This document shows positions 1 through 64,000 of a DNA stretch of 64,000 nucleotides, one piece after another (position 1 is the stretch's first letter; each line of letters begins with the position of its first letter). This DNA is from an uncultured Nitrospiraceae bacterium (GTDB taxonomy: Bacteria > Nitrospirota > Nitrospiria > Nitrospirales > Nitrospiraceae). Made by a program: the position numbers and the translations under genes. Location of the stretch: positions 12,265-76,264 of the forward strand of contig CAVQFZ010000019.1 of assembly GCA_963711905.1 (NCBI GenBank), written 5' to 3'. Under the pieces are notes generated by a model. That model did not search any database and was not told the origin of the DNA. It saw only the letters and a program-made list of their open reading frames with translations.

Positions 1-197
1 AGCCTCATAGCATCGGTCTGCCCATCGGGATTGTATTGTCCGACTCGACCCGCTCTGTCTGGAGACGCGCCCATTACCATCAATAACAACTTGAACAATC
101 TGCTCCAACTTGTGTCGATCGCGGTGAGAATCGGCGTCTGCGGCATGGCGAAGCACCGGCGACGTACGGACGGGCACAGGGTTTTCCCCTGGAAGAT

Positions 198-3100
198 GTG
201 AAATCGATACGGCAGTCATCGGTTCGAATCGCGCTGATGGGGCGGTGCGCTCGCCCTTCTCGCGATCGTTGCGGCGGCACCACTCTGGTTGTGGCTGAAC
301 GCGACGACGCACGTGCGGGATTGGTTGACGGAGACAGTCGGCGCGGGCATCGGCAAGCGAGTCACGATCAGCGGGCCGGTGACCTGGACCTTGTCGCTTG
401 AACCGACGATTGTGCTCAAGCAGGTTGCAGTCGCCGAGAAATCGGACCATGGATTCTCAGACCTCGCCACCGCGGACACAGTCGAGCTGTCGATCGACTT
501 GCCGTCGTTGTCGCGCCGGTCGATCGCCATTCCCTCCCTCGCCGTCACCGATCTCAAGGTGGTACTCGATAAAAAAGTCCTTGAACGAGAAGCCGACGGG
601 GAACGAGAAGCCGACGGGCGATCAACGACCCCGGACGATGCCCCGAAGTCGGAACCGTCCGGCTTTGCGGTGCAGATCCACGCGATCCACCTCAGCCGCG
701 GGGCGGCGATATTCAGCGTTGCACCCTCTGCCGCCACGGAGCGGGTGACGCTCCATGAAGCGAAGCTGGACATGGCTCCCGATCGGCCCGTACGCCTTGT
801 CGCAAGCGGAGAGTTCAGGCGGGTGCCTGTTACGATCGACGCGACAGGCGGCAGGCTCTTGGATGTGACCAACGGCGGGCATGGATGGTGGCCGGTGGCC
901 ATGGAGGCCCACACGCCGGAGATGACGGTCTCAGTGGACGGCAACATCGGGCTTCCGATGGGGTCGCCTCTGGTGGATGTTCAGCTTACCGCCGCGGGCT
1001 CTCGCCTGGACAGGACCAACCAGTTACTGGCGGTGGACTGGCCTGGGCTTGGTCCTTACAGCCTTTCCGGTCGAGTGAAAGCCACCGGCGAGCAGGTGAC
1101 CATCAATGCTATGAAAGCGATGCTGGGCGCGAGCGATCTGGCGGCGGATGTCTCGCTCCGATACCACCAGGGGCGGCCGCGCCTCTCTGCCACCCTCGCC
1201 TCTCGGAAGATCGATCTGAACGATTTTTCAACCGGAAACGGCGTCTCGCAGGATGCCGATTTCATCGGCCATTTCATCGAATGGTTGAAGGCGTGGGATC
1301 TGGCCGTCGCGCTGACGTGCGATTCCGTCGTGCTCGGCGAGCGCACATTTGGGTCGTTACAGGTCCAGGCAAATTTGGAAGCGGGCTTGCTCCAGATCGG
1401 GGTGCCGGCTGCCGACTTCATGGGAACACGGATCGAGGGACGGACTGAGATCGATGTCCGCGAGGACGTTCCATCCCTTTCGCTCGCTGTAATCGGGCGG
1501 GGACTTGAACCGGCGATGCTCAAAACTGAATTGTCCGGTGCTCTGATCGGCATGTCTGATGCCGCGCTGAACGCAACGGCTCGTGGAAGGACATGGGAGG
1601 CGCTCCTCGGCTCGTTGGCCATCTCGCTTCGGACGGATCATTCGATCTTCTTGTTTCATGATCCCGTGTCGGGACGACCGATCGAGCTTTCGTTGGACAA
1701 AGGAATGGCGAGGTTGGACGCATCTGCCCCCGGGAAAATCGACCTGACCGGCCGGTATGGGCTGCGGCCATTCCGCATTCATGCGACGACCGGTTCTGTT
1801 TCCGCCTTGCTGGCCGATGAAGCCTGGCCGATCAACGCGGTCCTCCAAAGCGGTCAGGCCCGTTTGCTGGTGGACGCCACCGTGCCCCGGCCGCTGAATC
1901 ATGAGACCTGGGCTGTGCGTGTTCGAGCGCAAGGCCGCAGCCTCGATGAGTTCGCTTCCTCCCTGCCGGCCATCGGCCCTTTTCGCCTGTCGGGCCATGT
2001 GGCCGGCGATCGCGGCGGGTCCTGGAGCAACACGTTCTCGTGGCAGATCGGAGAAAGCGACGGAGCAGGACGGCTGGATGTGGCCACGGAGAGCGACCGC
2101 CTGGCCGTCACGGCCGACCTCACGTCGCGCCGCCTGCGCGCAGACGACTTCATGGATCGTACGGCGGGCCATGACGCATGGGGGAGCTCAATATCCGGCC
2201 GTGGAAGTCCGACGGCGCCGGTGATTCCGCCGTGGCTTGTGGCGGACATGAAATGGAAGATCGATCAACTCCATACCGGTCCGCTCCACCTACGCAGGTT
2301 TCTGCTCAAGCTCACGGTAGATCATGGCCGAATGGAAGCCTCTTCTTCGGCCATGCACCGGCATGGAGACATGAACGCGCTGCTGATGTTCGATACCAGC
2401 GAGGCCGTGCCTCGGCTGAAGATGCAGGCTCGTTCGCGACAGTTCGACTCTGGCGCGCTGCTTCGCGAAGCGAAGGTCACCGATCGTGTAACAGGAACGA
2501 CCGATCTCGCGCTCGATCTGACGAGCGAGGGGAACACAGCTGAGGAGCTGGTGGACCGCGTTGCATTCAACGTGACCGTGACACCGGGCGCCTTGCGTAT
2601 TGCCGGTCGCGGCGGCGAGGAGGTGGGACCGATTACCCTCTCGACGGCAAGCCTGTCGGGTCGAATCCACGAGCCTCTTCGCCTCATTGTCCAAGGCAAA
2701 ACGCGTGACCTTCCGCTCACGCTCACCGCCACGAGCGTTCCATTGAAACAAGTGCTCGATCTCCCGGCACACCTGCCCTGGACCCTGGCCCTGCGGGGAC
2801 CTGACATTGCTGTGGACGCGCAGGGGCGGGCAGGATTTCAAACCAGGGCAGGGACCGCGGATTTCCGCGTCAGTCTGAAGGGGGCTTCGCTGTCGCGTCT
2901 AGCCGCCCTGTTCGACCACGACCTGCCTGAGCTGGGTTCGTATGAGCTGTCGAGTGATGTAACCTACGCCGATCAGAGGGTGACCCTGTCCGATCTCCAA
3001 GTGCGAGTGGACAAAAGCGATGTCGCCGGGAGGATCGAGATCGCGTGGAGGGAATCTCGGCCACGGGTGACTGGGACCTTCTCGTCCAAATTGGTCGACC

Positions 3101-4230
3101 TGGAGATCCCGGAACGACCCGCTTCGAAAGCGGTCACGATGGAGAGCGGGGAGTCGTCGTCGAAAGCGACGACCGAGTCGGCCCCGGACGCGGTCGGCCC
3201 GAGAATCATCCCGGATTGGCGGCTGCCCGTTGAGTCCTTCCACTCAATGGAATTGGACTTACTCTGGACGATCAAACGGCTTTCGGCTCCGCCGCTGTTG
3301 GTGGAGGAGACCAACGCGATGCTGACCATGAAGGATGGCGTCTTGACCGTTGGTCCGCTGGCATGGGTCCTCGATGGGGCGATGAAGACCGGGCGATTCA
3401 CGATAGACGGCACCCGCAAGGTTCCGCATGTCGCGATTGAGATCATGGCAATCGCTCTTGATTACGGTGGACTCTTCAAAGCATTGAATATTACGGACAA
3501 GGTGGAAGGACACGCCGATATCTACCTGACCGCGGAAGGACAGGGTCAAGACTTTCGAGAGGTGATGGGGTCCGCGAACGGCCATCTTGAAATCGTCGCC
3601 GGGCAGGCGACATGGGAGAATCGGGTCATCCATCTCTGGGCATCCAATCTTATGACGGCCATGCTGTCGCAAGCGTGGCGCCGGGAGAGATCCTCCCACT
3701 ATAATTGCGGAGCCGCGTATATCGACATTCAGAATGGAGAAATGGAAACCGACGCGCTGTTGATCGACTCAAGCGACCACTCGGTCGCAGCTGCCGGGAC
3801 GTTGAACCTCGGCACGGAAGACCTGGACATGGTGGTGACGCCCAGTCCGAAAAGTTTGGCCCTTCTCAGCCTGGCCGTGCCGGTTCGTTTGACCGGACCC
3901 CTGGCCGCTCCCAAGACGTCGACGTCACCCACCTCGATCGCCGCCAGCAAAGCTTGGAAGGTTCTTGATATCGCGGTCCCCATCGGACTGACTTTGCAGG
4001 TGCCTCGTGTGATTCTTGGGGACAAGGCCACGGCGGCCGGCTCTCCGCTCGAGAATCCCTGTACGGCTGCCTTGCAAAGGGAAGGCAAAGGAACACTGAC
4101 GACTCGAAAAGTCGTCACCAGCGGGTTTGAATGGGTGGCGGATCTTTTGCGGAGAGGCGGATCGGCGGGAGCAAGATTGTTCCAACCTCGGCCCAGCGTA
4201 TCTGCGCGTGATGGAACAGGAGCTCCATGA
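198..4230 (+). CDS. AsmA-family (AsmA-like/TamB superfamily) envelope protein with N-terminal membrane anchor; one apparent +1 frameshift at the G4 run 239-242
   Basis: The 1313-aa ORF 289..4230 has AsmA-type repeats (LGASDLAADV, VDKSDVAGRI, DTDALLIDS..VAAAGTLNLGTEDLD). It lacks a TM anchor unless joined to GTG198 by removing one G at 239-242, which gives MKSIRQSSVRIALMGGALALLAIVAAAPLWLWLN. Confidence 0.85.
583..618 (+). repeat. Exact 18-bp tandem duplication (EREADG x2) in a linker of the AsmA-like gene
   Basis: gaacgagaagccgacggg occurs twice back to back, in frame. Confidence 0.9.
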
Positions 4231-4327
4231 GGGCGATCATGTGCCTTCTCGCTTCGATAGCGCTCGGCTGCGGCCGGCAGTGACCGAGGTAGCCATCATT
4301 GCTTGGATCGAGTATATAGGGGGCATC

Positions 4328-5218
4328 ATGAGGGGATTGTACAGACTGTCGGCACAGCGGGCGTGGGGCTTTTGGATGTCTTTGACGACGGCGATGGTGG
4401 TCGTCTTGGTTCTCGGGACACCCTGCATGATTCTGGCTGAGGAACCGGCAAAAGAAGAGTTTCGCGACCGGCTCATGATCCGCGCCGGCTGGGCCTATGT
4501 CTTCGGAGTCGATGCAGACGTCACGGTTCGCGGCGACAGAACAGGGATTGGTGCGAGCGTTGACTTTGCAAAGACTTTGGGCGGAGACGACAGCACGAGT
4601 GCGCTCAGAGTCGACAGCCTCTATCGATTCAACGAGCGCCATGCGGTCGGCTTCTCGTGGTATCGGGTCGCGTTGGGGGGAGAAAATACGATTCTCGACC
4701 GGCAAATAGAGATCGGCGACAACACCATCAATGCCAACGCGAGCGTCCAGTCGAACCTGAACGTGAATCTCTATAGGTTTATTTACAACTGGTCGTTCTA
4801 TCGCAGCGACAAGGTGGAGCTGGCCTTGTCGCCCGGGTTCTATGTGGCGGCGACGAAATTCGATCTCACGGCGCAAGGGAACATCCTCCTGCCCAACAAC
4901 CAACCTTCCAGTTCGACGAGCGTGAACGAGCGTGTGACTCTTCCGCTGCCGTCGTTCGGGGTTCTTTTGAACTACAACATCATGCCACGCCTCCAGTTTC
5001 AGACCCGCACCGACTTTTTCTATCTCCAGCTGGGCGATTACGAGGGTGTGATGTTTGAGTTCTATGCCGGCCTTGAGTACCGGCTGTTCAAGCACTTTGC
5101 GGTCGGTGCCGCCTATGACCGGCTGTCCACGGGTCTGCAAAATACCAGCAGAGACGGGTTTGAGCTCGATGTCGCATACAATTTGGCCTACTTCTACGGC
5201 TCCCTCTACCTCTTCTGA
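4328..5218 (+). CDS. Outer-membrane beta-barrel protein of unknown function
   Basis: Signal peptide, alternating amphipathic strands and a C-terminal aromatic beta-signal (..YFYGSLYLF). ATG4328 chosen within ORF 4127..5218. Confidence 0.75.
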   Translation: MRGLYRLSAQRAWGFWMSLTTAMVVVLVLGTPCMILAEEPAKEEFRDRLMIRAGWAYVFGVDADVTVRGDRTGIGASVDFAKTLGGDDSTSALRVDSLYRFNERHAVGFSWYRVALGGENTILDRQIEIGDNTINANASVQSNLNVNLYRFIYNWSFYRSDKVELALSPGFYVAATKFDLTAQGNILLPNNQPSSSTSVNERVTLPLPSFGVLLNYNIMPRLQFQTRTDFFYLQLGDYEGVMFEFYAGLEYRLFKHFAVGAAYDRLSTGLQNTSRDGFELDVAYNLAYFYGSLYLF

Positions 5219-5254
5219 CGATTCTGGGCCCCTCCCGTGAAGGAGAAGGAAACC

Positions 5255-5345
5255 ATGCGCGCATTGGTCGTGGCACCACATGAGAAGACGGTCCGTCTGA
5301 CGGAACGGTCGGGGCCTCGCAAGCCCCATGGCGGCGAGGTGTTGC
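5255..5345 (+). pseudogene. Possible N-terminal relic of a zinc-dependent (glucose-1-)dehydrogenase
   Basis: A strong SD (aaggagaagga) precedes MRALVVAPHEKTVRLTERSGPRKPHGGEVL, which resembles an MDR dehydrogenase N-terminus. The similarity stops before the CGTD motif. Confidence 0.35.
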
Positions 5346-5562
5346 AGGCCGCTCGACTTATGAAGACGCAATCCGCCGTCTCGAACAGTTCATGGCGCTG
5401 TTCCCTGAAGCCGTACGATCGCTGATGCACCGGGTTCCATTCGAAGAAGCTCCGAGCGTGCTGGCGTGCAAGCAGGGCATTAAAGATGCGATCACTTTCA
5501 CGACGTAACGCGCGTCGCCGGGCGCCGATAATCGACGATCCGATCAAGGAGGAATTGATGAG

Positions 5563-5593
5563 TTGACACGACGGCGGATTCTCACTGTATACT
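5563..5593 (+). promoter_or_regulatory. Possible sigma70 promoter
   Basis: TTGACA (5563-68), 19-nt spacer (long), TATACT (5588-93), upstream of the 5873 operon. Confidence 0.3.
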
Positions 5594-5872
5594 TTGCATC
5601 TTTTTCTCGGCTGCCGTCCTGTTTACGGACAATGCTCGTGCGGGGCTCATAGTTGGACAAGATCATGAAAGAAAGTCGGAACAAGCCGTCATTTGACCGG
5701 CCAGACCTCTCAGTTTTGACAGGTCCCCTCCGTCGTCAAATCTGATACATCTTGTGGCGCCGATGCCGTGGGATCGGCCCGCCGTTTATCCGGCTCAACA
5801 TGCGAGGGCATCGGCGTCTGACCACGGGACCAACAACCGTTCTCATTCTATAAGGCAAAGGAGATCGTACCC

Positions 5873-6355
5873 ATGAAGTCATTGACGACCATCACACTTA
5901 TGGCGGCGGTAAGTCTATTCCTTGTGGCCTCAGTCTCGCAGGCTCAAGGTACCTCGGATGCCAACCAGAAGATTCTGATGCAGAAGATCAAGGCCGACAA
6001 GAAGCTGCTGGTCGCAGAGAATATGGCGCTGACCGATGCGGAAAACAAGGTGTTCTGGCCTCAATACGACGGGTACCAGAAGGAATTGGATCAGATCAAT
6101 CATAGATTGATGAGTGTCATCAAAGAGTACGCCGATGCCTTCAATAAGGGACCGATTCCCAACGACACGTCGACGAAGCTCATGCATGACTTTCTGGCGA
6201 CGGAAGAAGCGGAGGTCGATCTGAAGAGCGCCTACGCGAAGAAAATTGCGGCCGTCATGTCGCCGGCAAAAGCGGCGCGTTACATCCAGATCGAGAACAA
6301 GATCCGGGCGCTGCTCAAGGCCGAAATGGCCCAGCAGATTCCGTTGATTTACTAG
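5873..6355 (+). CDS. Exported all-helical protein, Spy/CpxP-like (LTxxE..FWP.Y) family, paralog 1
   Basis: Signal peptide, motif IKADKKLLVAENMALTDAENKVFWPQYDGYQKEL, SD aaggag. Confidence 0.7.
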   Translation: MKSLTTITLMAAVSLFLVASVSQAQGTSDANQKILMQKIKADKKLLVAENMALTDAENKVFWPQYDGYQKELDQINHRLMSVIKEYADAFNKGPIPNDTSTKLMHDFLATEEAEVDLKSAYAKKIAAVMSPAKAARYIQIENKIRALLKAEMAQQIPLIY

Positions 6356-6410
6356 CGGACAGGAAACGTACGGACGAGCGGAACAAGTATTGAACCAAAG
6401 GAGAATGACC

Positions 6411-6962
6411 ATGCGATCAGCGCGACGAGTCAGTGCGGTTGTCATCGGCCTTTTCATCATGGCCGGATGCGCATCACAGGAGACAGTTTCGAAGCCCGCC
6501 GGCCCCCCTTCCAAGGCCGCGGCCGGATCGGCTTCTCACCAGGCCCCCGGATCGATGGCGAGCGAGCAGAATACTCAGATCTTGCTGGACAAGATCAAGG
6601 CCGACAAGAAACTGCTGGTGGCCTCCAACATGGAGCTGACTGATGCGGAATCCAAGGCATTCTGGCCTCTCTATGAGGACTATCAGGGCGAATTGATGCA
6701 GATCAATGAGCGGCTCGGAAAGACGATTACCGATTATGCGGATCTCATCAACAAGGGATCCGTTCCGGACGATCACGCCACGGCGCTGCTCGACGAGGCG
6801 CTGGCGGTCGAAAAGGCGGAAGTCGATCTGAAGCATGCCTATGCCGAGAAGGTTGCGACGGTGTTGCCGGCCACCAAGGCGGCCAGATACATGCAGATTG
6901 AAACAAAAATCAGGTCGCTCCTGAAGGGTGAGCTTGCCAAGCGGATCCCGCTGATTTATTAA
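6411..6962 (+). CDS. Lipoprotein, Spy/CpxP-like helical family, paralog 2
   Basis: Lipobox MAGC, a Pro/Ala linker, then the same domain as 5873..6355 (IKADKKLLVASNMELTDAESKAFWPLY...IPLIY). Confidence 0.7.
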   Translation: MRSARRVSAVVIGLFIMAGCASQETVSKPAGPPSKAAAGSASHQAPGSMASEQNTQILLDKIKADKKLLVASNMELTDAESKAFWPLYEDYQGELMQINERLGKTITDYADLINKGSVPDDHATALLDEALAVEKAEVDLKHAYAEKVATVLPATKAARYMQIETKIRSLLKGELAKRIPLIY

Positions 6963-7113
6963 GAACGCTTCGAATAAGGTTCGGCAGATCCCGAGAGAAG
7001 AAGGGACGGCTATGGGTATGGCATAGCATTTGAAAACCAGCCGCCGACCTATCGCCCGGCGCTGACGACCACCATGGATCGTCGGCGTCCAGACGTTCCC
7101 AGGGGGTGAACGC

Positions 7114-7896
7114 ATGACCGCGTTCCGCATGATCGCGCCTCGTCTCGCCGCACGAGCAGCGATGCTTCGCCGCTTTCCACGCATCATCCATGACAACGGA
7201 TCTCACCCGATTCTTTCGGCGCTCCTTGCGGCGGCGATGCTGATGCTGTGTCCGGTATCCGGGACGGCCATGGACATCGGTGATGCTCAGGAGATGGTCG
7301 ACGATGCGCGGCTGATCGTCGCGCGAATGCTCGGTCATCCGGACATGAGCTGGTTGCGGAGGAATGTACAGAAAGCCAAGGCCATCTTCATTGCTCCGGC
7401 GATCGTTCGAATCGGATATTTGGCCGGAGTCGCCAAAGGAAAGGGTGTCTTGCTGGTGAAGGACGAACAGACGGGACAGTGGAGCGATCCGGCGTTCTTT
7501 AGCCTGATGGGAGCCGGCGTCGGCCTCCAAATAGGTATCGCTCGCACGGAAGTCGTCGCCCTCATCATGAGCCGCGACGAGGCCGACTCGTTCCTGCGAG
7601 GGCGGTTCGTCTTCGGGCCGGGCGCGGCCTTGGCGATCGGTCCCGTGGGCGCCTCAGCAGGAACGGCGACGACACCGACCCTGCGTCACGGCATCGTGTC
7701 CTTCGCCAAGGCTGGAGGCGCCTATGCCGGCGTGACCCTCCAAGGCGTCATCGCGATGTCCGATGAGTCCGCCAATGAGGCCTATTATGGCTCGGCGATG
7801 CGTTCGGAAGACATTCTTGCCCAACCACAAACTATCCGCCATTGGTATTCGACCCGCATACGCAATACCCTGGACAGAGCGGGAGAAGATCCATGA
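7114..7896 (+). CDS. Lipid-binding SYLF (Ysc84/DUF500) domain protein, paralog 1
   Basis: AKAIFIAP, GKGVLLVKD, WSDPAFFSLMGAGVGLQIG, SFAKAGGAYAGVTLQG, NEAYYG. Confidence 0.9.
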   Translation: MTAFRMIAPRLAARAAMLRRFPRIIHDNGSHPILSALLAAAMLMLCPVSGTAMDIGDAQEMVDDARLIVARMLGHPDMSWLRRNVQKAKAIFIAPAIVRIGYLAGVAKGKGVLLVKDEQTGQWSDPAFFSLMGAGVGLQIGIARTEVVALIMSRDEADSFLRGRFVFGPGAALAIGPVGASAGTATTPTLRHGIVSFAKAGGAYAGVTLQGVIAMSDESANEAYYGSAMRSEDILAQPQTIRHWYSTRIRNTLDRAGEDP

Positions 7897-9113
7897 CGAG
7901 ACTGCTCCGCATGATCACGCTCGTCACGCTGAGCCTTGTATCGCTTTCTTGCCAAACACCGAGCCCTCCGGATCAGCGATCCACCATCGCCGAGGTCTCG
8001 GGGCGGATGCCGGAGACTTTCAAAGTTCTCACCTACAACGCTTTGCATGGATTGCTGACCGGGACATTCGGGGTCGCTCCCGGAGAAACGCCGGAGCAGA
8101 ACGAAATCAGATTCCGTTTGCTGATCGCGCAACTGGCTCGAGTGCAGCCGGATATCGCCTTTCTGCAGGAAGTCAATCCTTTGCCCCGTCGAGCGGAGGC
8201 ATATGTCGGCGCCCTCGGGGAACTGGGACTCGCTTATGATGAGGTCCACCAGGTGGATGCGTGTGGAATCCGCGCCAGTGAGAAACGGGCCCTGTTCACC
8301 GAGTTGAACAACGGGCTGGTCATCCTGGCAAAGAAGCAACTCCGGCTCCGCAAACTCGCAGGGGTGAAACTGAGCGGTGACGCGGGCCAGTGTCGCACGG
8401 AGCGTGGCTTCCAACTCGGAGAGCTGCGGTATGCGCTCATTGCGGAGCTGACGATTCCTGGGAGCAGCCGTAGACATCTGGTCGCCACAACCCACCTGCA
8501 TTCGGGCTTTGAAACGGGCCGGTCATTTCTGGCCTATTTGGCCTCCCTGCATTCGCAAGGCCGTCTTTCCAAGTACCGGTCGTTGCGGTGGAGCGTCGAG
8601 CAGTCGCGGCTGCGGCGGATCGGGGAAATCGACCTGTTGAACCGCGCGTTGCAGAAGCTCAAGCGTGAGGAGGATTATGCGGGGATTCTCTTCGGCGGAG
8701 ACTTGAATTTCGAGTCGGATGACCCCGAATACGAGGAAATTCAGCTTCTCCGGTATGTCGATACGACTCGTGTGAACGGGCAGAATGCCGGTTTCTATAC
8801 CGCCGATCCCCTCCGGAACCGGCTGATACCGGACGCAATGACCTCGCCGCTTCCGTCTGTTCTGACGGATATGATCGGGGGCGAGGGCGACGACCTGCAG
8901 GCCGAGATCACTCGCGCGTACCGGACCGAGATGCAACGTCCAAGACAGATTGATTATTTGATCGAGGACTCCTTTCTCCCCGGCTACTGTCTGACACAAT
9001 CGATTTTCGGGCTGGAGACGGACGAGGCCGGACTCCCGGCGTCCGATCATTACGGTCTCTTGAACTCTTACGTCCTCTCGCCCGAGGTCTGCGCCCGGCC
9101 TGGAACTCTGTAA
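7893..9113 (+). CDS. Endonuclease/exonuclease/phosphatase (EEP) family lipoprotein
   Basis: Lipobox SLSC and motifs TYN, LQEV, THL, GDLN, IDY, SDH. The start overlaps the upstream stop (ATGA). Confidence 0.85.
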   Translation: MTRLLRMITLVTLSLVSLSCQTPSPPDQRSTIAEVSGRMPETFKVLTYNALHGLLTGTFGVAPGETPEQNEIRFRLLIAQLARVQPDIAFLQEVNPLPRRAEAYVGALGELGLAYDEVHQVDACGIRASEKRALFTELNNGLVILAKKQLRLRKLAGVKLSGDAGQCRTERGFQLGELRYALIAELTIPGSSRRHLVATTHLHSGFETGRSFLAYLASLHSQGRLSKYRSLRWSVEQSRLRRIGEIDLLNRALQKLKREEDYAGILFGGDLNFESDDPEYEEIQLLRYVDTTRVNGQNAGFYTADPLRNRLIPDAMTSPLPSVLTDMIGGEGDDLQAEITRAYRTEMQRPRQIDYLIEDSFLPGYCLTQSIFGLETDEAGLPASDHYGLLNSYVLSPEVCARPGTL

Positions 9114-9204
9114 CAGCGGGCTCATACGACGGTGCTGGAGTCCCGGAGAGCGGTTCTCGGGAGCGGAACGCGATATATGTTCGACCGGGAAAATCACAAG
9201 AACA

Positions 9205-11067
9205 ATGGCGACTGCCGGTCGCTGCATGGAGGCTGACATGATTTTCAAAGTGAGCATATGGAAACGGTGCCTGCGGACGCTGGCTCTCGGGTGCTGCGCG
9301 GTCGCCTCGATCACCATCTTGACGCAGGACCTACGGGCCGATACTCCTCAAGCTCCGCCGACGTTGCGGGAGTTGATTGAAAAGTCCAAGGATCAGCCCG
9401 ACGAGAGCTCGGCGGCAGATGTTCCCCGGCTGGGAATTCCGGAAGATCCCTTGGGACGGGGAGTTCCGCGAACAAGCGTGAAAGGATTTCTCATTGCAAC
9501 GAGGAATCACGACTATGTGCGGGCGGCCGAATACCTGGATCTTCGGAACCTTCCCTCCGGGATGACCGAGCAACAGGGGCCCGACCTGGCGCGTCAATTG
9601 AAGATTGTGTTGGATCGGGCGTTTTGGGTCGATCTCGATGTGCTCAGTTCAGAGCCGGAAGGGGACGACAAAGATAATCTGCTGACGGCGCGCGACCGCG
9701 TTGGGTTCGTGTCGACAGCCGATCGAAAGTACGAGATCCTCGTGCAACGGGTTCCGCGCGGGGATGGAGTCTATATCTGGAAATTTTCAGCCCTCACCGT
9801 CGCCGACATACCCGGTCTCTATGCCGATTTCGGATATGGCCCGCTGGAGCGGGTGTTCCCGCCCTGGTTGTTCGATACCTCCGTGTTCGGCATCCATCTC
9901 TGGACTTGGATCGTGTTCATCGTCTTAGGCATCCTTCTCTATCCAGTCGCCATGGTCATCGTCTCGTCGGCGTTGCACATCCTGCGCCGCTTCTATGCCG
10001 ACCTGGCGGATCAGATCGAGCGATTCTTCGGTGGACCGCTCCGGCTGCTGGTCTGGACGGTTCTGGGCCGGTATGGCGCCGAGCTGATCGGATCCTCCGT
10101 TGCAGCGAAAGCCATCATGCAAAGCCGTACGGTCCAGATGGTCGGCTTAGCCTGGATGCTTATGCGCCTCGTGGATTTTCTCGCGCAGCGCGCGAGCACA
10201 GATCTCGACCGCAAGGGTCTTGCCGGCGCCAGGGTGATCCTGACTCCTGTCGCCCGCCTACTCAAGCTGTTGGCCGTCACGGGCGCGACCCTCATGTGGC
10301 TGGATAACGTCGGATATAAAGTGACTACGTTATTGGCCGGCCTCAGCATCAGCGGCGTCGCCGTGGCCCTCGCGTCGCAAAAGAGTCTGGAAAATATCTT
10401 CGGGGCGCTGACGCTCTTTACCGCCCAACCGGTAAAGGTCGGAGATTTCTGCCGCTTCGGCGATAAGATGGGCACGGTCGAGGAGATCGGGCTGCGGGCG
10501 ACCCGCGTCCGCACCGTGGAACGCAGCGTCATCAGCATTGCCAATGCCGAATTCGCCGGCATGCATCTCGACAATCTCTCCAAGCGCGATCGGTTTCTTT
10601 TCAATCCCTGCCTGCAGCTTCGCTATGAGACCACGCCGGATCAGATTCGTTTCATGCTCATCGAGGTGCGGACGATGTTGTATGCGCATCCCAAAATGCT
10701 TTCCGATCCGCTCTGGGTGCGCTTCACGGGGTTCGGAGAGTACTCGCTGAATCTTCAGGTCTTCGCCTATATCGGGGTCACGGACTATAACGAATCGTTG
10801 GAAATTGCCGAAGACGTGAATTTTCGCATCATGGACATCGTGGAGGCGGCGGGATCCGACTTCGCCTTCCCCGCCCAAATCGAGTATTCGCTGCCGGGGA
10901 AGCCGTTTGACGAGAATCGTGCCAAGGCCATCGGGGCTCGCGTGAAAGAATGGAAGGACAACAGAGCGCTGTATCTGCCGAATGTGCCGAAAGAGAAGAT
11001 TGCGCACCTCAAGGCGTCATTGGATTATCCGCCTGCGGGATCGCCCGAGGCCATGGTGGGACGATGA
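9205..11067 (+). CDS. mscS: Mechanosensitive channel, MscS family, with periplasmic N-terminal domain
   Basis: TM helices, then LLAGLSISGVAVALASQKSLENIFG and GDFCRFGDKMGTVEEIGLRATRVRT. Confidence 0.9.
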   Translation: MATAGRCMEADMIFKVSIWKRCLRTLALGCCAVASITILTQDLRADTPQAPPTLRELIEKSKDQPDESSAADVPRLGIPEDPLGRGVPRTSVKGFLIATRNHDYVRAAEYLDLRNLPSGMTEQQGPDLARQLKIVLDRAFWVDLDVLSSEPEGDDKDNLLTARDRVGFVSTADRKYEILVQRVPRGDGVYIWKFSALTVADIPGLYADFGYGPLERVFPPWLFDTSVFGIHLWTWIVFIVLGILLYPVAMVIVSSALHILRRFYADLADQIERFFGGPLRLLVWTVLGRYGAELIGSSVAAKAIMQSRTVQMVGLAWMLMRLVDFLAQRASTDLDRKGLAGARVILTPVARLLKLLAVTGATLMWLDNVGYKVTTLLAGLSISGVAVALASQKSLENIFGALTLFTAQPVKVGDFCRFGDKMGTVEEIGLRATRVRTVERSVISIANAEFAGMHLDNLSKRDRFLFNPCLQLRYETTPDQIRFMLIEVRTMLYAHPKMLSDPLWVRFTGFGEYSLNLQVFAYIGVTDYNESLEIAEDVNFRIMDIVEAAGSDFAFPAQIEYSLPGKPFDENRAKAIGARVKEWKDNRALYLPNVPKEKIAHLKASLDYPPAGSPEAMVGR

Positions 11068-11264
11068 GGAGAGGCCCAACCCTCCGGAATGGGGAATAAT
11101 GAGGGTGAAGCCTCTTATAGGGGCGTATAGCGACCAGCACCGTGTTGCCATGGGTGCAACAGACATGAAGCATGCGCCTTGGTAGATCGTGCGGTCGAAA
11201 CCAGGCGGGCACTTGCGGTGGTGTGCAGCGCAGGTCTTGCTCTCGAGATCTCTACATCAGGGCA

Positions 11265-11281
11265 ACTGTCAACTTGACAGT
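11265..11281. promoter_or_regulatory. Perfect palindrome ACTGTCAA-C-TTGACAGT, candidate operator upstream of the GH63-like gene
   Basis: 8-bp inverted repeat containing a TTGACA hexamer; a related site lies at 28095-28110. Confidence 0.45.
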
Positions 11282-11462
11282 ATCCGCGAGAGGGCGAATC
11301 GGTTATCCTTTCCTCCATTAGAAGCGCCGACAATCGCATGTGGTATGCCGAGGAGGTGTGGGTGGGACCGAACAGAGCGCATAGGATAGATGGCCTCTAT
11401 CGCCGTGAATAATCGGCTTAGATCGGCTTAGAATGGTGTGAACGATTCCACTACATGGAGGT

Positions 11463-14207
11463 ATGACCATGGCACAGACGTCAGAACATCGTCGACTTGA
11501 GGAAGCCAAAGCGAAGACCGCAGCGTGGAAGAAATGGGGACCTTATCTAAGCGAGCGGCAGTGGGGGACGGTACGAGAGGATTATAGTACAGACGGCAAC
11601 GCCTGGGATTACTTCAGCCACGAACAGTCCAGATCTCGCGCCTATCGCTGGGGCGAAGACGGATTGGCAGGCATCTCGGACGAGCATCAAATTCTCTGCT
11701 TCGCCCTTGCGCTCTGGAACGGTAAAGACCCTATCCTCAAGGAGCGGATCTTTGGCCTAACCAATAGTGAAGGCAATCATGGAGAGGACGTCAAGGAGTA
11801 CTATTTCTACCTCGACAGCACGCCGACGCACTCCTATATGAAGTACCTGTACAAGTATCCGCAGGCCGCGTTTCCCTACGACGATCTGGTCTCGACGAAT
11901 CGGCGTCGAACGCGACATGAGATGGAATATGAACTGCTCGATACCGGCGTGTTCAACGAGGACCGATACTTCGATGTCTTTGTGGAGTATGCCAAGGCCG
12001 CGCCGAACGATGTGCTGATTCAGGTGACCATTCACAACCGCGGTCCCGAGAAGGCGGTGCTGCATGTCCTACCCACACTCTGGTTTCGCAACACCTGGTC
12101 CAGCGCCGATGGCGGGACGAAGCCGGTGCTCCGATCGGTGAAGGAGACAAAAGGCGCTGTCGTTCATGCCCACCATACGGATCCGCTGTTCCAGGAATCT
12201 CTCCCTGACCATTATCTCTATTGCGAAGGGGCAGGTCCGCTGCTGTTTACCGAGAACGAAACCAACAATGCCCGCCTCTTCGGCGGTTCGAATCCCGGGC
12301 CATACGTCAAGGACGGGATCAATGACTACGTGGTCCATGGTCAAAAGGCTGCGGTGAATCCCGAATCGACAGGGACAAAGGCCTCGGCTCATTACCAATT
12401 GGCCATCAATTCGCGCAGCCAACAGACGATCCGCCTCCGACTGACCGCAGCCGCGCCTACCGAACTGCGAGATCCATTCGGGGAGTTCGACGCCCAATTC
12501 AAAACACGCCAAAAGGAAGCGGATGAGTTCTATGATGCCGTGACTCCGGCCTCCGTCAAAGCGGACCCCGACCGGGCCAACGTCATGCGCCAGGGACTCG
12601 CAGGAATGCTCTGGAGCAAGCAATACTATTATTTCGATGCCGACCGGTGGTTGGACGAACATCAAGGTCATCCCTTATACAGGGGGACGAATCCCGTTCG
12701 GAACAGGGATTGGTTCCACATGGTGAATGACGACATCATCTCCATGCCGGACAAGTGGGAATATCCCTGGTATGCCGCATGGGACTTGGCGTTCCATACA
12801 ACCGCTTTATCCGTCGTCGATCCTGACTTTGCCCGTGATCAGCTGAAACTCATGCTCACCGGCCACTACCAGCATCCGAACGGACAGGTTCCGGCATACG
12901 AATGGAACTTCAGCGACGTCAATCCGCCGGTTCATGCCTGGGCCACGCTCTTCCTTCACCGGCTTGACGTCGGACGTCGAGGCGAAGCGGACATCGAGTT
13001 TCTCAAGGCGGCCTTCTCAAAGCTGACGCTGAATTTCACCTGGTGGGTCAACCGCAAAGATCGCAATGGGAAGAATGTGTTTGAGGGCGGGTTTCTCGGT
13101 CTGGACAACATCGGCGTGTTCGATCGCAGCGCGCCGCTGCCGACGGGCGGCCATCTGGAACAGGCCGATGGCACGGCATGGATGGCCCTGTTCAGTCAGA
13201 ATATGGCGGAACTGGCCGTAGAGCTGGCTGCTCATGATTCCATGTACGACGACATGGCCGCCAAGTTCTTCGAACATTTCCTGTGGATCGCCGCAGGCAT
13301 GAATGGCGCCGGGCGGGATGGGATGTGGGATGAACAGGACGGCTTCTACTATGATCTCCTCCGTCTCCCGGACGGGAGCGCGACCCACCTGAAAGTGCGG
13401 TCGATGGTTGGTCTGTTGCCTCTCTGCGCGACAACGGTTATTGAGCCATGGCAACGTGAGCGGGTACCGCGTGCGCGACGGCTAATCGGGGAGCGAATCA
13501 AAAGGATGCCCGAGTTGTTGCGGTGGATTCATCCTACCGGAGAGGGACATCTCGGGGTGGGGGAACGGGGAATCATGGCGCTCGTTACTCCGGAGCGCCT
13601 GCGCCGGATCCTCGGGATCATGCTCAGTGAAGACGAGTTCCTGGGTCCCTATGGGCTTCGTTCGATTTCAAAGCTCCATGACCGGAACCCCTATGTGTTT
13701 GACGTGAACGGCCAGGAGTATCGGGTTGGGTATTTACCGGCTGAATCGGACACGGGCATGTTCGGCGGCAACTCCAACTGGCGCGGACCGGTCTGGGTTC
13801 CCGTCAACGTGCTCATCATTCGAGCCCTCGCTCAGTTCTACCTCTATTATGGGGATAACTTTAAGGTCGAGTGTCCGACCGGGTCCGGACGGATGATGAA
13901 TTTGTTCGATGTGGCCAAGGAGATTTCAGAACGCCTTACGCGAATCTTCTTGCGAGACAACACGGGTCGCCGGCCGGTGTACGGCGGGGCGGAAAAGTTC
14001 CACATCGATCCCCACTGGCGCGATCATCTCCTATTCTACGAATATTTCCATGGCGACAACGGGGCCGGTTTGGGCGCAAGCCATCAAACTGGTTGGACCG
14101 GTTGTGTGGCGAAATTGATCGAGCTGTTCGGCATGATCGACCCAAAAAAGTTTCTGGAGGCCGGAAATAGGGGCGCCGCCGCTCGTCCGGACGACGTAAC
14201 CCGCTGA
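11463..14207 (+). CDS. GH63-like (MGH1-like) glucosidase/glycoside hydrolase
   Basis: [57 protein letters not shown]. Confidence 0.9.
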
Positions 14208-14219
14208 AGGGATGCTGCC

Positions 14220-14578
14220 ATAAAGAACTGGTCTCGACATCCTCGCCTCGACGAAATCAGCACGTGGGTATGGCTCGGCGAGCTGAGCCGGGCCGGCCCG
14301 GGTCTCGCAGACTCGTTCGAGCGACATGCGGCTCGTGTTGCAGTTGTGGGATGCGAAAACCGGGGGAGTTGGTCTGGGCTTCCGCCGCTGAAACGAGCAT
14401 GCAGAATGAAGCGGTCTCACAAGATCCGGTGTATCTGGAAGATATCGTCCGCGCAACGTTGAGCGGCATGATGGCCGATGTCCTGAACAGAAGGACGGCG
14501 TCCAAGTACACGCCGGTCAATAAATTCCTCGATGATTTGATTAAAGAGGCCATGCCGCAGGAACAGAACGGGAAATAG
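14220..14578 (+). pseudogene. Chimeric relic: alpha-amylase N-terminus joined to the C-terminal third of a lipoprotein paralog
   Basis: 14220-14291 reads IKNWSRHPRLDEISTWVWLGELSR, against MKPWPKFPTIYEINTWVWLHELSE of the gene ending at 31180. From 14299 it is a close copy of 28792-29070 with G5 in place of G4 at 14362-66. Confidence 0.8.
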
Positions 14579-14844
14579 GCCGACAGGGCACTCGCGGTGG
14601 TGTTGCAGTAGATGGAATGCTGCACAGGCATCAGCATCCTTGCAAGACCGCGACATTGTCCCATCTTTCGAAAGGTTCTGCTCACTCGCGCCTGATCACA
14701 ACCGCTCAACCACGGAATCCGGATAATTAACGATGCCGTAACGCTTCATCGGTTGACTTGCTGTTGGTAATGGGGCTAGATTTACGCCAGCTTGCGCGAA
14801 TCGAAAGCAACACAATGGACAGTCAACCACAAGGAGGTTATGTA

Positions 14845-15558
14845 ATGATTCGGTCTTATGAACAGCGGAGGTTCGTCACCTTCACCCGAGCTCTCGTCGC
14901 AGCGGTTCTTACCGGAGGACTGCTTGCGGGTGGCGCCCTGTCCGCCCTCGCCTCTGATTCCGTGGAGCAACAGCAGCTCGTGGACAAGGCACAGGTGACG
15001 CTGCAAAATTTATTCGCCGATCCCAGCGTGGGACCGGCGCTCCGTGACGCGAAAGAGGACACCAAAGCCCTCTTCATCGTGCCGCAATTCATCCGTGGCT
15101 CCTTTATCTTCGGCGGGGCCGGAGGGAGCGGGGTGTTGCTCGTTCGCGACGACCAAACGAAGAACTGGTCCGAGCCGGCTTTTTACAACATCGGCTCTGC
15201 CAGCTTCGGCCTGCAGGCCGGCGCCGATGTCTCGGAGATGATCTTTGTCGTGGTGACCCAGCGAGGGCTGGAACAGTTCTATCGCAACGAATTCAAACTC
15301 GGGCTGGATGCCGGCATGGCGTTAGGCCCGGTCGGTGAAGGAGGGGGCGTAAAAGGGATCACCGCGGACCTCCTCGGCTATGCCAAGAAGAAAGGGGCCT
15401 ACGTCGGAATGTCGGTAGACGGCTCGATCATTACAGTATCCAATGATTCCAATGCGGCCTACTATGGGAAACCTGTGCGGCCGACGGACATCATTGTCAA
15501 GCACGCTGTCAGTAACCCCAAATCCGCCTTCCTCCGCAAAGCTGCCGACAAGTTCTGA
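14845..15558 (+). CDS. SYLF domain protein, paralog 2
   Basis: SD aaggagg, signal peptide, GGAGGSGVLLVRD..WSEPAFYNIGSASFGLQAG. Confidence 0.9.
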   Translation: MIRSYEQRRFVTFTRALVAAVLTGGLLAGGALSALASDSVEQQQLVDKAQVTLQNLFADPSVGPALRDAKEDTKALFIVPQFIRGSFIFGGAGGSGVLLVRDDQTKNWSEPAFYNIGSASFGLQAGADVSEMIFVVVTQRGLEQFYRNEFKLGLDAGMALGPVGEGGGVKGITADLLGYAKKKGAYVGMSVDGSIITVSNDSNAAYYGKPVRPTDIIVKHAVSNPKSAFLRKAADKF

Positions 15559-15576
15559 ACAGGGCATGATCGGTCT

Positions 15577-15616
15577 GCTCCGGACCCTGCGACGGTCGTC
15601 GACAAGGGGCCGGAGC
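15577..15616 (+). other. Conserved 3' stem-loop after SYLF paralog 2
   Basis: gctccgg...cgac-ggtc-gtcg...ccggagc; a homologous hairpin lies at 17456-17496. Confidence 0.6.
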
Positions 15617-15687
15617 ACCAGGCAGACGGTGGCGGGTCCCCGTTCTCTTTCGCCTGCCGAACGAGACAGCAAAATAGGAGGTGAGTC

Positions 15688-16533
15688 GTGACGACCTGGC
15701 TACATCGTCTCGCGATCACGGTTATGGCCGTTGCGGTATTGCTTCCGACTTTTGCACAGGCCGGCGGACTTTCGCTCTACGAGATCGCCACCTCGGACGT
15801 CGGACTCGCGAGCGCAGGATGGGCCGCGCGCGCGCAGGACCCGGCCACGCTCTTGAAAAACCCCGCCGGGATGAGCCGACTGGAAGGCAACCAGTTCCAA
15901 GCCGGCGCCCAGCTCCTCTATGCCAGCCTCGGCTTTAGCCCCGGCGCTGGAACTACCGTGTCCGGCACCGACGGGGGGAACCCGATCGGTCTCCTGCCTG
16001 GGGCGAGCGCGTTCTATGCGCATGGACTGGGCAAAGACGTCAAAGTGGGCCTTGGCCTCTTCTCGAATTTCGGGCTCGTGATGAACTATGACTCCGGGTG
16101 GGTGGGCCGCTACTATGCGCTTGAGAACACCCTGATCGGCGTCAGCGTCACGCCGGGGGCAAGCTATCGCCTCACCGAGCAGTGGTCGATCGGGGCTGCG
16201 GCCAACATCATGATCGGGTACCTGAACTACAACGCCGCTATCAATAACAATGTGCTCGCCGTCACGAATCGCCCCGATGGGGAGATCCAAGCACGAGACA
16301 CGACCGTCGGAGCAGGCGGGAATTTCGGCTTGCTCTATGAGCCGAGGAATGGCACCAGCTACACCGGCGATATGCCGGTGGCTCAGAACCGTGGGCCGTT
16401 GGCCGGAGCGGTTGTCGGATCGTTCCCCGGGACCTACTTCAATTTCTTTCAGGTGAGTTTCATCTGGGGCAAGGGGGCGGGCGGATGGGCCAAGGGGTCT
16501 GGTGGAACCGGATCGACGAAGGAGGCGAGTTGA
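15688..16533 (+). pseudogene. OmpP1/FadL/TodX-family outer-membrane transporter, C-terminally truncated and fused to unrelated sequence
   Basis: GGLSLYE..GLASAGWAARAQDPATLLKNPAGM is the FadL N-terminus. Family similarity ends at FGLLYEPRNGT (~16356), and 281 aa is well short of a full barrel. Confidence 0.75.
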
Positions 16534-16727
16534 TTGATCGAGGGCAAGGGCGGGAAACCGAGCGAGCCGCGTAAGATGAGTGACAACGCGAGCGCGGAGC
16601 TACCAAGAGCTTCACCATGTCCGAACACTTTCTACATTGACTCGTCTTTCATTATTGGCTATGGTCCGTCCCGTTTTGCACGAACGCAAACAACACAGCG
16701 GACAGTCGACCACAAGGAGGTATCAAG

Positions 16728-17438
16728 ATGCAGTTTTGTGAGCAACAGCGATTCGGCACGTTCACCAGAGTTCTCCTCGCAGCGGTTCTTACCGGAACAG
16801 TGGCTGCGGGTGGCGCCGCGCCGGCCCTGGCCGAGGGGGCAGCGGAACAGCAGCAGCTCGTGGACAAGGCCAAGCTGACGCTGGAAGGTCTCCTCGCAGA
16901 TTCCAGCACTGGACCGGCGCTCCGTGACTTGAGACAGGAAACCAAAGCCATCTACATCGTGCCGCAATTCGTCCGTGGCGCCTTTGTCTTCGGCGGGGCG
17001 GGAGGGAGCGGAGTGTTGCTCGTCCGCGACGACCAAACGAAGAAATGGTCCGAGCCGGCGTTTTACAACATCGGCTCTGCCAGCTTCGGCATTCAGGTCG
17101 GAGGCGATGTATCGGAGATCATCTTTATCGTGCGGAACCAGAAAGGACTGGAAAAGTTCTATCGCAGCGAATTCAAACTCGGACTTGACGTCAGCATGGC
17201 GTTAGGCCCGGTCGGTGAAGGAGGGTCCGTGAAAGGTATCACCGCGGATCTTGTCGGCTATGCAAAGAAGAAAGGGGCCTTCGTCGGAATGTCGGTGGAT
17301 GGCTCTATCATCGCGGTCTCCGATGCTTCCAACGAAGCCTACTATGGGAAACCTGTGCGGCCGACGGACATCATCGTCAAGCACACGGTCAGTAATCCCA
17401 AATCCGCCGACCTCCGCAACGCTGCCGCCAAGTTCTGA
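16728..17438 (+). CDS. SYLF domain protein, paralog 3 (close duplicate of 14845..15558)
   Basis: Highly similar DNA and protein, with a shared upstream acagtc.accacaaggagg. Confidence 0.9.
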   Translation: MQFCEQQRFGTFTRVLLAAVLTGTVAAGGAAPALAEGAAEQQQLVDKAKLTLEGLLADSSTGPALRDLRQETKAIYIVPQFVRGAFVFGGAGGSGVLLVRDDQTKKWSEPAFYNIGSASFGIQVGGDVSEIIFIVRNQKGLEKFYRSEFKLGLDVSMALGPVGEGGSVKGITADLVGYAKKKGAFVGMSVDGSIIAVSDASNEAYYGKPVRPTDIIVKHTVSNPKSADLRNAAAKF

Positions 17439-17455
17439 CCGAGCCTGATCGCTCC

Positions 17456-17496
17456 GCTCCGGCATCTGCGACAACTAGTCGACAGGAGGCCGGAGC
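17456..17496 (+). other. Conserved 3' stem-loop after SYLF paralog 3
   Basis: gctccggc...cgac-aacta-gtcg...gccggagc. Confidence 0.6.
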
Positions 17497-17578
17497 ACCT
17501 AGATCAACTTCTACCAGGTCAGATTCATTTGGAAGCGTATAACGTAAACAGGGATCGAAGCAAGCCGGCATTGCGACA

Positions 17579-18790
17579 ATGAAACGAGGGATGGAAATTT
17601 CTAAGACCGGTCGATGGTCGGTCAGGATCTCGCTCGTGGTGGTCCTGCTTGGCGGTCTGGTTGTCGGCGGCGTGGGTCTCGCGGCGTGGCATTGGTCCAA
17701 TTTTAATCGGTCGCAGCCCGGGTCGGGGGTTTCGTCAGGCATGACATGCGATATGGGGATTTCGGCCGCGAGAGCAAGGGGCGGGGACGCGGGAAGCGCG
17801 CAGACGGTTTCAGAACAGTCCACCCCACGATTGCGCGAAGCTTCTGCAACGAACAGTCGATCGACCCCGCCAGGCCCGGCGCCGGACGGAATGGCCTGGA
17901 TTCCTGGCGGCGAGTTCTGGATGGGAGCAGACGAGTTTCCGGACGCGCAACCCTGGCATCGGGTGCACGTCGAGGGCTTCTGGATGGACAAGACGGAGGT
18001 CACGAACGCGCAGTTCGCCAAGTTCGTGAAAGAGACCGGCTATGTGACCATTGCCGAGCGGACGCCGCGCGCGGAGGATTTTCCTGGCGCGTCGCCGGAG
18101 AATCTTGTGGCGGGCTCGGTCGTCTTCTCGCCGCCCGATCATGCGGTTAAACTGAACGATCACTTTCAATGGTGGCGATATGTGAATGGAGCTAATTGGC
18201 GCCATCCGGAAGGTCCCAAGAGCAGCCTCGCTGCTCTCGAAAACTATCCGGTCGTCCACATTGCCTATGACGATGCGCTGGCTTACGCGAAGTGGGCCGG
18301 CAAGCGCCTGCCGACCGAAGCCGAATTCGAGTTCGCCGCACGCGGTGGACTCGACCGTAAACCCTATCCCTGGGGCGATGAGCTGAACCCGAAGGGGAAG
18401 TTCAAGGCCAATACATTTCAAGGGCATTTCCCGGACAAGAACACGAAGGAGGATGGGCACGAGCATGCCGCCCCTGTCGCGTCATTCTCGCCAAACGGCT
18501 ATGGCCTGTACGACATGGCGGGCAATGTCTGGGAATGGACGATTGACTGGTATCGTCACGACTTTTATCGGATGTTGGCCGCGCAGGGACCGCTTGCCCG
18601 CAATCCCCAAGGCCCTGCAGACAGTATCGATCCGAGCGAGCCAGGGGTGAAGAAGAAGGTGCATAAGGGGGGCTCCTTCCTCTGTACCGACCAGTATTGC
18701 GCCCGCTATATCGCGGGCGGCCGAGGAAAAGGCGAACCGGACACAGGGACGAACCATCTGGGATTCCGGTTGGTGAAAAGCGCGGGCTGA
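17579..18790 (+). CDS. Formylglycine-generating enzyme (SUMF1/FGE-sulfatase family)
   Basis: RLPTEAEFEFAARGG, NGYGLYDMAGNVWEW and GGSFLCTDQYCARY (both catalytic-type Cys present). N-terminal TM. Confidence 0.9.
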   Translation: MKRGMEISKTGRWSVRISLVVVLLGGLVVGGVGLAAWHWSNFNRSQPGSGVSSGMTCDMGISAARARGGDAGSAQTVSEQSTPRLREASATNSRSTPPGPAPDGMAWIPGGEFWMGADEFPDAQPWHRVHVEGFWMDKTEVTNAQFAKFVKETGYVTIAERTPRAEDFPGASPENLVAGSVVFSPPDHAVKLNDHFQWWRYVNGANWRHPEGPKSSLAALENYPVVHIAYDDALAYAKWAGKRLPTEAEFEFAARGGLDRKPYPWGDELNPKGKFKANTFQGHFPDKNTKEDGHEHAAPVASFSPNGYGLYDMAGNVWEWTIDWYRHDFYRMLAAQGPLARNPQGPADSIDPSEPGVKKKVHKGGSFLCTDQYCARYIAGGRGKGEPDTGTNHLGFRLVKSAG

Positions 18791-18888
18791 GAATTTCGAT
18801 GTCGCCGGGACCCTGATTGATCCTCGGTGAGAGCATGGATTTCAACATGCCATAAAAATGTTCAGCGGAAAAACAGAGGAGGAACAGT

Positions 18889-19425
18889 ATGAAAACAATG
18901 ATGGGGATGGTGTTTGCAATTCTTGCGGCAGCCGCGAGTGTCGATATGGTTGCCGGCGCCGAAGAAGGGACGGTGAAGGCGGCGGCAACCTGGAAAGCGC
19001 GGTCGTTTGCCTTTCCGGTGGGCCAGGACCAAGTCTACTTGGTGGGCGTGTATAGCGGGACGCTCTATGTCGACGACGGGAAAGGCGCCTTGCACGCCGC
19101 GTCCATCGTCTGTCCCGCCACCGCCGAAGGCGATCTGCAATCGATGACGAAGGCAGGGCAGGGCCGCTGCATCCTCACCGATGAGGAGGGCAATCGCGTC
19201 TATGCGAGATTTACGTGCAAGGGCGAGCTCGAAGGCTGCCGCGGCCCATTTACGATTGTCGGGGGCACCGGCAAGTTCGACGGCATCACCGGAGAAGGCG
19301 AGATGATTTCACGCATCTTGGTCCGCCAGATCACGACGGTCACCGGGTTCCAAAGCGCAGAACAAGAGGGCGAAGGCATCGCGACATGGCCGTCCTTGAC
19401 ATATCGAATCCCGGACAAGCACTAA
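18889..19425 (+). CDS. Exported protein, possible dirigent/allene-oxide-cyclase-like beta-barrel
   Basis: Signal peptide, beta-rich sequence, IVGGTGKFDGITG motif and four Cys. Confidence 0.55.
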   Translation: MKTMMGMVFAILAAAASVDMVAGAEEGTVKAAATWKARSFAFPVGQDQVYLVGVYSGTLYVDDGKGALHAASIVCPATAEGDLQSMTKAGQGRCILTDEEGNRVYARFTCKGELEGCRGPFTIVGGTGKFDGITGEGEMISRILVRQITTVTGFQSAEQEGEGIATWPSLTYRIPDKH

Positions 19426-19486
19426 CGGAGCCAGAACCACATCCCACTATGATCACACCACCATAAAATACGATTCGGAGGAGCTT

Positions 19487-19957
19487 ATGAAGCCTGTCGT
19501 GTGTCTTATCGGAACGGCGATGCTGAGCGGTCTGATCGGAGTCTCAGCCGACGTCCATGCCCAAGTGTTCATCTACCCTGAAAAGGGACAGACCAAGGAC
19601 CAACAGGAATTCGATCAGTTCACGTGCCACAAATGGGCGAAGGAACAAACCGGCTTCGATCCGAACCAGCAGACCGCTGCGGCGCCGCCTCCGCCACAGC
19701 GCGGGCAAGCCGTGGGCGGCGCGGCGCGCGGCGCAGCTGTCGGGGCAATTGGGGGCGCGATCGGCGGCAATGCCGGCAAAGGCGCGGCGATCGGGGCGGG
19801 GGTCGGGGGAGGGGTCGGCATGATGCGGCGGCGTCGCGCCGAGATGCAGTATGAACAGCAGGTACAGGAGACCTCCGCCGAGCGGCAGCAGCAGCAACAA
19901 GGGTTCAACCGCGCCTATGGCGTCTGCCTGGAGGGCAAAGGCTACAAGGTGGGGTGA
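19487..19957 (+). CDS. Glycine-zipper (YMGG-like) exported/membrane protein
   Basis: GAARGAAVGAIGGAIGGNAGKGAAIGAGVGG flanked by C..WA and AYGVCLEGKGY. Confidence 0.8.
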   Translation: MKPVVCLIGTAMLSGLIGVSADVHAQVFIYPEKGQTKDQQEFDQFTCHKWAKEQTGFDPNQQTAAAPPPPQRGQAVGGAARGAAVGAIGGAIGGNAGKGAAIGAGVGGGVGMMRRRRAEMQYEQQVQETSAERQQQQQGFNRAYGVCLEGKGYKVG

Positions 19958-20257
19958 GACTTCGCGACTCCCCCTCGCAATCGACACGACTGCTCATTGC
20001 GCATGATCGGGATGGCCGGTCACAGCGTAAGTCGCTTGCAGCGCACTTCGGGAGTCGCTTCGTCTTGACGGGAAAGCTCATGGCTCAACCAATGAATATC
20101 TTCAGCTACTACGCGGCCTACAAGCTCACGGTGGAGAGCCAGGCCAAGATTCGTGTGGAGGTAGCTAACAAAAAAGCGCTGGCCAACTGAGGCATCCTTC
20201 AGGCCTCTTCGCTGAAGGTGGTATTGCTGCGAACAACGCTGAATAGAGGAGATCGTC

Positions 20258-22693
20258 ATGAAGAAAAGAAGGCAATTTTGCACCGTGCGGCTTGCGCTTG
20301 GAGCAGCCATGACGGTGCTGACGGCGGCGATGAATGCGCAGGCCGCCGACAAGCTCGATAGAACGGTATTGCCGATTCCGGAACCGAGCTATACGCATAG
20401 CACCGTGCTCGATGCTCATAAGGCCACTCCCCCGCCTCGCTTCGAGGTCAAAGCCCCCAAGAATGCTCCCAACGTGGTGATCGTCCTGCTTGACGACATC
20501 GGCTTCGGCCACTCCAGTTCCTTCGGCGGGCCTATCCATATGCCTACGCTGGAGAAGCTGGCGGACAACGGATTGAGGTACAACCGCTTCCACACCACTG
20601 CGTTGTGCAGCCCCACGCGCGTGGCCCTGCTCACTGGCCGCAACCATCATGTGAACAATGCCGGGGCGATCATGGAGCTGGCCACGGCCCATCCCGGCAA
20701 TACCGGCGTGCGGCCTCTGAGCGTGACGCCGCTGGCTGAGATTCTGCGCCTGAACGGATTCAGCACCGCGGCCTTTGGCAAGTACCACGAGACCGCGCCG
20801 TGGGAAGTCTCCGTGTCCGGCCCGTTTGACCGCTGGCCGACACGTTCCGGCTTCGACAAGTTCTATGGTTTCATCGGCGGCGAGACCAACCAGTGGGCGC
20901 CGGGCATCTTTGATGGAACAGTGCGCATCGAGACGCCGAACACGCCTGGCTATCACTTCACAACAGACATGACCGATCAGGCGATCAAATGGGTGAGCGC
21001 ACAGCAGACCCTCACTCCCGACAAGCCTTTCTATATGTACTTCGCGACCGGCGCCACGCACGCCCCGCACCATGCGCCCAAGGAGTGGATCGAGAAATAC
21101 AAGGGCCAGTTCGCAGGCGGCTGGGACAAGCTGCGCGAGGAGACCTTCGCCCGCCAGAAGAAAATGGGAGTGATTCCCGCTGATGCCAAACTCACCCCGC
21201 GGCCCAAAGAGATTCCCGCTTGGGACGACATGAGCGCCGACCAGAAGCGGCTCTTCGAGCGCCAGATGGAAACGTTTGCCGGGTTCGCCGAACACACTGA
21301 TCATGAAGTGGGCAGGCTGGTCTCGCAACTGGAAGCGATCGGCGAACTGGACAACACGATCTTCTTTTACATCGTGGGTGACAACGGGTCCAGTGCGGAA
21401 GGCGGACCGGAAGGCACCTACAACGAAATGATGGCGCTGAACGGAATCGTGGGCAAGGCCGAGCAGATGCTGGACCACATCGACGAATGGGGCGACCCTA
21501 CGACCTTCCCGCACTTCGCCATCGGGTGGGCCTGGGCGGGCGACACACCATTCCAATGGACCAAGCAGGTCGCCAGCCACTTCGGCGGCACGCGCAACGG
21601 CATGGTGCTGCACTGGCCCAACGGGATCAAGGTCAAGGGCGAGATCCGCTCCCAGTTCAGTCATGTGATCGACGTGGCGCCGACGGTGCTGGAAGCTGCG
21701 AAACTGCCGGAGCCCAAGACGGTGAATGGCATCAAGCAGTGGCCCATGGACGGCGTCTCGATGATCTATTCTACCGACCATGCCAAGGCCAAGGACCGCC
21801 ACACCACGCAGTATTTCGAGATGTTCGGCAACCGCGGCATCTATCATGATGGCTGGATCGCCTGCACACGCCATTCGATTCCCTGGTTGATGATACCGAA
21901 CCCGCCACTGACCTCGGACGTCTGGGAACTGTACAACGTGGACAAGGACTTCAGCGAAGCCGACAACCTGGCGGCACAGTATCCGAAGAAGTTGAAGGAA
22001 TTACAGAAACTCTTTCTCAAGGAAGCCGTCAAAAACAATGTGCTGCCGATCGACGACCGGCGAGCCGAGCGCTTTAATCCCGCGATAGCCGGCAGGCCGG
22101 ACCTGATGGGTGGGCGGAAATCGCTCACGGTCTACGAGGGCATGACCGGCATGATGGAAAACGCATTCATCAACGTGAAAGGAGTCCACCATACTCTTAC
22201 CGCTGAGATCGAGGTGAAGGATACGATAGCCGGTGGTGTGATTATCGCGCAGGCCGGCTACTTCGGCGGCTGGACCTTGTACATGAAGGAAGGCACGGTG
22301 CATCACGAATACAACTGGTTCGCCCTGGAGCGCACCAACATCAACGCACCTTCCGCTCTCTCACCCGGGAGGCACACGATCCTGTACGAGTTCATACCCG
22401 ATGAAGCCAGGCCGGGAACAGGTGGCAAGTCCATCCTCACGATCGATGGACAGAGGGTCGCGGAAGGACACATCCCCAAAACTCAGCCGTTCATGTTCTC
22501 GGCGGATGAAGGAGCGGATGTGGGTGAAGACGGCGAAACCAATGTGTCGCCGGACTATAAGCAACACGACAACAAATTCGCCGGCAAGATCCATAAAGTC
22601 ACGATCGAATTGAAGGAGACGAGGACTGCCGGTGCGGATGAGATGAAACAGGCCATGCAAGAGGCGGCCAAGCGGAAACTCGTGTCTGATTGA
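20258..22693 (+). CDS. Cys-type arylsulfatase, exported
   Basis: PNVVIVLLDD, FHTTALCSPTRVALLTGRNH (CxPxR), FGKYH, GDNG and a C-terminal LamG-like extension. Confidence 0.92.
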   Translation: MKKRRQFCTVRLALGAAMTVLTAAMNAQAADKLDRTVLPIPEPSYTHSTVLDAHKATPPPRFEVKAPKNAPNVVIVLLDDIGFGHSSSFGGPIHMPTLEKLADNGLRYNRFHTTALCSPTRVALLTGRNHHVNNAGAIMELATAHPGNTGVRPLSVTPLAEILRLNGFSTAAFGKYHETAPWEVSVSGPFDRWPTRSGFDKFYGFIGGETNQWAPGIFDGTVRIETPNTPGYHFTTDMTDQAIKWVSAQQTLTPDKPFYMYFATGATHAPHHAPKEWIEKYKGQFAGGWDKLREETFARQKKMGVIPADAKLTPRPKEIPAWDDMSADQKRLFERQMETFAGFAEHTDHEVGRLVSQLEAIGELDNTIFFYIVGDNGSSAEGGPEGTYNEMMALNGIVGKAEQMLDHIDEWGDPTTFPHFAIGWAWAGDTPFQWTKQVASHFGGTRNGMVLHWPNGIKVKGEIRSQFSHVIDVAPTVLEAAKLPEPKTVNGIKQWPMDGVSMIYSTDHAKAKDRHTTQYFEMFGNRGIYHDGWIACTRHSIPWLMIPNPPLTSDVWELYNVDKDFSEADNLAAQYPKKLKELQKLFLKEAVKNNVLPIDDRRAERFNPAIAGRPDLMGGRKSLTVYEGMTGMMENAFINVKGVHHTLTAEIEVKDTIAGGVIIAQAGYFGGWTLYMKEGTVHHEYNWFALERTNINAPSALSPGRHTILYEFIPDEARPGTGGKSILTIDGQRVAEGHIPKTQPFMFSADEGADVGEDGETNVSPDYKQHDNKFAGKIHKVTIELKETRTAGADEMKQAMQEAAKRKLVSD

Positions 22694-22980
22694 TAGCGAG
22701 TTGAAGGGGGACGTAGTACGTCGGATGGCGTATGTGGCACCCCAGTCAAGGATAGAGCACACAAGATGGGGTCTTGCCTCGTGCCTCTGTGAGCTATATT
22801 CCACGCCATGGTTACGTCCACTGCGTCCTGAGTTGTCCGGGGCGCTCAGCCACGCTACTTCTTGGATGACGAATTGCACTTGACATTCCCCGTGGCTCGC
22901 TACGGGATTGGCCGCTCCTTCCGAGCGGTCGTGAGAATTGAGTTCTGAGATACCCCGCAGCGTGCTGCGGGGAGCTTCAG

Positions 22981-23210
22981 GCGCTGCACGAGAGTCTCAC
23001 ATCGGATGCGGCTTTCGGAATGTCCGATCCGGTGCTGAGCGGGTTCTTACGAGTTGTGACTCATCCACGAATCTTCGTCGATCCGACTCCGCTTTACATC
23101 GCCATGGAGTTGGTCGCGTCGGTGCGTGACCATCCCGACGCGGTGACAGCGAGGCGAATGCGAAGGGCAACCTCGTAGCCAATGCCTGCTTGGCCGCTCT
23201 TGCCATTGAG
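22981..23210 (+). pseudogene. vapC: Relic of VapC-type PIN toxin
   Basis: FGMSDPVLSGFLRVVTHPRIFVDPTP and, in a second frame, NAKGNLVANACLAALAIE match TIGR00028-type VapC. No start codon and an internal deletion. Confidence 0.7.
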
Positions 23211-23438
23211 GCTCAACGCCTGTTGGAAGACTCGCGGGCTTCATTTGCTCGCCCCAGCCGTCGGCAGAGATTCCCTCGCGCGCGAGGAACGGCCATCGTC
23301 CTAGCGAGCCGGGTGCTGCTGTTCATATTCAGGTCCGTTTCCCTCCGTCTGTGCTGAGGCCGGGGAACCTTGCGCACCGCAGTGCGGCTAGACGACCAAG
23401 GGATGCGGTGCAGGACTCGGGGCAGGTCGGCAGCCGTG

Positions 23439-25292
23439 TCACTTCAGGCCCGCATGCAGCAGGAGGATACGGCGCACCTCCTCGATGGTCTCGGGCTTCC
23501 CCTGCGTGGAGTGGCTCGACCGCACGACCAGCTCGGACTCGACCCCGTCGATATGGGCGCTCGAGTACTCCACGACGCCGTCGTTGCCCTCTTCGATCGG
23601 CCCGTCTCCCTCGACCGCGATGATCGAATGGGCCTTGATCGACGGGGCGACGGGGATCTGCTGCAGGCCCTGGATGAAGGGATTCTTCGGCGACATGTTG
23701 TCGACGGCCGTCGGCCAGACCGGAAGACCCACGACAGAGTCCCGGTTCCTGAAGACGTCAGCACCCACCTCCTTGGAGAGGGGCGACGGGGTCAAGACCC
23801 GCCGGAAGACGTTGCCGAGGAATTTCCGCCCCGCCACGAAGCTGCCGCGATGCGGGGTGGCAATGAACACCACGCGAGAGACCTCCGGCAGCGGCTCGAG
23901 GAACATCCCCTTCTGGAACAGGTCGCGGGTCGCGTCCGACAGCTCCAGCTCCTGGAGCGGCTTGCGACTCACGGCGTTCCAAAGCCGATCCCCGGTGCTG
24001 ATCGCCTGCATTTTGACCAGCAGGCCTCCTTGGCTATGCCCGATCAGCACCATCCGCCGTAGAGCTTGGTCCTTGCCTTCGGGATCGAGTCGCGCCACCG
24101 TCTCAGTCAGGGCCTCGCGCAGGTGTAGCGAGGACAGGGCGACCGGATTGCCGGAATCGTACTGGAAGAACCAGGCCTGGTAGCGGCTCCGTAGCTCGGG
24201 GTCGGCTTGGAGACGGTTGAACATCTCCGCCCAGCGGAGCGGGCTGGACGTTGTGCCGTGCACGAAGACCACCGGGATGAGCCCAGGATGATACGGCGAG
24301 ACGGAGACGAGCGGAGGTGGGAGCTCCACCCCAGCGAGCCGACCCAAGAACCGGAGGAGTTCGAGGTTCCTCGACACGTCGGCGAAGGAGAGCGCCAGCG
24401 CCGCCGATGGCTCGTTCTCGAGCGGGATCTCCTCGCCCGCGATCGAGACCGACTCCTCGTCCCAGGCCAGGTGAGGCTCGATCGTACCAGTGAGCGGGCG
24501 TCCCTGGACGAGGCCCTGCCGGGCATGTGGAATCCGGAGCAGCACGGTCAGCGGCACCTTCAGCCGCGGTGCCACCAGATCCCGGCCAGGCTTCGAAGCG
24601 TCGATGGGTCTCGTGGAAGCAGCGAGCGGGACGCCGAGGCCCGGCGAGCGATACCGCATCGCCAACCCGCGTACCTTCAGCTCCGAGCTGGGAATCAACC
24701 GATACAGCTCGCGATCTCCAGTGCGCAAGGCGGCGGGATCGAAGGCCACGTCGATCTCCCCAAAGGGCAGCTTGAACCTGCCGCCTTTGAGGACGACCTC
24801 CGACCCATCCGCCGAGGCGAACGTTCCTGTGAGCGCCCAGTTGTACAGGTCGGCGGCAATCCGGAGGCGAGGGTCGAAACGCCCCGGGGCTTGGCCGGTC
24901 CCTTCCGGGAACAGGAACGCATAGGCGTAGACGGCTGCAGCGAGGTGGTATTCGGACTGCTCGGCCTTCTGACCGTGGAGGAAGGAGAGCTCGGCCAAGG
25001 CAAAGAGGAGGTCGGGATTACCACGTTCCTCGACCATGGTCCGGTGCAGGGCGGTAATGACGTCTTCCGGATGCTTGTCGAAGGCATCGAAGAGGCCGTG
25101 CTCGAAGAGCACGTTGCGCGTGGGCCAGCTCGGGTCGCCCGTGGTGACGGCGCTCCGGGCGAGATCGTGCCGGACGTCCTTGGGGTCGTCCCGGACCGCT
25201 GTCAGTGGGGCCGCACAGGCCGCCAGGACCAGACACAGGGCGCCGAGCAGGACCGGTAGTCGGCGGGGCTTCGGTTCACGTTGAGGACTCAC
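23439..25292 (-). CDS. Alpha/beta-hydrolase (lipase/esterase-like) lipoprotein
   Basis: Lipobox LAAC after GTG25292, PVVFVHG, GHSQGG nucleophile elbow, DGVV and H.STQ. The ORF extension to 25874 is antisense to DUF4105 and non-coding DNA. Confidence 0.85.
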   Translation of the reverse strand: MSPQREPKPRRLPVLLGALCLVLAACAAPLTAVRDDPKDVRHDLARSAVTTGDPSWPTRNVLFEHGLFDAFDKHPEDVITALHRTMVEERGNPDLLFALAELSFLHGQKAEQSEYHLAAAVYAYAFLFPEGTGQAPGRFDPRLRIAADLYNWALTGTFASADGSEVVLKGGRFKLPFGEIDVAFDPAALRTGDRELYRLIPSSELKVRGLAMRYRSPGLGVPLAASTRPIDASKPGRDLVAPRLKVPLTVLLRIPHARQGLVQGRPLTGTIEPHLAWDEESVSIAGEEIPLENEPSAALALSFADVSRNLELLRFLGRLAGVELPPPLVSVSPYHPGLIPVVFVHGTTSSPLRWAEMFNRLQADPELRSRYQAWFFQYDSGNPVALSSLHLREALTETVARLDPEGKDQALRRMVLIGHSQGGLLVKMQAISTGDRLWNAVSRKPLQELELSDATRDLFQKGMFLEPLPEVSRVVFIATPHRGSFVAGRKFLGNVFRRVLTPSPLSKEVGADVFRNRDSVVGLPVWPTAVDNMSPKNPFIQGLQQIPVAPSIKAHSIIAVEGDGPIEEGNDGVVEYSSAHIDGVESELVVRSSHSTQGKPETIEEVRRILLLHAGLK

Positions 25293-25569
25293 GCACCGCA
25301 AGGGTGAGACTGCGATCAGAGGGTTTTGTTTCTCCCGTTGGTATGACTGATACACCGGGTAGGATTCTCCCTTCCGGGCGAACCGAATTGACAGGGCATG
25401 GTGCACAGATCTTGATTGACATGTCAACACCCAGTAAGTAAAATTTCCTCCCCTAGTACTCAAACCAGCTCGCAGGCAGTTCTCAGCATGATCTCCGCTT
25501 GCCGTGCGAGGGTACGGCCGAAGGCTCAGTGATTCATTCCTGTCGGTGTTGGTGAAAGAAGGGGAGGCT

Positions 25570-26578
25570 GTGAGTAGGACGAAAACCTGGCGCGAAAGTT
25601 TGATCATCAAGGCGCTGGCCTGGCCGTTGGTCCTCATAGGCATCGCCTGGGCGGCGCTCGCGCTGTGGATCGACGGGCCATCGACCAGCTGGCTTGCCGG
25701 GCTGCTCGCGCTGGGGCTCGTCGTGGCGACCATGGCCTTGCTGGTCTGGATCAGGCCCTTTCGCCGAGCTGTATTGGGAGTCGTCGCGGCGTTCTCTGAT
25801 CGTGCTGTTGTGGTGGCGCTCGATCCCGCCAAGTAACGACCGGGACTGGACCCCCGATGTGGCACGGCTTCCACGAGCCTCCATCATGGGAAGCCGAATC
25901 ACGATCGAAAATGTGCGCAACTTCGAGTACCGGAGCGAGACGGACTTCACGGAGCGGTGGGAGACCCGCACCTACGACCTGGACAAGGTTCGCAGATTCG
26001 ACATGTTTCTCTCGTTCTGGGGGCCCACAGCCATCGCGCATACGATCGCGAGCTGGGAGTTCGACGACGCGCCGCCGCTCGCTATCTCCATCGAGACCCG
26101 GAAGGAGAAGGGAGAATCCTACGACGCGCTCAAGGGCTTCTTTCGCCAGTTCGAGCTGTACTACGTGGTTGCCGACGAGCGTGACGTGATCGGTGTGCGG
26201 ACGAACCACCGCGGGGAACGCATGTACCTCTACCGGCTGCGGGTGCCCCCGGAGCGCGCCCGCGCGCTGTTGCTTGATTATGTTGAAGAGATCAATCGTC
26301 TGGCGGACCAGCCCGACTGGTATAACGCCCTGATCCATAACTGTACGACGTCGATCCGCATGCACGGCCAGCATATCGGGGAAGCGGGTGCCTTGGACTG
26401 GCGGATCTTGCTGAACGGTCGCCTCGATGAAATGGGGTATGAGCGGGGACGGCTCGATACCAGCTTGCCGTTTCCGGAGCTGAAGAAGCGGAGCGAGATT
26501 ACCGAGAAGGCGAAGGCCGCTGGCGTGTCCCCCGACTTTTCCCGCCTGATTCGCGAGGGGCTGCCCAACCCGTCATGA
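25570..26578 (+). CDS. DUF4105 (Lnb N-terminal-like) membrane protein; apparent frameshift at ~25795
   Basis: The N-terminal TM part (frame of 25504) joins ORF 25694 at ttctct. Motifs PSNDRDW, RNFEYRSETDF, AHTIASW, YNALIHNCTT; SD ggggagg. Confidence 0.8.
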
Positions 26579-26584
26579 GTTTGG

Positions 26585-26977
26585 ATGCCATCAGCCCGGG
26601 CTCAGGGGGAATCTGATGCTACTTCGGAGCAGCCGGTTGCGCCGGTGGGCTCGTTCGTCGGCGTGCGTTACGACCAGTGGAAGATCGTCTTCGCCGAGCA
26701 ACGGGCGCATGGCTTTGATGTCTGGCAAGAGCCGTTCGTGCCGCTGCGTTTCCCGAAGCTCTTCAATCTGCGCTCGGATCCCTTCGAGAGCGCCGATGAA
26801 GACAGCTGTGACTTTGCACATTGGCGCGCGGAACGCGCGTTCGTGCTGGTGCCCGCGCAGCAGTTCATCGGGCAATTTCTCGCTACCTTCAGGGAATTCC
26901 CGCCCAGCCAGAAGGCCGGCAGTTTCTCGCTTGACAATGTGTTGCAGTCGCTCCAGCGCGGTGGGAGCGACAAGTAG
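26585..26977 (+). pseudogene. C-terminal fragment of a second arylsulfatase
   Basis: WKIVFAEQRAHG..WQEPFVPLRFPKLFNLRSDPFE..FPPSQKAGSFS, with no catalytic N-terminus. Confidence 0.75.
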
Positions 26978-27214
26978 ACTGGCGCTTTCCGGCCGCGAGG
27001 TTCGTCGAGTGAAACGGCGGCGGCCCCGGAAAGAGCGGTGTGGGCACGCCGATCGTTAATGAGAACAAAGTCGCGGAAGGACCCCGCGCCTCCGGGCTCG
27101 CGGAACGCCGACGCGGCGGGACTCCGCGGCTGATCCCGCTTGCAAGCAACCATCGACAGGCTGATGACCCGCATACCTCTCGCCATCATGTCTCGTCCAC
27201 TTTCTGCCGCGAGC

Positions 27215-27973
27215 TCAATAGCCGAGCCCTCTCGCTTTCAGCCGGACGCGCATCACATACATGTGGGCCGTGATGTACGGCGCGCGGCCGTCGTCCCCGA
27301 ACGCGCAGTTCCCGGTGGCCTGCCCGGTTGAGGATCGTTCCCAGGTGCATGCCGTGGGGTGTCAGGATCAAGACGCCACCCGGACCTGTGGCGAACAGGT
27401 TGCCCTCCGTATCGAGCTTTAGGCCATCGGGCAGCCCGCTGCGAGTCTTCGCCAGCGAGCCCGGCATCGAACAGGATACGACTCGCTCCCAGCGACCCGT
27501 CCGGACGCACAGCAAACGCGCGCCAGATCGGAGCCGCCGGATCGGACTGCGAGATGTACAGCGTCTTCCCGTCGGGCGAAAAACCAAGCCCGTTCGGCCT
27601 CGTCATGTCCCGCGTGAGCAGGCTCACCGCGCCGTTGCGATGGACTCGAAAGACGCCCTGATAGGAATCTCGCGCGCCGGGTCGTCGAACTGCTTCACCA
27701 TTCCGTAGGGAGGATCGGTGAAATAGAGGTCGCCGTTCCGGTGCAACACGACGTCGTTCGGACTGTTGAACCGCGCTCCTTCGTACCGATTCGCGATGGT
27801 CGAAAACTTCGGCGCCGGCGCCGACAGCGGCGGCTCCATGCGCGCGATCCGGCGATCGCCGTGCTGGCAGAGGACCAGCCGTCCCTCATGGTCGCGATCC
27901 TTGCATCTGGTGCAATCAACCGATCCAGTGCTGGATCGAGTCGTTCGATCTTCGGCATATCAGGACCCCTCAT
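27215..27973 (-). pseudogene. SMP-30/gluconolactonase family relic
   Basis: Fragments in several frames: IERLDPALDRLIAPDA, RLVLCQHGDRR, FNSPNDVV..LYFTDPPYG, PNGLGFSPDGKTLY, PDGLKLDTEGNLFATGPGG. Has an internal deletion plus frameshifts. Confidence 0.85.
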
Positions 27974-28094
27974 GCGCCTGAGTCCGTAGGGACGTTGGTG
28001 CAGCCCGCCTCTTCATCTTGCCGTCCACATGATCGATCGACGCCAGTGTGCGGTCGATCCGATGTATTCCGTCCAAGTGTCGAACAACCTACAA

Positions 28095-28110
28095 CTGTCA
28101 CAATTGACAG
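28095..28110. promoter_or_regulatory. Palindrome CTGTCA-N4-TGACAG, candidate operator
   Basis: Inverted repeat about 200 bp upstream of the lipoprotein gene; resembles 11265-11281. Confidence 0.4.
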
Positions 28111-28308
28111 GTGTACAAGACGTTGTCAATGTGTGGTCGGGCAGGAGTGTGGTGGCTGCGTCACTCCGTTGAGTTCCAACGCCGATCTGGGTATAAGGAA
28201 ACGACAATACCCGTATGGATCATTCCTACCTTGTATCGTCGCGCAGCGAGTGCGTGAATGCAGCGGAACTGTCCATGAATAATGAAGGTCGAGGGGTGGG
28301 GGATTGAG

Positions 28309-29070
28309 ATGAAGTCATGGCCTATGAAATCCGCCGCGTCTGTGGGCTTGTTGTTATGTGTTTTCGTCCTCAGCGGCTGCGCGAGTTCAATTTATGGGTG
28401 GCAGGTGCGAACCAGTTCGACTCCCTTGTCTGCATCGGGTGAGCCTGCGGTCTTTCAGCAGGAACCGGTCGCGCTGCTCCCTGCCGTGACCGTCCCGGCT
28501 CTGCGGGGAAACGAAGTGGCGTTGGCCTATTATCTCCATGAGATCCTGCGCAAGGTCGCGCCCGAATGGAAGCTTGTGTCTCCGCAACAGACAGTGGCGC
28601 GCATCAATGGAGCAGGCTTGGCCGCCGAGTACATGCGCATGAGAGCGGGTCATGAGGAGAGCAACATCTTCGATCGTGATCAGCTGCGCAGGATCGGCGT
28701 GGAAATCGGCGCCCGATATGTATTCCAGCTGCGCATGGCCGCCTTTACGCAAACCATGACGGACCGCTGGAAGTTTCCCGCCCTTGACATACGGGTCTCG
28801 CAGACTCGTTCGAGCGATATGCGGCTCGTATTGCAGTTGTGGGATGCGAAAACCGGGGAGCTGGTCTGGTCCTCCGCCGCTGAAACGAGCATGCAGAACG
28901 AAGCGGTCTCCCAAGATCCGGTGTATCTGGAAGATATCGCTCGCGCAACGTTGGGCGGCATGATTGCCGATTTTCTGAACAGAAAAACGGCGTCCAAGTA
29001 CACGCCGGTCAATAAAGTCCTCGACGATTTGATTAAGGAGGCCATGCCGCAGGAACAGAATGGAAAATAG
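28309..29070 (+). CDS. Uncharacterised lipoprotein
   Basis: Lipobox LSGC and MRLVLQLWDAKTGELVWS, reminiscent of CsgG/LpoB-like alpha/beta lipoproteins. Confidence 0.75.
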   Translation: MKSWPMKSAASVGLLLCVFVLSGCASSIYGWQVRTSSTPLSASGEPAVFQQEPVALLPAVTVPALRGNEVALAYYLHEILRKVAPEWKLVSPQQTVARINGAGLAAEYMRMRAGHEESNIFDRDQLRRIGVEIGARYVFQLRMAAFTQTMTDRWKFPALDIRVSQTRSSDMRLVLQLWDAKTGELVWSSAAETSMQNEAVSQDPVYLEDIARATLGGMIADFLNRKTASKYTPVNKVLDDLIKEAMPQEQNGK

Positions 29071-29392
29071 GCCGACGGGAACTCGGCACAAAACAATCAA
29101 GGAGGAAGACTCAATGTTGAACAAACTCTCGATGGGAGCGGCGGTGTTGCAGTAGACGGAATGCTGCACCGGCATCAGCAGCTTTCTTCGTCAAGTTCAA
29201 GGTCTGAATAAGGGAGGAGTCGAAAAGGTTCGCTATCGCATCAAAGACACTGTCTTTGTGGACAGCCCTGGCACGTTCAAACTGCCGTTCGATGAAAAAG
29301 GGTGGAATCGACCTTGGTTTGGGCCAACAGCCTGAGCAACAAATAGCCGATTGAAAGCTCTCCGGGATTCCGCAGTTGGTCAGTTTCTTCTC

Positions 29393-29476
29393 GTCATTCC
29401 CGCGTGTTTCAAGCGGGAATCCAGGAAATCCGGAACGTCTGGATGCCCGCTTCCGCGCCGCAGGCGCGAGCATGAC
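29393..29476. repeat. REP-like palindromic element GTCATTCCCGCG..GCGGGAATCCAG..CTGGATGCCCGC..GCATGAC
   Basis: Nested inverted repeats of a widespread ATTCCC-N-GGGAAT miniature repeat type; absent from the homologous block at about 14640. Confidence 0.7.
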
Positions 29477-29710
29477 CTCATCTCTGCAAGGCCGCGACAC
29501 TGGCCCATCTTTCGAAAAGTTCCGCTCACTCGCACCTGATCACATCCGCTTAAATACGGAATCTTGGTAATTTAACGATGCCTTAACGCTCAGGTGTTGA
29601 CTCGTGGTTGTTGGTGGGCTATTGCCCACGCCGGCACCTGGAAGCAAGCACTCCGGTCGTACCGCCGCGCATAAAGTATCGCGGCCGGTTTCCGTGTGCC
29701 TCGCAGCCAT

Positions 29711-31180
29711 TTAGAATTTCAAGAGGTGATACCCCCAAGGACTCAGATCCACATAAAGACCGGCATCCCGCATCTGCGTCCCGTCGCGCTCGTAGACCTG
29801 GCCGGTGAACGCGTCGGTGAGCGTCCAGGACCTCCCGCGGGCATCGTCCCAGGGGAGCCGGACCTTTGCCTGCGATTGTTTGTCGGAGAGGTTGACCACG
29901 ACAAGATGACGCAGGTCATCCTTCTGCCAGCACCAGGCCACCACATTCAGGAAGTTCTGATTGTCCGACCATCCGGTCCGTTCGCACAGCCTCCAATCGC
30001 CTTCTTTAAAATCTCTCTCGCGCAGCGACTTGAGCAAAGTCTTGTAGAATGTTTGCAGTTCGGGGTCCGCCTTTTCATCCGGACGACGGCGCAGGAACAC
30101 GGGCGGTCTCACACGACGGCCTTCGAACTGCCCTTCATGGAGCAGTTTGGCTCCCGGCAGGGTCGAGACCGTCACCGCTGCGGTGCGGGCCTTTGCCGAA
30201 CTAAATGTCACGGCGGCCCTCGGCTCGTCATGATTTTCAATGAACCGCACCAGCTTTTCTTGATACACAAGGGCGGCGCAGAGATGGAGCCTCACGCTCT
30301 CAGCCGAATCGTGTTCCAGGCGATCGTACAACCGCTTGTCGTAACAGTAGTCGAACCCCTGCTGTTGTAGTTCCCACTCCAAACCCCAGTAGGCCTCGGC
30401 CATGAACAGCACGTTCGGATGCCGCTTCCTGACCCCGGCGATCACTTCAGGCCAATACTCCATTCGAGGCCTGGCTCCCGCCCTCGACCCCCAGGTCCGC
30501 TCGAAAATGTCATTGATGAGCAACATCGCCATATCGCAGCGCATGCCGTCGCATTGGTTTGCGACGGAGGTGACGGTCTCAATCGCCGCCTGCCGCAATC
30601 CGGCATTGAACGCATTCAATTGGAGGACGTCCGGCCAGGGGGGAAAGTAAGGATCGCGGCCGCAAGCCAACACCTTGTCGCCGGCACGGATGAAGTCCGC
30701 CGGCTTTTGCGCCAGATCCTCCGCGCTGCCCTGAATGAAGTATTCGGGATGCTCCGTCGCCCAGGGATGATCCGGCGCGACGTGATTGGGAACGAAATCC
30801 AACATCAGCTTCATGCCCCGGTCCGCCAGCACCTTTCTGGCATGGGCAAGCCCGTCAGGACCTCCCAATTGGTCGTCCACCACATAGCGCCGCACGCAAT
30901 AGGGCGAGCCGACGTTGTCCTCTGGACTAAAATCAGAGAGCGCCCGGCTGAAATCAGTCAGGAGGCCCTCATTCTTCATCGAAATTGCGATGCCTGCGAG
31001 GCTGCGCTCCCACACGCCCATGAGCCAGACTGCGTCGAACCCGTAGGAGGCGATCGCGTCCCATTCTTTATCGGGCACCGTGGCGAGCGATACCGGCTTT
31101 CGGTACCGCTCGCTCAGTTCATGCAACCAGACCCAGGTGTTGATCTCATAGATCGTCGGAAATTTCGGCCATGGTTTCAT
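29711..31180 (-). CDS. GH13 alpha-amylase family glycosidase
   Basis: Conserved regions DFVPNH, GMRCDMAML, AEAYW and ENHDE. Confidence 0.92.
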   Translation of the reverse strand: MKPWPKFPTIYEINTWVWLHELSERYRKPVSLATVPDKEWDAIASYGFDAVWLMGVWERSLAGIAISMKNEGLLTDFSRALSDFSPEDNVGSPYCVRRYVVDDQLGGPDGLAHARKVLADRGMKLMLDFVPNHVAPDHPWATEHPEYFIQGSAEDLAQKPADFIRAGDKVLACGRDPYFPPWPDVLQLNAFNAGLRQAAIETVTSVANQCDGMRCDMAMLLINDIFERTWGSRAGARPRMEYWPEVIAGVRKRHPNVLFMAEAYWGLEWELQQQGFDYCYDKRLYDRLEHDSAESVRLHLCAALVYQEKLVRFIENHDEPRAAVTFSSAKARTAAVTVSTLPGAKLLHEGQFEGRRVRPPVFLRRRPDEKADPELQTFYKTLLKSLRERDFKEGDWRLCERTGWSDNQNFLNVVAWCWQKDDLRHLVVVNLSDKQSQAKVRLPWDDARGRSWTLTDAFTGQVYERDGTQMRDAGLYVDLSPWGYHLLKF

Positions 31181-31239
31181 CCCTCACTCCAAGCTGAACT
31201 TGGCTTCACAGCCTGTGATACCAATGATTGATCCGTTAT

Positions 31240-31956
31240 CTATTTCAATAACTTCTCCGCCGCCTCTCGAAGGTCGATCGATTTCGGATTGCCGACTTCC
31301 TTCTTCACAATGATGTCCGTCGGCCGCACGTCTTTGCCGTAGTAGGCCTTATTGCTGTCGTTGGAGATGGTCACCATCGATCCGTCCAGGGCAATCCCGG
31401 CAAAGGCCCCTTTCTTTTTCGCATAGGCCACCATATCGGCCGTGATGCCTTTCGCCGATGTGCCGGCGCCGACCGGACCGACGGCCACTCCGACATTGGC
31501 CCCGAGCTTGAAGTCGTTGGTGTAGAACTGCTCCAGCCCTTTCTGCGTCCTCACCACCATGACAATTTCGGAAACATCGGCTCCGACCTGCAGGCCAAAG
31601 CTCGCCGATCCCATGTTGTAGAAGAGCGGATCGGACCACTTCCCGGTTTGCTCGTCCCGCGCGATCAGGATGCCGCTCCCGCCCGCGCCCCCGAACATGA
31701 AGGCGCCGCGCATGAATGACGGGACGAGGAACAGCCCCTTGGCATCTTCGCCGAGTTGTTTGATCGATCCTTTCAACCCGCCGTCGGCTGTGAACCCCTC
31801 CAACGTCATCTTGGCCTTGTCCACGAGCTGCTGTTGCTGGGAGAAATCCTCAGTGCGGGCGGTGACAGGCATGAGCGAAACAAGACGGGTCAGGACCGCC
31901 GCTACCAACGTCCCTCCCGTTCGTCTTCCCGGATGGTTGTCGATTGAAGCAGACAT
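31240..31956 (-). CDS. SYLF domain protein, paralog 4
   Basis: GGAGGSGILIARD..WSDPLFYNMGSASFGLQVG..AYAKKKGAFAGIALDG. Confidence 0.9.
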   Translation of the reverse strand: MSASIDNHPGRRTGGTLVAAVLTRLVSLMPVTARTEDFSQQQQLVDKAKMTLEGFTADGGLKGSIKQLGEDAKGLFLVPSFMRGAFMFGGAGGSGILIARDEQTGKWSDPLFYNMGSASFGLQVGADVSEIVMVVRTQKGLEQFYTNDFKLGANVGVAVGPVGAGTSAKGITADMVAYAKKKGAFAGIALDGSMVTISNDSNKAYYGKDVRPTDIIVKKEVGNPKSIDLREAAEKLLK

Positions 31957-32140
31957 GGAAACTTCTTCTGTTAGGGTTGCGATATACGACTGCGTTGTTT
32001 CAGCGCCTCAGCCGATCCGGCCGGCGGATACTGCAGTCCATGATGCTGATCACTGAGCATGTACCGAAGGTGAGACCGCGTACACGTCCATCGCGGCGGC
32101 TCGAACGAAGGTCCATAAGGACAGCGCTCAAACAGGCAAG

Positions 32141-32171
32141 GAGCCGGGCGCAATTTACCTGCGCCCGGCTC
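32141..32171 (-). terminator. 12-bp perfect hairpin, possible terminator or processing site between the Spy-like and SYLF genes
   Basis: gagccgggcgca-atttacc-tgcgcccggctc, with a weak U-tract. Confidence 0.5.
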
Positions 32172-32215
32172 TCCACCTCATGCGGTTCGGACGGGCATGC
32201 CGCCGTCCACTGCGG

Positions 32216-32689
32216 CTAGTAGGTCAACGGAATGGCCTTGGCCAACTCGAAGTTCACGATCGCCCGAACCTTGTTTTCGATCTGAATGTAGCGTGCCGTC
32301 TTGGACCAAGGCAGCACTTTGCTGATCTTATCGGCATAGGTGCGTTTCAGTTTCATTTCGGATTCCTGGGCCGACAGCGCATCGCCCATGAGCTTCTTCG
32401 CCGTGTTGTCCTCGACCGGACCCTTATTGAAGGCATCCGCATACTCTTTGATCGTGTTTCCCAGGGTCTGATTAATCTTGCCGAGTTCTTTTTGATATTC
32501 GTCGTACAGCGGCCAGAAGGCCTTCGCTTCCGCGTCGGTGAGATTCATGTTCGAAGAGACCAGCAACTTTTTATCGGCCTTCACCTTCTGCATCATGATT
32601 TCCATGTTGGTGTCGGTTGCGCTCTGCGCAAATGCCGGCGCGGCAATGAATACGGTAATGGCCAGAATGATCGGTGTGAATACTCGCAT
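32216..32689 (-). CDS. Exported Spy/CpxP-like helical protein, paralog 3
   Basis: MRVFTPIILAITVFIAAPAFA signal peptide; VKADKKLLVSSNMNLTDAEAKAFWPLYDEYQKEL. Confidence 0.75.
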   Translation of the reverse strand: MRVFTPIILAITVFIAAPAFAQSATDTNMEIMMQKVKADKKLLVSSNMNLTDAEAKAFWPLYDEYQKELGKINQTLGNTIKEYADAFNKGPVEDNTAKKLMGDALSAQESEMKLKRTYADKISKVLPWSKTARYIQIENKVRAIVNFELAKAIPLTY

Positions 32690-32948
32690 GCAACACTCTC
32701 CTCTCACAGTATGGGTTAATTGGGGAAAATACGGAATGACTCCTCGCAAGATACCTCTGAACGGGTCGGCCACCGACGGCAGATGACGGTGCGGACGACC
32801 ATCGCGCCGTCATCGGACATCACTCGGGACCTTTTCGATGGAGGATCAGCCGAATCACCATAGCGAATTGCGATAGCCCGGTCAATGGAGAAAAACACAC
32901 ATGCCTGATTTCATGTTCGGACCGGCCGAGGCGCCTGTGAGACCACAG

Positions 32949-33821
32949 CTACAGGACCGCCGCCATGAACCCGCCGGCCGGGATTGCGAGAACGGGACAG
33001 CGAGACTCCCGTAACACCCGCTCGCTGTGGCTTCCGCGCAGCGCATCGAGAAACCCGTTGCGTCCGTCCGTGGTCATCACGATGAGATCCGCATCTGTTT
33101 CCTCCGCGGCCTGATTGATGGCCTCAATCACCTCGCCACTCTTGGTCATTCGGTTCCAGCGCCACCCGGCAACCTCCGGACAAGCCAGCTCCGGCATGGC
33201 CCCTTCCTCACCGACGTGCAGGAGGGTAAACAGGCCGGAATCGCAGTGGAGCCTCGAAACCAGCCTGGCGACGGCATGAACGGCGGGCTGCGCCGAGGGA
33301 ACCGGCGCCACGGGAATCAGGATGTTCTTCAGGGAGATCGACCCATCATTGAGGGACACAAAACCATCCCGGCCCTTGGCAATAAAGAGCGTCATCACCC
33401 GCGACTTGCGGGCGACGCCGGTCGCGACGGATTTGTTGAACCACTGGACCCCGCTTTTGCTCTGGTCGGTCGCCAACACGACGAGGTCTGTGCCGTGCTG
33501 CTCAAGATAGGCCGTAACGGATTCGACCGGGTCGCTGTGAACCATCTGTACTTTTTGGACCTTGATTTCCAGCTTCGACACATCGGCGCGCTCGCTGTTC
33601 TTCGGGAGCAGGCCCCAACGCTCCAGGGTCTCGCGGACTCCTGGAAAGTCAGTCCACGAATCGTCTCGACGGCCCGACACGTGAAGGATGGTCAGCGTGG
33701 CCTTGGCGGTCAGCGCGGCGACCAACGCGTGGGCAAACGCCGCCTGGCCGGCTTCGGAGAAGTCGGACGGATGAACAATGCGTTGGAGAACGGGAACCTC
33801 GAACGAGTTGCTTGGAACCAT
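32949..33821 (-). CDS. Universal stress protein (tandem UspA domains)
   Basis: RIVHPSDFS, DLIVMTTDGRNGFLDALRGSHSERVLRESRCPVLAIP; SD gaggagg. Confidence 0.9.
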   Translation of the reverse strand: MVPSNSFEVPVLQRIVHPSDFSEAGQAAFAHALVAALTAKATLTILHVSGRRDDSWTDFPGVRETLERWGLLPKNSERADVSKLEIKVQKVQMVHSDPVESVTAYLEQHGTDLVVLATDQSKSGVQWFNKSVATGVARKSRVMTLFIAKGRDGFVSLNDGSISLKNILIPVAPVPSAQPAVHAVARLVSRLHCDSGLFTLLHVGEEGAMPELACPEVAGWRWNRMTKSGEVIEAINQAAEETDADLIVMTTDGRNGFLDALRGSHSERVLRESRCPVLAIPAGGFMAAVL

Positions 33822-34027
33822 ATGACCTCCTCGAACAGTCATCTACAGACGATAGAGTTGCGACTCTAACCGAGCATCGTGAGATTTTTCAATACAAGAC
33901 GGAAGACAGTCGCCCTCCGTCACCCGCCATGCCATGTCGGCAACTGCGCCGAGACAGTCTTGAAAATCCTGCCGGCCTCGGATAGAGTCCCGCCGCCCCA
34001 TCCGGTGTTCCAGCGTATGACCAACGC

Positions 34028-35461
34028 ATGACAAGCGTTTCAACCAATCGCCTCGGTTTGGCTCTGCGAGCGACAGGACTGATTCTCTTGGTCGGCACAG
34101 CGAGCGCGTGGGGCGGCTCCATCGTGAACATCCCGAGACCGAACGAGAGACTCATGCCGCCCCCGCCGCCTCCCACCCTGGAGCGCTCGGTGGTCAACAT
34201 GGAGATCAGTCTCTCGGCAGAGGAATTGGCTCTCCTCGTGGATCAAACGTTTCCTCCCATCATCGCCCGTGAGGACGGGTGGAACGATCCCGCCCTGTTG
34301 CCGGGGAGGGATGATCTTCGCTTCCTCTACCGGCTGCATCGGGGCGGTTTTCAGTATCAAATGCAGCAGGACCGGCTCGAGCTGACGTTCAACGACATCC
34401 GATACAGAATCTGGGCCCGCCGGCCAGGAGGGGAGCAGGCCGAGGAGGGACGCTGCGGATATGGGGATGATCCGCCGAAACACATCCAGGTCGTCGCTCA
34501 TACGGCAGTCAGCTGGTCGGATGCCTGGCGGCTCAACCCGCAGACGAGCTTTGATCCTCCGGTCTTTGTCGACGCCTGTCGGCTCCAACCATTGAGCATC
34601 GACGCGACCCCGATGCTGCAGTCCGTCATGCAATCCAGGCTGTCGGCGTTGGCAGAAAAGATCGACCGGAAAATCGACGAGCGCAACGCGGGAAAACAGC
34701 GAGCAGCGGTCATCTGGACGAAGTTGCAAGAGCCGGTTGAACTGGCACCGAACCGATGGCTCGCACTCAACCCTGTCGACGCGCAGGTCGGCCCGGTCGG
34801 CTCCGACGGCGGCTTGCTGATCAAGACCTCGGTCAGCCTGATGATGGAGCCGAAGATCCGCGACGCCAAGCCGCCTGTCGGGGATGAGCCGCTTCCCTCG
34901 CTGAAGATGGCGCCGGCCACGATGGGCGGCTCTCGGTTGCTGTACCCGGTGTTTGTGGACTACCCGACAATCAACGGACGGCTCGAGCGCATGCTCGTCG
35001 GCCAGAACATCGACACGCCGCTTGGGGAGCCGATCACGATCACCGGGGTGGAGCTCTACGGCAGCGGGAACAAATTGATCGTGGCGATCAAGCTGAAGGG
35101 CGGGGTCAACGGCACGCTGTATTCGACTGGCGTTCCCGTATTCGACGAACCAAGTCGATCGATCAGATTCCGGAATCTAGATTTCACGCTGGATACCAAG
35201 AATATGCTGGTGCGCGGGGCGGAGCGTTTCTGGCGCGATACGCTGCTTGAGAAAATGGAGTCGGATATCTTCGTGGATCTGGCCGAGCCTCTGATGCTCA
35301 TGCAGGCCCGGCTCAACGAGGCGCTGACGCGGGAGCTGGCTCCCGGCGCCAGGCTGGAAGGAAAATTCACGAAACTGCTTCCCGCCGGCATCTATCCCGT
35401 CGCCGGAGGCGTTGAGGTGCAGATGATCGCTCAGGGCACCGTGCGGCTGATGCTGCAGTAA
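34028..35461 (+). CDS. DUF4403 family exported protein
   Basis: Signal peptide and LYGSGNKLIVAIKL.GGVNGTLYSTGVPVFD..SIRFRNLDFTLDTKNML. Confidence 0.75.
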   Translation: MTSVSTNRLGLALRATGLILLVGTASAWGGSIVNIPRPNERLMPPPPPPTLERSVVNMEISLSAEELALLVDQTFPPIIAREDGWNDPALLPGRDDLRFLYRLHRGGFQYQMQQDRLELTFNDIRYRIWARRPGGEQAEEGRCGYGDDPPKHIQVVAHTAVSWSDAWRLNPQTSFDPPVFVDACRLQPLSIDATPMLQSVMQSRLSALAEKIDRKIDERNAGKQRAAVIWTKLQEPVELAPNRWLALNPVDAQVGPVGSDGGLLIKTSVSLMMEPKIRDAKPPVGDEPLPSLKMAPATMGGSRLLYPVFVDYPTINGRLERMLVGQNIDTPLGEPITITGVELYGSGNKLIVAIKLKGGVNGTLYSTGVPVFDEPSRSIRFRNLDFTLDTKNMLVRGAERFWRDTLLEKMESDIFVDLAEPLMLMQARLNEALTRELAPGARLEGKFTKLLPAGIYPVAGGVEVQMIAQGTVRLMLQ

Positions 35462-35614
35462 GCGGTGACCTGCCATCATCGCGCTCGCGGAGGAAATAAT
35501 TATGTGGATTGACAAGACTGCCCGGATGCGAATATGACCATACCCGGCATGAGAACATCTGGGTTCGTGGCAGAGTTCGAAACCACATTTACGGCCATGG
35601 TTGTATCAACACTT

Positions 35615-35778
35615 CACCCGCCTGCGTAGGAAGCCACGGTTGTGAGGCCGTGGAGGTAATGAGCAGCGGGTGTCCTCCGAAGCCTTGGCGTAGGAGGACA
35701 TACTTCGGCGAGGTGTCGCCGAAGAACCACAGGAACCACGGCTCCCCGTCCTCCGCAGTAGTCTGCTACGGAGGATGG
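35615..35778 (+). repeat. Cluster of four stem-loops (REP-like units plus a multi-stem element) upstream of a small lipoprotein gene
   Basis: Hairpins at 35615-35672, 35671-35700 (tgtcctcc..ggaggaca), 35703-35724 (cttcggcga..tcgccgaag) and 35746-35778 (ccgtcctccg..cggaggatgg). Confidence 0.7.
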
Positions 35779-35813
35779 ATCAAGCCGTAGGGCTCCACAA
35801 CAGGAGGCTGACA

Positions 35814-36068
35814 ATGCGGATGTCTCGTCTGGGGATGTACACAATCTGTGGGTTCATGATGGTCATGGCCGGCTGCACGACCTACTACTATCGTGTCACC
35901 GACCCGGCCAGCGGGAAGGCCTACTACACAACCAACGTCGACGACAAAGGAAGGTCGGGAGCGGTCAAGATTAAGGACGACAAGAGCGGGAGCTCAGTGA
36001 CGCTCCAGTCTTCCGAAGTCAGAGAGATTTCAGAGGACGAGTACAAGGCGGCAACCGGCAAGAAGTGA
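35814..36068 (+). CDS. Small lipoprotein (84 aa)
   Basis: SD aggagg, lipobox MAGC, YYRVTDPASGKAYYT. Confidence 0.75.
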   Translation: MRMSRLGMYTICGFMMVMAGCTTYYYRVTDPASGKAYYTTNVDDKGRSGAVKIKDDKSGSSVTLQSSEVREISEDEYKAATGKK

Positions 36069-36322
36069 TGGGCGACGGTTCAGCCTCAGGCGGGGAGTCC
36101 TCACAAACTATGACGTTGAGTAGTGCGTTGCAAAGGCGACCGAAATCTGTTCGTCCGCAACACATTGCACCGATAGATCATATTTTGATATTTCCCGCGA
36201 GGGCGGCGATCGACCCACCATACACACATCTACAGAGAGGGAACCGAATGCACGCATCGGCCCGGTTGTCGGTGATAGTCCAAAGCCTTGCAGGGCTCGC
36301 AGCAGGCATCGGCTGCCAAACG

Positions 36323-37741
36323 ATGCGTAGAGTAGGTCATCTTCTCTTTGCCGCAGCGCTCTCCGTCGGCTTTCTAGGCTGTGAATACGTCCGTCCCACA
36401 CTGAACGCGCCGCTGGCCCAGTGGAACCCCCAGTACGGGTACCGCTACAATAATCTCGCGCCTCCGGAGGAAGGCAACTCCGACAGTCTGTTCGTGGTGG
36501 CGTCCTTTTCCGGGGGCGGCACGCGAGCCTCCGCCCTCGCGTTCGGGGCCTTGCGCGTCCTGGCCCGGCAACCCATTACTTGGGAAGGCAGGGACAAGCG
36601 ACTGCTCGACGAACTGGACGTGATTTATGCGCTGTCCGGCGGGACCTTCACCGGCGCCTACTACGCGCTCTTCGGCGAGCGGATTTTTCACGACTTCGAA
36701 TATCAGTTTCTCCGGAAAGACTGGGAGACCGAGCTGAGACACCGCATTTTGCGCTCGCCGAGTAACTGGTTCCGCCTCTGGTCCCCCTACTTCGGCCGCA
36801 TCCATATCATGTCAGAATTGCTGGACGAGGCGCTCTATGACGGCAAGACCTACGGCGATCTCCTGAACCAGAAGACCAGGCCTGGCTTGCTGATCCATGC
36901 GTCCGATATGGCCACGTTGTCGCGGTTTGAGTTTGGCCAGGTCCAGTTCGACATGTTGTGCTCCGACCTCAGTCAGCTGCCGATCGCTTATGCTTCGGCG
37001 GCCTCGGCGGCGCTACCCCTGGTGTTGAGCCCGATCACGCTCAAAAATTACGCGGGGAGCTGCGGATACCGGCCGCCGGATTGGCTGGAAACGGCCGCTG
37101 GGTCGTCCAAGCCCGTAGCGCGGCAGCGGGCGAAGGAGCTGCTGTCCTACCTGGATATCGAGAAACGCCCCCAGATCCATCTCCTTGACGGAGGCCTCTC
37201 GGACAACATGGCGCTCAGAGGTATCCTGGAGGGCTCCGCTGCGGCGGGGGGGTTGGACCGCGCGATCAAAAACGCCGGAGCCAAGAAGGTCAAGAAGCTG
37301 GTCTTCGTCTCGGTGAACGCTGAAACGAGTCCCGACGTGAGGGAGTACCGCAGCGATCACATCCCCAGCACCTCACGGGTGTTCAGCGCGTTGGTGGACA
37401 TCCCGATCAATCGCTACTCATCGGACACGCTGGCGCTTATGCGGATGGGCGTGGAGAAGTGGCACGAAAAGCTGAGCGCCCGTAAGCTCGCCTCGGCGGG
37501 CAGAGTACTCCGGGGAGGTCCGGAAGACGCCGGTGACAGCCCGTTTACGGAAGGCGCGGATGTGTACTTCATCGATGTGAGTTTGGGTGCCGTGGCCGAC
37601 GTGGAGGAGCAGCAGTATCTTATGAAAATTCCCACGACCCTGTACCTGACCGATGGACAGATCGACCGTCTGCTCTCCGCCGCGACGAAACTGATTCATC
37701 GCGACCCGGAATTTCAGCGGCTGATGCGCGATTTGCAGTAG
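36323..37741 (+). CDS. Patatin-like phospholipase lipoprotein
   Basis: Lipobox FLGC, FSGGGTRA, nucleophile region ALSGG and DGG motif (LLDGGLSDN). Confidence 0.88.
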   Translation: MRRVGHLLFAAALSVGFLGCEYVRPTLNAPLAQWNPQYGYRYNNLAPPEEGNSDSLFVVASFSGGGTRASALAFGALRVLARQPITWEGRDKRLLDELDVIYALSGGTFTGAYYALFGERIFHDFEYQFLRKDWETELRHRILRSPSNWFRLWSPYFGRIHIMSELLDEALYDGKTYGDLLNQKTRPGLLIHASDMATLSRFEFGQVQFDMLCSDLSQLPIAYASAASAALPLVLSPITLKNYAGSCGYRPPDWLETAAGSSKPVARQRAKELLSYLDIEKRPQIHLLDGGLSDNMALRGILEGSAAAGGLDRAIKNAGAKKVKKLVFVSVNAETSPDVREYRSDHIPSTSRVFSALVDIPINRYSSDTLALMRMGVEKWHEKLSARKLASAGRVLRGGPEDAGDSPFTEGADVYFIDVSLGAVADVEEQQYLMKIPTTLYLTDGQIDRLLSAATKLIHRDPEFQRLMRDLQ

Positions 37742-38198
37742 ATGGCGCCATGGACCAACCGGCCACAACGGTCGCCAAGGAGGATGCGATGGAAAAATAG
37801 CGTGCTGTTGACGGCTGCGACGGCGCTTAGTTCTGCTCACTTTGACAGGGTTTCTGGGAGCGAAGGCGGGATGCCGGACGTCATTTCTATGAGGACATGC
37901 ATTGCGAGCACCCACCACGAAGTGAACGGGGAATGAACTCTAACTTTTTCCCTCACATACATCTCTTCATCCGCTAGGAAGGCAACTAGGTTCTTGCTAC
38001 TGGCTCCCTTGCCGAGGTATCCTGAACCATAAGGCGACATGGAACCCAGAACCGTGCGAGAAGATCCACCCCTACTCTGGATGCACAGCGCCCACAACCA
38101 ATGCTTGGGTTCGCAGGAGGCGTTCGCGGCACATACGTGAGGACGAGGCAACACCATCCGAGGGTATCGACCCCTAAATAACAGAAGGAGGAGCGCCG

Positions 38199-38792
38199 AT
38201 GAAGACATTTCGTGTGTCTGTACCAGCCGTTTTGTTAATGGCAGCCATGGCATGTGCGAGTTCCAGTGCTTTGGCAGCCGAGGAGAAGGAGAAGGATTTT
38301 TCGTCCACGCTCGACAAATTCAAATCTTCAGAGCAGGTGAAACCGTTTTTTGAGAATGCGTATGGATATGCGGTCTTTCCCCTCATCGGGAAAGGGGGTC
38401 TGGGGGTCGGCGGTGCATATGGGCAGGGACAAGTCTACCGCGAAGGGAAGGTGACCGGCAAAACAAGGCTGATCAAGCTCTCATTCGGCTTTCAGGCTGG
38501 CGGCCAGGGGTTCTGTGAAATCATCTTCTTCAAAGATCAGCGTGCCTATGATGAGTTTACGAGTGGGGACTTTGCGTTCGACGCCACAGCCTCAGCAGTC
38601 GCCATCACCGCCGGGGCGCAAGCCACGACCGGGACAACAGGAGGATCAGCGGGAATGAGTGCGGGACCGAAATCCGGGGCACAAGTCGGCCTCGGCTACA
38701 CCAAGGGAATGGCTGTCTTTACCCAAGCGATCGGCGGTCTGATGTACGAGGCGGCCATTGGAGGTCAAAAGTTCAGCTTTGAACCCCTCTAA
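38199..38792 (+). CDS. YSC84-related short SYLF protein, paralog 5
   Basis: FENAYGYAVFPLIGKGGLGVGGAYGQG..SFGFQAGGQ..GGLMYEAAIGGQKFSF. Confidence 0.88.
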   Translation: MKTFRVSVPAVLLMAAMACASSSALAAEEKEKDFSSTLDKFKSSEQVKPFFENAYGYAVFPLIGKGGLGVGGAYGQGQVYREGKVTGKTRLIKLSFGFQAGGQGFCEIIFFKDQRAYDEFTSGDFAFDATASAVAITAGAQATTGTTGGSAGMSAGPKSGAQVGLGYTKGMAVFTQAIGGLMYEAAIGGQKFSFEPL

Positions 38793-38815
38793 ACAACCGG
38801 GATTGTGTCATGGAG

Positions 38816-38850
38816 GTGGGCGAGGTGCAGTCGCGGATAACCTCGCCCAC
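38816..38850 (+). terminator. Hairpin downstream of SYLF paralog 5 (copy at 44482-44513)
   Basis: gtgggcgaggt..acctcgcccac, an 11-bp stem. Confidence 0.55.
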
Positions 38851-39059
38851 AAGCCTCTCATCCATCAGCATGGCCTCAAGCCGCTTGCTGCGCTGTCTCT
38901 ACTTCCCCCTCCTAACAGCAACTCGCCATTCCCTCAAATATCAGTAGTTGTTGGATGCAAGCATGAAGTGCGCCGTCCTGCACCCGGGTGTCCTTCGCAT
39001 GAGCCGCTTTGCGACTCCCGGGTCTCACCCCTCCTTCCAGGTAGGAATCTCTCGCTGGA

Positions 39060-40070
39060 TTAGAAGTGAAGCGACAGTCCTCCGACTAAGTGATTTATGT
39101 GATAATCGGCGTTGATGCCGGCTGCTCCGAGCGGGCCATTGCCCGTGAAATCGAACGCCGCATAATTGTATTTATATTCACCAAACAGCGCGACGCGCTC
39201 GGTGACAAAATAGCGCATACCAGCCAAGGCATTGAAGCCTGGCACGGCGTTGTCCGAGGCGCTGCTGCCATTGTTTGACAGATTGGCGAAGAAGACCCCA
39301 AGCCCGACCCCTCCATACGGTTGCAGCCGGCAAAAGTCTCGCTCATAGTGCGTTTCATAGCGAATCTCTCGGTCGACCTTCACATCCCGCTCCGTTCGCG
39401 TTTCTGTTCGCACCGGTTTCGTTTCACAGCCGAATTTGAGCCGGCCGACTACATTGAAGGCCAAGGTCGTGACTCGCTGGTGGACGCCGGGCAACTGACC
39501 GTCCTGCTTCACGTGGGGGGTCGTATTGTACGCCTCCATCTCCAGGCCCAACCAATCCAGTCGATCGCCGAAGAAATGCCCGACCTTTCCCCCATAGACA
39601 ACCGAATCCGCCAGATCGCGATCAGTGCCCTGAAGCCCGGACAGGAATCCCGCGCCTTCCACGCCACTGAACCCCCCGCCGAATGTATAGCCGCCGAACC
39701 CGGCCACGTACGTTTCGCTCGGGCGCACCAGTTTATGTTCAACGATCGTTTCCGGCCCGGCTAGCCCTGACGCCGCTAAAATGGAAGCCGCTTCCGCCTT
39801 TCGCGCTTGAATCTCCTCGCGACATTGCGGTGTGAGCGTGTGTTCGTTGGCTTCATAACATTTGCGGAGACGCCCGCCACCCGGCTGAACGCCCACGCAG
39901 AGTTTATCAAGCGCGTTACGACACTCAGGATTGATGCTTTGGTATTCTGGCACCGCCACCGGCTCCACCGGCTCCACAGGCTGGGAATAGGCGACCGGCA
40001 ACAGCATGACCATGAAGGCTCCCCAGCACAAGAGCGCTGTGCCACTCACGGTTAATTGTCCTCGCTTCAT
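39060..40070 (-). CDS. Outer-membrane beta-barrel protein with N-terminal Cys-rich (GLG1/Cys_rich_FGFR-like) repeat
   Basis: Signal peptide, ECRNALDKLCVGVQPGGGRLRKCYEANEHTLTPQCRE, then barrel strands (YVAGFGG, LQPYGGVGLG, LFGEYKY) and a C-terminal LSLHF. Confidence 0.75.
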   Translation of the reverse strand: MKRGQLTVSGTALLCWGAFMVMLLPVAYSQPVEPVEPVAVPEYQSINPECRNALDKLCVGVQPGGGRLRKCYEANEHTLTPQCREEIQARKAEAASILAASGLAGPETIVEHKLVRPSETYVAGFGGYTFGGGFSGVEGAGFLSGLQGTDRDLADSVVYGGKVGHFFGDRLDWLGLEMEAYNTTPHVKQDGQLPGVHQRVTTLAFNVVGRLKFGCETKPVRTETRTERDVKVDREIRYETHYERDFCRLQPYGGVGLGVFFANLSNNGSSASDNAVPGFNALAGMRYFVTERVALFGEYKYNYAAFDFTGNGPLGAAGINADYHINHLVGGLSLHF

Positions 40071-40466
40071 TTGAACACCTCCATTTTAGATGAGATAATG
40101 AGCACATCACTATTCATAAATGTAAGACGTGGATTTGCCTACTGGTATAAACTCTAGGGGTACGAATCATATGGCCATTGGAGGTGAGGACACAGTGGAT
40201 TATGAAGACTTGCTCGCCGAGGACGCTGACATCAGCAGAACTCTTCCCACGGCGGACGGTGGCGACAAGAAGATGAATACCCTTACCAACGCCAGGATTG
40301 GTCTATCCGTGAGGACGACCAGCGGAGATCCCCGCATGAACATCCTGGCACTGTTTATAATGACACTGGGGATCACAAATCAGATCACAAGGATTGCTTA
40401 AGTTAGTCATGGCAAGGGAAATACCCAACTCCATCAGTAGAAGACGCAATTCCGTTGTAGTCTGAA

Positions 40467-40506
40467 TTTACCTCACTTCACTGAACTTAACTTCACTTCA
40501 TTTCAG
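40467..40506. repeat. Degenerate pentamer tandem repeat (TTCAC consensus, 8 units)
   Basis: tttac ctcac ttcac tgaac ttaac ttcac ttcat ttcag. Confidence 0.55.
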
Positions 40507-41018
40507 TCCGCTTTGTCGCTCTCCTTAACACCATAATAACACCGGACATCCACTTGAACCGGAACACCCCATCCCCTCCCACCATGACAAAGGGATGGTA
40601 GCAGGCGAGATTGAAGCCTCTACAGGCTCAAAGACTATAGCTCACGGTCCAGTCCAATCGCTTCCACTCAACCGCTTACAAGGGGGCCAGAAATTGACGG
40701 AGGAACCCATTAAACAAGATCGCACACAATAGTTCTGCCACAGGAGCCACAATAATAGTCGTGATGAAACTGTGGGGCCCGCTTGGTGGCGTATGATGGC
40801 TGAGCGTGACTATGACTCTTAGAGAGATTAATCAAGGGGAAGCGGTGTTTTGGGCGATCGAGCAATGCGATACATGGGATCAGTACAGCTAAACTTGTTC
40901 TGCAGTGCCAATCGTAGGTGGCGGTGCGGGTGGCGAGTCCATGACCCGCCACCCGGTCAAAAGCACGTCGACGATGTCAAGATCACCGCTCTGAACGATC
41001 GACGTCAATGCCGTACAA

Positions 41019-41873
41019 TTACCTCGTCACAATGATTTCCACACGCCGATTCTTCGCCCGACCTTCGCCTGTTGTGTTGGGCATCACAGGCTTGGTCTCA
41101 GCAGCTCCCATGGCATGGGCGCCGGATAGACCGCCGCTTTCCAACGCCTCGACAGCGCTTTGGGCACGTGCTTCGGATAATTCTTTGTTCGAGGGGAATT
41201 TCTTCTTGAGCGCGCCCAAGATCGGCCGGTTGTCGGTATGCCCCTCGACATGAACCTTATACTCCGGGAAATCGTGGAGGATGGCACCGACCTGCTTGAG
41301 CGTCTCCGCTCCAGCCGGCTTGAGTTGGTCTTCACCGGACCCAAACAAATAGCCGGAGGCCAAATTCATGAGGAGGCGTTCGTTATTGAGGTCTATGGTG
41401 ATGTGCTGTTCTTCGATTTGCGGCTTGAGCGCCCGGACTAATCCACGTTCCGCCTCCTTCAATCTCGCCATTTCTGTGGAATATTCCTTCTCCCGGTCGG
41501 CTAGTTGCGCCTCCAGATCTGAGTTGCGTTGCCTAGCAGCGGCCAGGTCCGCCGCCAGGAGACTTGAGGCGGCAAGCTGTCCGTTTAGATCGTTCACCTG
41601 GCTACTGAGCACCTGGTTTTGGCGCCGAGCGGTTTCCAGTTCGTTGGCCAGCCGTTGACGGTCCCCCTCTAGGGCCGCAAGACGGGCCGCCGAAGCCAAT
41701 GCAACCTCACCTGATACATCGGGTGCCGCTGCCTTGGCCACAGATGGGCATCCACTCTTTGGATGATAGCCATACCACCGATCTACACACACATCGGACT
41801 GTTTGAAATACGATGAACATCCGACCAGAAGCACAACGCTGGCCACAAGGCCAATGGGTTTATACGTCTGCAT
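41019..41873 (-). CDS. OmpA/MotB-family peptidoglycan-binding lipoprotein with coiled coil
   Basis: Lipobox LVGC, LFGSGEDQL, VEGHTDN, LSEARA and NRRVEI. Confidence 0.9.
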   Translation of the reverse strand: MQTYKPIGLVASVVLLVGCSSYFKQSDVCVDRWYGYHPKSGCPSVAKAAAPDVSGEVALASAARLAALEGDRQRLANELETARRQNQVLSSQVNDLNGQLAASSLLAADLAAARQRNSDLEAQLADREKEYSTEMARLKEAERGLVRALKPQIEEQHITIDLNNERLLMNLASGYLFGSGEDQLKPAGAETLKQVGAILHDFPEYKVHVEGHTDNRPILGALKKKFPSNKELSEARAQSAVEALESGGLSGAHAMGAAETKPVMPNTTGEGRAKNRRVEIIVTR

Positions 41874-41937
41874 GCGATTCCCCCTTTCATAGAGTGCATG
41901 ACGCCGCGGGAACTGATGCCTCGGCTGTCATGCATGG

Positions 41938-43452
41938 TTATGGGTCAGGCTCGACTCTTTTACTGACGCCTACCGTTTGAGCCATAGGATCTTGTGGGCT
42001 GTTTTTGGCGTCATGCTGCGAAACTCCGGTGCGGACGGCTCGCGGCTGAGCTCTATGCTCCTCCAGCAGCGTGTATGCGACATAGTACTTGTAGATGTTG
42101 GAGATATAGGTCACGGTTTCTGGCCCGATCCGTTGCCCGGCAATGATTTCAACGTTGTTGAACCACACGTAAGGATTGAGCCCGCGCCTTTCCGCTTCCT
42201 TTTGGAGCTTCAGCACTCTGGCTGGTCCAGCGTTGTATGCCGCAAATGAAAACAGGATCTTGTTACGAGCGTCCATCGGTTGGTCCGCGAAGTACTGACG
42301 ACGCATAAAGTTCATGTACTTGACGCCGGCGTGGATATTCGGTTCCACTTTTGTAATGTCACCGGTAGCCATGTCCTTGCCAGTGGCCGGCATGATCTGC
42401 ATGACTCCGATCGCGCCGACATGACTGATGGCGTTCTGATTCAGCAGGGATTCCTGGTAGCCCTGCGCCATCATCAACAAATAGTCCATGTCGTACTGAG
42501 CACCGTACTTGCGAAACAATGCGACGGTCGAGTCGAACTTCTTGATCTCGGCCGCCGAGGTTGCAGGTTTGACGATCCGCGGACTCCCGGTATATCTGCT
42601 GAGCAGGGCTTTCCCGAACGGCGATGTCTGTCCATAGCCCTTGGCAAATGCGGCAATCTCTGCTTGCAGTTTGGGGCTCGCTTTTCGGAGCATCCAGGCG
42701 ATGTCCCCGCCCGTGTGGATCACCACGCCTCGATGCGGTTTCAGCTTTGTGAACACGCGCGCCCACAATAGCGCCTGATAGCGATCCACAACGACGATCC
42801 CCACGAGGCCGGCGTTTACCATCTCCAGCAGGTCGTCGTCCTGCAGATCTTCCGGCGCGGCTTTCAGAGTCACCGGCCGCTTGTGCTCGCTATTGAAACG
42901 CTCGTTGAGACGTTCGAGATGTGTCCAATAGCTCGATGATTGGCGGACAAACACTTCCTGGCCTGAGAGATCGTCAACTGAGGCCAACTCCGGTGAGCCG
43001 GGTCCGGTCACCGCAATTTCCTGTATGCCTCGAAAAAACGGGGCTCCGAAATCGACTTGTGCGAGACGTTCCGGTGTCACCGTCAAAATACCGGCGGCTA
43101 TGTCCCCTCTGCCCTCTAAGAGCCTCGGGATGAGCTGGTCCCGCGATGTCGGTATGAAGACCACATGAATGCGGGTATGCTTCCCCGGCGTCTGATACCG
43201 TTCGTTGATTTCTCCCTCGAAGGCCTTGAAGAGTTCATATTCCGCACCGGTTTGGCGAAGTCCTAAGAGCCAGTATGAAGTGCGCGACGGCGCCACCAGC
43301 ACACGAATGATACGGCGCTGGATCATGCCGTCGAGATCACCCGTCCAGCGCTGGAAGGCGGCAGCCTCTGTCAGTTCGTTCTGATCGGTAGCAACGGCTG
43401 AGGAAGGGAGAGCGACGCAGACACATATGAGACCGAGAAGAATCCTGTTCAA
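41938..43452 (-). CDS. MltF-like lytic transglycosylase (periplasmic-binding domain + SLT)
   Basis: PBP-like N-domain and SLT motifs YQES, GVMQIMP, AYNAG. TTG43452 start preferred because it gives a signal peptide. Confidence 0.85.
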   Translation of the reverse strand: MNRILLGLICVCVALPSSAVATDQNELTEAAAFQRWTGDLDGMIQRRIIRVLVAPSRTSYWLLGLRQTGAEYELFKAFEGEINERYQTPGKHTRIHVVFIPTSRDQLIPRLLEGRGDIAAGILTVTPERLAQVDFGAPFFRGIQEIAVTGPGSPELASVDDLSGQEVFVRQSSSYWTHLERLNERFNSEHKRPVTLKAAPEDLQDDDLLEMVNAGLVGIVVVDRYQALLWARVFTKLKPHRGVVIHTGGDIAWMLRKASPKLQAEIAAFAKGYGQTSPFGKALLSRYTGSPRIVKPATSAAEIKKFDSTVALFRKYGAQYDMDYLLMMAQGYQESLLNQNAISHVGAIGVMQIMPATGKDMATGDITKVEPNIHAGVKYMNFMRRQYFADQPMDARNKILFSFAAYNAGPARVLKLQKEAERRGLNPYVWFNNVEIIAGQRIGPETVTYISNIYKYYVAYTLLEEHRAQPRAVRTGVSQHDAKNSPQDPMAQTVGVSKRVEPDP

Positions 43453-43875
43453 ATTGCGCCCCTCGAAAGACACGAAAGAGCTTGAGACGGCGGCATCAAC
43501 CTGGCTCTGGGAGCTGTAGGCATAAGACTTTCCGATCAGAAAGTCAACTCCCGCGTGATCGGCGCAAGAAAGCACGCTGACTGTCGGGAAGTGCCTGCAC
43601 ACCATGCCCTCCGCCAACTCCGATAACCATGCATAGGTACCGGTGCTCAAGGAATGACCTTTACTTGCCTTCCTCAAATACATCTTGCCACTGGTTCGTT
43701 TATTGAGCTATCGTGAACGAGAAGGCGAGGGGGAACCGTGAGAGAAGAGCGCCCCTTCGCTGGAGACACAGTGCCCACCCCAATCATGAGTTCGAATGGG
43801 GGCGCGCACGGTTAATACGTAAGGAGAGACAACAGCGCCCGAGGATAGAAAACCTAATCCCGCAAGGAGACGACT

Positions 43876-44457
43876 ATGAGGACATTTCGTGTATCTGTAC
43901 CAGCCGTTTTGTTCATGGCCGCCATGGCCTGGGTGAGTTCCAGTACGTTGGCAGCCGAGGATTTTTCGTCCACGATCGACAAATTCAAATCTTCAGAACA
44001 AGTGAAACCGTTTTTTGAGAATGCGTACGGCTATGCCGTCTTTCCCCTCATCGGGAAAGGGGGGCTGGGAGTCGGTGGCGCATACGGGCAGGGACAAGTC
44101 TACCGCGACGGAAAGGTTACGGGTAAATCCAAGCTGGTCAAGCTCTCCTTTGGCTTTCAGGCTGGCGGCCAGGGGTTCTGTGAAATCATCTTCTTTAAAG
44201 ATCAGCGTGCCTATGATGAGTTTACGAGTGGGGACTTTGCGTTCGACGCCACAGCCTCAGCAGTCGCCATCACCGCCGGGGCGCAAGCCACGACCGGGAC
44301 AACAGGAGGATCCGCGGGAGCCAGTGCCGGACCGAAATCCGGTGCACAACTCGCAGCAGACTACCGCAAAGGAATGGCTGTCTTTACCCAAGCGATCGGT
44401 GGTCTGATGTACGAGGCGGCCATTGGAGGTCAAAAGTTCAGCTTTGAACCCCTCTAA
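43876..44457 (+). CDS. YSC84-related short SYLF protein, paralog 6 (near-identical duplicate of 38199..38792)
   Basis: Long identical DNA stretches shared with 38199..38792, including downstream non-coding DNA. Confidence 0.9.
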   Translation: MRTFRVSVPAVLFMAAMAWVSSSTLAAEDFSSTIDKFKSSEQVKPFFENAYGYAVFPLIGKGGLGVGGAYGQGQVYRDGKVTGKSKLVKLSFGFQAGGQGFCEIIFFKDQRAYDEFTSGDFAFDATASAVAITAGAQATTGTTGGSAGASAGPKSGAQLAADYRKGMAVFTQAIGGLMYEAAIGGQKFSFEPL

Positions 44458-44551
44458 ACAACCGGGATTATGTCATGGAGGTGGGCGAGGTGCAGTCGCG
44501 ATAACCTCGCCCAAGCCTCTCATGCATCAGCACATGAAATTCTTTCATAAT

Positions 44552-44577
44552 CCGTTCGCCCTGAGCTTGTCGAAGGG
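44552..44577. repeat. REP-like miniature repeat CCGTTCGCCCTGAGCTTGTCGAAGGG
   Basis: Matches a widespread intergenic repeat type recalled from memory; followed by a degenerate second unit (gtcctgagcacagatcgaag). Confidence 0.55.
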
Positions 44578-44692
44578 CAGTCCTGAGCACAGATCGAAGA
44601 TTCACCACAAACATAATTTCTGAGACACCACATAAACCCTGATATCAGCCCCCTGTGCCCCAAAGCCGAAACTTCGGGGGATTGCGCGCCCC

Positions 44693-46198
44693 TTATTTGG
44701 TCTTTCCCTCGTACGGCTCCGAGACGGCAATCTTGATGACGTGGCCCTCGCGCAACGGTTCGTAGTCGGTCACATTGTTGGCGACCGCGACCTGTTCGGG
44801 CTTCCAGACCGTATTGGACCGAGCCGCGATGGTCCGCACGCTTTCCCCTTGCCGCGCTTTCACCAACCGGATGCGATCTTCGCTGATGGCGGCCCGTTCT
44901 TTCGCCGACAGAGGCCGGAAGCTCTGTGCCACTTGCCGAAAGACAGGCTCTACGTCTTGAAATTCTCTCGTGGGCGCGAAAGCGGCGATCTGGTAGACCA
45001 TTCCGCCATGCGCGATCCAGGTCACATCCACGGTGACTTTAGATTCGGCAAACCTGGTCGTGGCGGCGGGCAGCCCGTTCACTTTCGTCGGATGGGTCTT
45101 GGTCTCGAGCTTCGTCTTGCTGGACTTTTCCAGGGCCTTCGCGCCGTCCAGCGGATCGTCACCCTCGGCCACCGCCTGGAACACCACCGCTTTGTGTCCG
45201 CCCTTCGGCGCCGAGGCAACTTTCGTGGGTGTATTCTCGACGTGCCAGCCATCCGGGAACTGCATGAAGAGATTCAGATCAGGATGACGAAATGTATTTT
45301 CCTTGACGATGCCGTTTGCGGCCCGTTGTCCCGCTACCATCCCATCGAGCCTTGCCAGGAACACTTCCTGTGAGGCAGAGATCGGCTCACGGGCCGCTCG
45401 TTTGATCTGCATCGCATGTTTGTTGGTGTTCTTCACCCGGTCGGGCGTCGCAGGATGCGAATCGAAGAAGCTGGTCCGGCGCGGCCCATCGCTCAAGAGT
45501 TCTTGCTCCCTGCCCAAAGTATTCAAAAACACGGAGAGTCCCTCCGGGTCCCAGCCGGCTTTGGCCGCCATCTCCTGCCCGATTTCATCCGCCTCGGACT
45601 CCTGAGAACGGCTGTAGGGGGAGAACACGAGGCTCTGCGCGAAATTGCCGACGCCCCCGATGAGGTTTCCTACAAGCGGACTGACGATCCCGGTCAGACC
45701 CGATGTAATTCCGAACACGACCGCGAAAGGACCTTGTTTGGAAACTCGTTGGACTGTATGCCTTGCCGCCACATGCCCGATCTCATGGCCGACCACGCCG
45801 GCCAGTTCATCTTCCGCCGTGACCAGCGCCAGCAAGCCACGGGTGACATAGACGTAGCCGCCGGGAAGCGCAAACGCATTGGGTTCCGGCATGTCCGCCA
45901 CGTAGAAGTGATGTGTCACGTCCTGCCGGGGGGACTCCTTGGCCAGCCTCTGACCCAGTACGTTGAGATAGTCTGTCAGCGCCGGATCATCCACTAAGCC
46001 CATCTGCTGTTCGACCTTTTCAGCCTCCTCTGCGCCGATCTTCTTCTCCTGCTCCACCGTCATCAAGGACAGTTCGGGTCTGTGACTCACGGGGTTCACC
46101 GAACAAGCCGCTGTGCCGAGGAGCATGGGTAACAGAAACGAGAAACCGAGCAGAGCCCTTCGAACGGGAACCGGAATCATCGACAAGGTCTTCACCAT
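44693..46198 (-). CDS. M48 family (BepA/YfgC-like) metalloprotease lipoprotein
   Basis: Lipobox TAAC, PNAFALPGG, HEIGH, SRSQESEAD and SHP. Confidence 0.9.
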   Translation of the reverse strand: MVKTLSMIPVPVRRALLGFSFLLPMLLGTAACSVNPVSHRPELSLMTVEQEKKIGAEEAEKVEQQMGLVDDPALTDYLNVLGQRLAKESPRQDVTHHFYVADMPEPNAFALPGGYVYVTRGLLALVTAEDELAGVVGHEIGHVAARHTVQRVSKQGPFAVVFGITSGLTGIVSPLVGNLIGGVGNFAQSLVFSPYSRSQESEADEIGQEMAAKAGWDPEGLSVFLNTLGREQELLSDGPRRTSFFDSHPATPDRVKNTNKHAMQIKRAAREPISASQEVFLARLDGMVAGQRAANGIVKENTFRHPDLNLFMQFPDGWHVENTPTKVASAPKGGHKAVVFQAVAEGDDPLDGAKALEKSSKTKLETKTHPTKVNGLPAATTRFAESKVTVDVTWIAHGGMVYQIAAFAPTREFQDVEPVFRQVAQSFRPLSAKERAAISEDRIRLVKARQGESVRTIAARSNTVWKPEQVAVANNVTDYEPLREGHVIKIAVSEPYEGKTK

Positions 46199-46480
46199 GT
46201 TGCCTCACGAAATTGAAGTTAAGGAATGGAACAGGCCACTCTCAGCGGCACACTTTAGCACAGTCGACGCTCTAAAACGGAGCGCTTTTGTGACAGGTTC
46301 GATCTCAGACCGTTGCCCGGCACGTATCGTCTTCTGCGTCTCCTGACACACTTCGTGGGGTCGGTGGCAAGCGGACATACGTCCCGCCACACACTTGAGA
46401 ATGACGGGGGTTTGCGCTATAGACTGGCCGCCGTTGTAGCTGATGACGCCCTCAATCCTTGAAAGGCAAGGCTGCCGACC

Positions 46481-47244
46481 GTGAGCGTGATCGCCGAGAA
46501 GCGCTGCCGTTTGCGCACGTCGTTCCTGTCGGCGACCTACCTCCTGCTTCTCATCGTCACGACGACAGGGCTGTGCCCGCATCATCTCCATGGAGTACCA
46601 GCCGACCAATCCTCTGAAAGGACAGGGAACTGTCGGCACGGCGCCCTTTCGCTATCAACCGTCGGATGAGCATCGCGTGCGTCCGCGTCAGGTCGAAACC
46701 GATCCGGCATCGAAGAACAAGTTATACCTCGCGCAGGAAATCGGCGCATTCTTCGCAGACGCCCTCCGCAAGGAACTGCTTCTTTCACTGTTCGGTTATG
46801 ACCCAAACCGAGGCTCCAGTGCAGGCTATCCCACCTGCGGAGAAACTCGCGGAACCGGCTGAAATCCAAGCGCCGGTCGAAGAGGTGAAGGAAGAGCCGC
46901 TCCCTCAACAGGAATCTTCTCCCGGCGTCGCCGTCGTTCCAGGGGCCAGGGGGCGGTCTCGGCCTGGCCACTATGGACTGAGCATCCGATTCGAATCGTT
47001 GGAGGGTGATCTGGACCTTGGCCGTCTCGTCGAATCGACCGTCGTCATCAATGATACACATCCTGCCTATCGCCGAGCTGTCGCGTCTCGCTCCGAGGGG
47101 TACCACATCGCGCTTACGGTGTCGTTGGCTTTGGCGAGATTGGCCGTGCCCCCGGCTGAAGAACACGAATTCGTGATGGCATTCCTGACTCACTGGGGTG
47201 AAGCGCTCGATCGGACTCCGCGCAGATCCCGCAAGCGCCGGTAG
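46481..47244 (+). pseudogene. Chimeric relic: lipoprotein N-terminal part (frameshift at 46568-70) joined at ~46785 to the C-terminus of a different protein (possibly a GHKL-type ATP-binding protein)
   Basis: Removing one G gives [23 protein letters not shown].. (lipobox). The downstream part in another frame reads [40 protein letters not shown]. Confidence 0.5.
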
Positions 47245-47259
47245 CCATCCGAGGCCGCA

Positions 47260-47268
47260 TGCTATAAT
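47260..47268 (+). promoter_or_regulatory. Extended -10 promoter (TGnTATAAT) of uvrA, near-leaderless
   Basis: TG-C-TATAAT ends 10 nt before ATG47279; no SD present. Confidence 0.65.
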
Positions 47269-47278
47269 CCGCTTTCCC

Positions 47279-49786
47279 ATGGGCAATTCCATCATCATCA
47301 AGGGCGCGCGAGAGCATAACCTCAAGAACATCGACGTGGAAATTCCGCGCGACAAGCTGGTGGTGATCACCGGCTTGAGCGGGTCCGGTAAGTCGTCGCT
47401 TGCCTTCGACACCATCTATGCGGAAGGGCAGCGGCGGTACGTCGAGTCGCTCTCCGCCTATGCCCGGCAGTTTCTCGAACAGATGGGGAAGCCGGATGTC
47501 GATTCCATCGAAGGCCTATCTCCTGCCATCTCCATCGAGCAGAAGAGCACCAGCCATAACCCCCGTTCGACCGTCGGCACCGTCACGGAGATCTACGACT
47601 ACCTGCGCCTCCTCTTTGCCCGCGTCGGGCGTCCCTACTGTTTTCAATGTGGAGAAGAAATTACCGCGCAGACCGTCCAGCAGATGGTCGATGCGATTGT
47701 CTCGCTGCCGGAAGGCATGAAGTTCCAGATTCTTGCCCCGATTGTGCGCGGGCGGAAGGGGGAATACCGGAAGGAACTGCTGGAGATGCGAAAGGCAGGC
47801 TATGTCCGCGCCCGCGTCGACGGCAAGATTGTCGATCTGGGCGAGGACATTGCCCTCGATAAACAGAAAAAGCACCAGATCGAAATCATCATTGATCGGC
47901 TGATCATAAAACCAGGCGATGCCTTGCTGCGGCGACTGGCGGATTCCGTTGAAACATCGCTGAAGCTGACCGGTGGGTTGGTTGGAGTCCTCATGGAAGA
48001 CGGTCAGGCCAGACTCTACAGCGACAAACTAGCCTGCATCAAGTGCGGTGTCAGCTATCCGGAAATCACGCCTCGGGTGTTTTCCTTCAATAGCCCGCAC
48101 GGGGCCTGTCCTGCCTGCGATGGCATCGGCTATGCCGTGACCCCGGACGGCCAGGAAGAAGAAGATTTCACATTGCTGGAGCTTTGTGAAGTCTGTCATG
48201 GCGCAAGGCTCAGGCCGGAAAGTCTGTCCATTAAATTAGCCAAGAAGTCGATTGCCGAGGTAACCAGTCTTTCGGTTCGCGCGGCGGCTGACTTTTTCCT
48301 GTCACTCAAGTTCACCGATCGAGAGCTGGTGATTGCGCATCGAATCCTCAAAGAAGTTCGCGAACGATTAGGGTTTCTCGTCAATGTGGGCCTGGACTAT
48401 CTCACGCTCGATCGGGCGGCGGCGACGTTGTCCGGGGGCGAGGGGCAGCGGATCAGATTGGCGACGCAGATCGGGTCTGGCCTGGTGGGCGTGTTGTACA
48501 TCCTGGACGAACCCTCCATTGGACTGCATCAGCGCGACAATCGCCGGTTGTTGCAGACGTTGCTCAGGCTGCGGGATCTCGGCAATACGGTAGTGGTGGT
48601 TGAGCATGACGCCGAGACGATGCAGGCGGCGGACCATATTCTCGACATGGGGCCTGGGGCCGGCTCGCAGGGCGGGCATGTGATCGCGCAGGGGACGCCT
48701 CAGCAGATCATGGGCGACCCCAATTCGTTGACTGGGCAATACTTGCGGGGTGTTCAGACTGTGTCCGTGCCGCAACGACGGCGGAAGCCCAGAGGTATGC
48801 TTTTTATAGTCGAGGCACAGAAACATAACCTAAAAAACCTGACGGCGCGAATCCCGCTAGGCCTGATGACCTGCGTGACCGGCGTATCGGGGTCGGGCAA
48901 GAGCACCTTGGTGTTGGAAGTGCTCTTTCACTCGCTCTCCCAGTTGCTCTACCACAAGAAACCGAAGATCGATGGGTGCAAAGAATTGAGAGGAGTCGAT
49001 GCGCTCGACAAAGTCATCGACATCGATCAATCCCCCATCGGCCGGACGCCGCGTTCCAACCCCGCGACCTATACCGGACTCTTCGGCTACATCCGCGATC
49101 TCTATTCGAACCTACCGGAGTCGCGTGTGCGTGGCTATAAGCCTGGGCGTTATAGCTTCAACGTGAAAGGCGGGCGGTGCGAGGCCTGTCAAGGCGACGG
49201 GCTCATCAAGATCGAGATGCATTTCCTGCCCGACGTCTATGTCACGTGCGAGGTCTGTAAAGGACAACGCTACAACCGCGAGACACTGGAGATTCTCCAT
49301 AAGGGCAAAAGCATCGCCGATGTACTAAATATGACGGTAGACGATGCGTTGGAGTTCTTCGTGCACATTCCGTTGATCAAAGCGAAGCTCCAGACCTTGC
49401 ACGATGTCGGCCTGCACTATGTGAAACTTGGCCAATCGGCAACGACGCTCTCCGGTGGCGAAGCGCAACGAGTGAAGTTGTCACGCGAACTCTCCAAGCG
49501 GGCAACAGGCCGCACAATGTACATCCTCGATGAGCCGACCACCGGTCTCCATTTTGCCGATGTCCAACGGTTGCTCGATGTGCTGGATCGACTGGTCGAA
49601 GCCGGAAACACGGTGCTCGTGATCGAACACAATCTGGATGTGATCAAGAACGCCGATTGGATCATCGACCTCGGTCCCGAAGGTGGAGATCGCGGCGGCG
49701 AGATCGTCGCCGAAGGACCGCCGAAAGAAATTGCGAAGGCGAGGCGGTCGTATACGGGGCAAGTGTTGAAAGAGGCGGGGGTGTGA
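47279..49786 (+). CDS. uvrA: Excinuclease ABC subunit A (835 aa; insertion domain absent)
   Basis: [52 protein letters not shown] and [11 protein letters not shown]. Confidence 0.97.
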
Positions 49787-50060
49787 GCGGGGCTGGATGG
49801 GACGGAACTTTCGTCGTCGCCAGGATGCGATGAGCCCTGATGGCAGCCGAATCGCTACTCTTGGCTGCAGGCGACTCTAAAGCGCGATGAAGCATCGCAT
49901 GCCGTCGCCCGCAGCACTTTCTTCAGCTATATCTCGCCACTCCCGCTATGACGACTCTCGAAAGCTCATCCCTTCCATCCCGCCTGAGAAAAGGGAAGGG
50001 GAAGTGGTGGCTGATGGCGCTAATGGCCCTCAACCATGTTTGATATTGTTCGGGAGAATA

Positions 50061-50945
50061 ATGCCTCCCTTGACGTTGTTCTTGGATCAGTGGGTTATTA
50101 TCAATTTACTTCAAGATCCTTCATGTATGTCACAGCGAGAGAGGCTTGTCTTGCTCTGCAAAAGCGGAGCTTGCACCCTGGTTTTGACAATTTGGTATGT
50201 CCAGGAAGCAATAAGAGATGGTAACAAAGATAGGGCTAAAGACCTTTGCGAAAAGATCGAAACTCTTTCAAAGGAAGTTCCATGTGTCTGGATTAGGCTG
50301 AAGACTGATCTGCAAGAAGATGAGGTCGCTGAGGATTTCTTCAATTCAATTGGAGCATCCTACTATAAACGCAGCCCATTCTGTGAAGGGGTTCTTGCTA
50401 TTTTCCCGGAATTAAATAGGCATCATGATATTGAGAATATTAGGAAAGAAGGATTGGTTTGGTTATTCAAGAGGCCAAAGCTCTTTCACGGAGCATTTGC
50501 TGAGCAATCGAAGTATCCCAGTATCAAGGCGAAACTCAAATCGACGGTTGGACGAAGAGGTTTATCTCGAGAAGAGCAGAACCATTTCGTTCAGATGCTA
50601 CTTCCATCTCAATACCCTGGAGGCTTGGTAATAGCCGACGAGTCAAAACGACAATATCTTCAAACAATGAACATCAAGAAGTTCCGCGCCCTGTCTTTTG
50701 AGGCAGCGCTATCGGAAGCAACAACAGCCGACGCTCGGGCGCGTCCTACCGAACAAGACTTGGTGGATTTGCAGCATGCAGTCAGTGTGGTCCCATATGT
50801 TGATGTTGTGGTTCTTGACGCTAAATTCCGCAAATATGCATTGACCGTAAAGAAGAAGTGGAAAGGTGCAGAGCCATTGGCCGAATGTTTTGATAATATT
50901 GGTGCCGCACTAGATTGGATTGAAAGACAAGCCGCCAAATGTTGA
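50061..50945 (+). CDS. Hypothetical protein with PIN-like acidic signature; AT-rich
   Basis: LFLDQW near the N-terminus, YVQE, DLVDLQH..PYVDVVVLD; SD gggaga. Codon usage is visibly more A/T-rich than the flanks. Confidence 0.6.
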   Translation: MPPLTLFLDQWVIINLLQDPSCMSQRERLVLLCKSGACTLVLTIWYVQEAIRDGNKDRAKDLCEKIETLSKEVPCVWIRLKTDLQEDEVAEDFFNSIGASYYKRSPFCEGVLAIFPELNRHHDIENIRKEGLVWLFKRPKLFHGAFAEQSKYPSIKAKLKSTVGRRGLSREEQNHFVQMLLPSQYPGGLVIADESKRQYLQTMNIKKFRALSFEAALSEATTADARARPTEQDLVDLQHAVSVVPYVDVVVLDAKFRKYALTVKKKWKGAEPLAECFDNIGAALDWIERQAAKC

Positions 50946-51146
50946 AGCGCAATTTCCTCACGTCGTGGTCTCTTAGCATGGTTTGGCTCCAAGCCATAAT
51001 AGAATAGATTGATTTTCTTCAGCTCCTATCTGAGTCCTGATCCTTCTGGTCGAGGAAGCCCTTCCACTCCCGCTTGCAGCTCATCTGTTAGGCCACTACA
51101 ATACCGCGCTATTCATCCCGACTGTCGAGCCAAGGAGGACATCGGC

Positions 51147-53673
51147 ATGCCGAAAGCGAAGAAGACTGATTCCAGCGCGAAGACCGAAAGTACTGCGAAG
51201 AAATCCACACCATCATCCGCGTCTGCCCTATCCACCGCCGAGGATTTCGAGAAACTCGGCGTCTTTTATCTGGGGCGGCCCTATGATCATGCGACCAAAC
51301 AGGCCAAGCCAGGATGGCTCCTGTACGACTCGAAAGATCTGGTGACTCACGCGGTCTGCGTCGGCATGACCGGCAGTGGTAAGACAGGGCTCTGTCTCTC
51401 GCTGCTTGAAGAAGCGGCGATCGACAACATTCCCGCCATCATCATCGATCCCAAGGGCGACCTCGGCAATTTGATGCTGACGTTTCCGTCTCTTAAAGGC
51501 GAAGACTTCCAGCCCTGGATCAATGAGGACGACGCGCGCAAGAAAGGCTTGTCATCGGTTGATTATGCCCAGGCCCAGGCTGAATTGTGGGCCAAAGGGC
51601 TTGGCCGGTTGGCAACAGGATGGTGCGCGGATTCAACGGCTGCGGGATGCGGCGGATGTGGCGATCTACACGCCCGGCAGCAATGCCGGGCTGCCGGTAT
51701 CTATCCTCAAATCGTTCGCCGCTCCGGCTGCCGATGTGCGCGAAGATGCAGAGTTGCTGCGCGAGCGGATCAGCACGACCGTCACGAGTCTGTTGGGTTT
51801 GCTCGGGATTGAGGCAGATCCAATTCAGAGCCGCGAGCACATTCTGCTGTCCACGATCCTCGATCAGACGTGGAAGAAAGAAGAAGATCTTGATTTAGCG
51901 GCATTGATCCAGGCCATCCAGTCACCGCCGGTCTCGAAGATCGGTGTGATGGACGTCGATTCCTTCTTCCCGTCGAAGGATCGCTTTGCGCTCGCGATGA
52001 AGTTGAACAATCTGCTCGCGGCGCCTGGTTTCCAGGCCTGGATGGAAGGGGAAGCCCTGGACATCCAGTCGTTACTCTACACCCCTGCGGGAAAGCCACG
52101 GCTGGCGATTTTCTCCATCGCACATCTGAATGATGCCGAGCGAATGTTCTTCGTGACGCTGTTGCTAAGCCAAATGGTCGGGTGGATGAGAGCGCAGTCG
52201 GGCACGACCAGCCTGCGAGCGCTGCTCTACATGGACGAAATCTTCGGCTACTTTCCGCCGGTGGCCAATCCTCCTTCAAAACTGCCGCTGATGACCTTGC
52301 TCAAACAGGCGCGCGCGTTCGGCCTCGGTGTTGTGCTCGCCACGCAGAATCCCGTCGACCTCGACTACAAAGGCCTGGCCAACACCGGCACCTGGTTCAT
52401 CGGACGACTGCAAACCGAACGAGATAAGGCTCGTGTTCTGGAAGGGCTGGAAGGGGCTTCGAGCAGCGCCGGGAAGAAGTTTGACCGTGGCCGCATGGAG
52501 CAAACGCTGGCAGGTCTCGGCAATCGGATCTTTCTCATGAACAATGTCCATGAGGACGAACCGGTTGTGTTTGAAACACGTTGGTGTCTGTCCTACCTCC
52601 GTGGGCCTCTCACGAGAACGCAGATCAAGGCGTTGATGGATCCAGTGAGAGGTAAGGGGTTAGGGGTAAAGGGTGAGGCGAAGGTATCAGCCCCTCACCC
52701 CTCACGCCTCACCCCTCACGGAGCCCGTCCCATGCTGCCTCCGGACGTTTCGCAGCATTTTGTGTCGCTGCGAGGTAGTAAGCCGGAGGAAAGTGAATTG
52801 GTCTATGGGCCGATGCTGCTGGGTTCATCGCAGATCCGCTTCTCCGATTCCAAGAGCGGGATCGATACGACTCAAGATATGACCGTACTGGCGTCTATCA
52901 CCGACGGTCCTGTCCCTGTGGTCTGGGATAAGGCGACGGTAGCGGATCTGGCTGTCTCAGATCTCGAACAAACACCGGCAGAAGGCGCGCAGTTTCTTGC
53001 TTTGCCGACGACCGCCGGCAAGGCCAAGAGCTACACCGAGTGGAACAAGGAATTTAGTGGTTGGCTCTTCAGAACACAAAAAATAGAGTTGTTCAGGAGC
53101 CCCAGCACGAAGGGAGTGTCCAAACCAGGGGAGTCAGAGCGGGATTTTCGAGTGCGATTGCAGCAAGCCGGGCGGGAACAGCGCGACAAGGCTGCTGAGA
53201 CGCTGCGCCAGAAATATGCATCGAAGATTGCGACGCTTCAAGACCGCATTAGACGGGCGGAGCTGGCCCGAGAAAAACAGCAGACCGAATCCCGCTCCAG
53301 CCAAGTCCAGGCGGCCATTTCTGTCGGCGCTTCCATCCTCGGGGCCTTTCTTGGACGGAAGATCATCAGCGCTACGAATATCGGACGCGCCACCACGGCG
53401 GTTCGGAGCGCAGGCCGGGTGATGAAAGAATCGAAAGATGTCGGGGCGGCGGAAGAAAACGTGGCAGCGCTGCAACAGCAATTGGCCGAGCTTGAAGCGC
53501 AATTCAAATCCGAGAGCGACGCGCTGGCGGCGGCGACCGACCCGCTGAACGAAAAGCTTGAATTGGTCTGCATCAAACCCACCAAAGCCAACATTGCCGT
53601 GAAGTTGGTGACCCTGGCGTGGACCCCGCAGTGGCGGGATACCGAGGGGGTCCTCTCATCGGCCTGGTCCTAG
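51147..53673 (+). CDS. HerA/FtsK-like (DUF87/DUF853) ATPase with C-terminal coiled coil; apparent +1 frameshift at 51603-04
   Basis: Walker [16 protein letters not shown], Walker B YMDEIFG and [11 protein letters not shown]. Removing one G gives a continuous [12 protein letters not shown]. Confidence 0.85.
52645..52720. repeat. Inverted heptamer arrays (GTGAGGG-like x5 / CCCTCAC-like x4) inside the ATPase CDS
   Basis: gtgagag gtaaggg gttaggg gtaaagg gtgaggc ... ccctcac ccctcac gcctcac ccctcac; reading frame preserved. Confidence 0.85.
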
Positions 53674-53788
53674 GCCTTAGGGCAATTTCTTCTCAGAGCC
53701 ACTCGTGTTTCCTGGGGCGTTGGGCGTAAAATGGCCCGGCTCGATCATATTCTGTTCGCTTCTCTGCCATGCTGTTAGCGAGACGGCC

Positions 53789-56278
53789 ATGACCCCACCC
53801 TCGAGGAGGGAAGACCCGGCTTCTCATCATGCCGCGGCCGCAGTTGTGTCCGCGATGCCGAAACAACTATTCAACGCCCTCCTCGATCAATCGGCGGTCG
53901 GTGTTGCTCTCATCGAGGCAGCAACGGGCCGGATTGTCGAGGCCAACCGACGGTGCGGAGACATTACGGGGTTGCCACAGGCGGATCTGATTGCAACCCC
54001 TCTTCGTGCCATCATTCACCCCCAAGATGTGCCAACGATCCTCAATCAGATCGAGGCGCTGAAAACCGGGCGGACTCGAACAGTGGCTCTAGAGCACCGG
54101 TGCTTCAAGCCTGACGGCTCCATTGTATGGGTGGCGCTTTGGCTATCTTCTCCCAGTGACATCGAAAAATTGCCGACCGTCTATCTGGCGATCATCGAAG
54201 ACATCGACGAGCGCAAGCAGATCGAGGAGGCGTTACGGGCCAGCGAGCTAAAGTTCCGCGCCTTGAGCGAGGCGACGACGACGGCCATCTTTGTTTATCA
54301 GCACAACAGGTTTCTCTATGCCAATCCCGCCGCGCTTTCGATTTCGCGATATACCCTTAACGAGCTGCTGACGATGTCGTTATGGCACATCGTTCCCCCG
54401 GAGTTTCAGGACTGGGTCAGAGCACGACTGGCGGCTATCGAGCGGGGCGACCAGGTGTCCTCACGACTGGAAATCCCAATTCTTCGCAAAGACGGCGAAA
54501 CTCGGTGGCTGGATTTCAGCGCGGCGACAATCCTGATCGACGGCCAGCCTGCAAGAATCGGTTCGGCCTACGATATTACGGAACGGAGGCTTGCGGAGGC
54601 TCGCGAGCGAGCCAGGCTTGAGCGGGTTATCCGGCTTCAAGAAGGACAGCTGAAGTTGGCTCGGCTTGCGCATGGAGATCTGACGCCGGATCTGCGCACC
54701 ATCGTGAGAATAACGGCGGAGACCATCGAGGTCGAACGGGTCGGACTCTGGCTCTTCAACGGCGACCGATCCGCGCTCGTTTGTCGCGAACTCTACCGGC
54801 GTAGCCTCGCGACATACGAGACCGAACCGGCGCTGGAGGCCTCGCGGTATCCGACCTATTTTGATGCGCTTCAGAGAGGTCTAAGCGTGGAGGCGACCAG
54901 TGCGATCAACGATGATGCGACGAAAGAACTCGCCGAACCCTATTTGCGGCGGCTCGGCATCGCGTCGATGTTGGATGCGCCGATCAGACGTGCCGGAAGG
55001 CTGGTCGGAGTGTTGTGCTGCGAGCACGTCGGTGAGGAACGGGTCTGGTCCGCCGAGGAAACCTCGTTTGTGGCGGCGGCAGCCGACCATGTCGCGCTCA
55101 GTTTCGTGGTGGAAGAGCGCAGAAAGGCGACGGAGGCGCTGAGGGCGAGCGAGGCGCGGTTCGCATTGGCGGCTCAGGGGGCGAACGACGGTCTCTGGGA
55201 TTGGAACATGGAGACCGACGAAGCCTATCTCTCTCCCCGCTGGCAGCAGCTTCTCGGATTCGAGGACGGAGAGGTGTCGAATCGCACACAGTCGCTCTTT
55301 GGTCGGCTGCATCGTGACGATCGATCACGGGTGAAGGATGCCCTCCGCGCTCATGTCGACCGGCGTGCTCCGTATGATCTCGAGTTTCGATTGCGATGCA
55401 AGGATGGATCGTACCGCTGGTTCCGATCGCGAGGACAAGCGCAGTGGAACGAAGGCGGCCGTCCATACCGGATGGCGGGGTCGATTACCGACATCACGGA
55501 CAGGCGGCGGGCCTTCGACGCGCTGCGTGACGCCTATCGCTCCCTTCAATCGATGAGTCGCGAGGTGCAGGTGGCGCAAGAGCGGGAACGCACCAGGCTG
55601 TCACGGGAACTGCATGATGAATTCGGTCAGTTACTCGGCGCGCTCCAGTTCGACTTGAACCGACTGGCTGAGAGCCGTTCAGCGAAACCTACTCCTTCCG
55701 GATCGGTGCGCCGTCTTGCCACATCGGCCCTGGCAACGGTGGATCGGTTGTTCGTATCGCTGCGGGAGATGATCGAGGGTCTACGTCCGGCAGTGTTGGA
55801 AGAGTTGGGACTTGTCGAGGCGATTGAATCGATGGCGGTCAAACTGGGGCAACAGTCGAAACTCCTCTTTCGAATCCATGCGGATCCCGAAATGCGCGCA
55901 TCCATCGGTAGCATGGAACTCGAAGGCGCACTGTATCGCATGGTCCAGGAGTTGCTGATGAACATCGTTCGGCATGCCGAGGCAAAGTCTGCGACCGTCG
56001 CCCTCCGCTGTATCGAGGGATGGGTGCAGCTCACGGTAAAGGACGACGGCCGAGGGTTTCAGGTCGACAAGGCGTTGCGCAAAGGGCGCCACGGACTTCA
56101 GGGCATTCGGGAGCGGGCAGAATTGCTGGGAGGGACGGTCGAGATCCAGTCCGCGCCGCGCAAGGGCACCTGCGTGAGGGTGTCCATTCCGATCGATCCC
56201 AAACAGCTGGACGACAGCCGTACGCCCCCGCCGCTGCCGGCGGCGGCAGGCAAGAAGGGCCGCCACGATGGGGCATAA
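53789..56278 (+). CDS. Cytoplasmic sensor histidine kinase, PAS-PAS-GAF-PAS-HisKA_3-HATPase (NarX/UhpB type)
   Basis: ERERTRLSRELHDEFGQ, LRPAVLEELGL, QELLMNIVRHA, DDGRGF and GLQGIRER. Confidence 0.92.
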   Translation: MTPPSRREDPASHHAAAAVVSAMPKQLFNALLDQSAVGVALIEAATGRIVEANRRCGDITGLPQADLIATPLRAIIHPQDVPTILNQIEALKTGRTRTVALEHRCFKPDGSIVWVALWLSSPSDIEKLPTVYLAIIEDIDERKQIEEALRASELKFRALSEATTTAIFVYQHNRFLYANPAALSISRYTLNELLTMSLWHIVPPEFQDWVRARLAAIERGDQVSSRLEIPILRKDGETRWLDFSAATILIDGQPARIGSAYDITERRLAEARERARLERVIRLQEGQLKLARLAHGDLTPDLRTIVRITAETIEVERVGLWLFNGDRSALVCRELYRRSLATYETEPALEASRYPTYFDALQRGLSVEATSAINDDATKELAEPYLRRLGIASMLDAPIRRAGRLVGVLCCEHVGEERVWSAEETSFVAAAADHVALSFVVEERRKATEALRASEARFALAAQGANDGLWDWNMETDEAYLSPRWQQLLGFEDGEVSNRTQSLFGRLHRDDRSRVKDALRAHVDRRAPYDLEFRLRCKDGSYRWFRSRGQAQWNEGGRPYRMAGSITDITDRRRAFDALRDAYRSLQSMSREVQVAQERERTRLSRELHDEFGQLLGALQFDLNRLAESRSAKPTPSGSVRRLATSALATVDRLFVSLREMIEGLRPAVLEELGLVEAIESMAVKLGQQSKLLFRIHADPEMRASIGSMELEGALYRMVQELLMNIVRHAEAKSATVALRCIEGWVQLTVKDDGRGFQVDKALRKGRHGLQGIRERAELLGGTVEIQSAPRKGTCVRVSIPIDPKQLDDSRTPPPLPAAAGKKGRHDGA

Positions 56279-56909
56279 GTATAGATGTTTGGTCGTCGAC
56301 GACCATCCGCTCATGCGCAAGGGAGTCAAAGACTTGTTGCTTGCAAAGCGGCTCTGTCATGCCGTCGTTGAAGCAGCTTCTGCCGAGGCGGCGCTGACAG
56401 CAGTTCGCCGTGAATCTTGGGATCTGCTGGTCCTTGATGTGGCGCTTCCCGACAAACATGGCATCGAGGTCCTCAAAGAGGTCAAACTCCTACGCCCCTC
56501 CCTCCCGGTGATTATGTTGAGTCTGTATCCGGAACGAGAGTTTGCCCTGCGCGCCATCAAAGCCGGTGCATCCGGCTATCTCACGAAGGATCGACCGCCC
56601 TCTGAACTCGTGAAAGCAGTTGAGGAAGTTGCCGCTGGACGACGGTATATCACTCCCTCGCTGGCCAACCAGATGGCGGATTTGTTGGATCGAGGGCAAC
56701 CAGAGACGCTGCATGCACGACTGTCTGACCGGGAGATGCAAGTCCTGCGGCTTCTGGGGCAGGGCAAAGCCGTCTCGATCATTGCCGATGAATTGGCCTT
56801 GAGCGTGAAGACCGTCAGCACCTATCGAGGGAGATTGTTGGAAAAACTCAAGCTGGCCACTACAGCGGACCTCATAAAGTACGCGATCGAACACCAGCTG
56901 ACAACCTGA
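56268..56909 (+). CDS. NarL/FixJ-family (LuxR HTH) response regulator 1
   Basis: VVDDHP, DLLVLD, GYLTK, LSDREMQV and LSVKTVSTYR; overlaps the kinase stop. Confidence 0.93.
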   Translation: MGHKYRCLVVDDHPLMRKGVKDLLLAKRLCHAVVEAASAEAALTAVRRESWDLLVLDVALPDKHGIEVLKEVKLLRPSLPVIMLSLYPEREFALRAIKAGASGYLTKDRPPSELVKAVEEVAAGRRYITPSLANQMADLLDRGQPETLHARLSDREMQVLRLLGQGKAVSIIADELALSVKTVSTYRGRLLEKLKLATTADLIKYAIEHQLTT

Positions 56910-57106
56910 ACTCTCCAGCGAATCCCACCCTGATCGATTACCGCGCGCTTACGAAAAACGCAGGGAGATCGATTCTCAGCCCGGAAATGTGGTGGGCTAG
57001 GATTGCCGTGCGTGTAGGACGGCAGCGGACATCCAGATCAGTTCCTGTCTGCTATCTCTCTTTTGCTTGTACCAGTATGGTTTGCGTAAGAGTTTCATGG
57101 CTGACC

Positions 57107-57733
57107 ATGCTTATCCTACTCGTCGACGATCATCCTCTTCTTCGCCGGGCCGTTAAGGCCGTCATTGAAAGCCACTTCCCTTCGACGGTGGTGTGGGAAG
57201 CGGCTACCGGGGAGGACGCGATTCGGATCGTGCTGGCGGAACCCGTAGAGATGGCGATTCTGGATATCAGTCTTCCGGATTTCAGTGGCTTAACCTTGTT
57301 GAAACGGATCAAACATATGCGCCCCGCGGTGAAGTGTCTCATGCTGACCATGCATGACAATGCGCAGTACGTCCTTCTTGCGATGACCCATGGAGCTGTA
57401 GGTTATCTGACGAAAGAAGCGAACTCCGATGAATTAAGGGATGCCATACGGACCATTCTCTCCGGACGCCAGGCGGTGATGGAGCCGTTGTACGAAACGC
57501 TCGACCGCCGTGCAGTGCGTCGCGATGTGAGATGGCCGCACGAATCCCTTTCCGTGCGCGAGCTGAAAGTCTTGTCCCTGTTCGCCAAAGGCTTCACGGT
57601 CTCACAGGTCGCGAAGCGATTGAAGCTGAGTGTCAAGACCGTGAGCACCTATCGGACCAGGTTACTCCAAAAGCTGCGCCTCGGGACGACCGCCTCTCTC
57701 ATCCGGTACGCGGTCGATCGTCAGCTGGTGTGA
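57107..57733 (+). CDS. NarL/FixJ-family response regulator 2
   Basis: LVDDHP, AILDISLP, GYLTK, LSVREL and LSVKTVSTYR. Confidence 0.92.
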   Translation: MLILLVDDHPLLRRAVKAVIESHFPSTVVWEAATGEDAIRIVLAEPVEMAILDISLPDFSGLTLLKRIKHMRPAVKCLMLTMHDNAQYVLLAMTHGAVGYLTKEANSDELRDAIRTILSGRQAVMEPLYETLDRRAVRRDVRWPHESLSVRELKVLSLFAKGFTVSQVAKRLKLSVKTVSTYRTRLLQKLRLGTTASLIRYAVDRQLV

Positions 57734-57881
57734 GAGCGAATCGGTTACTTCCATGACTCTGTGTAGGAGAAAGACCGATACTCAGTTCCGATTCGAGCTG
57801 ATATCTACCCGCAGCGCTTCCTGATAGCCTCAAAACAGAACCGAGTCAGTGCAGCGGCTCGTCACAGAGGAGATTGTTCCG

Positions 57882-58649
57882 ATGCGCCAGAAGACCCAGA
57901 ACCGTAGACGAGAGCGACAGAACAAGAAGTGGATCATCACTGATCCCTCAAGTATCACCGCTTCTTCCTCGCGCCCGATCCGTGTTTTCATCGCCGATGG
58001 TTACGAAGTCGTCAGAGTCGGGGTGCGTGCGCTGTTGGAAGGGGAACGAGACCTCAAGGTAGTCGGTGAGGCCGACAACGCGGAGGACGTGCTTTGCAAA
58101 TCGCGACGAGCCAAGCCGGATGTGGTCTTGCTGGAATCAGGGCTCTCAGGCAGTTCGGAGTCCGAGATCTACAAGACCCTCCTGAATGTCCTTCCGTCTG
58201 TTCGAATCATCAGTGTGATGAGGGACGGTGACGCCGAGGCATTCTGCAACGCAACCGAGGCTGGTGCACAAGGGTTTCTTCGGAAGAGTAGCGGCCGGAT
58301 CGAGCTGGTTGGAGCGATTCGTACGGTCGCTAAGGGGGGCTCCTACCTCAGTTCGGAGGAAACCGATCAGACCCTCCGCCTCTTGAGACAGCGGCAGGAT
58401 ACGATATGCGCCCAGTCCACGCTGCATACCCTATCCCCGCAAGAACGGCGCATCATCGCGCTCATTGCCGAGGGAAACACCAATAAGGAGATCGCCGCGA
58501 AACTGATGCTGTCGGATAAGACGGTAAAAAACTATATCGGCAACATGTTTGCCAAGTTGGAGATCAAACGCCGCACCCAAGCGGTCGCGCTTTATCTCAA
58601 GGCCCAGTCGTCACAGTTGGAAGCGAGGCCTTCTTACGCCTTTCTTTGA
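57882..58649 (+). CDS. NarL/DevR-like regulator with degenerate (pseudo-)receiver
   Basis: IADGYE and DVVLLES (Asp to Glu), with an intact HTH LSPQERR..TNKEIA..LSDKTVKNY. Confidence 0.85.
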   Translation: MRQKTQNRRRERQNKKWIITDPSSITASSSRPIRVFIADGYEVVRVGVRALLEGERDLKVVGEADNAEDVLCKSRRAKPDVVLLESGLSGSSESEIYKTLLNVLPSVRIISVMRDGDAEAFCNATEAGAQGFLRKSSGRIELVGAIRTVAKGGSYLSSEETDQTLRLLRQRQDTICAQSTLHTLSPQERRIIALIAEGNTNKEIAAKLMLSDKTVKNYIGNMFAKLEIKRRTQAVALYLKAQSSQLEARPSYAFL

Positions 58650-58820
58650 CCGGAACTTCTGGAGCAGTATCGGTCCTCCGGTGAAAACCTGTCGGCGAAG
58701 CCGCAGCGGCTGACCCTGTTTCTTCTCACCTCCTCACCCGCTTCCCATCAAGTTTCTTATCAGGAAACCGAAACAATATGGGTAGTTTTTCCGAAATAGC
58801 AGAAGCGCTACGGACCTTTC

Positions 58821-61800
58821 ATGACTGGCTTATCCGGACTCTTCAAGCTGTCGTCGCCCCTAAGACGACTCTGGCATGCCCTTCCTCAAGGACATTCGCT
58901 CGAGAACGACGAATGGTAACGACGTCATCGTGGAATTGTGTGGCTCCTGTGGCTCCATGCGGCCGGGTTACCCGTGTTCGCCCTGATTGCGAACCGTCAC
59001 CTGACGCTCGGGTTCGTCGGGGGCTTGGCCCTCGCAGGACTCGCAGCTCTGGCGATATGCCCCCGGTTGGCGCCGCGATTGCGCGCCGCTTTGGCGACGA
59101 TTGGATTGATATTGGCCTCAGCGTTGGTGGTGCACATTTCCGGTGGGTTCATCGAATCGCACTTCCATTTCTTTGTGATGATGGCCGTCATCGTGCTGTA
59201 TCAGGACTGGCTACCCTTTCTACTGGCCCTTATTTCGGTCGTCCTAGACCATGGGGTTATCGGCATGCTGGCTCCTACGATGGTCTACAACCATCCGGCG
59301 GCCCTGCATCATCCATGGACATGGGCTCTCATCCACGGTGGATTCATCCTGGCCGAGTCTGCCGCGCTCCTCATCTATTGGCGTCTCAATGAAACGGCGC
59401 AGCTGGATTTAAGCAGAGAGAAGGAGAGGGGCTAGCGACAAGCAACTGGCGCGGGAACGCAACAAGCTTCAGGTCGTCTTGCACTCGCTGGGGGACGGCC
59501 TCTGCGTCGTGGATGCCGCATGGAAGATCCAGATGATCAACCACCAAGCAGAGCTGTTGTTCGGCGAGGTCGCTCATGCTCTCGTCGATCGGACTGCACA
59601 TCGGATGATTTTCACGGGATCGGAGGAGTGCCGAGAAGATTGTCTGATCATCGATGCCACGTTGTCATCCCTTGTCTCGGGAAAACCATACCGTACGGAC
59701 GACGGTGTGCTGGTGAGGGCAGACGGTCGAGCGTATGGCCATCTCCCTGGTCGTGACGCCTTTGCTTTCGGACGGCGAGGTCATCGGAGCGGTACTCGTG
59801 TTCAGGGACATCAGTCGGCGGAAGCAAGCCGAGCAAGAACAGCAACAAACCGAAGACCTCCTTCGAAGAATCCAAGCGGGCTTGTCCGAGTTGGCAAAAA
59901 GCCCCCAAGTCTACGGCGAGAGTCTCCAAGAGGCGTTTCAAACGGTGACGCGCGTGGCCGCAGAGTGTCTCCATGCCGAGCGAGTCAGCATCTGGTTTTT
60001 TACGACGGACCGCTCGGCTATTCAGTGCGTTGATCTTTATCGGCTGGCCGCTCGAGAACATTCTCAGGGAATGACATTGATGGCGACCGATTATCCGAAC
60101 TACTTCCAAGAACTCGATGCCGAGCGCATCGTGGCCGCCGATGATGTTCACACGGATTCGAGGACCGCAGAATTTACTGCGAGCTACCTGGCTCCGCTCG
60201 GCATTACCTCCATGCTCGACGTTCCGATTCGTTCGGAAGGCAAGATGGTTCGGCGTGATCTGCCATGAACATACGGGCCCCATGCGACATTGGACGCTCG
60301 AAGAACAACATCTTGCCGTGTCCGTGGCTAATACGCTGGCTTTGGCTATAGAGGCTGCTGATAGACGGAAGATGGAACAAGCGCTACGAATCAGCGAAGG
60401 ACGTCTGACGACGACGGTCCAGAGCACGAACATAGGGATCTGGGACTGGAATCTCAACTCCAACGAGGTCTATCTCTCGCCTGAGTGGAAACGGCAGCTG
60501 GGATATGACGATCACGAACTCGACAATACGTTTCAGGAATGGGAAAGACGGATTCACCCCGAAGATCACGACCGGTCATTGGGCGCCATTGAGGCGTTAT
60601 CTGAGTGGACGAACAACGTGGTACGAAGATCGAGCACCGTCTTCGCCATAAGGATGCCTCCTATCGGTGGATTCTTGCTCGCGGAACTGAGATCAAGAAT
60701 GAAGGTGAGTTGTCGTCCCGCATGGTGGGGATCCACATCGATGTAACCGACCGAAAATTGGTTGAAGAGCTGCTTCGTCAGGCCAAAGAAACTGCCGAAG
60801 CCGCCAGTCGGGCTAAGAGTCAATTCTTGGCGAACATGAGTCATGAAATCCGCACACCGATGAACGGAGTTCTAGGAATGGCGGAACTCTTGCTCAGATG
60901 CGCGCTCGGGGATAAAGAACGTCATTTGACGGAATCCATTCATCGATCCGGCACGGTACTGCTGGCCGTTATCAACGACATCTTGGACTTCTCCAAAATC
61001 GAAGCCGGGAAGATGCAGTTGGAGGCGATCCCTTTTGAGATTCGTCGGACGATTCAGGAAGCGGTTGATCTGGCGATGCTCGCTGCGCAAGGGAAGCACT
61101 TGCGGTTATCCCATCAAATCGATCCGAACGTTCCTCACTATCTCCTCGGAGATCCGGCACGGCTGAGACAGGTGCTCGTGAACCTGCTGGGGAATGCGAT
61201 CAAATTCACGGAACGGGGGACCATCGCGCTGATCGTGGATCTTGAAAGTCACACACACGGATTGTGTGGATTGTCGGTGTGTGTCGCCGATACAGGCATC
61301 GGTATCCCTCCTGAGGTTCACCCTTACATTTTTGAGGCCTTCTCACAGGCCGACGGTTCGACGACCAGGAAATATGGCGGGACAGGTTTGGGGCTGGCCA
61401 TCGTCAAGCAGCTCGTGACCTTGATGGGCGGGACTGTCGAGCTTCAGAGTCGTCTCGGCGAAGGCTCCGCGTTCCGATTTGTCGTGTACTTCAAGCGCAT
61501 GTGTCTCTCCTGCTCTCACCATGGTGCCGTCCTTCTCGTCGCCGAGTCACCTTGATTCAGGAACGATTCACACGGCAACGGGCCGAGCAGGCGGCCGCCA
61601 TACGCATCTTGTTGGTCGAAGATAATCCCGTGAATCGGAAAGTCGCCCGCGGCATGTTGGAGACCTTCGATTGCCGGATTGATACGGCGGAAAATGGGCG
61701 TGAAGCTGTCGCCGCAGGTGGCTGAATACTCGCTTGTCTTCATGGATTATCAAATGCCTGAACTGGATGGATTCACCGCGACCCGACTGAGTCAGAGAGC

Positions 61801-62501
61801 GTGAAGCGATGTTCGTGAAGCGTGAAACGCAAGACGAGATACGAACGACGAGCGACGAACGACGGCGTATGCCCCGCGTTCCCATCGTTGGTCTCACGGC
61901 TCATGCCATGCAGGGAGATCGAGAATTATGCCTCATCGCCGGCATGGACGATTACCTCACAAAACCATTTATGCTCTCACAACTTGAACAGGTACTTGCC
62001 CGTTGGCTTCCTCAAGCGATAACCGCCCAGGTTGATAGATATAGCCCATCGCTGAACTCATCAGGACAACAGACTGGTGGCGAGCAGCAAGTTGTTCCTC
62101 CGGAGGCAGGGACGCTCGAGGGCAAGAGCGTTGAACCGGTGAGCATTGATCAAAAGGCGTTGGCGGCCATCCGGGCTCTGCAATGGCCTGGTCACCTCGA
62201 CATATTATCTCGCGTCCTGTCTCAGTATATCGAGACGTCCCAGGGGACGGTCGACCGGATACGCTGCGCCGTCCAATCGAGGGATGCGGTTGAGATGCGT
62301 GCCGCAGCACATCAACTCAAGTCGAGCAGCGCCCAGCTGGGCGCCTCAGCGCTGGCTGCTGATTGTCGTGAGTTGGAAATGATGGGCGCTGGCCAAGAAT
62401 TGGAGCGGGCGGATGAGGCGTTAAAAAAACTGGAGCGGCACTACGCGGCCGCTTGTGACGCCTTCCAAGACGAGCTCACCAAAGGGAGAGCGACGGCATG
62501 A
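58821..62501 (+). pseudogene. Hybrid sensor kinase (TM-PAS-GAF-PAS-HisKA-HATPase-REC-HPt) broken by an in-frame TAA (58917) and about 8 frameshifts; possibly intact in vivo
   Basis: Consecutive fragments [89 protein letters not shown] and AAHQLKSSSA. Confidence 0.85.
61800..61869. repeat. Array of ten CG-initiated heptamers inserted in the receiver domain
   Basis: cgtgaag cgatgtt cgtgaag cgtgaaa cgcaaga cgagata cgaacga cgagcga cgaacga cggcgta. Confidence 0.85.
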
Positions 62502-63688
62502 CGAACGACCGTCGCCCAACGGTTCTGATCATCGATGATGATACCGTCACGCGATTGCTGGGTCGCGAGGCGCTTGAGCAATCCGGTTGGTCGGTCGAAG
62601 AGGCTGAAAACGGTCGGCTCGGGATCGAGGCGTTTGTCCGGCGCCCTCCCGATCTGGTGCTGCTGGACATCATGATGCCGGAAATGGATGGATTCGCCGT
62701 CTGTTCTGAATTGCGGCGATTGCCGGAAGGCACGCATACGCCGATACTCATCATGACCGGGCTCGAGGACTACCATTCGATTACCCAAGCGTATGAGGCC
62801 GGGGCTACTGACTTCATCGTCAAGCCCATCAATGTTCCCTTGCTTGGGCATCGGATGCGCTACATGTTACGCGCCGGTCAAGCCATGCAGGCGTTGCGGG
62901 ACAGCCAGGACATGTTGGTTCAGGCGCGCGACGCCGCTCTCGAAGGGGCGCGGTTGAAATCGGAGTTCCTTGCGACGATCAGCCATGAGATTCGCACGCC
63001 GATGAACGGCATTATCGGGATGGACGACTTGTTGCTTGATACGGATCTCACACCGGAACAGCGGGACTTCGCTGAAACGATCAAACTATCCGCCAAAGCG
63101 CTGCTCGACCTCGTCAACGATATCTTGGATTTTTCGACATTGGATGCGGGTCGGATCACGCTGAACCGGGAGGAATTCGCGCTGGAGAGGGTGATCGACG
63201 ATACCCTGGCTCTATTTCAAGGGCGGGCAAAAGCAAAGGGCATCCTCCTTCGCTGCGAAATCGCTTCGACAGTGCCGGCGAAACTGTGGGGAGATCCGGT
63301 TCGCCTCGGTCGCCTCCTTCCCCTGTTGCTCGGCAACGCCGTGAAGTTTACAGAACAGGGAGAAGTCTGTTTGCAGGTCCAACCGACTCCGGAGCCGACC
63401 GGCGAATCGGCGCTTGGCCCACGAACCAATGCCGGCCGTGTCCGGTTTTCAGTGACTGACACAGGGATCGGCATCAGCAGAACCGATGCTCGCCGGTTGT
63501 TCCAGCCTTTTGTGCAGGCGGATGGGTCCGATCGTCGCAAATACGGAGGCGCCGGTCTTGGGTTGGCTCTGGCCAAACAACTGGTGGAACTGATGGGGGG
63601 AACGATGGAATTTGAAAGCGAGCCCGGGAAGGGAAGCCGGTTTTGGTTTGACCTGTCGCTTGCTCGGGCAAGTGATGGTGAGCCATAG
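62498..63688 (+). CDS. REC-HisKA-HATPase hybrid histidine kinase
   Basis: [44 protein letters not shown] and GAGLGL. Confidence 0.92.
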
Positions 63689-63694
63689 CTCTCC

Positions 63695-64000
63695 TCAGTG
63701 TTTCTTGTCTTTCTGCATGATCTTGTCCGTCCAAGCCAGCAAGATGGCGGAAGCGAGGAACGTCATATGGATGAAGATCTTCCACTTCAGATGTTCCGGG
63801 TTCTCGTTGGCGACGTCTACAAATCCTTTCAATAAATGAATACTCGAGATGCCGATCAAGGAAGCCGCCAGCTTGATCTTGATGGTGCCCGGGTCGACGT
63901 GCGTCAGCCAGTCAGGTCGGTCAGGATGATGCTCCAAATCCAGCTTGCTGACGAACGTGGCGTACCCCCCTATCACGACCATGGTCAGCAGATTCGCGAC
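63695..64000 (-). CDS. UPF0114/TIGR00645 (YqhA-like) membrane protein, 5' part outside the window
   Basis: VANLLTMVVIGGYATFVSKLD..PDWL..KIKLAASLIGISSIHLLK. Confidence 0.88.
   Translation of the reverse strand, partial: VANLLTMVVIGGYATFVSKLDLEHHPDRPDWLTHVDPGTIKIKLAASLIGISSIHLLKGFVDVANENPEHLKWKIFIHMTFLASAILLAWTDKIMQKDKKH

Follow-up and report, generated by a model that had tools for sequence, protein, structure and literature searches.

The window, by which we mean the whole stretch of 64,000 nucleotides that was analysed, holds the larger part of an evolutionarily plastic gene island that is specific to the nitrite-oxidising family Nitrospiraceae. Around SYLF genes in many genera of the family, a DUF4403 subfamily, a large MscS channel, a patatin, an AsmA-like protein, FadL, sulfatase/FGE and an EEP lipoprotein are found in shuffled order; their co-localisation is real and reaches past close relatives. 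Judged from sequence comparison, the conservation of the island suggests that its genes may share a role in preserving the integrity of the cell envelope during stress. We tentatively view it as a lineage-specific, plastic island for stress survival and envelope maintenance, in which an arm handling envelope lipids is plausible, and not as a dedicated lipid-scavenging system.

Extent and recurrence of the island

Families were assigned mainly with Pfam, and with NCBIfam for some genes; coordinates are window positions. All families named in the first-pass annotation were present where it had placed them. Beyond its list, the window contains FGE, sulfatase, Gly-zipper, LpoB-like and YgdI-like lipoproteins and three copies of a family named U160; recurring partners that it did not mention are U160, barrel-like genes, Usp, GH63–GH13, a second ATP-synthase gamma (AtpG2) and a PAS/GAF kinase with NarL-type regulators. 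To the left of the window, the island continues for at least 12 kb with the second atpG, acetate kinase, a class-I aldolase, OMP361 and an RND pump. An M48 metalloprotease lipoprotein (44693–46198, −; Pfam 1.7e-33), also found near SYLF in the relative G168 and in SYLF-anchored loci, forms the right edge, and genes right of 46.2 kb, serving as a control, were never seen together with SYLF in the compared loci. The 4.35 Mb genome has no SYLF, U160, patatin, window-type AsmA, short Lnb_N or lipase-like gene outside the window, and the clustering of these families inside it exceeds chance.

Recurrent co-localisation beyond close relatives, the preset test of the first-pass proposal, was found across many Nitrospiraceae genera despite heavy shuffling of gene order; thus the proposal survives its own refutation test. 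The whole set is present, rearranged over about 70 kb, in G168, whose DUF4403 is 87% identical. Lineages with DUF4403 at 44–56% identity keep U160, SYLF and DUF4403 together, joined in all except L022 by MscS, patatin and unk363, and the order differs from lineage to lineage. Among 28 Nitrospiraceae loci anchored on SYLF and no shorter than 15 kb, the number of other island families had a median of four and a maximum of ten (U160 in 13, GH13 in 12, GH63 and DUF4403 in nine each, MscS in seven), counts that are inflated by shared descent because all loci come from one bacterial family. Gene order is very variable, and few pairs are operon-like. Of the 121 family genomes, 62 have SYLF, which is found in few genomes of the same genus; where a genome has several copies, they are grouped together. 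At distant DUF4403 loci, and where SYLF occurs in Alphaproteobacteria, NC10 or Terriglobia, the linkage is absent. Outside the family, two 'delta proteobacterium' MAGs carry FadL–SYLF, one of them with a sulfatase too.

SYLF, DUF4403 and their envelope partners

Four of the six SYLF paralogs counted in the first-pass annotation are long and clear (Pfam Ysc84, 4e-25 to 1e-32): the divergent SYLF1 (7114–7896, +; 4.4e-25), SYLF2 (14758–15558, +; 1.1e-28), SYLF3 (16728–17438, +; 2.5e-29) and SYLF4 (31240–31956, −; 1.4e-32), the last also matching PDB 7OFN (BPSL1445) at E 1.3e-07. The short SYLF5 (38199–38792, +; 21.2 bits) and SYLF6 (43876–44457, +; 21.5 bits) score below the Pfam cut-off of 25.1 bits, yet align to the Gly-rich motifs of SYLF. 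In self-blastn, SYLF2/SYLF3 (83% identical) and the SYLF5/SYLF6 region (an 85% repeat with 43683–44532) are DNA duplicates, which points to recent local duplication as part of the origin of the six genes; SYLF clustering partly reflects this process.

U160, unannotated before, is predicted to be a CpxP/Spy/CnrX-like family of helical proteins. Its members are U160a (5873–6355, +), a secreted four-helix protein by paralog alignment and an AlphaFold2 model (pLDDT 79) with Pfam Metal_resist at E 0.018 and CnrX as best Foldseek match (probability 1.0, E 0.12); the lipoprotein version U160b (6411–6962, +; lipobox IMAGC; paralog alignment); and U160c (32216–32689, −; paralog comparison). SYLF and U160 are neighbours, in either order, in eight loci. 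Since BefA, a SYLF protein, makes bacterial membranes permeable, the SYLF paralogs might be BefA-like membrane-permeabilising effectors of a conflict system with the adjacent periplasmic U160 as immunity partners, which would account for the tandem paralog arrays and the patchy distribution. This is very improbable, however: secretion-system and toxin-delivery genes are absent nearby, many SYLF genes have no neighbouring U160, and SYLF proteins, which have ordinary Sec signals, are not hypervariable but 60–90% conserved between genera.

The secreted DUF4403 protein (34028–35461, +; Pfam 5.7e-71) belongs to an island-specific subfamily. A TULIP-like nature, mentioned in the first-pass annotation, has indeed been proposed (Levine 2019), and the AlphaFold2 model (pLDDT 81.5; Foldseek match to LBP/BPI, E 3e-9) agrees, predicting a two-domain BPI/LBP-like fold. 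Only this subfamily is linked to the island: in 11 of the 12 cases in which it shares a contig with SYLF, the two are less than 10 kb apart, and 19 loci of the phylum that were anchored on DUF4403 of other types contain none of the island's envelope families.

The AsmA-family protein of about 1340 aa (198–4230, +; Pfam AsmA 4.6e-23, weak YhdP) has its signal-anchor (GTG at 198) out of frame with the gene body, which is open from 238 with the first listed start at 289. In a frame comparison, the G168 ortholog is continuous and 81% identical, indicating that the gene is disrupted at its 5' end and defective in this assembly. This AsmA type occurs in 7 of 121 family genomes, within the cluster wherever contigs permit checking. 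The outer-membrane barrel that the first-pass annotation named alongside it has a gene of its own, unk363 (4340–5218, +), directly after the AsmA-like gene. It encodes a probable DUF481-like beta-barrel (C-terminus ...YGSLYLF; weak OMP_b-brl match), and its orthologs in L025, 69–74% identical, score 25.9 bits for DUF481 against a cut-off of 21.1. The FadL-family gene (15688–16533, +; 281 aa; Pfam Toluene_X, profile positions 3–215 of 421) has an in-frame internal deletion of about 170 aa compared with the 450-aa G168 ortholog and is likewise defective in this assembly. Pfam further identified a Cys-rich outer-membrane barrel (39060–40070, −), an OmpA-like lipoprotein (41019–41873, −) and an MltF-like lytic transglycosylase (41938–43683, −).

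Several putative hydrolases and lipoproteins accompany these genes. SYLF1 overlaps the start of the EEP (endonuclease/exonuclease/phosphatase-fold) lipoprotein (7842–9113, +; Pfam Exo_endo_phos 2.6e-09; lipobox LVSLSC), and this pair is retained in G168, L112 and L114. An FGE-type enzyme (17579–18790, +), a secreted 178-aa protein (unk178; 18889–19425, +), a Gly-zipper protein (19487–19957, +) and an 811-aa sulfatase (20258–22693, +) follow, all but unk178 assigned by Pfam; unk178–Gly-zipper–FGE and FadL–sulfatase groupings recur near SYLF. The LpoB/DUF4136-like lipoprotein (28282–29070, +; weak Pfam matches; lipobox VLSGC) directly precedes SYLF in four loci. A small YgdI/YgdR-like lipoprotein (35775–36068, +; NCBIfam lipo_YgdI_YgdR E 3e-4, below cut-off; lipobox VMAGC) overlaps by 4 nt with the patatin-like lipoprotein (36065–37741, +; Pfam Patatin 1.3e-11; GGGTR oxyanion motif, ALSGG, DGG), which recurs with MscS and unk363.

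A lipase-like alpha/beta-hydrolase lipoprotein (23439–25874, −, true start probably near 25290; Pfam Abhydrolase_6, weak PGAP1; GHSQG motif, lipobox LAAC) is divergent from a DUF4105/Lnb_N gene (25694–26578, +; Pfam Lnb_N 1.5e-38), and the pair is retained in G168, L069 and L071. The first-pass annotation had related DUF4105 to Bacteroides Lnb. The domain is present, but the gene is a short paralog of at most 294 aa in which a hydropathy scan predicted no TM helices. It is not of the Lnb type; the genome has its long, conserved gene of that type at a different place (C1:120348).

SYLF and DUF4403 genes are typically found immediately 5' of FadL or of OMP361, a probable barrel gene that occurs in 25 loci. 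The first-pass annotation proposed envelope lipid scavenging or transfer, that is, a dedicated pathway for lipids or other hydrophobic compounds. FadL, OMP361 and DUF481-like barrels would admit or release the substrate, SYLF and DUF4403 would carry it through the periplasm, the AsmA-like protein would bridge the membranes, and the patatin, lipase-like protein, EEP and sulfatase would process it. The recurrent linkage is consistent with such a pathway (SYLF directly followed by FadL in six loci, many loci with OMP361 directly after SYLF or DUF4403, and FadL–SYLF in the two 'delta proteobacterium' MAGs), as are the predicted DUF4403 fold, the membrane-binding or membrane-perturbing SYLF proteins BefA and BPSL1445, and the proposal that AsmA proteins are lipid bridges (Levine 2019). 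However, the linkage is confined to one family and absent in other phyla, half of the constant partners have no relation to lipids, the FadL and AsmA-like genes are defective in this genome, the DUF4105 gene is not of the Lnb type, and the cluster contains neither an inner-membrane transporter nor a fatty-acid activation gene. A dedicated pathway is unlikely; the first-pass interpretation is supported in part.

Stress-type genes, duplication and decay

None of the most constant partners is a lipid family; they are U160, large MscS, Usp, GH63–GH13, the second atpG, acetate kinase and the PAS/GAF kinase with NarL-type regulators. Stress-type genes among the island's members are MscS, the tandem Usp, the cytoplasmic GH63 of mannosylglycerate-hydrolase type and the second atpG. 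The MscS-type mechanosensitive channel (9205–11067, +; 620 aa; Pfam MS_channel domains, hydrophobic segments, periplasmic N-terminal domain) recurs beside U160, SYLF, DUF4403 and AsmA in relatives. The tandem Usp (32949–33842, −; two Pfam Usp stretches, 4.7e-33), divergent from the DUF4403 gene, lies beside SYLF, U160 and DUF4403 in L021, L023 and L075. The GH63/MGH1-like glycoside hydrolase (11463–14207, +; Pfam) and the GH13 alpha-amylase family protein (29711–31180, −; Pfam 2.7e-10, NCBIfam matches weak only) have counterparts that adjoin, GH63 followed by GH13, in nine loci, and relatives retain the order GH63–GH13–SYLF–FadL. No signal peptide is present in GH63, GH13 or Usp, a correction to the first-pass annotation. 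AtpG2 travels with the island (13 loci), and its conservation of 84–93% argues for purifying selection. A PAS/GAF-HisKA_3 kinase with three NarL-type response regulators (53705–58649, +; Pfam) is a possible regulator of uncertain membership; in 10 loci or more, a paralogous HK-RR-RR set is embedded among island genes.

Several components of the window are decayed. Besides the AsmA frame and the FadL deletion, there is a deletion scar at the ancestral GH13 site (14220–14765, +), containing a copy of 28792–29085 (92% over 296 bp in self-blastn), and a probable sulfatase C-terminus remnant (26585–26977, +; weak Sulfatase_C match; 77% identical to the end of the full L025 sulfatase). This decay could mean weak selection. 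The region might then be a plasticity zone in which exported-protein genes duplicate, shuffle and decay without a common function, their proximity reflecting shared descent and local duplication instead of selection. Recent duplicates (83–92% DNA identity), the scar, the pseudogene-like defects, the patchy presence of SYLF, the strongly shuffled order and the lack of a shared k-mer among 22 upstream regions, with no shared promoter motif found, are consistent with this explanation. Nevertheless, it appears somewhat unlikely, as the DUF4403 subtype, MscS, patatin, AsmA type, AtpG2 and GH63–GH13 stay within tens of kb of one another in several genera at 40–60% protein identity while flanking genes do not, only a single DUF4403 subfamily is linked, and AtpG2 is highly conserved.

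In the stress-survival and envelope-maintenance reading, the island would act as one co-regulated module responding to osmotic change, desiccation or energy limitation, possibly through the kinase and NarL-type regulators, which are often situated mid-island. The envelope arm would comprise SYLF paralogs and BPI/LBP-like DUF4403 as secreted proteins with lipid-binding folds, together with the DUF481-like barrel, U160, large MscS, patatin lipoprotein, AsmA-like bridge protein, and Gly-zipper and YgdI-like lipoproteins; it may maintain or remodel outer-membrane lipids and proteins. The channel and the enzymes of a cytoplasmic arm (tandem Usp, GH63–GH13, AtpG2, acetate kinase with aldolase) may adjust solutes and energy. 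The recurrent linkage, the fold matches and the stress-type genes favour this reading; the lack of a shared upstream k-mer, the variable gene order, the local SYLF duplication and the decayed components count against it.

Comparison with known systems

In E. coli, AsmA-like bridge proteins work with an outer-membrane partner (TamB–TamA, YhdP, YdbH–YnbE). The window protein resembles them in its size of about 1300 aa, signal-anchor, AsmA C-terminal domain, adjoining outer-membrane barrel gene and presumed role in outer-membrane lipid homeostasis. The barrel, however, is a small one of DUF481-like type and not an Omp85 protein, and its adjacency to AsmA is kept in close relatives and L047 only; unlike the known bridges, the window type is rare and set among SYLF, DUF4403, MscS and patatin genes.

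With BPSL1445 and Aeromonas BefA, the window SYLF proteins share the Ysc84 domain; Brucella EipA is structurally similar to bacterial SYLF proteins. Like known bacterial SYLF proteins, which are membrane- or lipid-interacting, they are secreted or anchored as lipoproteins and consist almost entirely of the domain. The known examples, however, each come from a single gene without comparable surroundings, whereas four long and two short paralogs lie in one 37-kb stretch of the window, each beside a different exported protein. The modelled DUF4403 resembles TULIP proteins (BPI, LBP, CETP; bacterial YceB; OrfX/P47) in its two-domain fold and secretion to the periplasm, but its low global TM-scores (about 0.25) point to a different arrangement of the two domains. 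Bacteroides Lnb, a lipoprotein N-acyltransferase (PNAS 2024), is 398 aa long with five TM helices. The gene product in the window has the same DUF4105/permuted NlpC-P60 domain, including the His- and Cys-containing motifs AHTIASW and HNCTT, but is a rare paralog, shorter and without a predicted helix.

Stress regulons that combine envelope and metabolic genes, on whose analogy the stress reading leans, are exemplified by the E. coli RpoS/osmotic set (OsmB, YgdI, YdiY, LoiP, MscS) and the mycobacterial DosRS dormancy regulon. Such regulons are recognised by expression, with their genes dispersed around the chromosome, whereas the island is defined by physical clustering only, in one family. By analogy, its Gly-zipper and YgdI-like lipoproteins, DUF481-like barrel, M48 protease, MscS, tandem Usp and GAF/PAS HisKA_3 kinase with NarL-type regulators may correspond to members of such sets.

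Linkage of the island families in Nitrospiraceae

The gene families of the window recur together in other Nitrospiraceae. In the contexts of DUF4403 homologs taken from public assemblies, the closest locus (L021 of the relative G168, DUF4403 87% identical) carries a single-strand run in which Usp, U160 (a secreted helical family), MscS, SYLF, GH63, and GH13 genes follow one another; on the divergent side are DUF4403, a small lipoprotein, patatin, and the short SYLFs, with M48 farther along. The 100 kb examined in G168 contain the full window content in rearranged order, including the AsmA gene with the barrel-like gene unk363, EEP (endonuclease/exonuclease/phosphatase-fold lipoprotein) with SYLF1, the lipase-like/Lnb_N pair, a full-length FadL gene between two SYLFs, and an additional MscS-patatin pair. 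The more distant loci L023-L025 (DUF4403 44-45% identical) show two orders: Usp-SYLF-U160-U160-DUF4403, with a run of unk363, patatin, and MscS close by, and U160-short SYLF-DUF4403-MscS-unk363-unk363-MltF, with patatin close by.

A SYLF-alignment scan of species-representative genomes yielded 77 loci. Of these, 28 come from Nitrospiraceae and span 15 kb or more; they contain a median of four and a maximum of ten other island families. SYLF occurs in 62 of the 121 family genomes, and in genomes with several copies these lie in clusters, for example seven within 123 kb, six within 69 kb, or five within 9 kb. The linked DUF4403 belongs to the high-scoring subfamily only, for which a SYLF gene lies within 10 kb in 11 of 12 same-contig cases; linkage of SYLF to other DUF4403 subtypes, including the second copy on contig C24 of the source genome, was never seen in the 121 family genomes. 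The first-pass annotation, which proposed a periplasmic lipid-handling island at 198-46198, had named lack of recurrent co-localization beyond close relatives as evidence against it. Such co-localization was found across Nitrospiraceae, with rearranged orders, and a functional reading of the clustering within this family is thus warranted. Unrelated families remain neighbors here at 40-60% protein identity.

Outside the family, nearly no island families are shared by the 18 loci that span 15 kb or more in Alphaproteobacteria, NC10, Terriglobia, and "delta proteobacterium" MAGs. The island envelope families were likewise absent from 19 loci of the phylum anchored on other DUF4403 types, and from the surroundings of three distant DUF4403 homologs of other lineages. 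FadL-SYLF was the only sub-module seen outside the family, in two "delta proteobacterium" MAGs, one with sulfatase genes (L083) and the other with MscS and Gly-zipper genes (L077).

The island extends leftward on contig C19, past the region first recognized, where genes for acetate kinase, class-I aldolase, an ATP-synthase gamma subunit, an SBF-family transporter, the 361-aa protein OMP361, an RND efflux system, and a further Gly-zipper protein are found. The gamma gene (AtpG2, C19:2043-2939, some 10 kb to the left of the window) is a second, divergent copy. Island-bearing Nitrospiraceae have one gamma copy 79-90% identical to AtpG2, and at another site a housekeeping copy that is about 65% identical to it. 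In most of the genomes whose contigs permit a check, the AtpG2-type copy is a neighbor of SYLF or DUF4403; sampled same-genus genomes have the housekeeping type only. OMP361 (C19:3997-5082, minus strand) is secreted, ends in RYMFPSF, has no Pfam family, and is a probable outer-membrane barrel. It is the commonest SYLF/DUF4403 neighbor, occurring 25 times in the SYLF-anchored loci and usually directly downstream; AtpG2 occurs 13 times, and acetate kinase and the RND pump 7 times each. A frequent layout is SYLF-(U160)-GlyZip-DUF4403-U160, two response-regulator genes and a kinase gene on the opposite strand, GH63-GH13-SYLF-OMP361, and then AtpG2.

The right edge lies at M48 (46.2 kb): the genes beyond it, a UvrA paralog and its neighbors, are absent from the SYLF-anchored loci. 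Between M48 and the kinase-regulator genes, 47198-53673 encodes a UvrA-like ATPase and has two further ORFs with no Pfam match, the G+C falling to 0.51 at 50-52 kb; these genes are never near SYLF in relatives, which gives the segment the appearance of an insertion within the island. A dense signaling run follows at 53705-63688, with a PAS/GAF-HisKA_3 kinase, three NarL-type regulators, two more kinases, and an Hpt-receiver protein. No common promoter motif was detected in 22 upstream regions, whose exact 7- and 8-mers were not above those of random window segments. On the evidence of tRNA genes and base composition, an integrative element was rejected: the window has zero tRNA genes, and its composition has no clear break across the island. 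A mis-binned contig was also rejected: G+C and tetranucleotide distance were highest for C19, but by a slight margin, and duplication of its genes elsewhere (7/87) was not above that of other contigs.

Gene content, duplication, and apparent decay

Genes were called from Pfam scans and from listed ORFs filtered by third-position G+C (window C19:12265-76264, G+C about 59%; source assembly 4.35 Mb in 27 contigs), and every family named in the first-pass annotation was recovered. The names of homologs point to Nitrospira. The AsmA-like protein and its probable outer-membrane barrel are both present, the latter encoded by a separate, barrel-like gene (unk363, 4340-5218) directly after the AsmA-family gene (289-4230). 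Four long SYLF genes begin at 7114, 14758, 16728, and 31240 (minus strand), and two short SYLF-like genes at 38199 and 43876. EEP lipoprotein, FadL, DUF4403, patatin lipoprotein, MscS, OmpA-like, MltF-like, and M48 genes were also found, as was a lipase-like alpha/beta-hydrolase lipoprotein gene divergent from the DUF4105/Lnb_N gene. Less weight had been given earlier to the tandem Usp, to the cytoplasmic enzymes GH63 and GH13, to FGE with sulfatase, and to the Gly-zipper, LpoB-like, and YgdI-like lipoproteins; this also applies to the unannotated U160, present three times (5873, 6411, and 32216, minus strand). The view that nearly all products are exported holds for most of them, which have Sec or lipoprotein signals at their N-termini; GH63, GH13, and Usp have none.

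All SYLF matches of the genome fall inside the window, and by tblastn U160, patatin, the window-type AsmA, the short Lnb_N, the lipase-like gene, GH13, the LpoB-like gene, and unk363 are confined to it as well. This clustering exceeds chance; local duplication accounts for part of it. The SYLF2/SYLF3 pair is 83% identical at the DNA level along 829 bp, and the SYLF5/SYLF6 pair 85% along 880 bp. At 14299 lies a 296-bp copy of 28792-29085 (92%), and the three U160 genes are alike at about 69%.

Several genes are damaged in the source assembly, and have intact counterparts in relatives. The AsmA signal-anchor (VKSIRQSSVRIAL / WGGALALLAIVAAAPLWLWL) is divided between two frames in the source assembly (198-300), starting at GTG 198 in a frame that differs from the gene body; the G168 ortholog (81% identical) is continuous, and the break may be a true frameshift or an assembly error. 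The FadL gene exists, but falls short of the roughly 420-450 aa of a full 14-strand barrel: as assembled it encodes 281 aa versus 450 aa in G168, matches profile positions 3-215 of 421, and retains the first 225 residues and about 58 at the C-terminus, with an in-frame internal loss of about 170 aa (15688-16533). The region 26585-26977 resembles the tail of a lost sulfatase, and 14220-14765 is the scar of a former GH13 gene, relatives retaining the order GH63-GH13-SYLF-FadL. In a Nitrospira metagenome contig, the island MscS gene (L022:1081-2771) runs in several frames, through decay or assembly errors. Such duplications and decay, together with the patchy distribution, are what a plasticity zone without common function would present; this explanation is rather doubtful, and does not account for the lasting proximity of unrelated families at 40-60% identity.

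Protein families of the island

The DUF4403 domain is full-length (PF14356, 5.7e-71, profile positions 2-424 of 425). Its AlphaFold2 model (pLDDT 81.5) has a pseudo-dimeric BPI-like fold by Foldseek, with LBP (4m4d) and BPI (1ewf) as best matches (E 3-4e-9, probability 1.0) and the TULIP-type OrfX, SPLUNC1, and YceB placed below them. The TULIP-like nature mentioned for this domain in the first-pass annotation was proposed in Levine 2019, with which the model accords.

Six SYLF paralogs had been counted, and the number stands: the four long proteins reach 88-113 bits (Pfam Ysc84, PF04366; cut-off 25.1), and the short ones fall below the cut-off with 21 bits but align in their Gly-rich motifs. 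SYLF4 matches a Burkholderia SYLF lipoprotein (PDB 7OFN, E 1.3e-07), and bacterial SYLF proteins are membrane-binding or membrane-perturbing in published work. No Pfam family covers U160, whose homologs number about 3500; Spy/CpxP is the JGI name for some. Its model consists of four long helices, the best Foldseek match being the periplasmic sensor CnrX (probability 1.0, E 0.12); Pfam Metal_resist is matched below cut-off (E 0.018), and a single LTDAE motif was found where the LTXXQ type was sought. These likenesses are weak but consistent, and suggest a CpxP/Spy/CnrX-like periplasmic helical protein. That SYLF and U160 form an effector-immunity system is a long shot.

The AsmA C-terminal domain is present (PF05170, 4.6e-23, residues 866-1154), with a weak YhdP match. 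The window type is rare (7/121 family genomes), lies inside the cluster wherever contigs permit a check, and adjoins MscS, DUF4403, or SYLF in four genera. The window copy of unk363 has no DUF481 match; of its two L025 orthologs (69-74% identical), one scores 25.9 bits (cut-off 21.1) and the other 18.7. The patatin gene (Pfam 1.3e-11) has GGGTR and DGG motifs and ALSGG as serine motif, where GxSxG was the pattern sought. MscS shows the TM2/3, beta, and C-terminal domains of its family, matching PF00924 (1.6e-14) and PF21082 (6.9e-08) and, below cut-off, PF21088 (20.2 bits, E 6e-4; cut-off 23.1). PDB sequence searches with U160, EEP, and patatin gave no match.

The DUF4105 domain proposed earlier is present (PF13387, 1.5e-38), with the His and Cys motifs kept. 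The comparison with Lnb does not extend to the protein type: Lnb has five transmembrane helices (PNAS 2024), whereas a Kyte-Doolittle scan predicted none in the window protein. The latter is a short paralog, seldom found, that accompanies the lipase-like gene in relatives. A long-type match (open frames of about 650-700 aa, E about 1e-58) occurs in 107 of the 121 family genomes, nearly always single and usually unlinked to SYLF; that of the source genome (C1:120348-120861) is split over two frames. This conserved protein is a candidate lipoprotein N-acyltransferase of Nitrospiraceae.

Possible functions and relation to known systems

The adjacency of SYLF and DUF4403 to barrel genes supports a dedicated lipid pathway; the non-lipid partners and the FadL and AsmA-like genes broken in the source assembly weaken this explanation, which is unlikely. 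Besides lipid genes, the constant partners are the MscS channel, the tentatively Spy/CpxP-like U160 proteins, Usp, AtpG2, acetate kinase, cytoplasmic glycosidases of compatible-solute type, and a PAS/GAF kinase with NarL-type regulators; this suggests that the role extends past lipids. An island for stress survival and envelope maintenance with a lipid-handling arm is favored, tentatively.

A more specific and rather improbable proposal is a new modular pathway for outer-membrane lipids. SYLF paralogs and the BPI/LBP-like DUF4403 would act as soluble periplasmic lipid carriers docking on dedicated barrels (OMP361, FadL, and the DUF481-like protein), and would cooperate with the AsmA-like bridge and the patatin lipase in moving or remodeling outer-membrane lipids. 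A DosRS-like kinase-regulator set would activate this pathway and the alternative gamma subunit as Nitrospira enters stress or dormancy. The literature search on Nitrospira stress expression returned nothing usable.

The stress-survival island favored here would bear on how Nitrospira survives drying, osmotic shifts, and energy limitation in soils and treatment plants. Its most faithful partners are two unannotated families, U160 and OMP361. The movement of lipids between the membranes of diderm bacteria is still under study. To our knowledge, no link has been drawn between AsmA-like bridges, TULIP-like proteins, and bacterial SYLF proteins, each of them poorly understood, and no description of this neighborhood was found in the literature searched. 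A neighborhood that holds all three with MscS and stress genes across a nitrifier family offers candidates for joint testing. The families are known or partly known; their association, as seen in one bacterial family from genomic context alone, appears to be new.

Follow-up and report, generated by a model that had tools for sequence, protein, structure and literature searches.

The window analysed here, a 64,000-nucleotide stretch of a Nitrospira genome (assembly size 4.35 Mb), carries six SYLF-domain genes within 37 kb. We found all six intact and where the preliminary description had placed them: four long genes, S1 (7114-7896, forward strand), S2 (CDS 14845-15558, forward), S3 (CDS 16728-17438, forward) and S4 (31240-31956, reverse, with 31956 as the start of the gene), encoding proteins of 236–260 amino acids, and two short genes, S5 (CDS 38199-38792) and S6 (CDS 43876-44457), both on the forward strand and encoding 193–197 amino acids. 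Searched in full by tblastn and with Pfam models, the 4.35-Mb assembly showed no further SYLF gene beyond the window. All six copies of the genome (6/6) thus fall within the same 37 kb, a placement far from anything chance would be likely to produce.

The division into long and short genes corresponds to two structural classes. S1–S4 match the SYLF family PF04366 with 88.3, 100.9, 102.0 and 112.6 bits, respectively, all above the Pfam gathering threshold of 25.1 bits. S5 and S6 fall below it (21.2 and 21.5 bits) and align only to profile positions 2–59, and a precomputed PF04366 match is present in most of their homologues of 63–72% identity. In phmmer searches, the short type matched two solved SYLF proteins, 7OFN (E=1.6e-9) and 7RFQ (E=1.3e-5), and the same two structures were the top PDB fold matches of an AF2 model of S5 of mediocre confidence (pLDDT 62; 7RFQ E=3.1e-5, 7OFN E=1.5e-4). 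Similarity to solved structures in both sequence and modelled fold shows that the short genes share the SYLF fold. The first of these structures, BPSL1445 of Burkholderia pseudomallei (PDB 7OFN), was also the first bacterial SYLF domain to be solved; like the window proteins it is exported and consists almost wholly of one SYLF domain, and it matches both types (S4 query, E=1.3e-7; S5 query, E=1.6e-9; six-gene profile, E=3.4e-18). BPSL1445 differs in being a lipoprotein, an equivalog of NCBIfam NF049970, for which 200 bits are needed and all six window genes reach 50–67; the long type also carries about 35 additional C-terminal residues.

Export signals had been claimed for all six genes, and by eye each protein does begin with a hydrophobic stretch and, behind it, an AxA-type cleavage site, an arrangement kept in the orthologues. 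None of S1–S6 has a canonical lipobox, and the Cys in the signal segment of S5 is replaced by Trp in S6. In the studied genome, the hydrophobic signal segment of S4 contains an Arg. Protein identity is 90–92% for S5/S6, the closest pair, 76–77% for S2/S3, about 58–61% for S4 against S2/S3, about 30% for S1 against the remaining long genes and about 21% between short and long genes. The wide range of divergence originally reported is therefore real, although 'near-identical' overstated its upper end, where S5 and S6 are 85–91% identical in DNA.

S1 lies in the gene order X1-X2-S1-EEP, which is kept in the three closest relatives, G082, G083 and G060. X1 (5873..6355, forward) encodes an exported 160-amino-acid protein whose AF2 model (pLDDT 82) has four helices. 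Self-blastn identified two paralogues: X2 (6390..6962, forward), a second tandem copy ending 151 bp upstream of S1 and possibly a lipoprotein, judging from a Cys after its signal segment, and X3 (32216..32773, reverse), 260 bp upstream of S4. The X model resembles CnrX/NccX, STV, ZraP and CpxP, with TM scores of about 0.65–0.73 normalised by target length for CnrX, STV, ZraP and CpxP; all of these fold matches are weak, at E values of 0.017 (about 0.02) or weaker. No Pfam or NCBIfam model matched X above threshold; X3 alone among the copies gave a weak match to PF13801 Metal_resist (E=0.028; 15 bits, where the cut-off is 29.2). Some X homologues are labelled 'Spy/CpxP family' by JGI. Together, the fold matches and this naming hint that X is Spy/CpxP-like. 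As in Spy, CpxP, ZraP and CnrX, the X proteins are exported, all-helical and about 130 residues long, but their LTXXQ motifs depart from the canonical form. Both S1 and S4 are preceded by such a helical protein, and X genes adjoin SYLF genes of the cluster in G000, G082, G083, G060, G094, G084, G116 and G385.

Downstream, S1 overlaps a gene for an EEP-family lipoprotein (7893..9113, forward; PF03372, 37.6 bits with the cut-off at 24.5). Direct reading of the sequence places the EEP start codon across the S1 stop codon, as ATGA at 7893-7896. This SYLF-EEP gene pair occurs at 14 Nitrospiraceae/Nitrospirota loci, and the signal segment and Cys of the EEP protein are conserved among the orthologues examined. 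A profile built from nine EEP sequences found sphingomyelinases C as its best solved relatives, weakly (E about 0.002). S1 represents an EEP-coupled long subfamily, with orthologues of 84–86% identity in G060, G082 and G083; its clade in the tree also includes members from N. japonica and NFB02.

S2 and S3 occupy duplicated units (14792..15619 and 16676..17499, both forward) that are 83% identical in DNA by self-blastn, including a leader with a promoter-like site recognised by its hexamers (14753-14782 for S2, 16637-16665 for S3). S2 has an orthologue of 92% identity in G083, and S3 has orthologues of 88–89% in G083, G082 and G060. Between the two units lies a gene for a half-size FadL/TodX-like outer-membrane protein (15688..16533, forward; PF03349, 87.8 bits) that aligns only to profile positions 3–215 of 421. 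Genes 78–91% identical to it adjoin S2/S3-type SYLF genes in G082, G083 and G095. S4, 60 bp upstream of a gene of the GH13 alpha-amylase family, has orthologues of 87–89% identity and an N. japonica homologue of 75%; its homologues in Nitrospira are annotated as 'lipid-binding SYLF domain-containing protein'. The S4 neighbourhood is ordered X3-MscS-S4 in G082 and G083.

The short genes also form a repeated unit. The S5 unit (37992..38870, forward), with leader and 3' hairpin, is 85% identical over about 0.88 kb to the S6 unit (43683..44532, forward), which lies beside a gene for a BepA-like M48 protease. Identity varies along the repeat. Across CDS bases 150–330, S5 resembles the G083 copy (96% identity) more than S6 (89%); in the 3' part it is nearer to S6 (93%, against 88% for the G083 copy). 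Because of this mosaic, we infer that about half of the S5/S6 pair was homogenised through one partial gene conversion. Just upstream, 37750..37831 (forward) was the sole tblastn match to an intact short SYLF gene of G083 and is a remnant of a seventh, very divergent copy, about its first 30 codons in two frames. This seventh gene is intact in G082, G083 and G060, and in G083 it lies between a patatin gene and the S5-type gene.

Could the similar copies be collapsed or chimeric strain variants created during assembly or binning? The genome is a metagenome-assembled genome of 27 contigs with 3.5% contamination, and S5 matches S6 base for base over runs of more than 100 bp, which could mislead an assembler. 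The suspicion that the closest copies are assembly duplicates nevertheless fails: the closest pair differs at 9–15% of bases, all copies are complete with unique, differing flanks, the patatin and M48 genes flanking the S5...S6 segment are syntenic with G083, and the same multi-copy layout recurs in complete or near-complete relatives. We regard an artefact as hardly credible.

A 5-kb cassette (39060..43683, reverse) separates S5 from S6 and encodes, by Pfam, a Cys-rich outer-membrane beta-barrel, an OmpA-like protein and an MltF-like transglycosylase. Its GC content is 0.53–0.56, against about 0.59 for the window, and GC3 is about 0.60 in S5/S6 compared with 0.70–0.77 in the long genes. A search of five relatives (G082, G083, G094, G084 and G060) did not turn up the MltF-like gene, and homologues of the short type with 63–70% identity occur in Planctomycetota and Desulfobacterota. 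These features would fit a horizontally acquired island imported as a block. The long genes and most neighbours, however, keep their synteny in relatives, and their orthologues across Nitrospiraceae are typical of the family; no mobile-element border was found, with no tRNA gene in the window and no integrase among the proteins scanned. We consider block import improbable; import could account for S5/S6 and the cassette at most.

The history of the cluster is better read from its relatives. G082, G083 and G060 have the same cluster, rearranged, with 6–8 SYLF copies. The cluster therefore predates the studied species, and its amplification is not specific to this genome. It had been asked at the outset whether such copy number and clustering are routine in relatives. 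They are shared by these three genomes, but high counts are rare across the genus and phylum, most sampled Nitrospirota genomes having 0 or 1 SYLF copy. In the complete genome of N. japonica, PF04366 has seven matches, among them an S1-type SYLF gene adjoining an EEP gene. The SYLF genes of N. japonica belong to the S1 group, to the S4 with S2/S3 group and, for the short type, to a different clade, and they are spread over more than 300 kb. In our trees, which were built by a quick method and contain several long branches, all window paralogues except S6 pair with an orthologue from the relatives (SH-aLRT >= 95), and the groups S1 and S4+S2/S3 both contain N. japonica and NFB02.

These trees point to at least three old subfamilies in the cluster, namely S1, S4 with S2/S3, and the short type, which split before the Nitrospira genera separated. 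The proposal of repeated local amplification thus stands for the duplicated S2/S3 and S5/S6 units and fails as the origin of all six genes, because S1, S4+S2/S3 and the short type are old subfamilies. Genuine local duplication was limited to S4 giving rise to S2/S3 and to S5/S6. The trees, together with the orthologues present in relatives, ruled out a single recent amplification.

We next consider why the copies were kept. The preliminary description had suggested dosage selection or ligand diversification. If copies had been multiplied and retained to raise one SYLF activity, the 92% protein identity of S5 and S6 and the homogenised 3' halves of these genes would be understandable, since gene conversion can accompany selection for dose, and the tree places S2, S2b and S3 in a young tandem family. 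Yet amplification for dose is normally expected to yield near-identical arrays, and none is seen here: the long paralogues are only 30–77% identical to one another, each with its own orthologues (84–92%) and its own conserved neighbours, and the relatives retain a single S5-type gene. Orthologue pairs give dN/dS ratios of 0.13–0.33, the paralogue pairs S2/S3 and S5/S6 ratios of 0.48 and 0.18, respectively, and every copy is under purifying selection. With every paralogue matched by an orthologue of its own in relatives and dN/dS at 0.13–0.48, divergence is favoured over dosage; of the two original suggestions, dosage is unlikely for the long genes, and as an account of the cluster we give it little credence. 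Changes that are fixed within lineages and set the paralogues apart reach 8–9 of 40 positions in the N-terminal helical segment, a higher density than the 7–12 of 125 in the SYLF core.

Divergent exported copies might also be weapons, that is, secreted membrane-permeabilising proteins deployed against competing microbes, with the paralogues as products of an arms race. The model would be BefA of Aeromonas (PDB 7RFQ), a secreted, lipid-binding protein that binds and permeabilises membranes, both liposomes and bacterial cells, and for which its authors suggested an antimicrobial role (bioRxiv 10.1101/2022.03.24.485696). As noted above, the short type resembles BefA in sequence and fold, with the S5 model matching no PDB fold better than BefA, and SYLF copy number differs among relatives. 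BefA has extra N-terminal helices, has been studied for its action on a host and is about 21% identical to the window protein, and permeabilisation is known for BefA and not for Nitrospira SYLF proteins. An arms race is at odds with the substitution pattern, in which no gene-level positive or diversifying selection was seen and dN/dS was at most 0.48 in every pair tested, and with orthologues that are stably conserved across species. Pfam scans of neighbouring genes revealed neither an immunity-like partner nor any secretion system other than Sec, and the neighbours are envelope maintenance genes. We judge a weapon role unlikely, though somewhat less so than dosage or block import.

The neighbourhood as a whole is one of cell-envelope genes, conserved and prone to rearrangement, and includes genes for AsmA, MscS, the FadL-like protein, patatin, Lnb_N, the EEP enzyme, OmpA, MltF, the BepA-like protease and Usp; the locus is no new kind of system. 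The presence of Usp, MscS and the BepA-like protease hints at control by stress. A distant parallel is EipA of Brucella (DUF1134, PDB 5UC0), a small beta-barrel of the periplasm whose fold is SYLF-like and which is tied to envelope integrity (PMC10787603). The similarity is marginal: EipA came third among the fold matches of S5 (E=0.09), and S3 has a weak Pfam EipA match (E=0.0018). Unlike the window genes, EipA belongs to another Pfam family and is a single-copy gene in a cell-cycle locus.

We think it probable that the cluster is an old, maintained SYLF family expansion of a Nitrospira sub-lineage, in which subfamilies stand beside their own partner genes. This sub-lineage keeps several exported SYLF proteins, from at least three old subfamilies, in an envelope region where copy number has shifted: old tandem duplications added genes, others were lost, and one partial gene conversion took place. 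After export through Sec, each protein would bind membrane phospholipid in the periplasm and could act as a lipid-docking or lipid-presenting partner of the enzyme or transporter encoded alongside, although adjacency alone is no proof of coupling; the paralogues would have split labour instead of multiplying dose. PMC3105542 describes SYLF domains as binding phospholipids and bacterial members as typically carrying signal peptides, and reports that the N-terminal amphipathic helix of SH3YL1 is required for lipid binding.

A more general, tentative suggestion is that bacterial SYLF proteins are modular periplasmic lipid adaptors, one for each envelope enzyme or transporter. The S1-type SYLF protein with its sphingomyelinase-C-like EEP lipoprotein, translationally coupled across Nitrospiraceae and often encoded after a Spy/CpxP-like protein, would illustrate this most clearly, and such a unit may constitute an undescribed system for phospholipid head-group processing or envelope stress. 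The SYLF domains of SH3YL1 and Ysc84 also belong to PF04366, but they are cytosolic, multidomain and phosphoinositide-specific, whereas the window proteins are exported and single-domain. SHIP2, a 5-phosphatase of the EEP fold, is reportedly a partner of SH3YL1. The S1-EEP pair might be a bacterial counterpart of that pairing of a eukaryotic SYLF protein with an EEP-fold lipid phosphatase; the echo is by analogy only.

The functional record of bacterial SYLF proteins is very thin: the literature we found offers two solved bacterial structures, one host-acting example (BefA) and the structural link to EipA, and our search found no paper combining Nitrospira with SYLF. Against this background, a group of nitrite oxidisers maintains 6–8 diverged SYLF copies under purifying selection. 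The N. japonica set of PF04366 genes includes an S1-type gene with its EEP neighbour, and is therefore a practical gene source for biochemistry. The conserved pairings of SYLF proteins with an EEP lipoprotein, with a FadL-like barrel and with a Spy-like protein make the function of this family testable.

Six open reading frames in the window (C19:12265-76264 of a 4.35 Mb MAG in 27 contigs, 94.7% complete) were described in a preliminary description as SYLF paralogs with export signals, and both points are borne out. Each encodes a SYLF protein: the four long genes S1 (7114–7896, + strand), S2 (14845–15558, +), S3 (16728–17438, +) and S4 (31240–31956, −), and the two short genes S5 (38199–38792, +) and S6 (43876–44457, +). 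Searching the whole assembly with tblastn and a Pfam scan revealed no seventh intact copy. S1–S4 score 88–113 bits against PF04366 (cut-off 25.1 bits), and S5 and S6 just 21 bits, below the cut-off. By sequence, the S5/S6 type matches the solved SYLF structures of BPSL1445 (7OFN, E=1.6e-9) and BefA (7RFQ, E=1.3e-5), and an AF2 model of S5 (pLDDT 62) has BefA and BPSL1445 as its top two PDB matches, with the envelope protein EipA third. Judged by sequence and predicted fold, S5 and S6 are SYLF proteins despite their sub-threshold Pfam score. All six fall short of the NCBIfam equivalog cut-off for BPSL1445. A BefA-like weapon role is a less likely explanation for the SYLF copies. All six proteins begin with a hydrophobic segment followed by an AxA-type site, as assessed by eye, and these features are kept in orthologues; bacterial SYLF proteins in general are likewise reported to carry signal peptides (PMC3105542).

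The copies are diverged to very different degrees. S5 and S6 share 90–92% protein identity (DNA identity 85% over a 0.88-kb unit and 91.5% in the coding sequence), S2 and S3 share 76–77% (DNA 83–84%), and S4 is 58–61% identical to S2 or S3 (DNA about 64%). S1 is about 30% identical to the other long proteins, and short and long proteins share about 21% identity. With S5/S6 as the top pair, the earlier term 'near-identical' was too strong. The pairwise identities (91.5% for S5/S6 coding DNA) exclude assembly duplication as the source of the copies, and an assembly artefact is a less likely explanation for them.

The SYLF cluster predates this species. Its closest relatives, G082, G083 and G060, carry the same gene set in rearranged order, with the closest orthologues at about 85–92% protein identity; their clusters include S1 and S4 orthologues and two or three S2/S3-type copies, and that of G083 additionally has one S5-type gene. 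In trees of 67 and 88 SYLF proteins, built by a quick method, the S1 clade has N. japonica and Nitrospira sp. NFB02 genes among its sisters, and a single starred group takes in the S4 clade, the S2/S3 clade and N. japonica/NFB02 genes. Within the S2/S3 clade there are three sub-lineages, S2, S2b and S3, all present in G083, with S2b missing from the genome analysed here. The short clade unites S5 and S6 with single genes of G083, G094 and G084. Because these subfamily clades are shared with relatives, the six SYLF genes did not arise from one local amplification, and the proposal of repeated local amplification for all six is not borne out. Three old subfamilies are instead co-located, with younger duplications inside two of them, plus losses; amplification for dosage is a less likely explanation for the copies. 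The remnant of one lost gene lies at 37750–37831, where about the first 30 codons of a very divergent short SYLF type survive in two frames; in G082, G083 and G060 this gene is intact between the patatin gene and the S5-type gene that it adjoins. A further clade, type 0, represents a single-copy gene seen in 21 genus genomes (23 rows) and located outside the cluster in G082, G083 and G060. It is the single-copy form in most SYLF-bearing members of the genus. We did not find type 0 in the present 94.7% complete assembly, possibly reflecting loss or an assembly gap.

The short type may have been imported, with 63–70% identical homologues labelled Sedimentisphaerales and Desulfatiglandaceae and a GC3 of about 0.60, vs 0.70–0.77. 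That the cluster as a whole is a horizontal island is less likely.

PF04366 matches occur in 30 of 110 same-genus genomes, 17 of which have exactly one; nine (G000, the genome analysed here, G002, G021, G060, G082, G083, G084, G094 and G095) have 4–8. Across a Nitrospirota sample, 105 of 301 genomes have a match, nearly all single, and only about eight have at least four, among them N. japonica (G328) with seven. The unusual feature is the presence of six or more SYLF copies in one cluster.

Every SYLF copy is under constraint, S2/S3 somewhat less so: dN/dS (Nei-Gojobori method) is 0.13–0.33 against G082/G083 orthologues, 0.48 for S2/S3 and 0.18 for S5/S6. Fixed differences between paralogue lineages are denser in the N-terminal helical segment, at 8–9 of 40 positions vs 7–12 of 125 in the SYLF core; in SH3YL1, lipid binding is reported to require an N-terminal amphipathic helix (PMC3105542). 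The S5 and S6 leaders are 61% identical. Over coding bases 150–330, S5 is 96% identical to the G083 gene vs 89% to S6; in the 3' part, which contains more than 100 consecutive identical bases, S5/S6 identity is 93% vs 88% for S5/G083. This mosaic indicates that the 3' half underwent gene conversion, following an older duplication or import of S6. Between the S5 and S6 repeats lies a cassette of about 5 kb on the opposite strand (39060–43683), lower in GC and encoding a Cys-rich outer-membrane barrel, an OmpA-like protein and an MltF-like protein; a search of five close relatives did not find the MltF-like gene. In G385 (locus L065), a related barrel gene adjoins a SYLF gene and an X gene.

Several SYLF genes have recurrent partners. 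The S1 stop codon overlaps the start codon of an EEP-family (endonuclease/exonuclease/phosphatase) lipoprotein gene (ATGA at 7893–7896, GGGAGA upstream). This pairing recurs at 14 Nitrospiraceae/Nitrospirota loci, drawn from the S1 clade as well as the clade sister to it, and is absent from more distant homologues in other phyla. All the EEP proteins have a signal segment ending in Cys, and the best matches of their profile to solved structures are sphingomyelinases C, weakly (E about 0.002). A half-size FadL-like gene adjoins S2/S3-type genes in G000, G082, G083 and G095. In the window's FadL/TodX-like gene (15688–16533), the Pfam match is confined to the initial half of the profile (3–215 of 421), and the matching part (218–224 of 281 residues) is 78–91% identical in three relatives; the gene probably encodes a real short outer-membrane protein and is not a fresh pseudogene. 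Gene X, encoding an exported four-helix protein, is triplicated, with X1 and X2 (5873–6962) before S1 and X3 (32216–32773) before S4. X matched no Pfam model. The resemblance of its AF2 model (pLDDT 82) to CnrX, ZraP and CpxP is weak, and some homologues carry the JGI name 'Spy/CpxP family'; X appears to represent an undescribed branch of Spy/CpxP/CnrX-like proteins. With an E cut-off of 0.001, the protein collection searched yielded 2,867 homologues. Of 110 genus genomes, 20 encode X, 15 of them with SYLF genes, and in several it adjoins island-type SYLF genes but not type 0.

By profile matches within the window, the genes around the SYLFs encode cell-envelope functions: AsmA, an outer-membrane barrel, MscS, GH63 and GH13 glycosidases, an FGE-sulfatase pair, a Gly-zipper lipoprotein, an alpha/beta hydrolase with Lnb_N, an LpoB-like lipoprotein, Usp, DUF4403, patatin, OmpA, MltF and, adjoining S6, a BepA-like M48 peptidase (44693–46198). 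The best model for the peptidase is BepA, the beta-barrel assembly-enhancing protease (146 bits, under the equivalog cut-off); N. japonica and NFB02 likewise have an M48 gene beside a long-type SYLF gene (loci L060, L070). The entire neighbourhood is paralogue-rich, the SYLF genes being one case among several; in the relatives MscS, GH63, LpoB-like, EEP, patatin and sulfatase genes are also duplicated (G082:C10:590001-670000, G083:C7:970001-1050000; loci L001–L008). Directly upstream of S2, 14299–14774 is an 81–93% identical copy of 28792–29618, comprising the 3' end of the LpoB-like lipoprotein gene together with the spacer that follows it. This copy is the trace of a rearrangement or deletion by which the GH63 gene became joined to the S2–S3 block.

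In the literature searched, we found no paper linking Nitrospira with SYLF. An old, maintained and still-changing set of diverged exported SYLF proteins in a conserved envelope region is well supported. The SYLF domain is reported to bind lipid (PMC3105542) and, taken with the partner genes, this suggests that the most likely role of these proteins would be periplasmic lipid docking for an adjoining enzyme or transporter.
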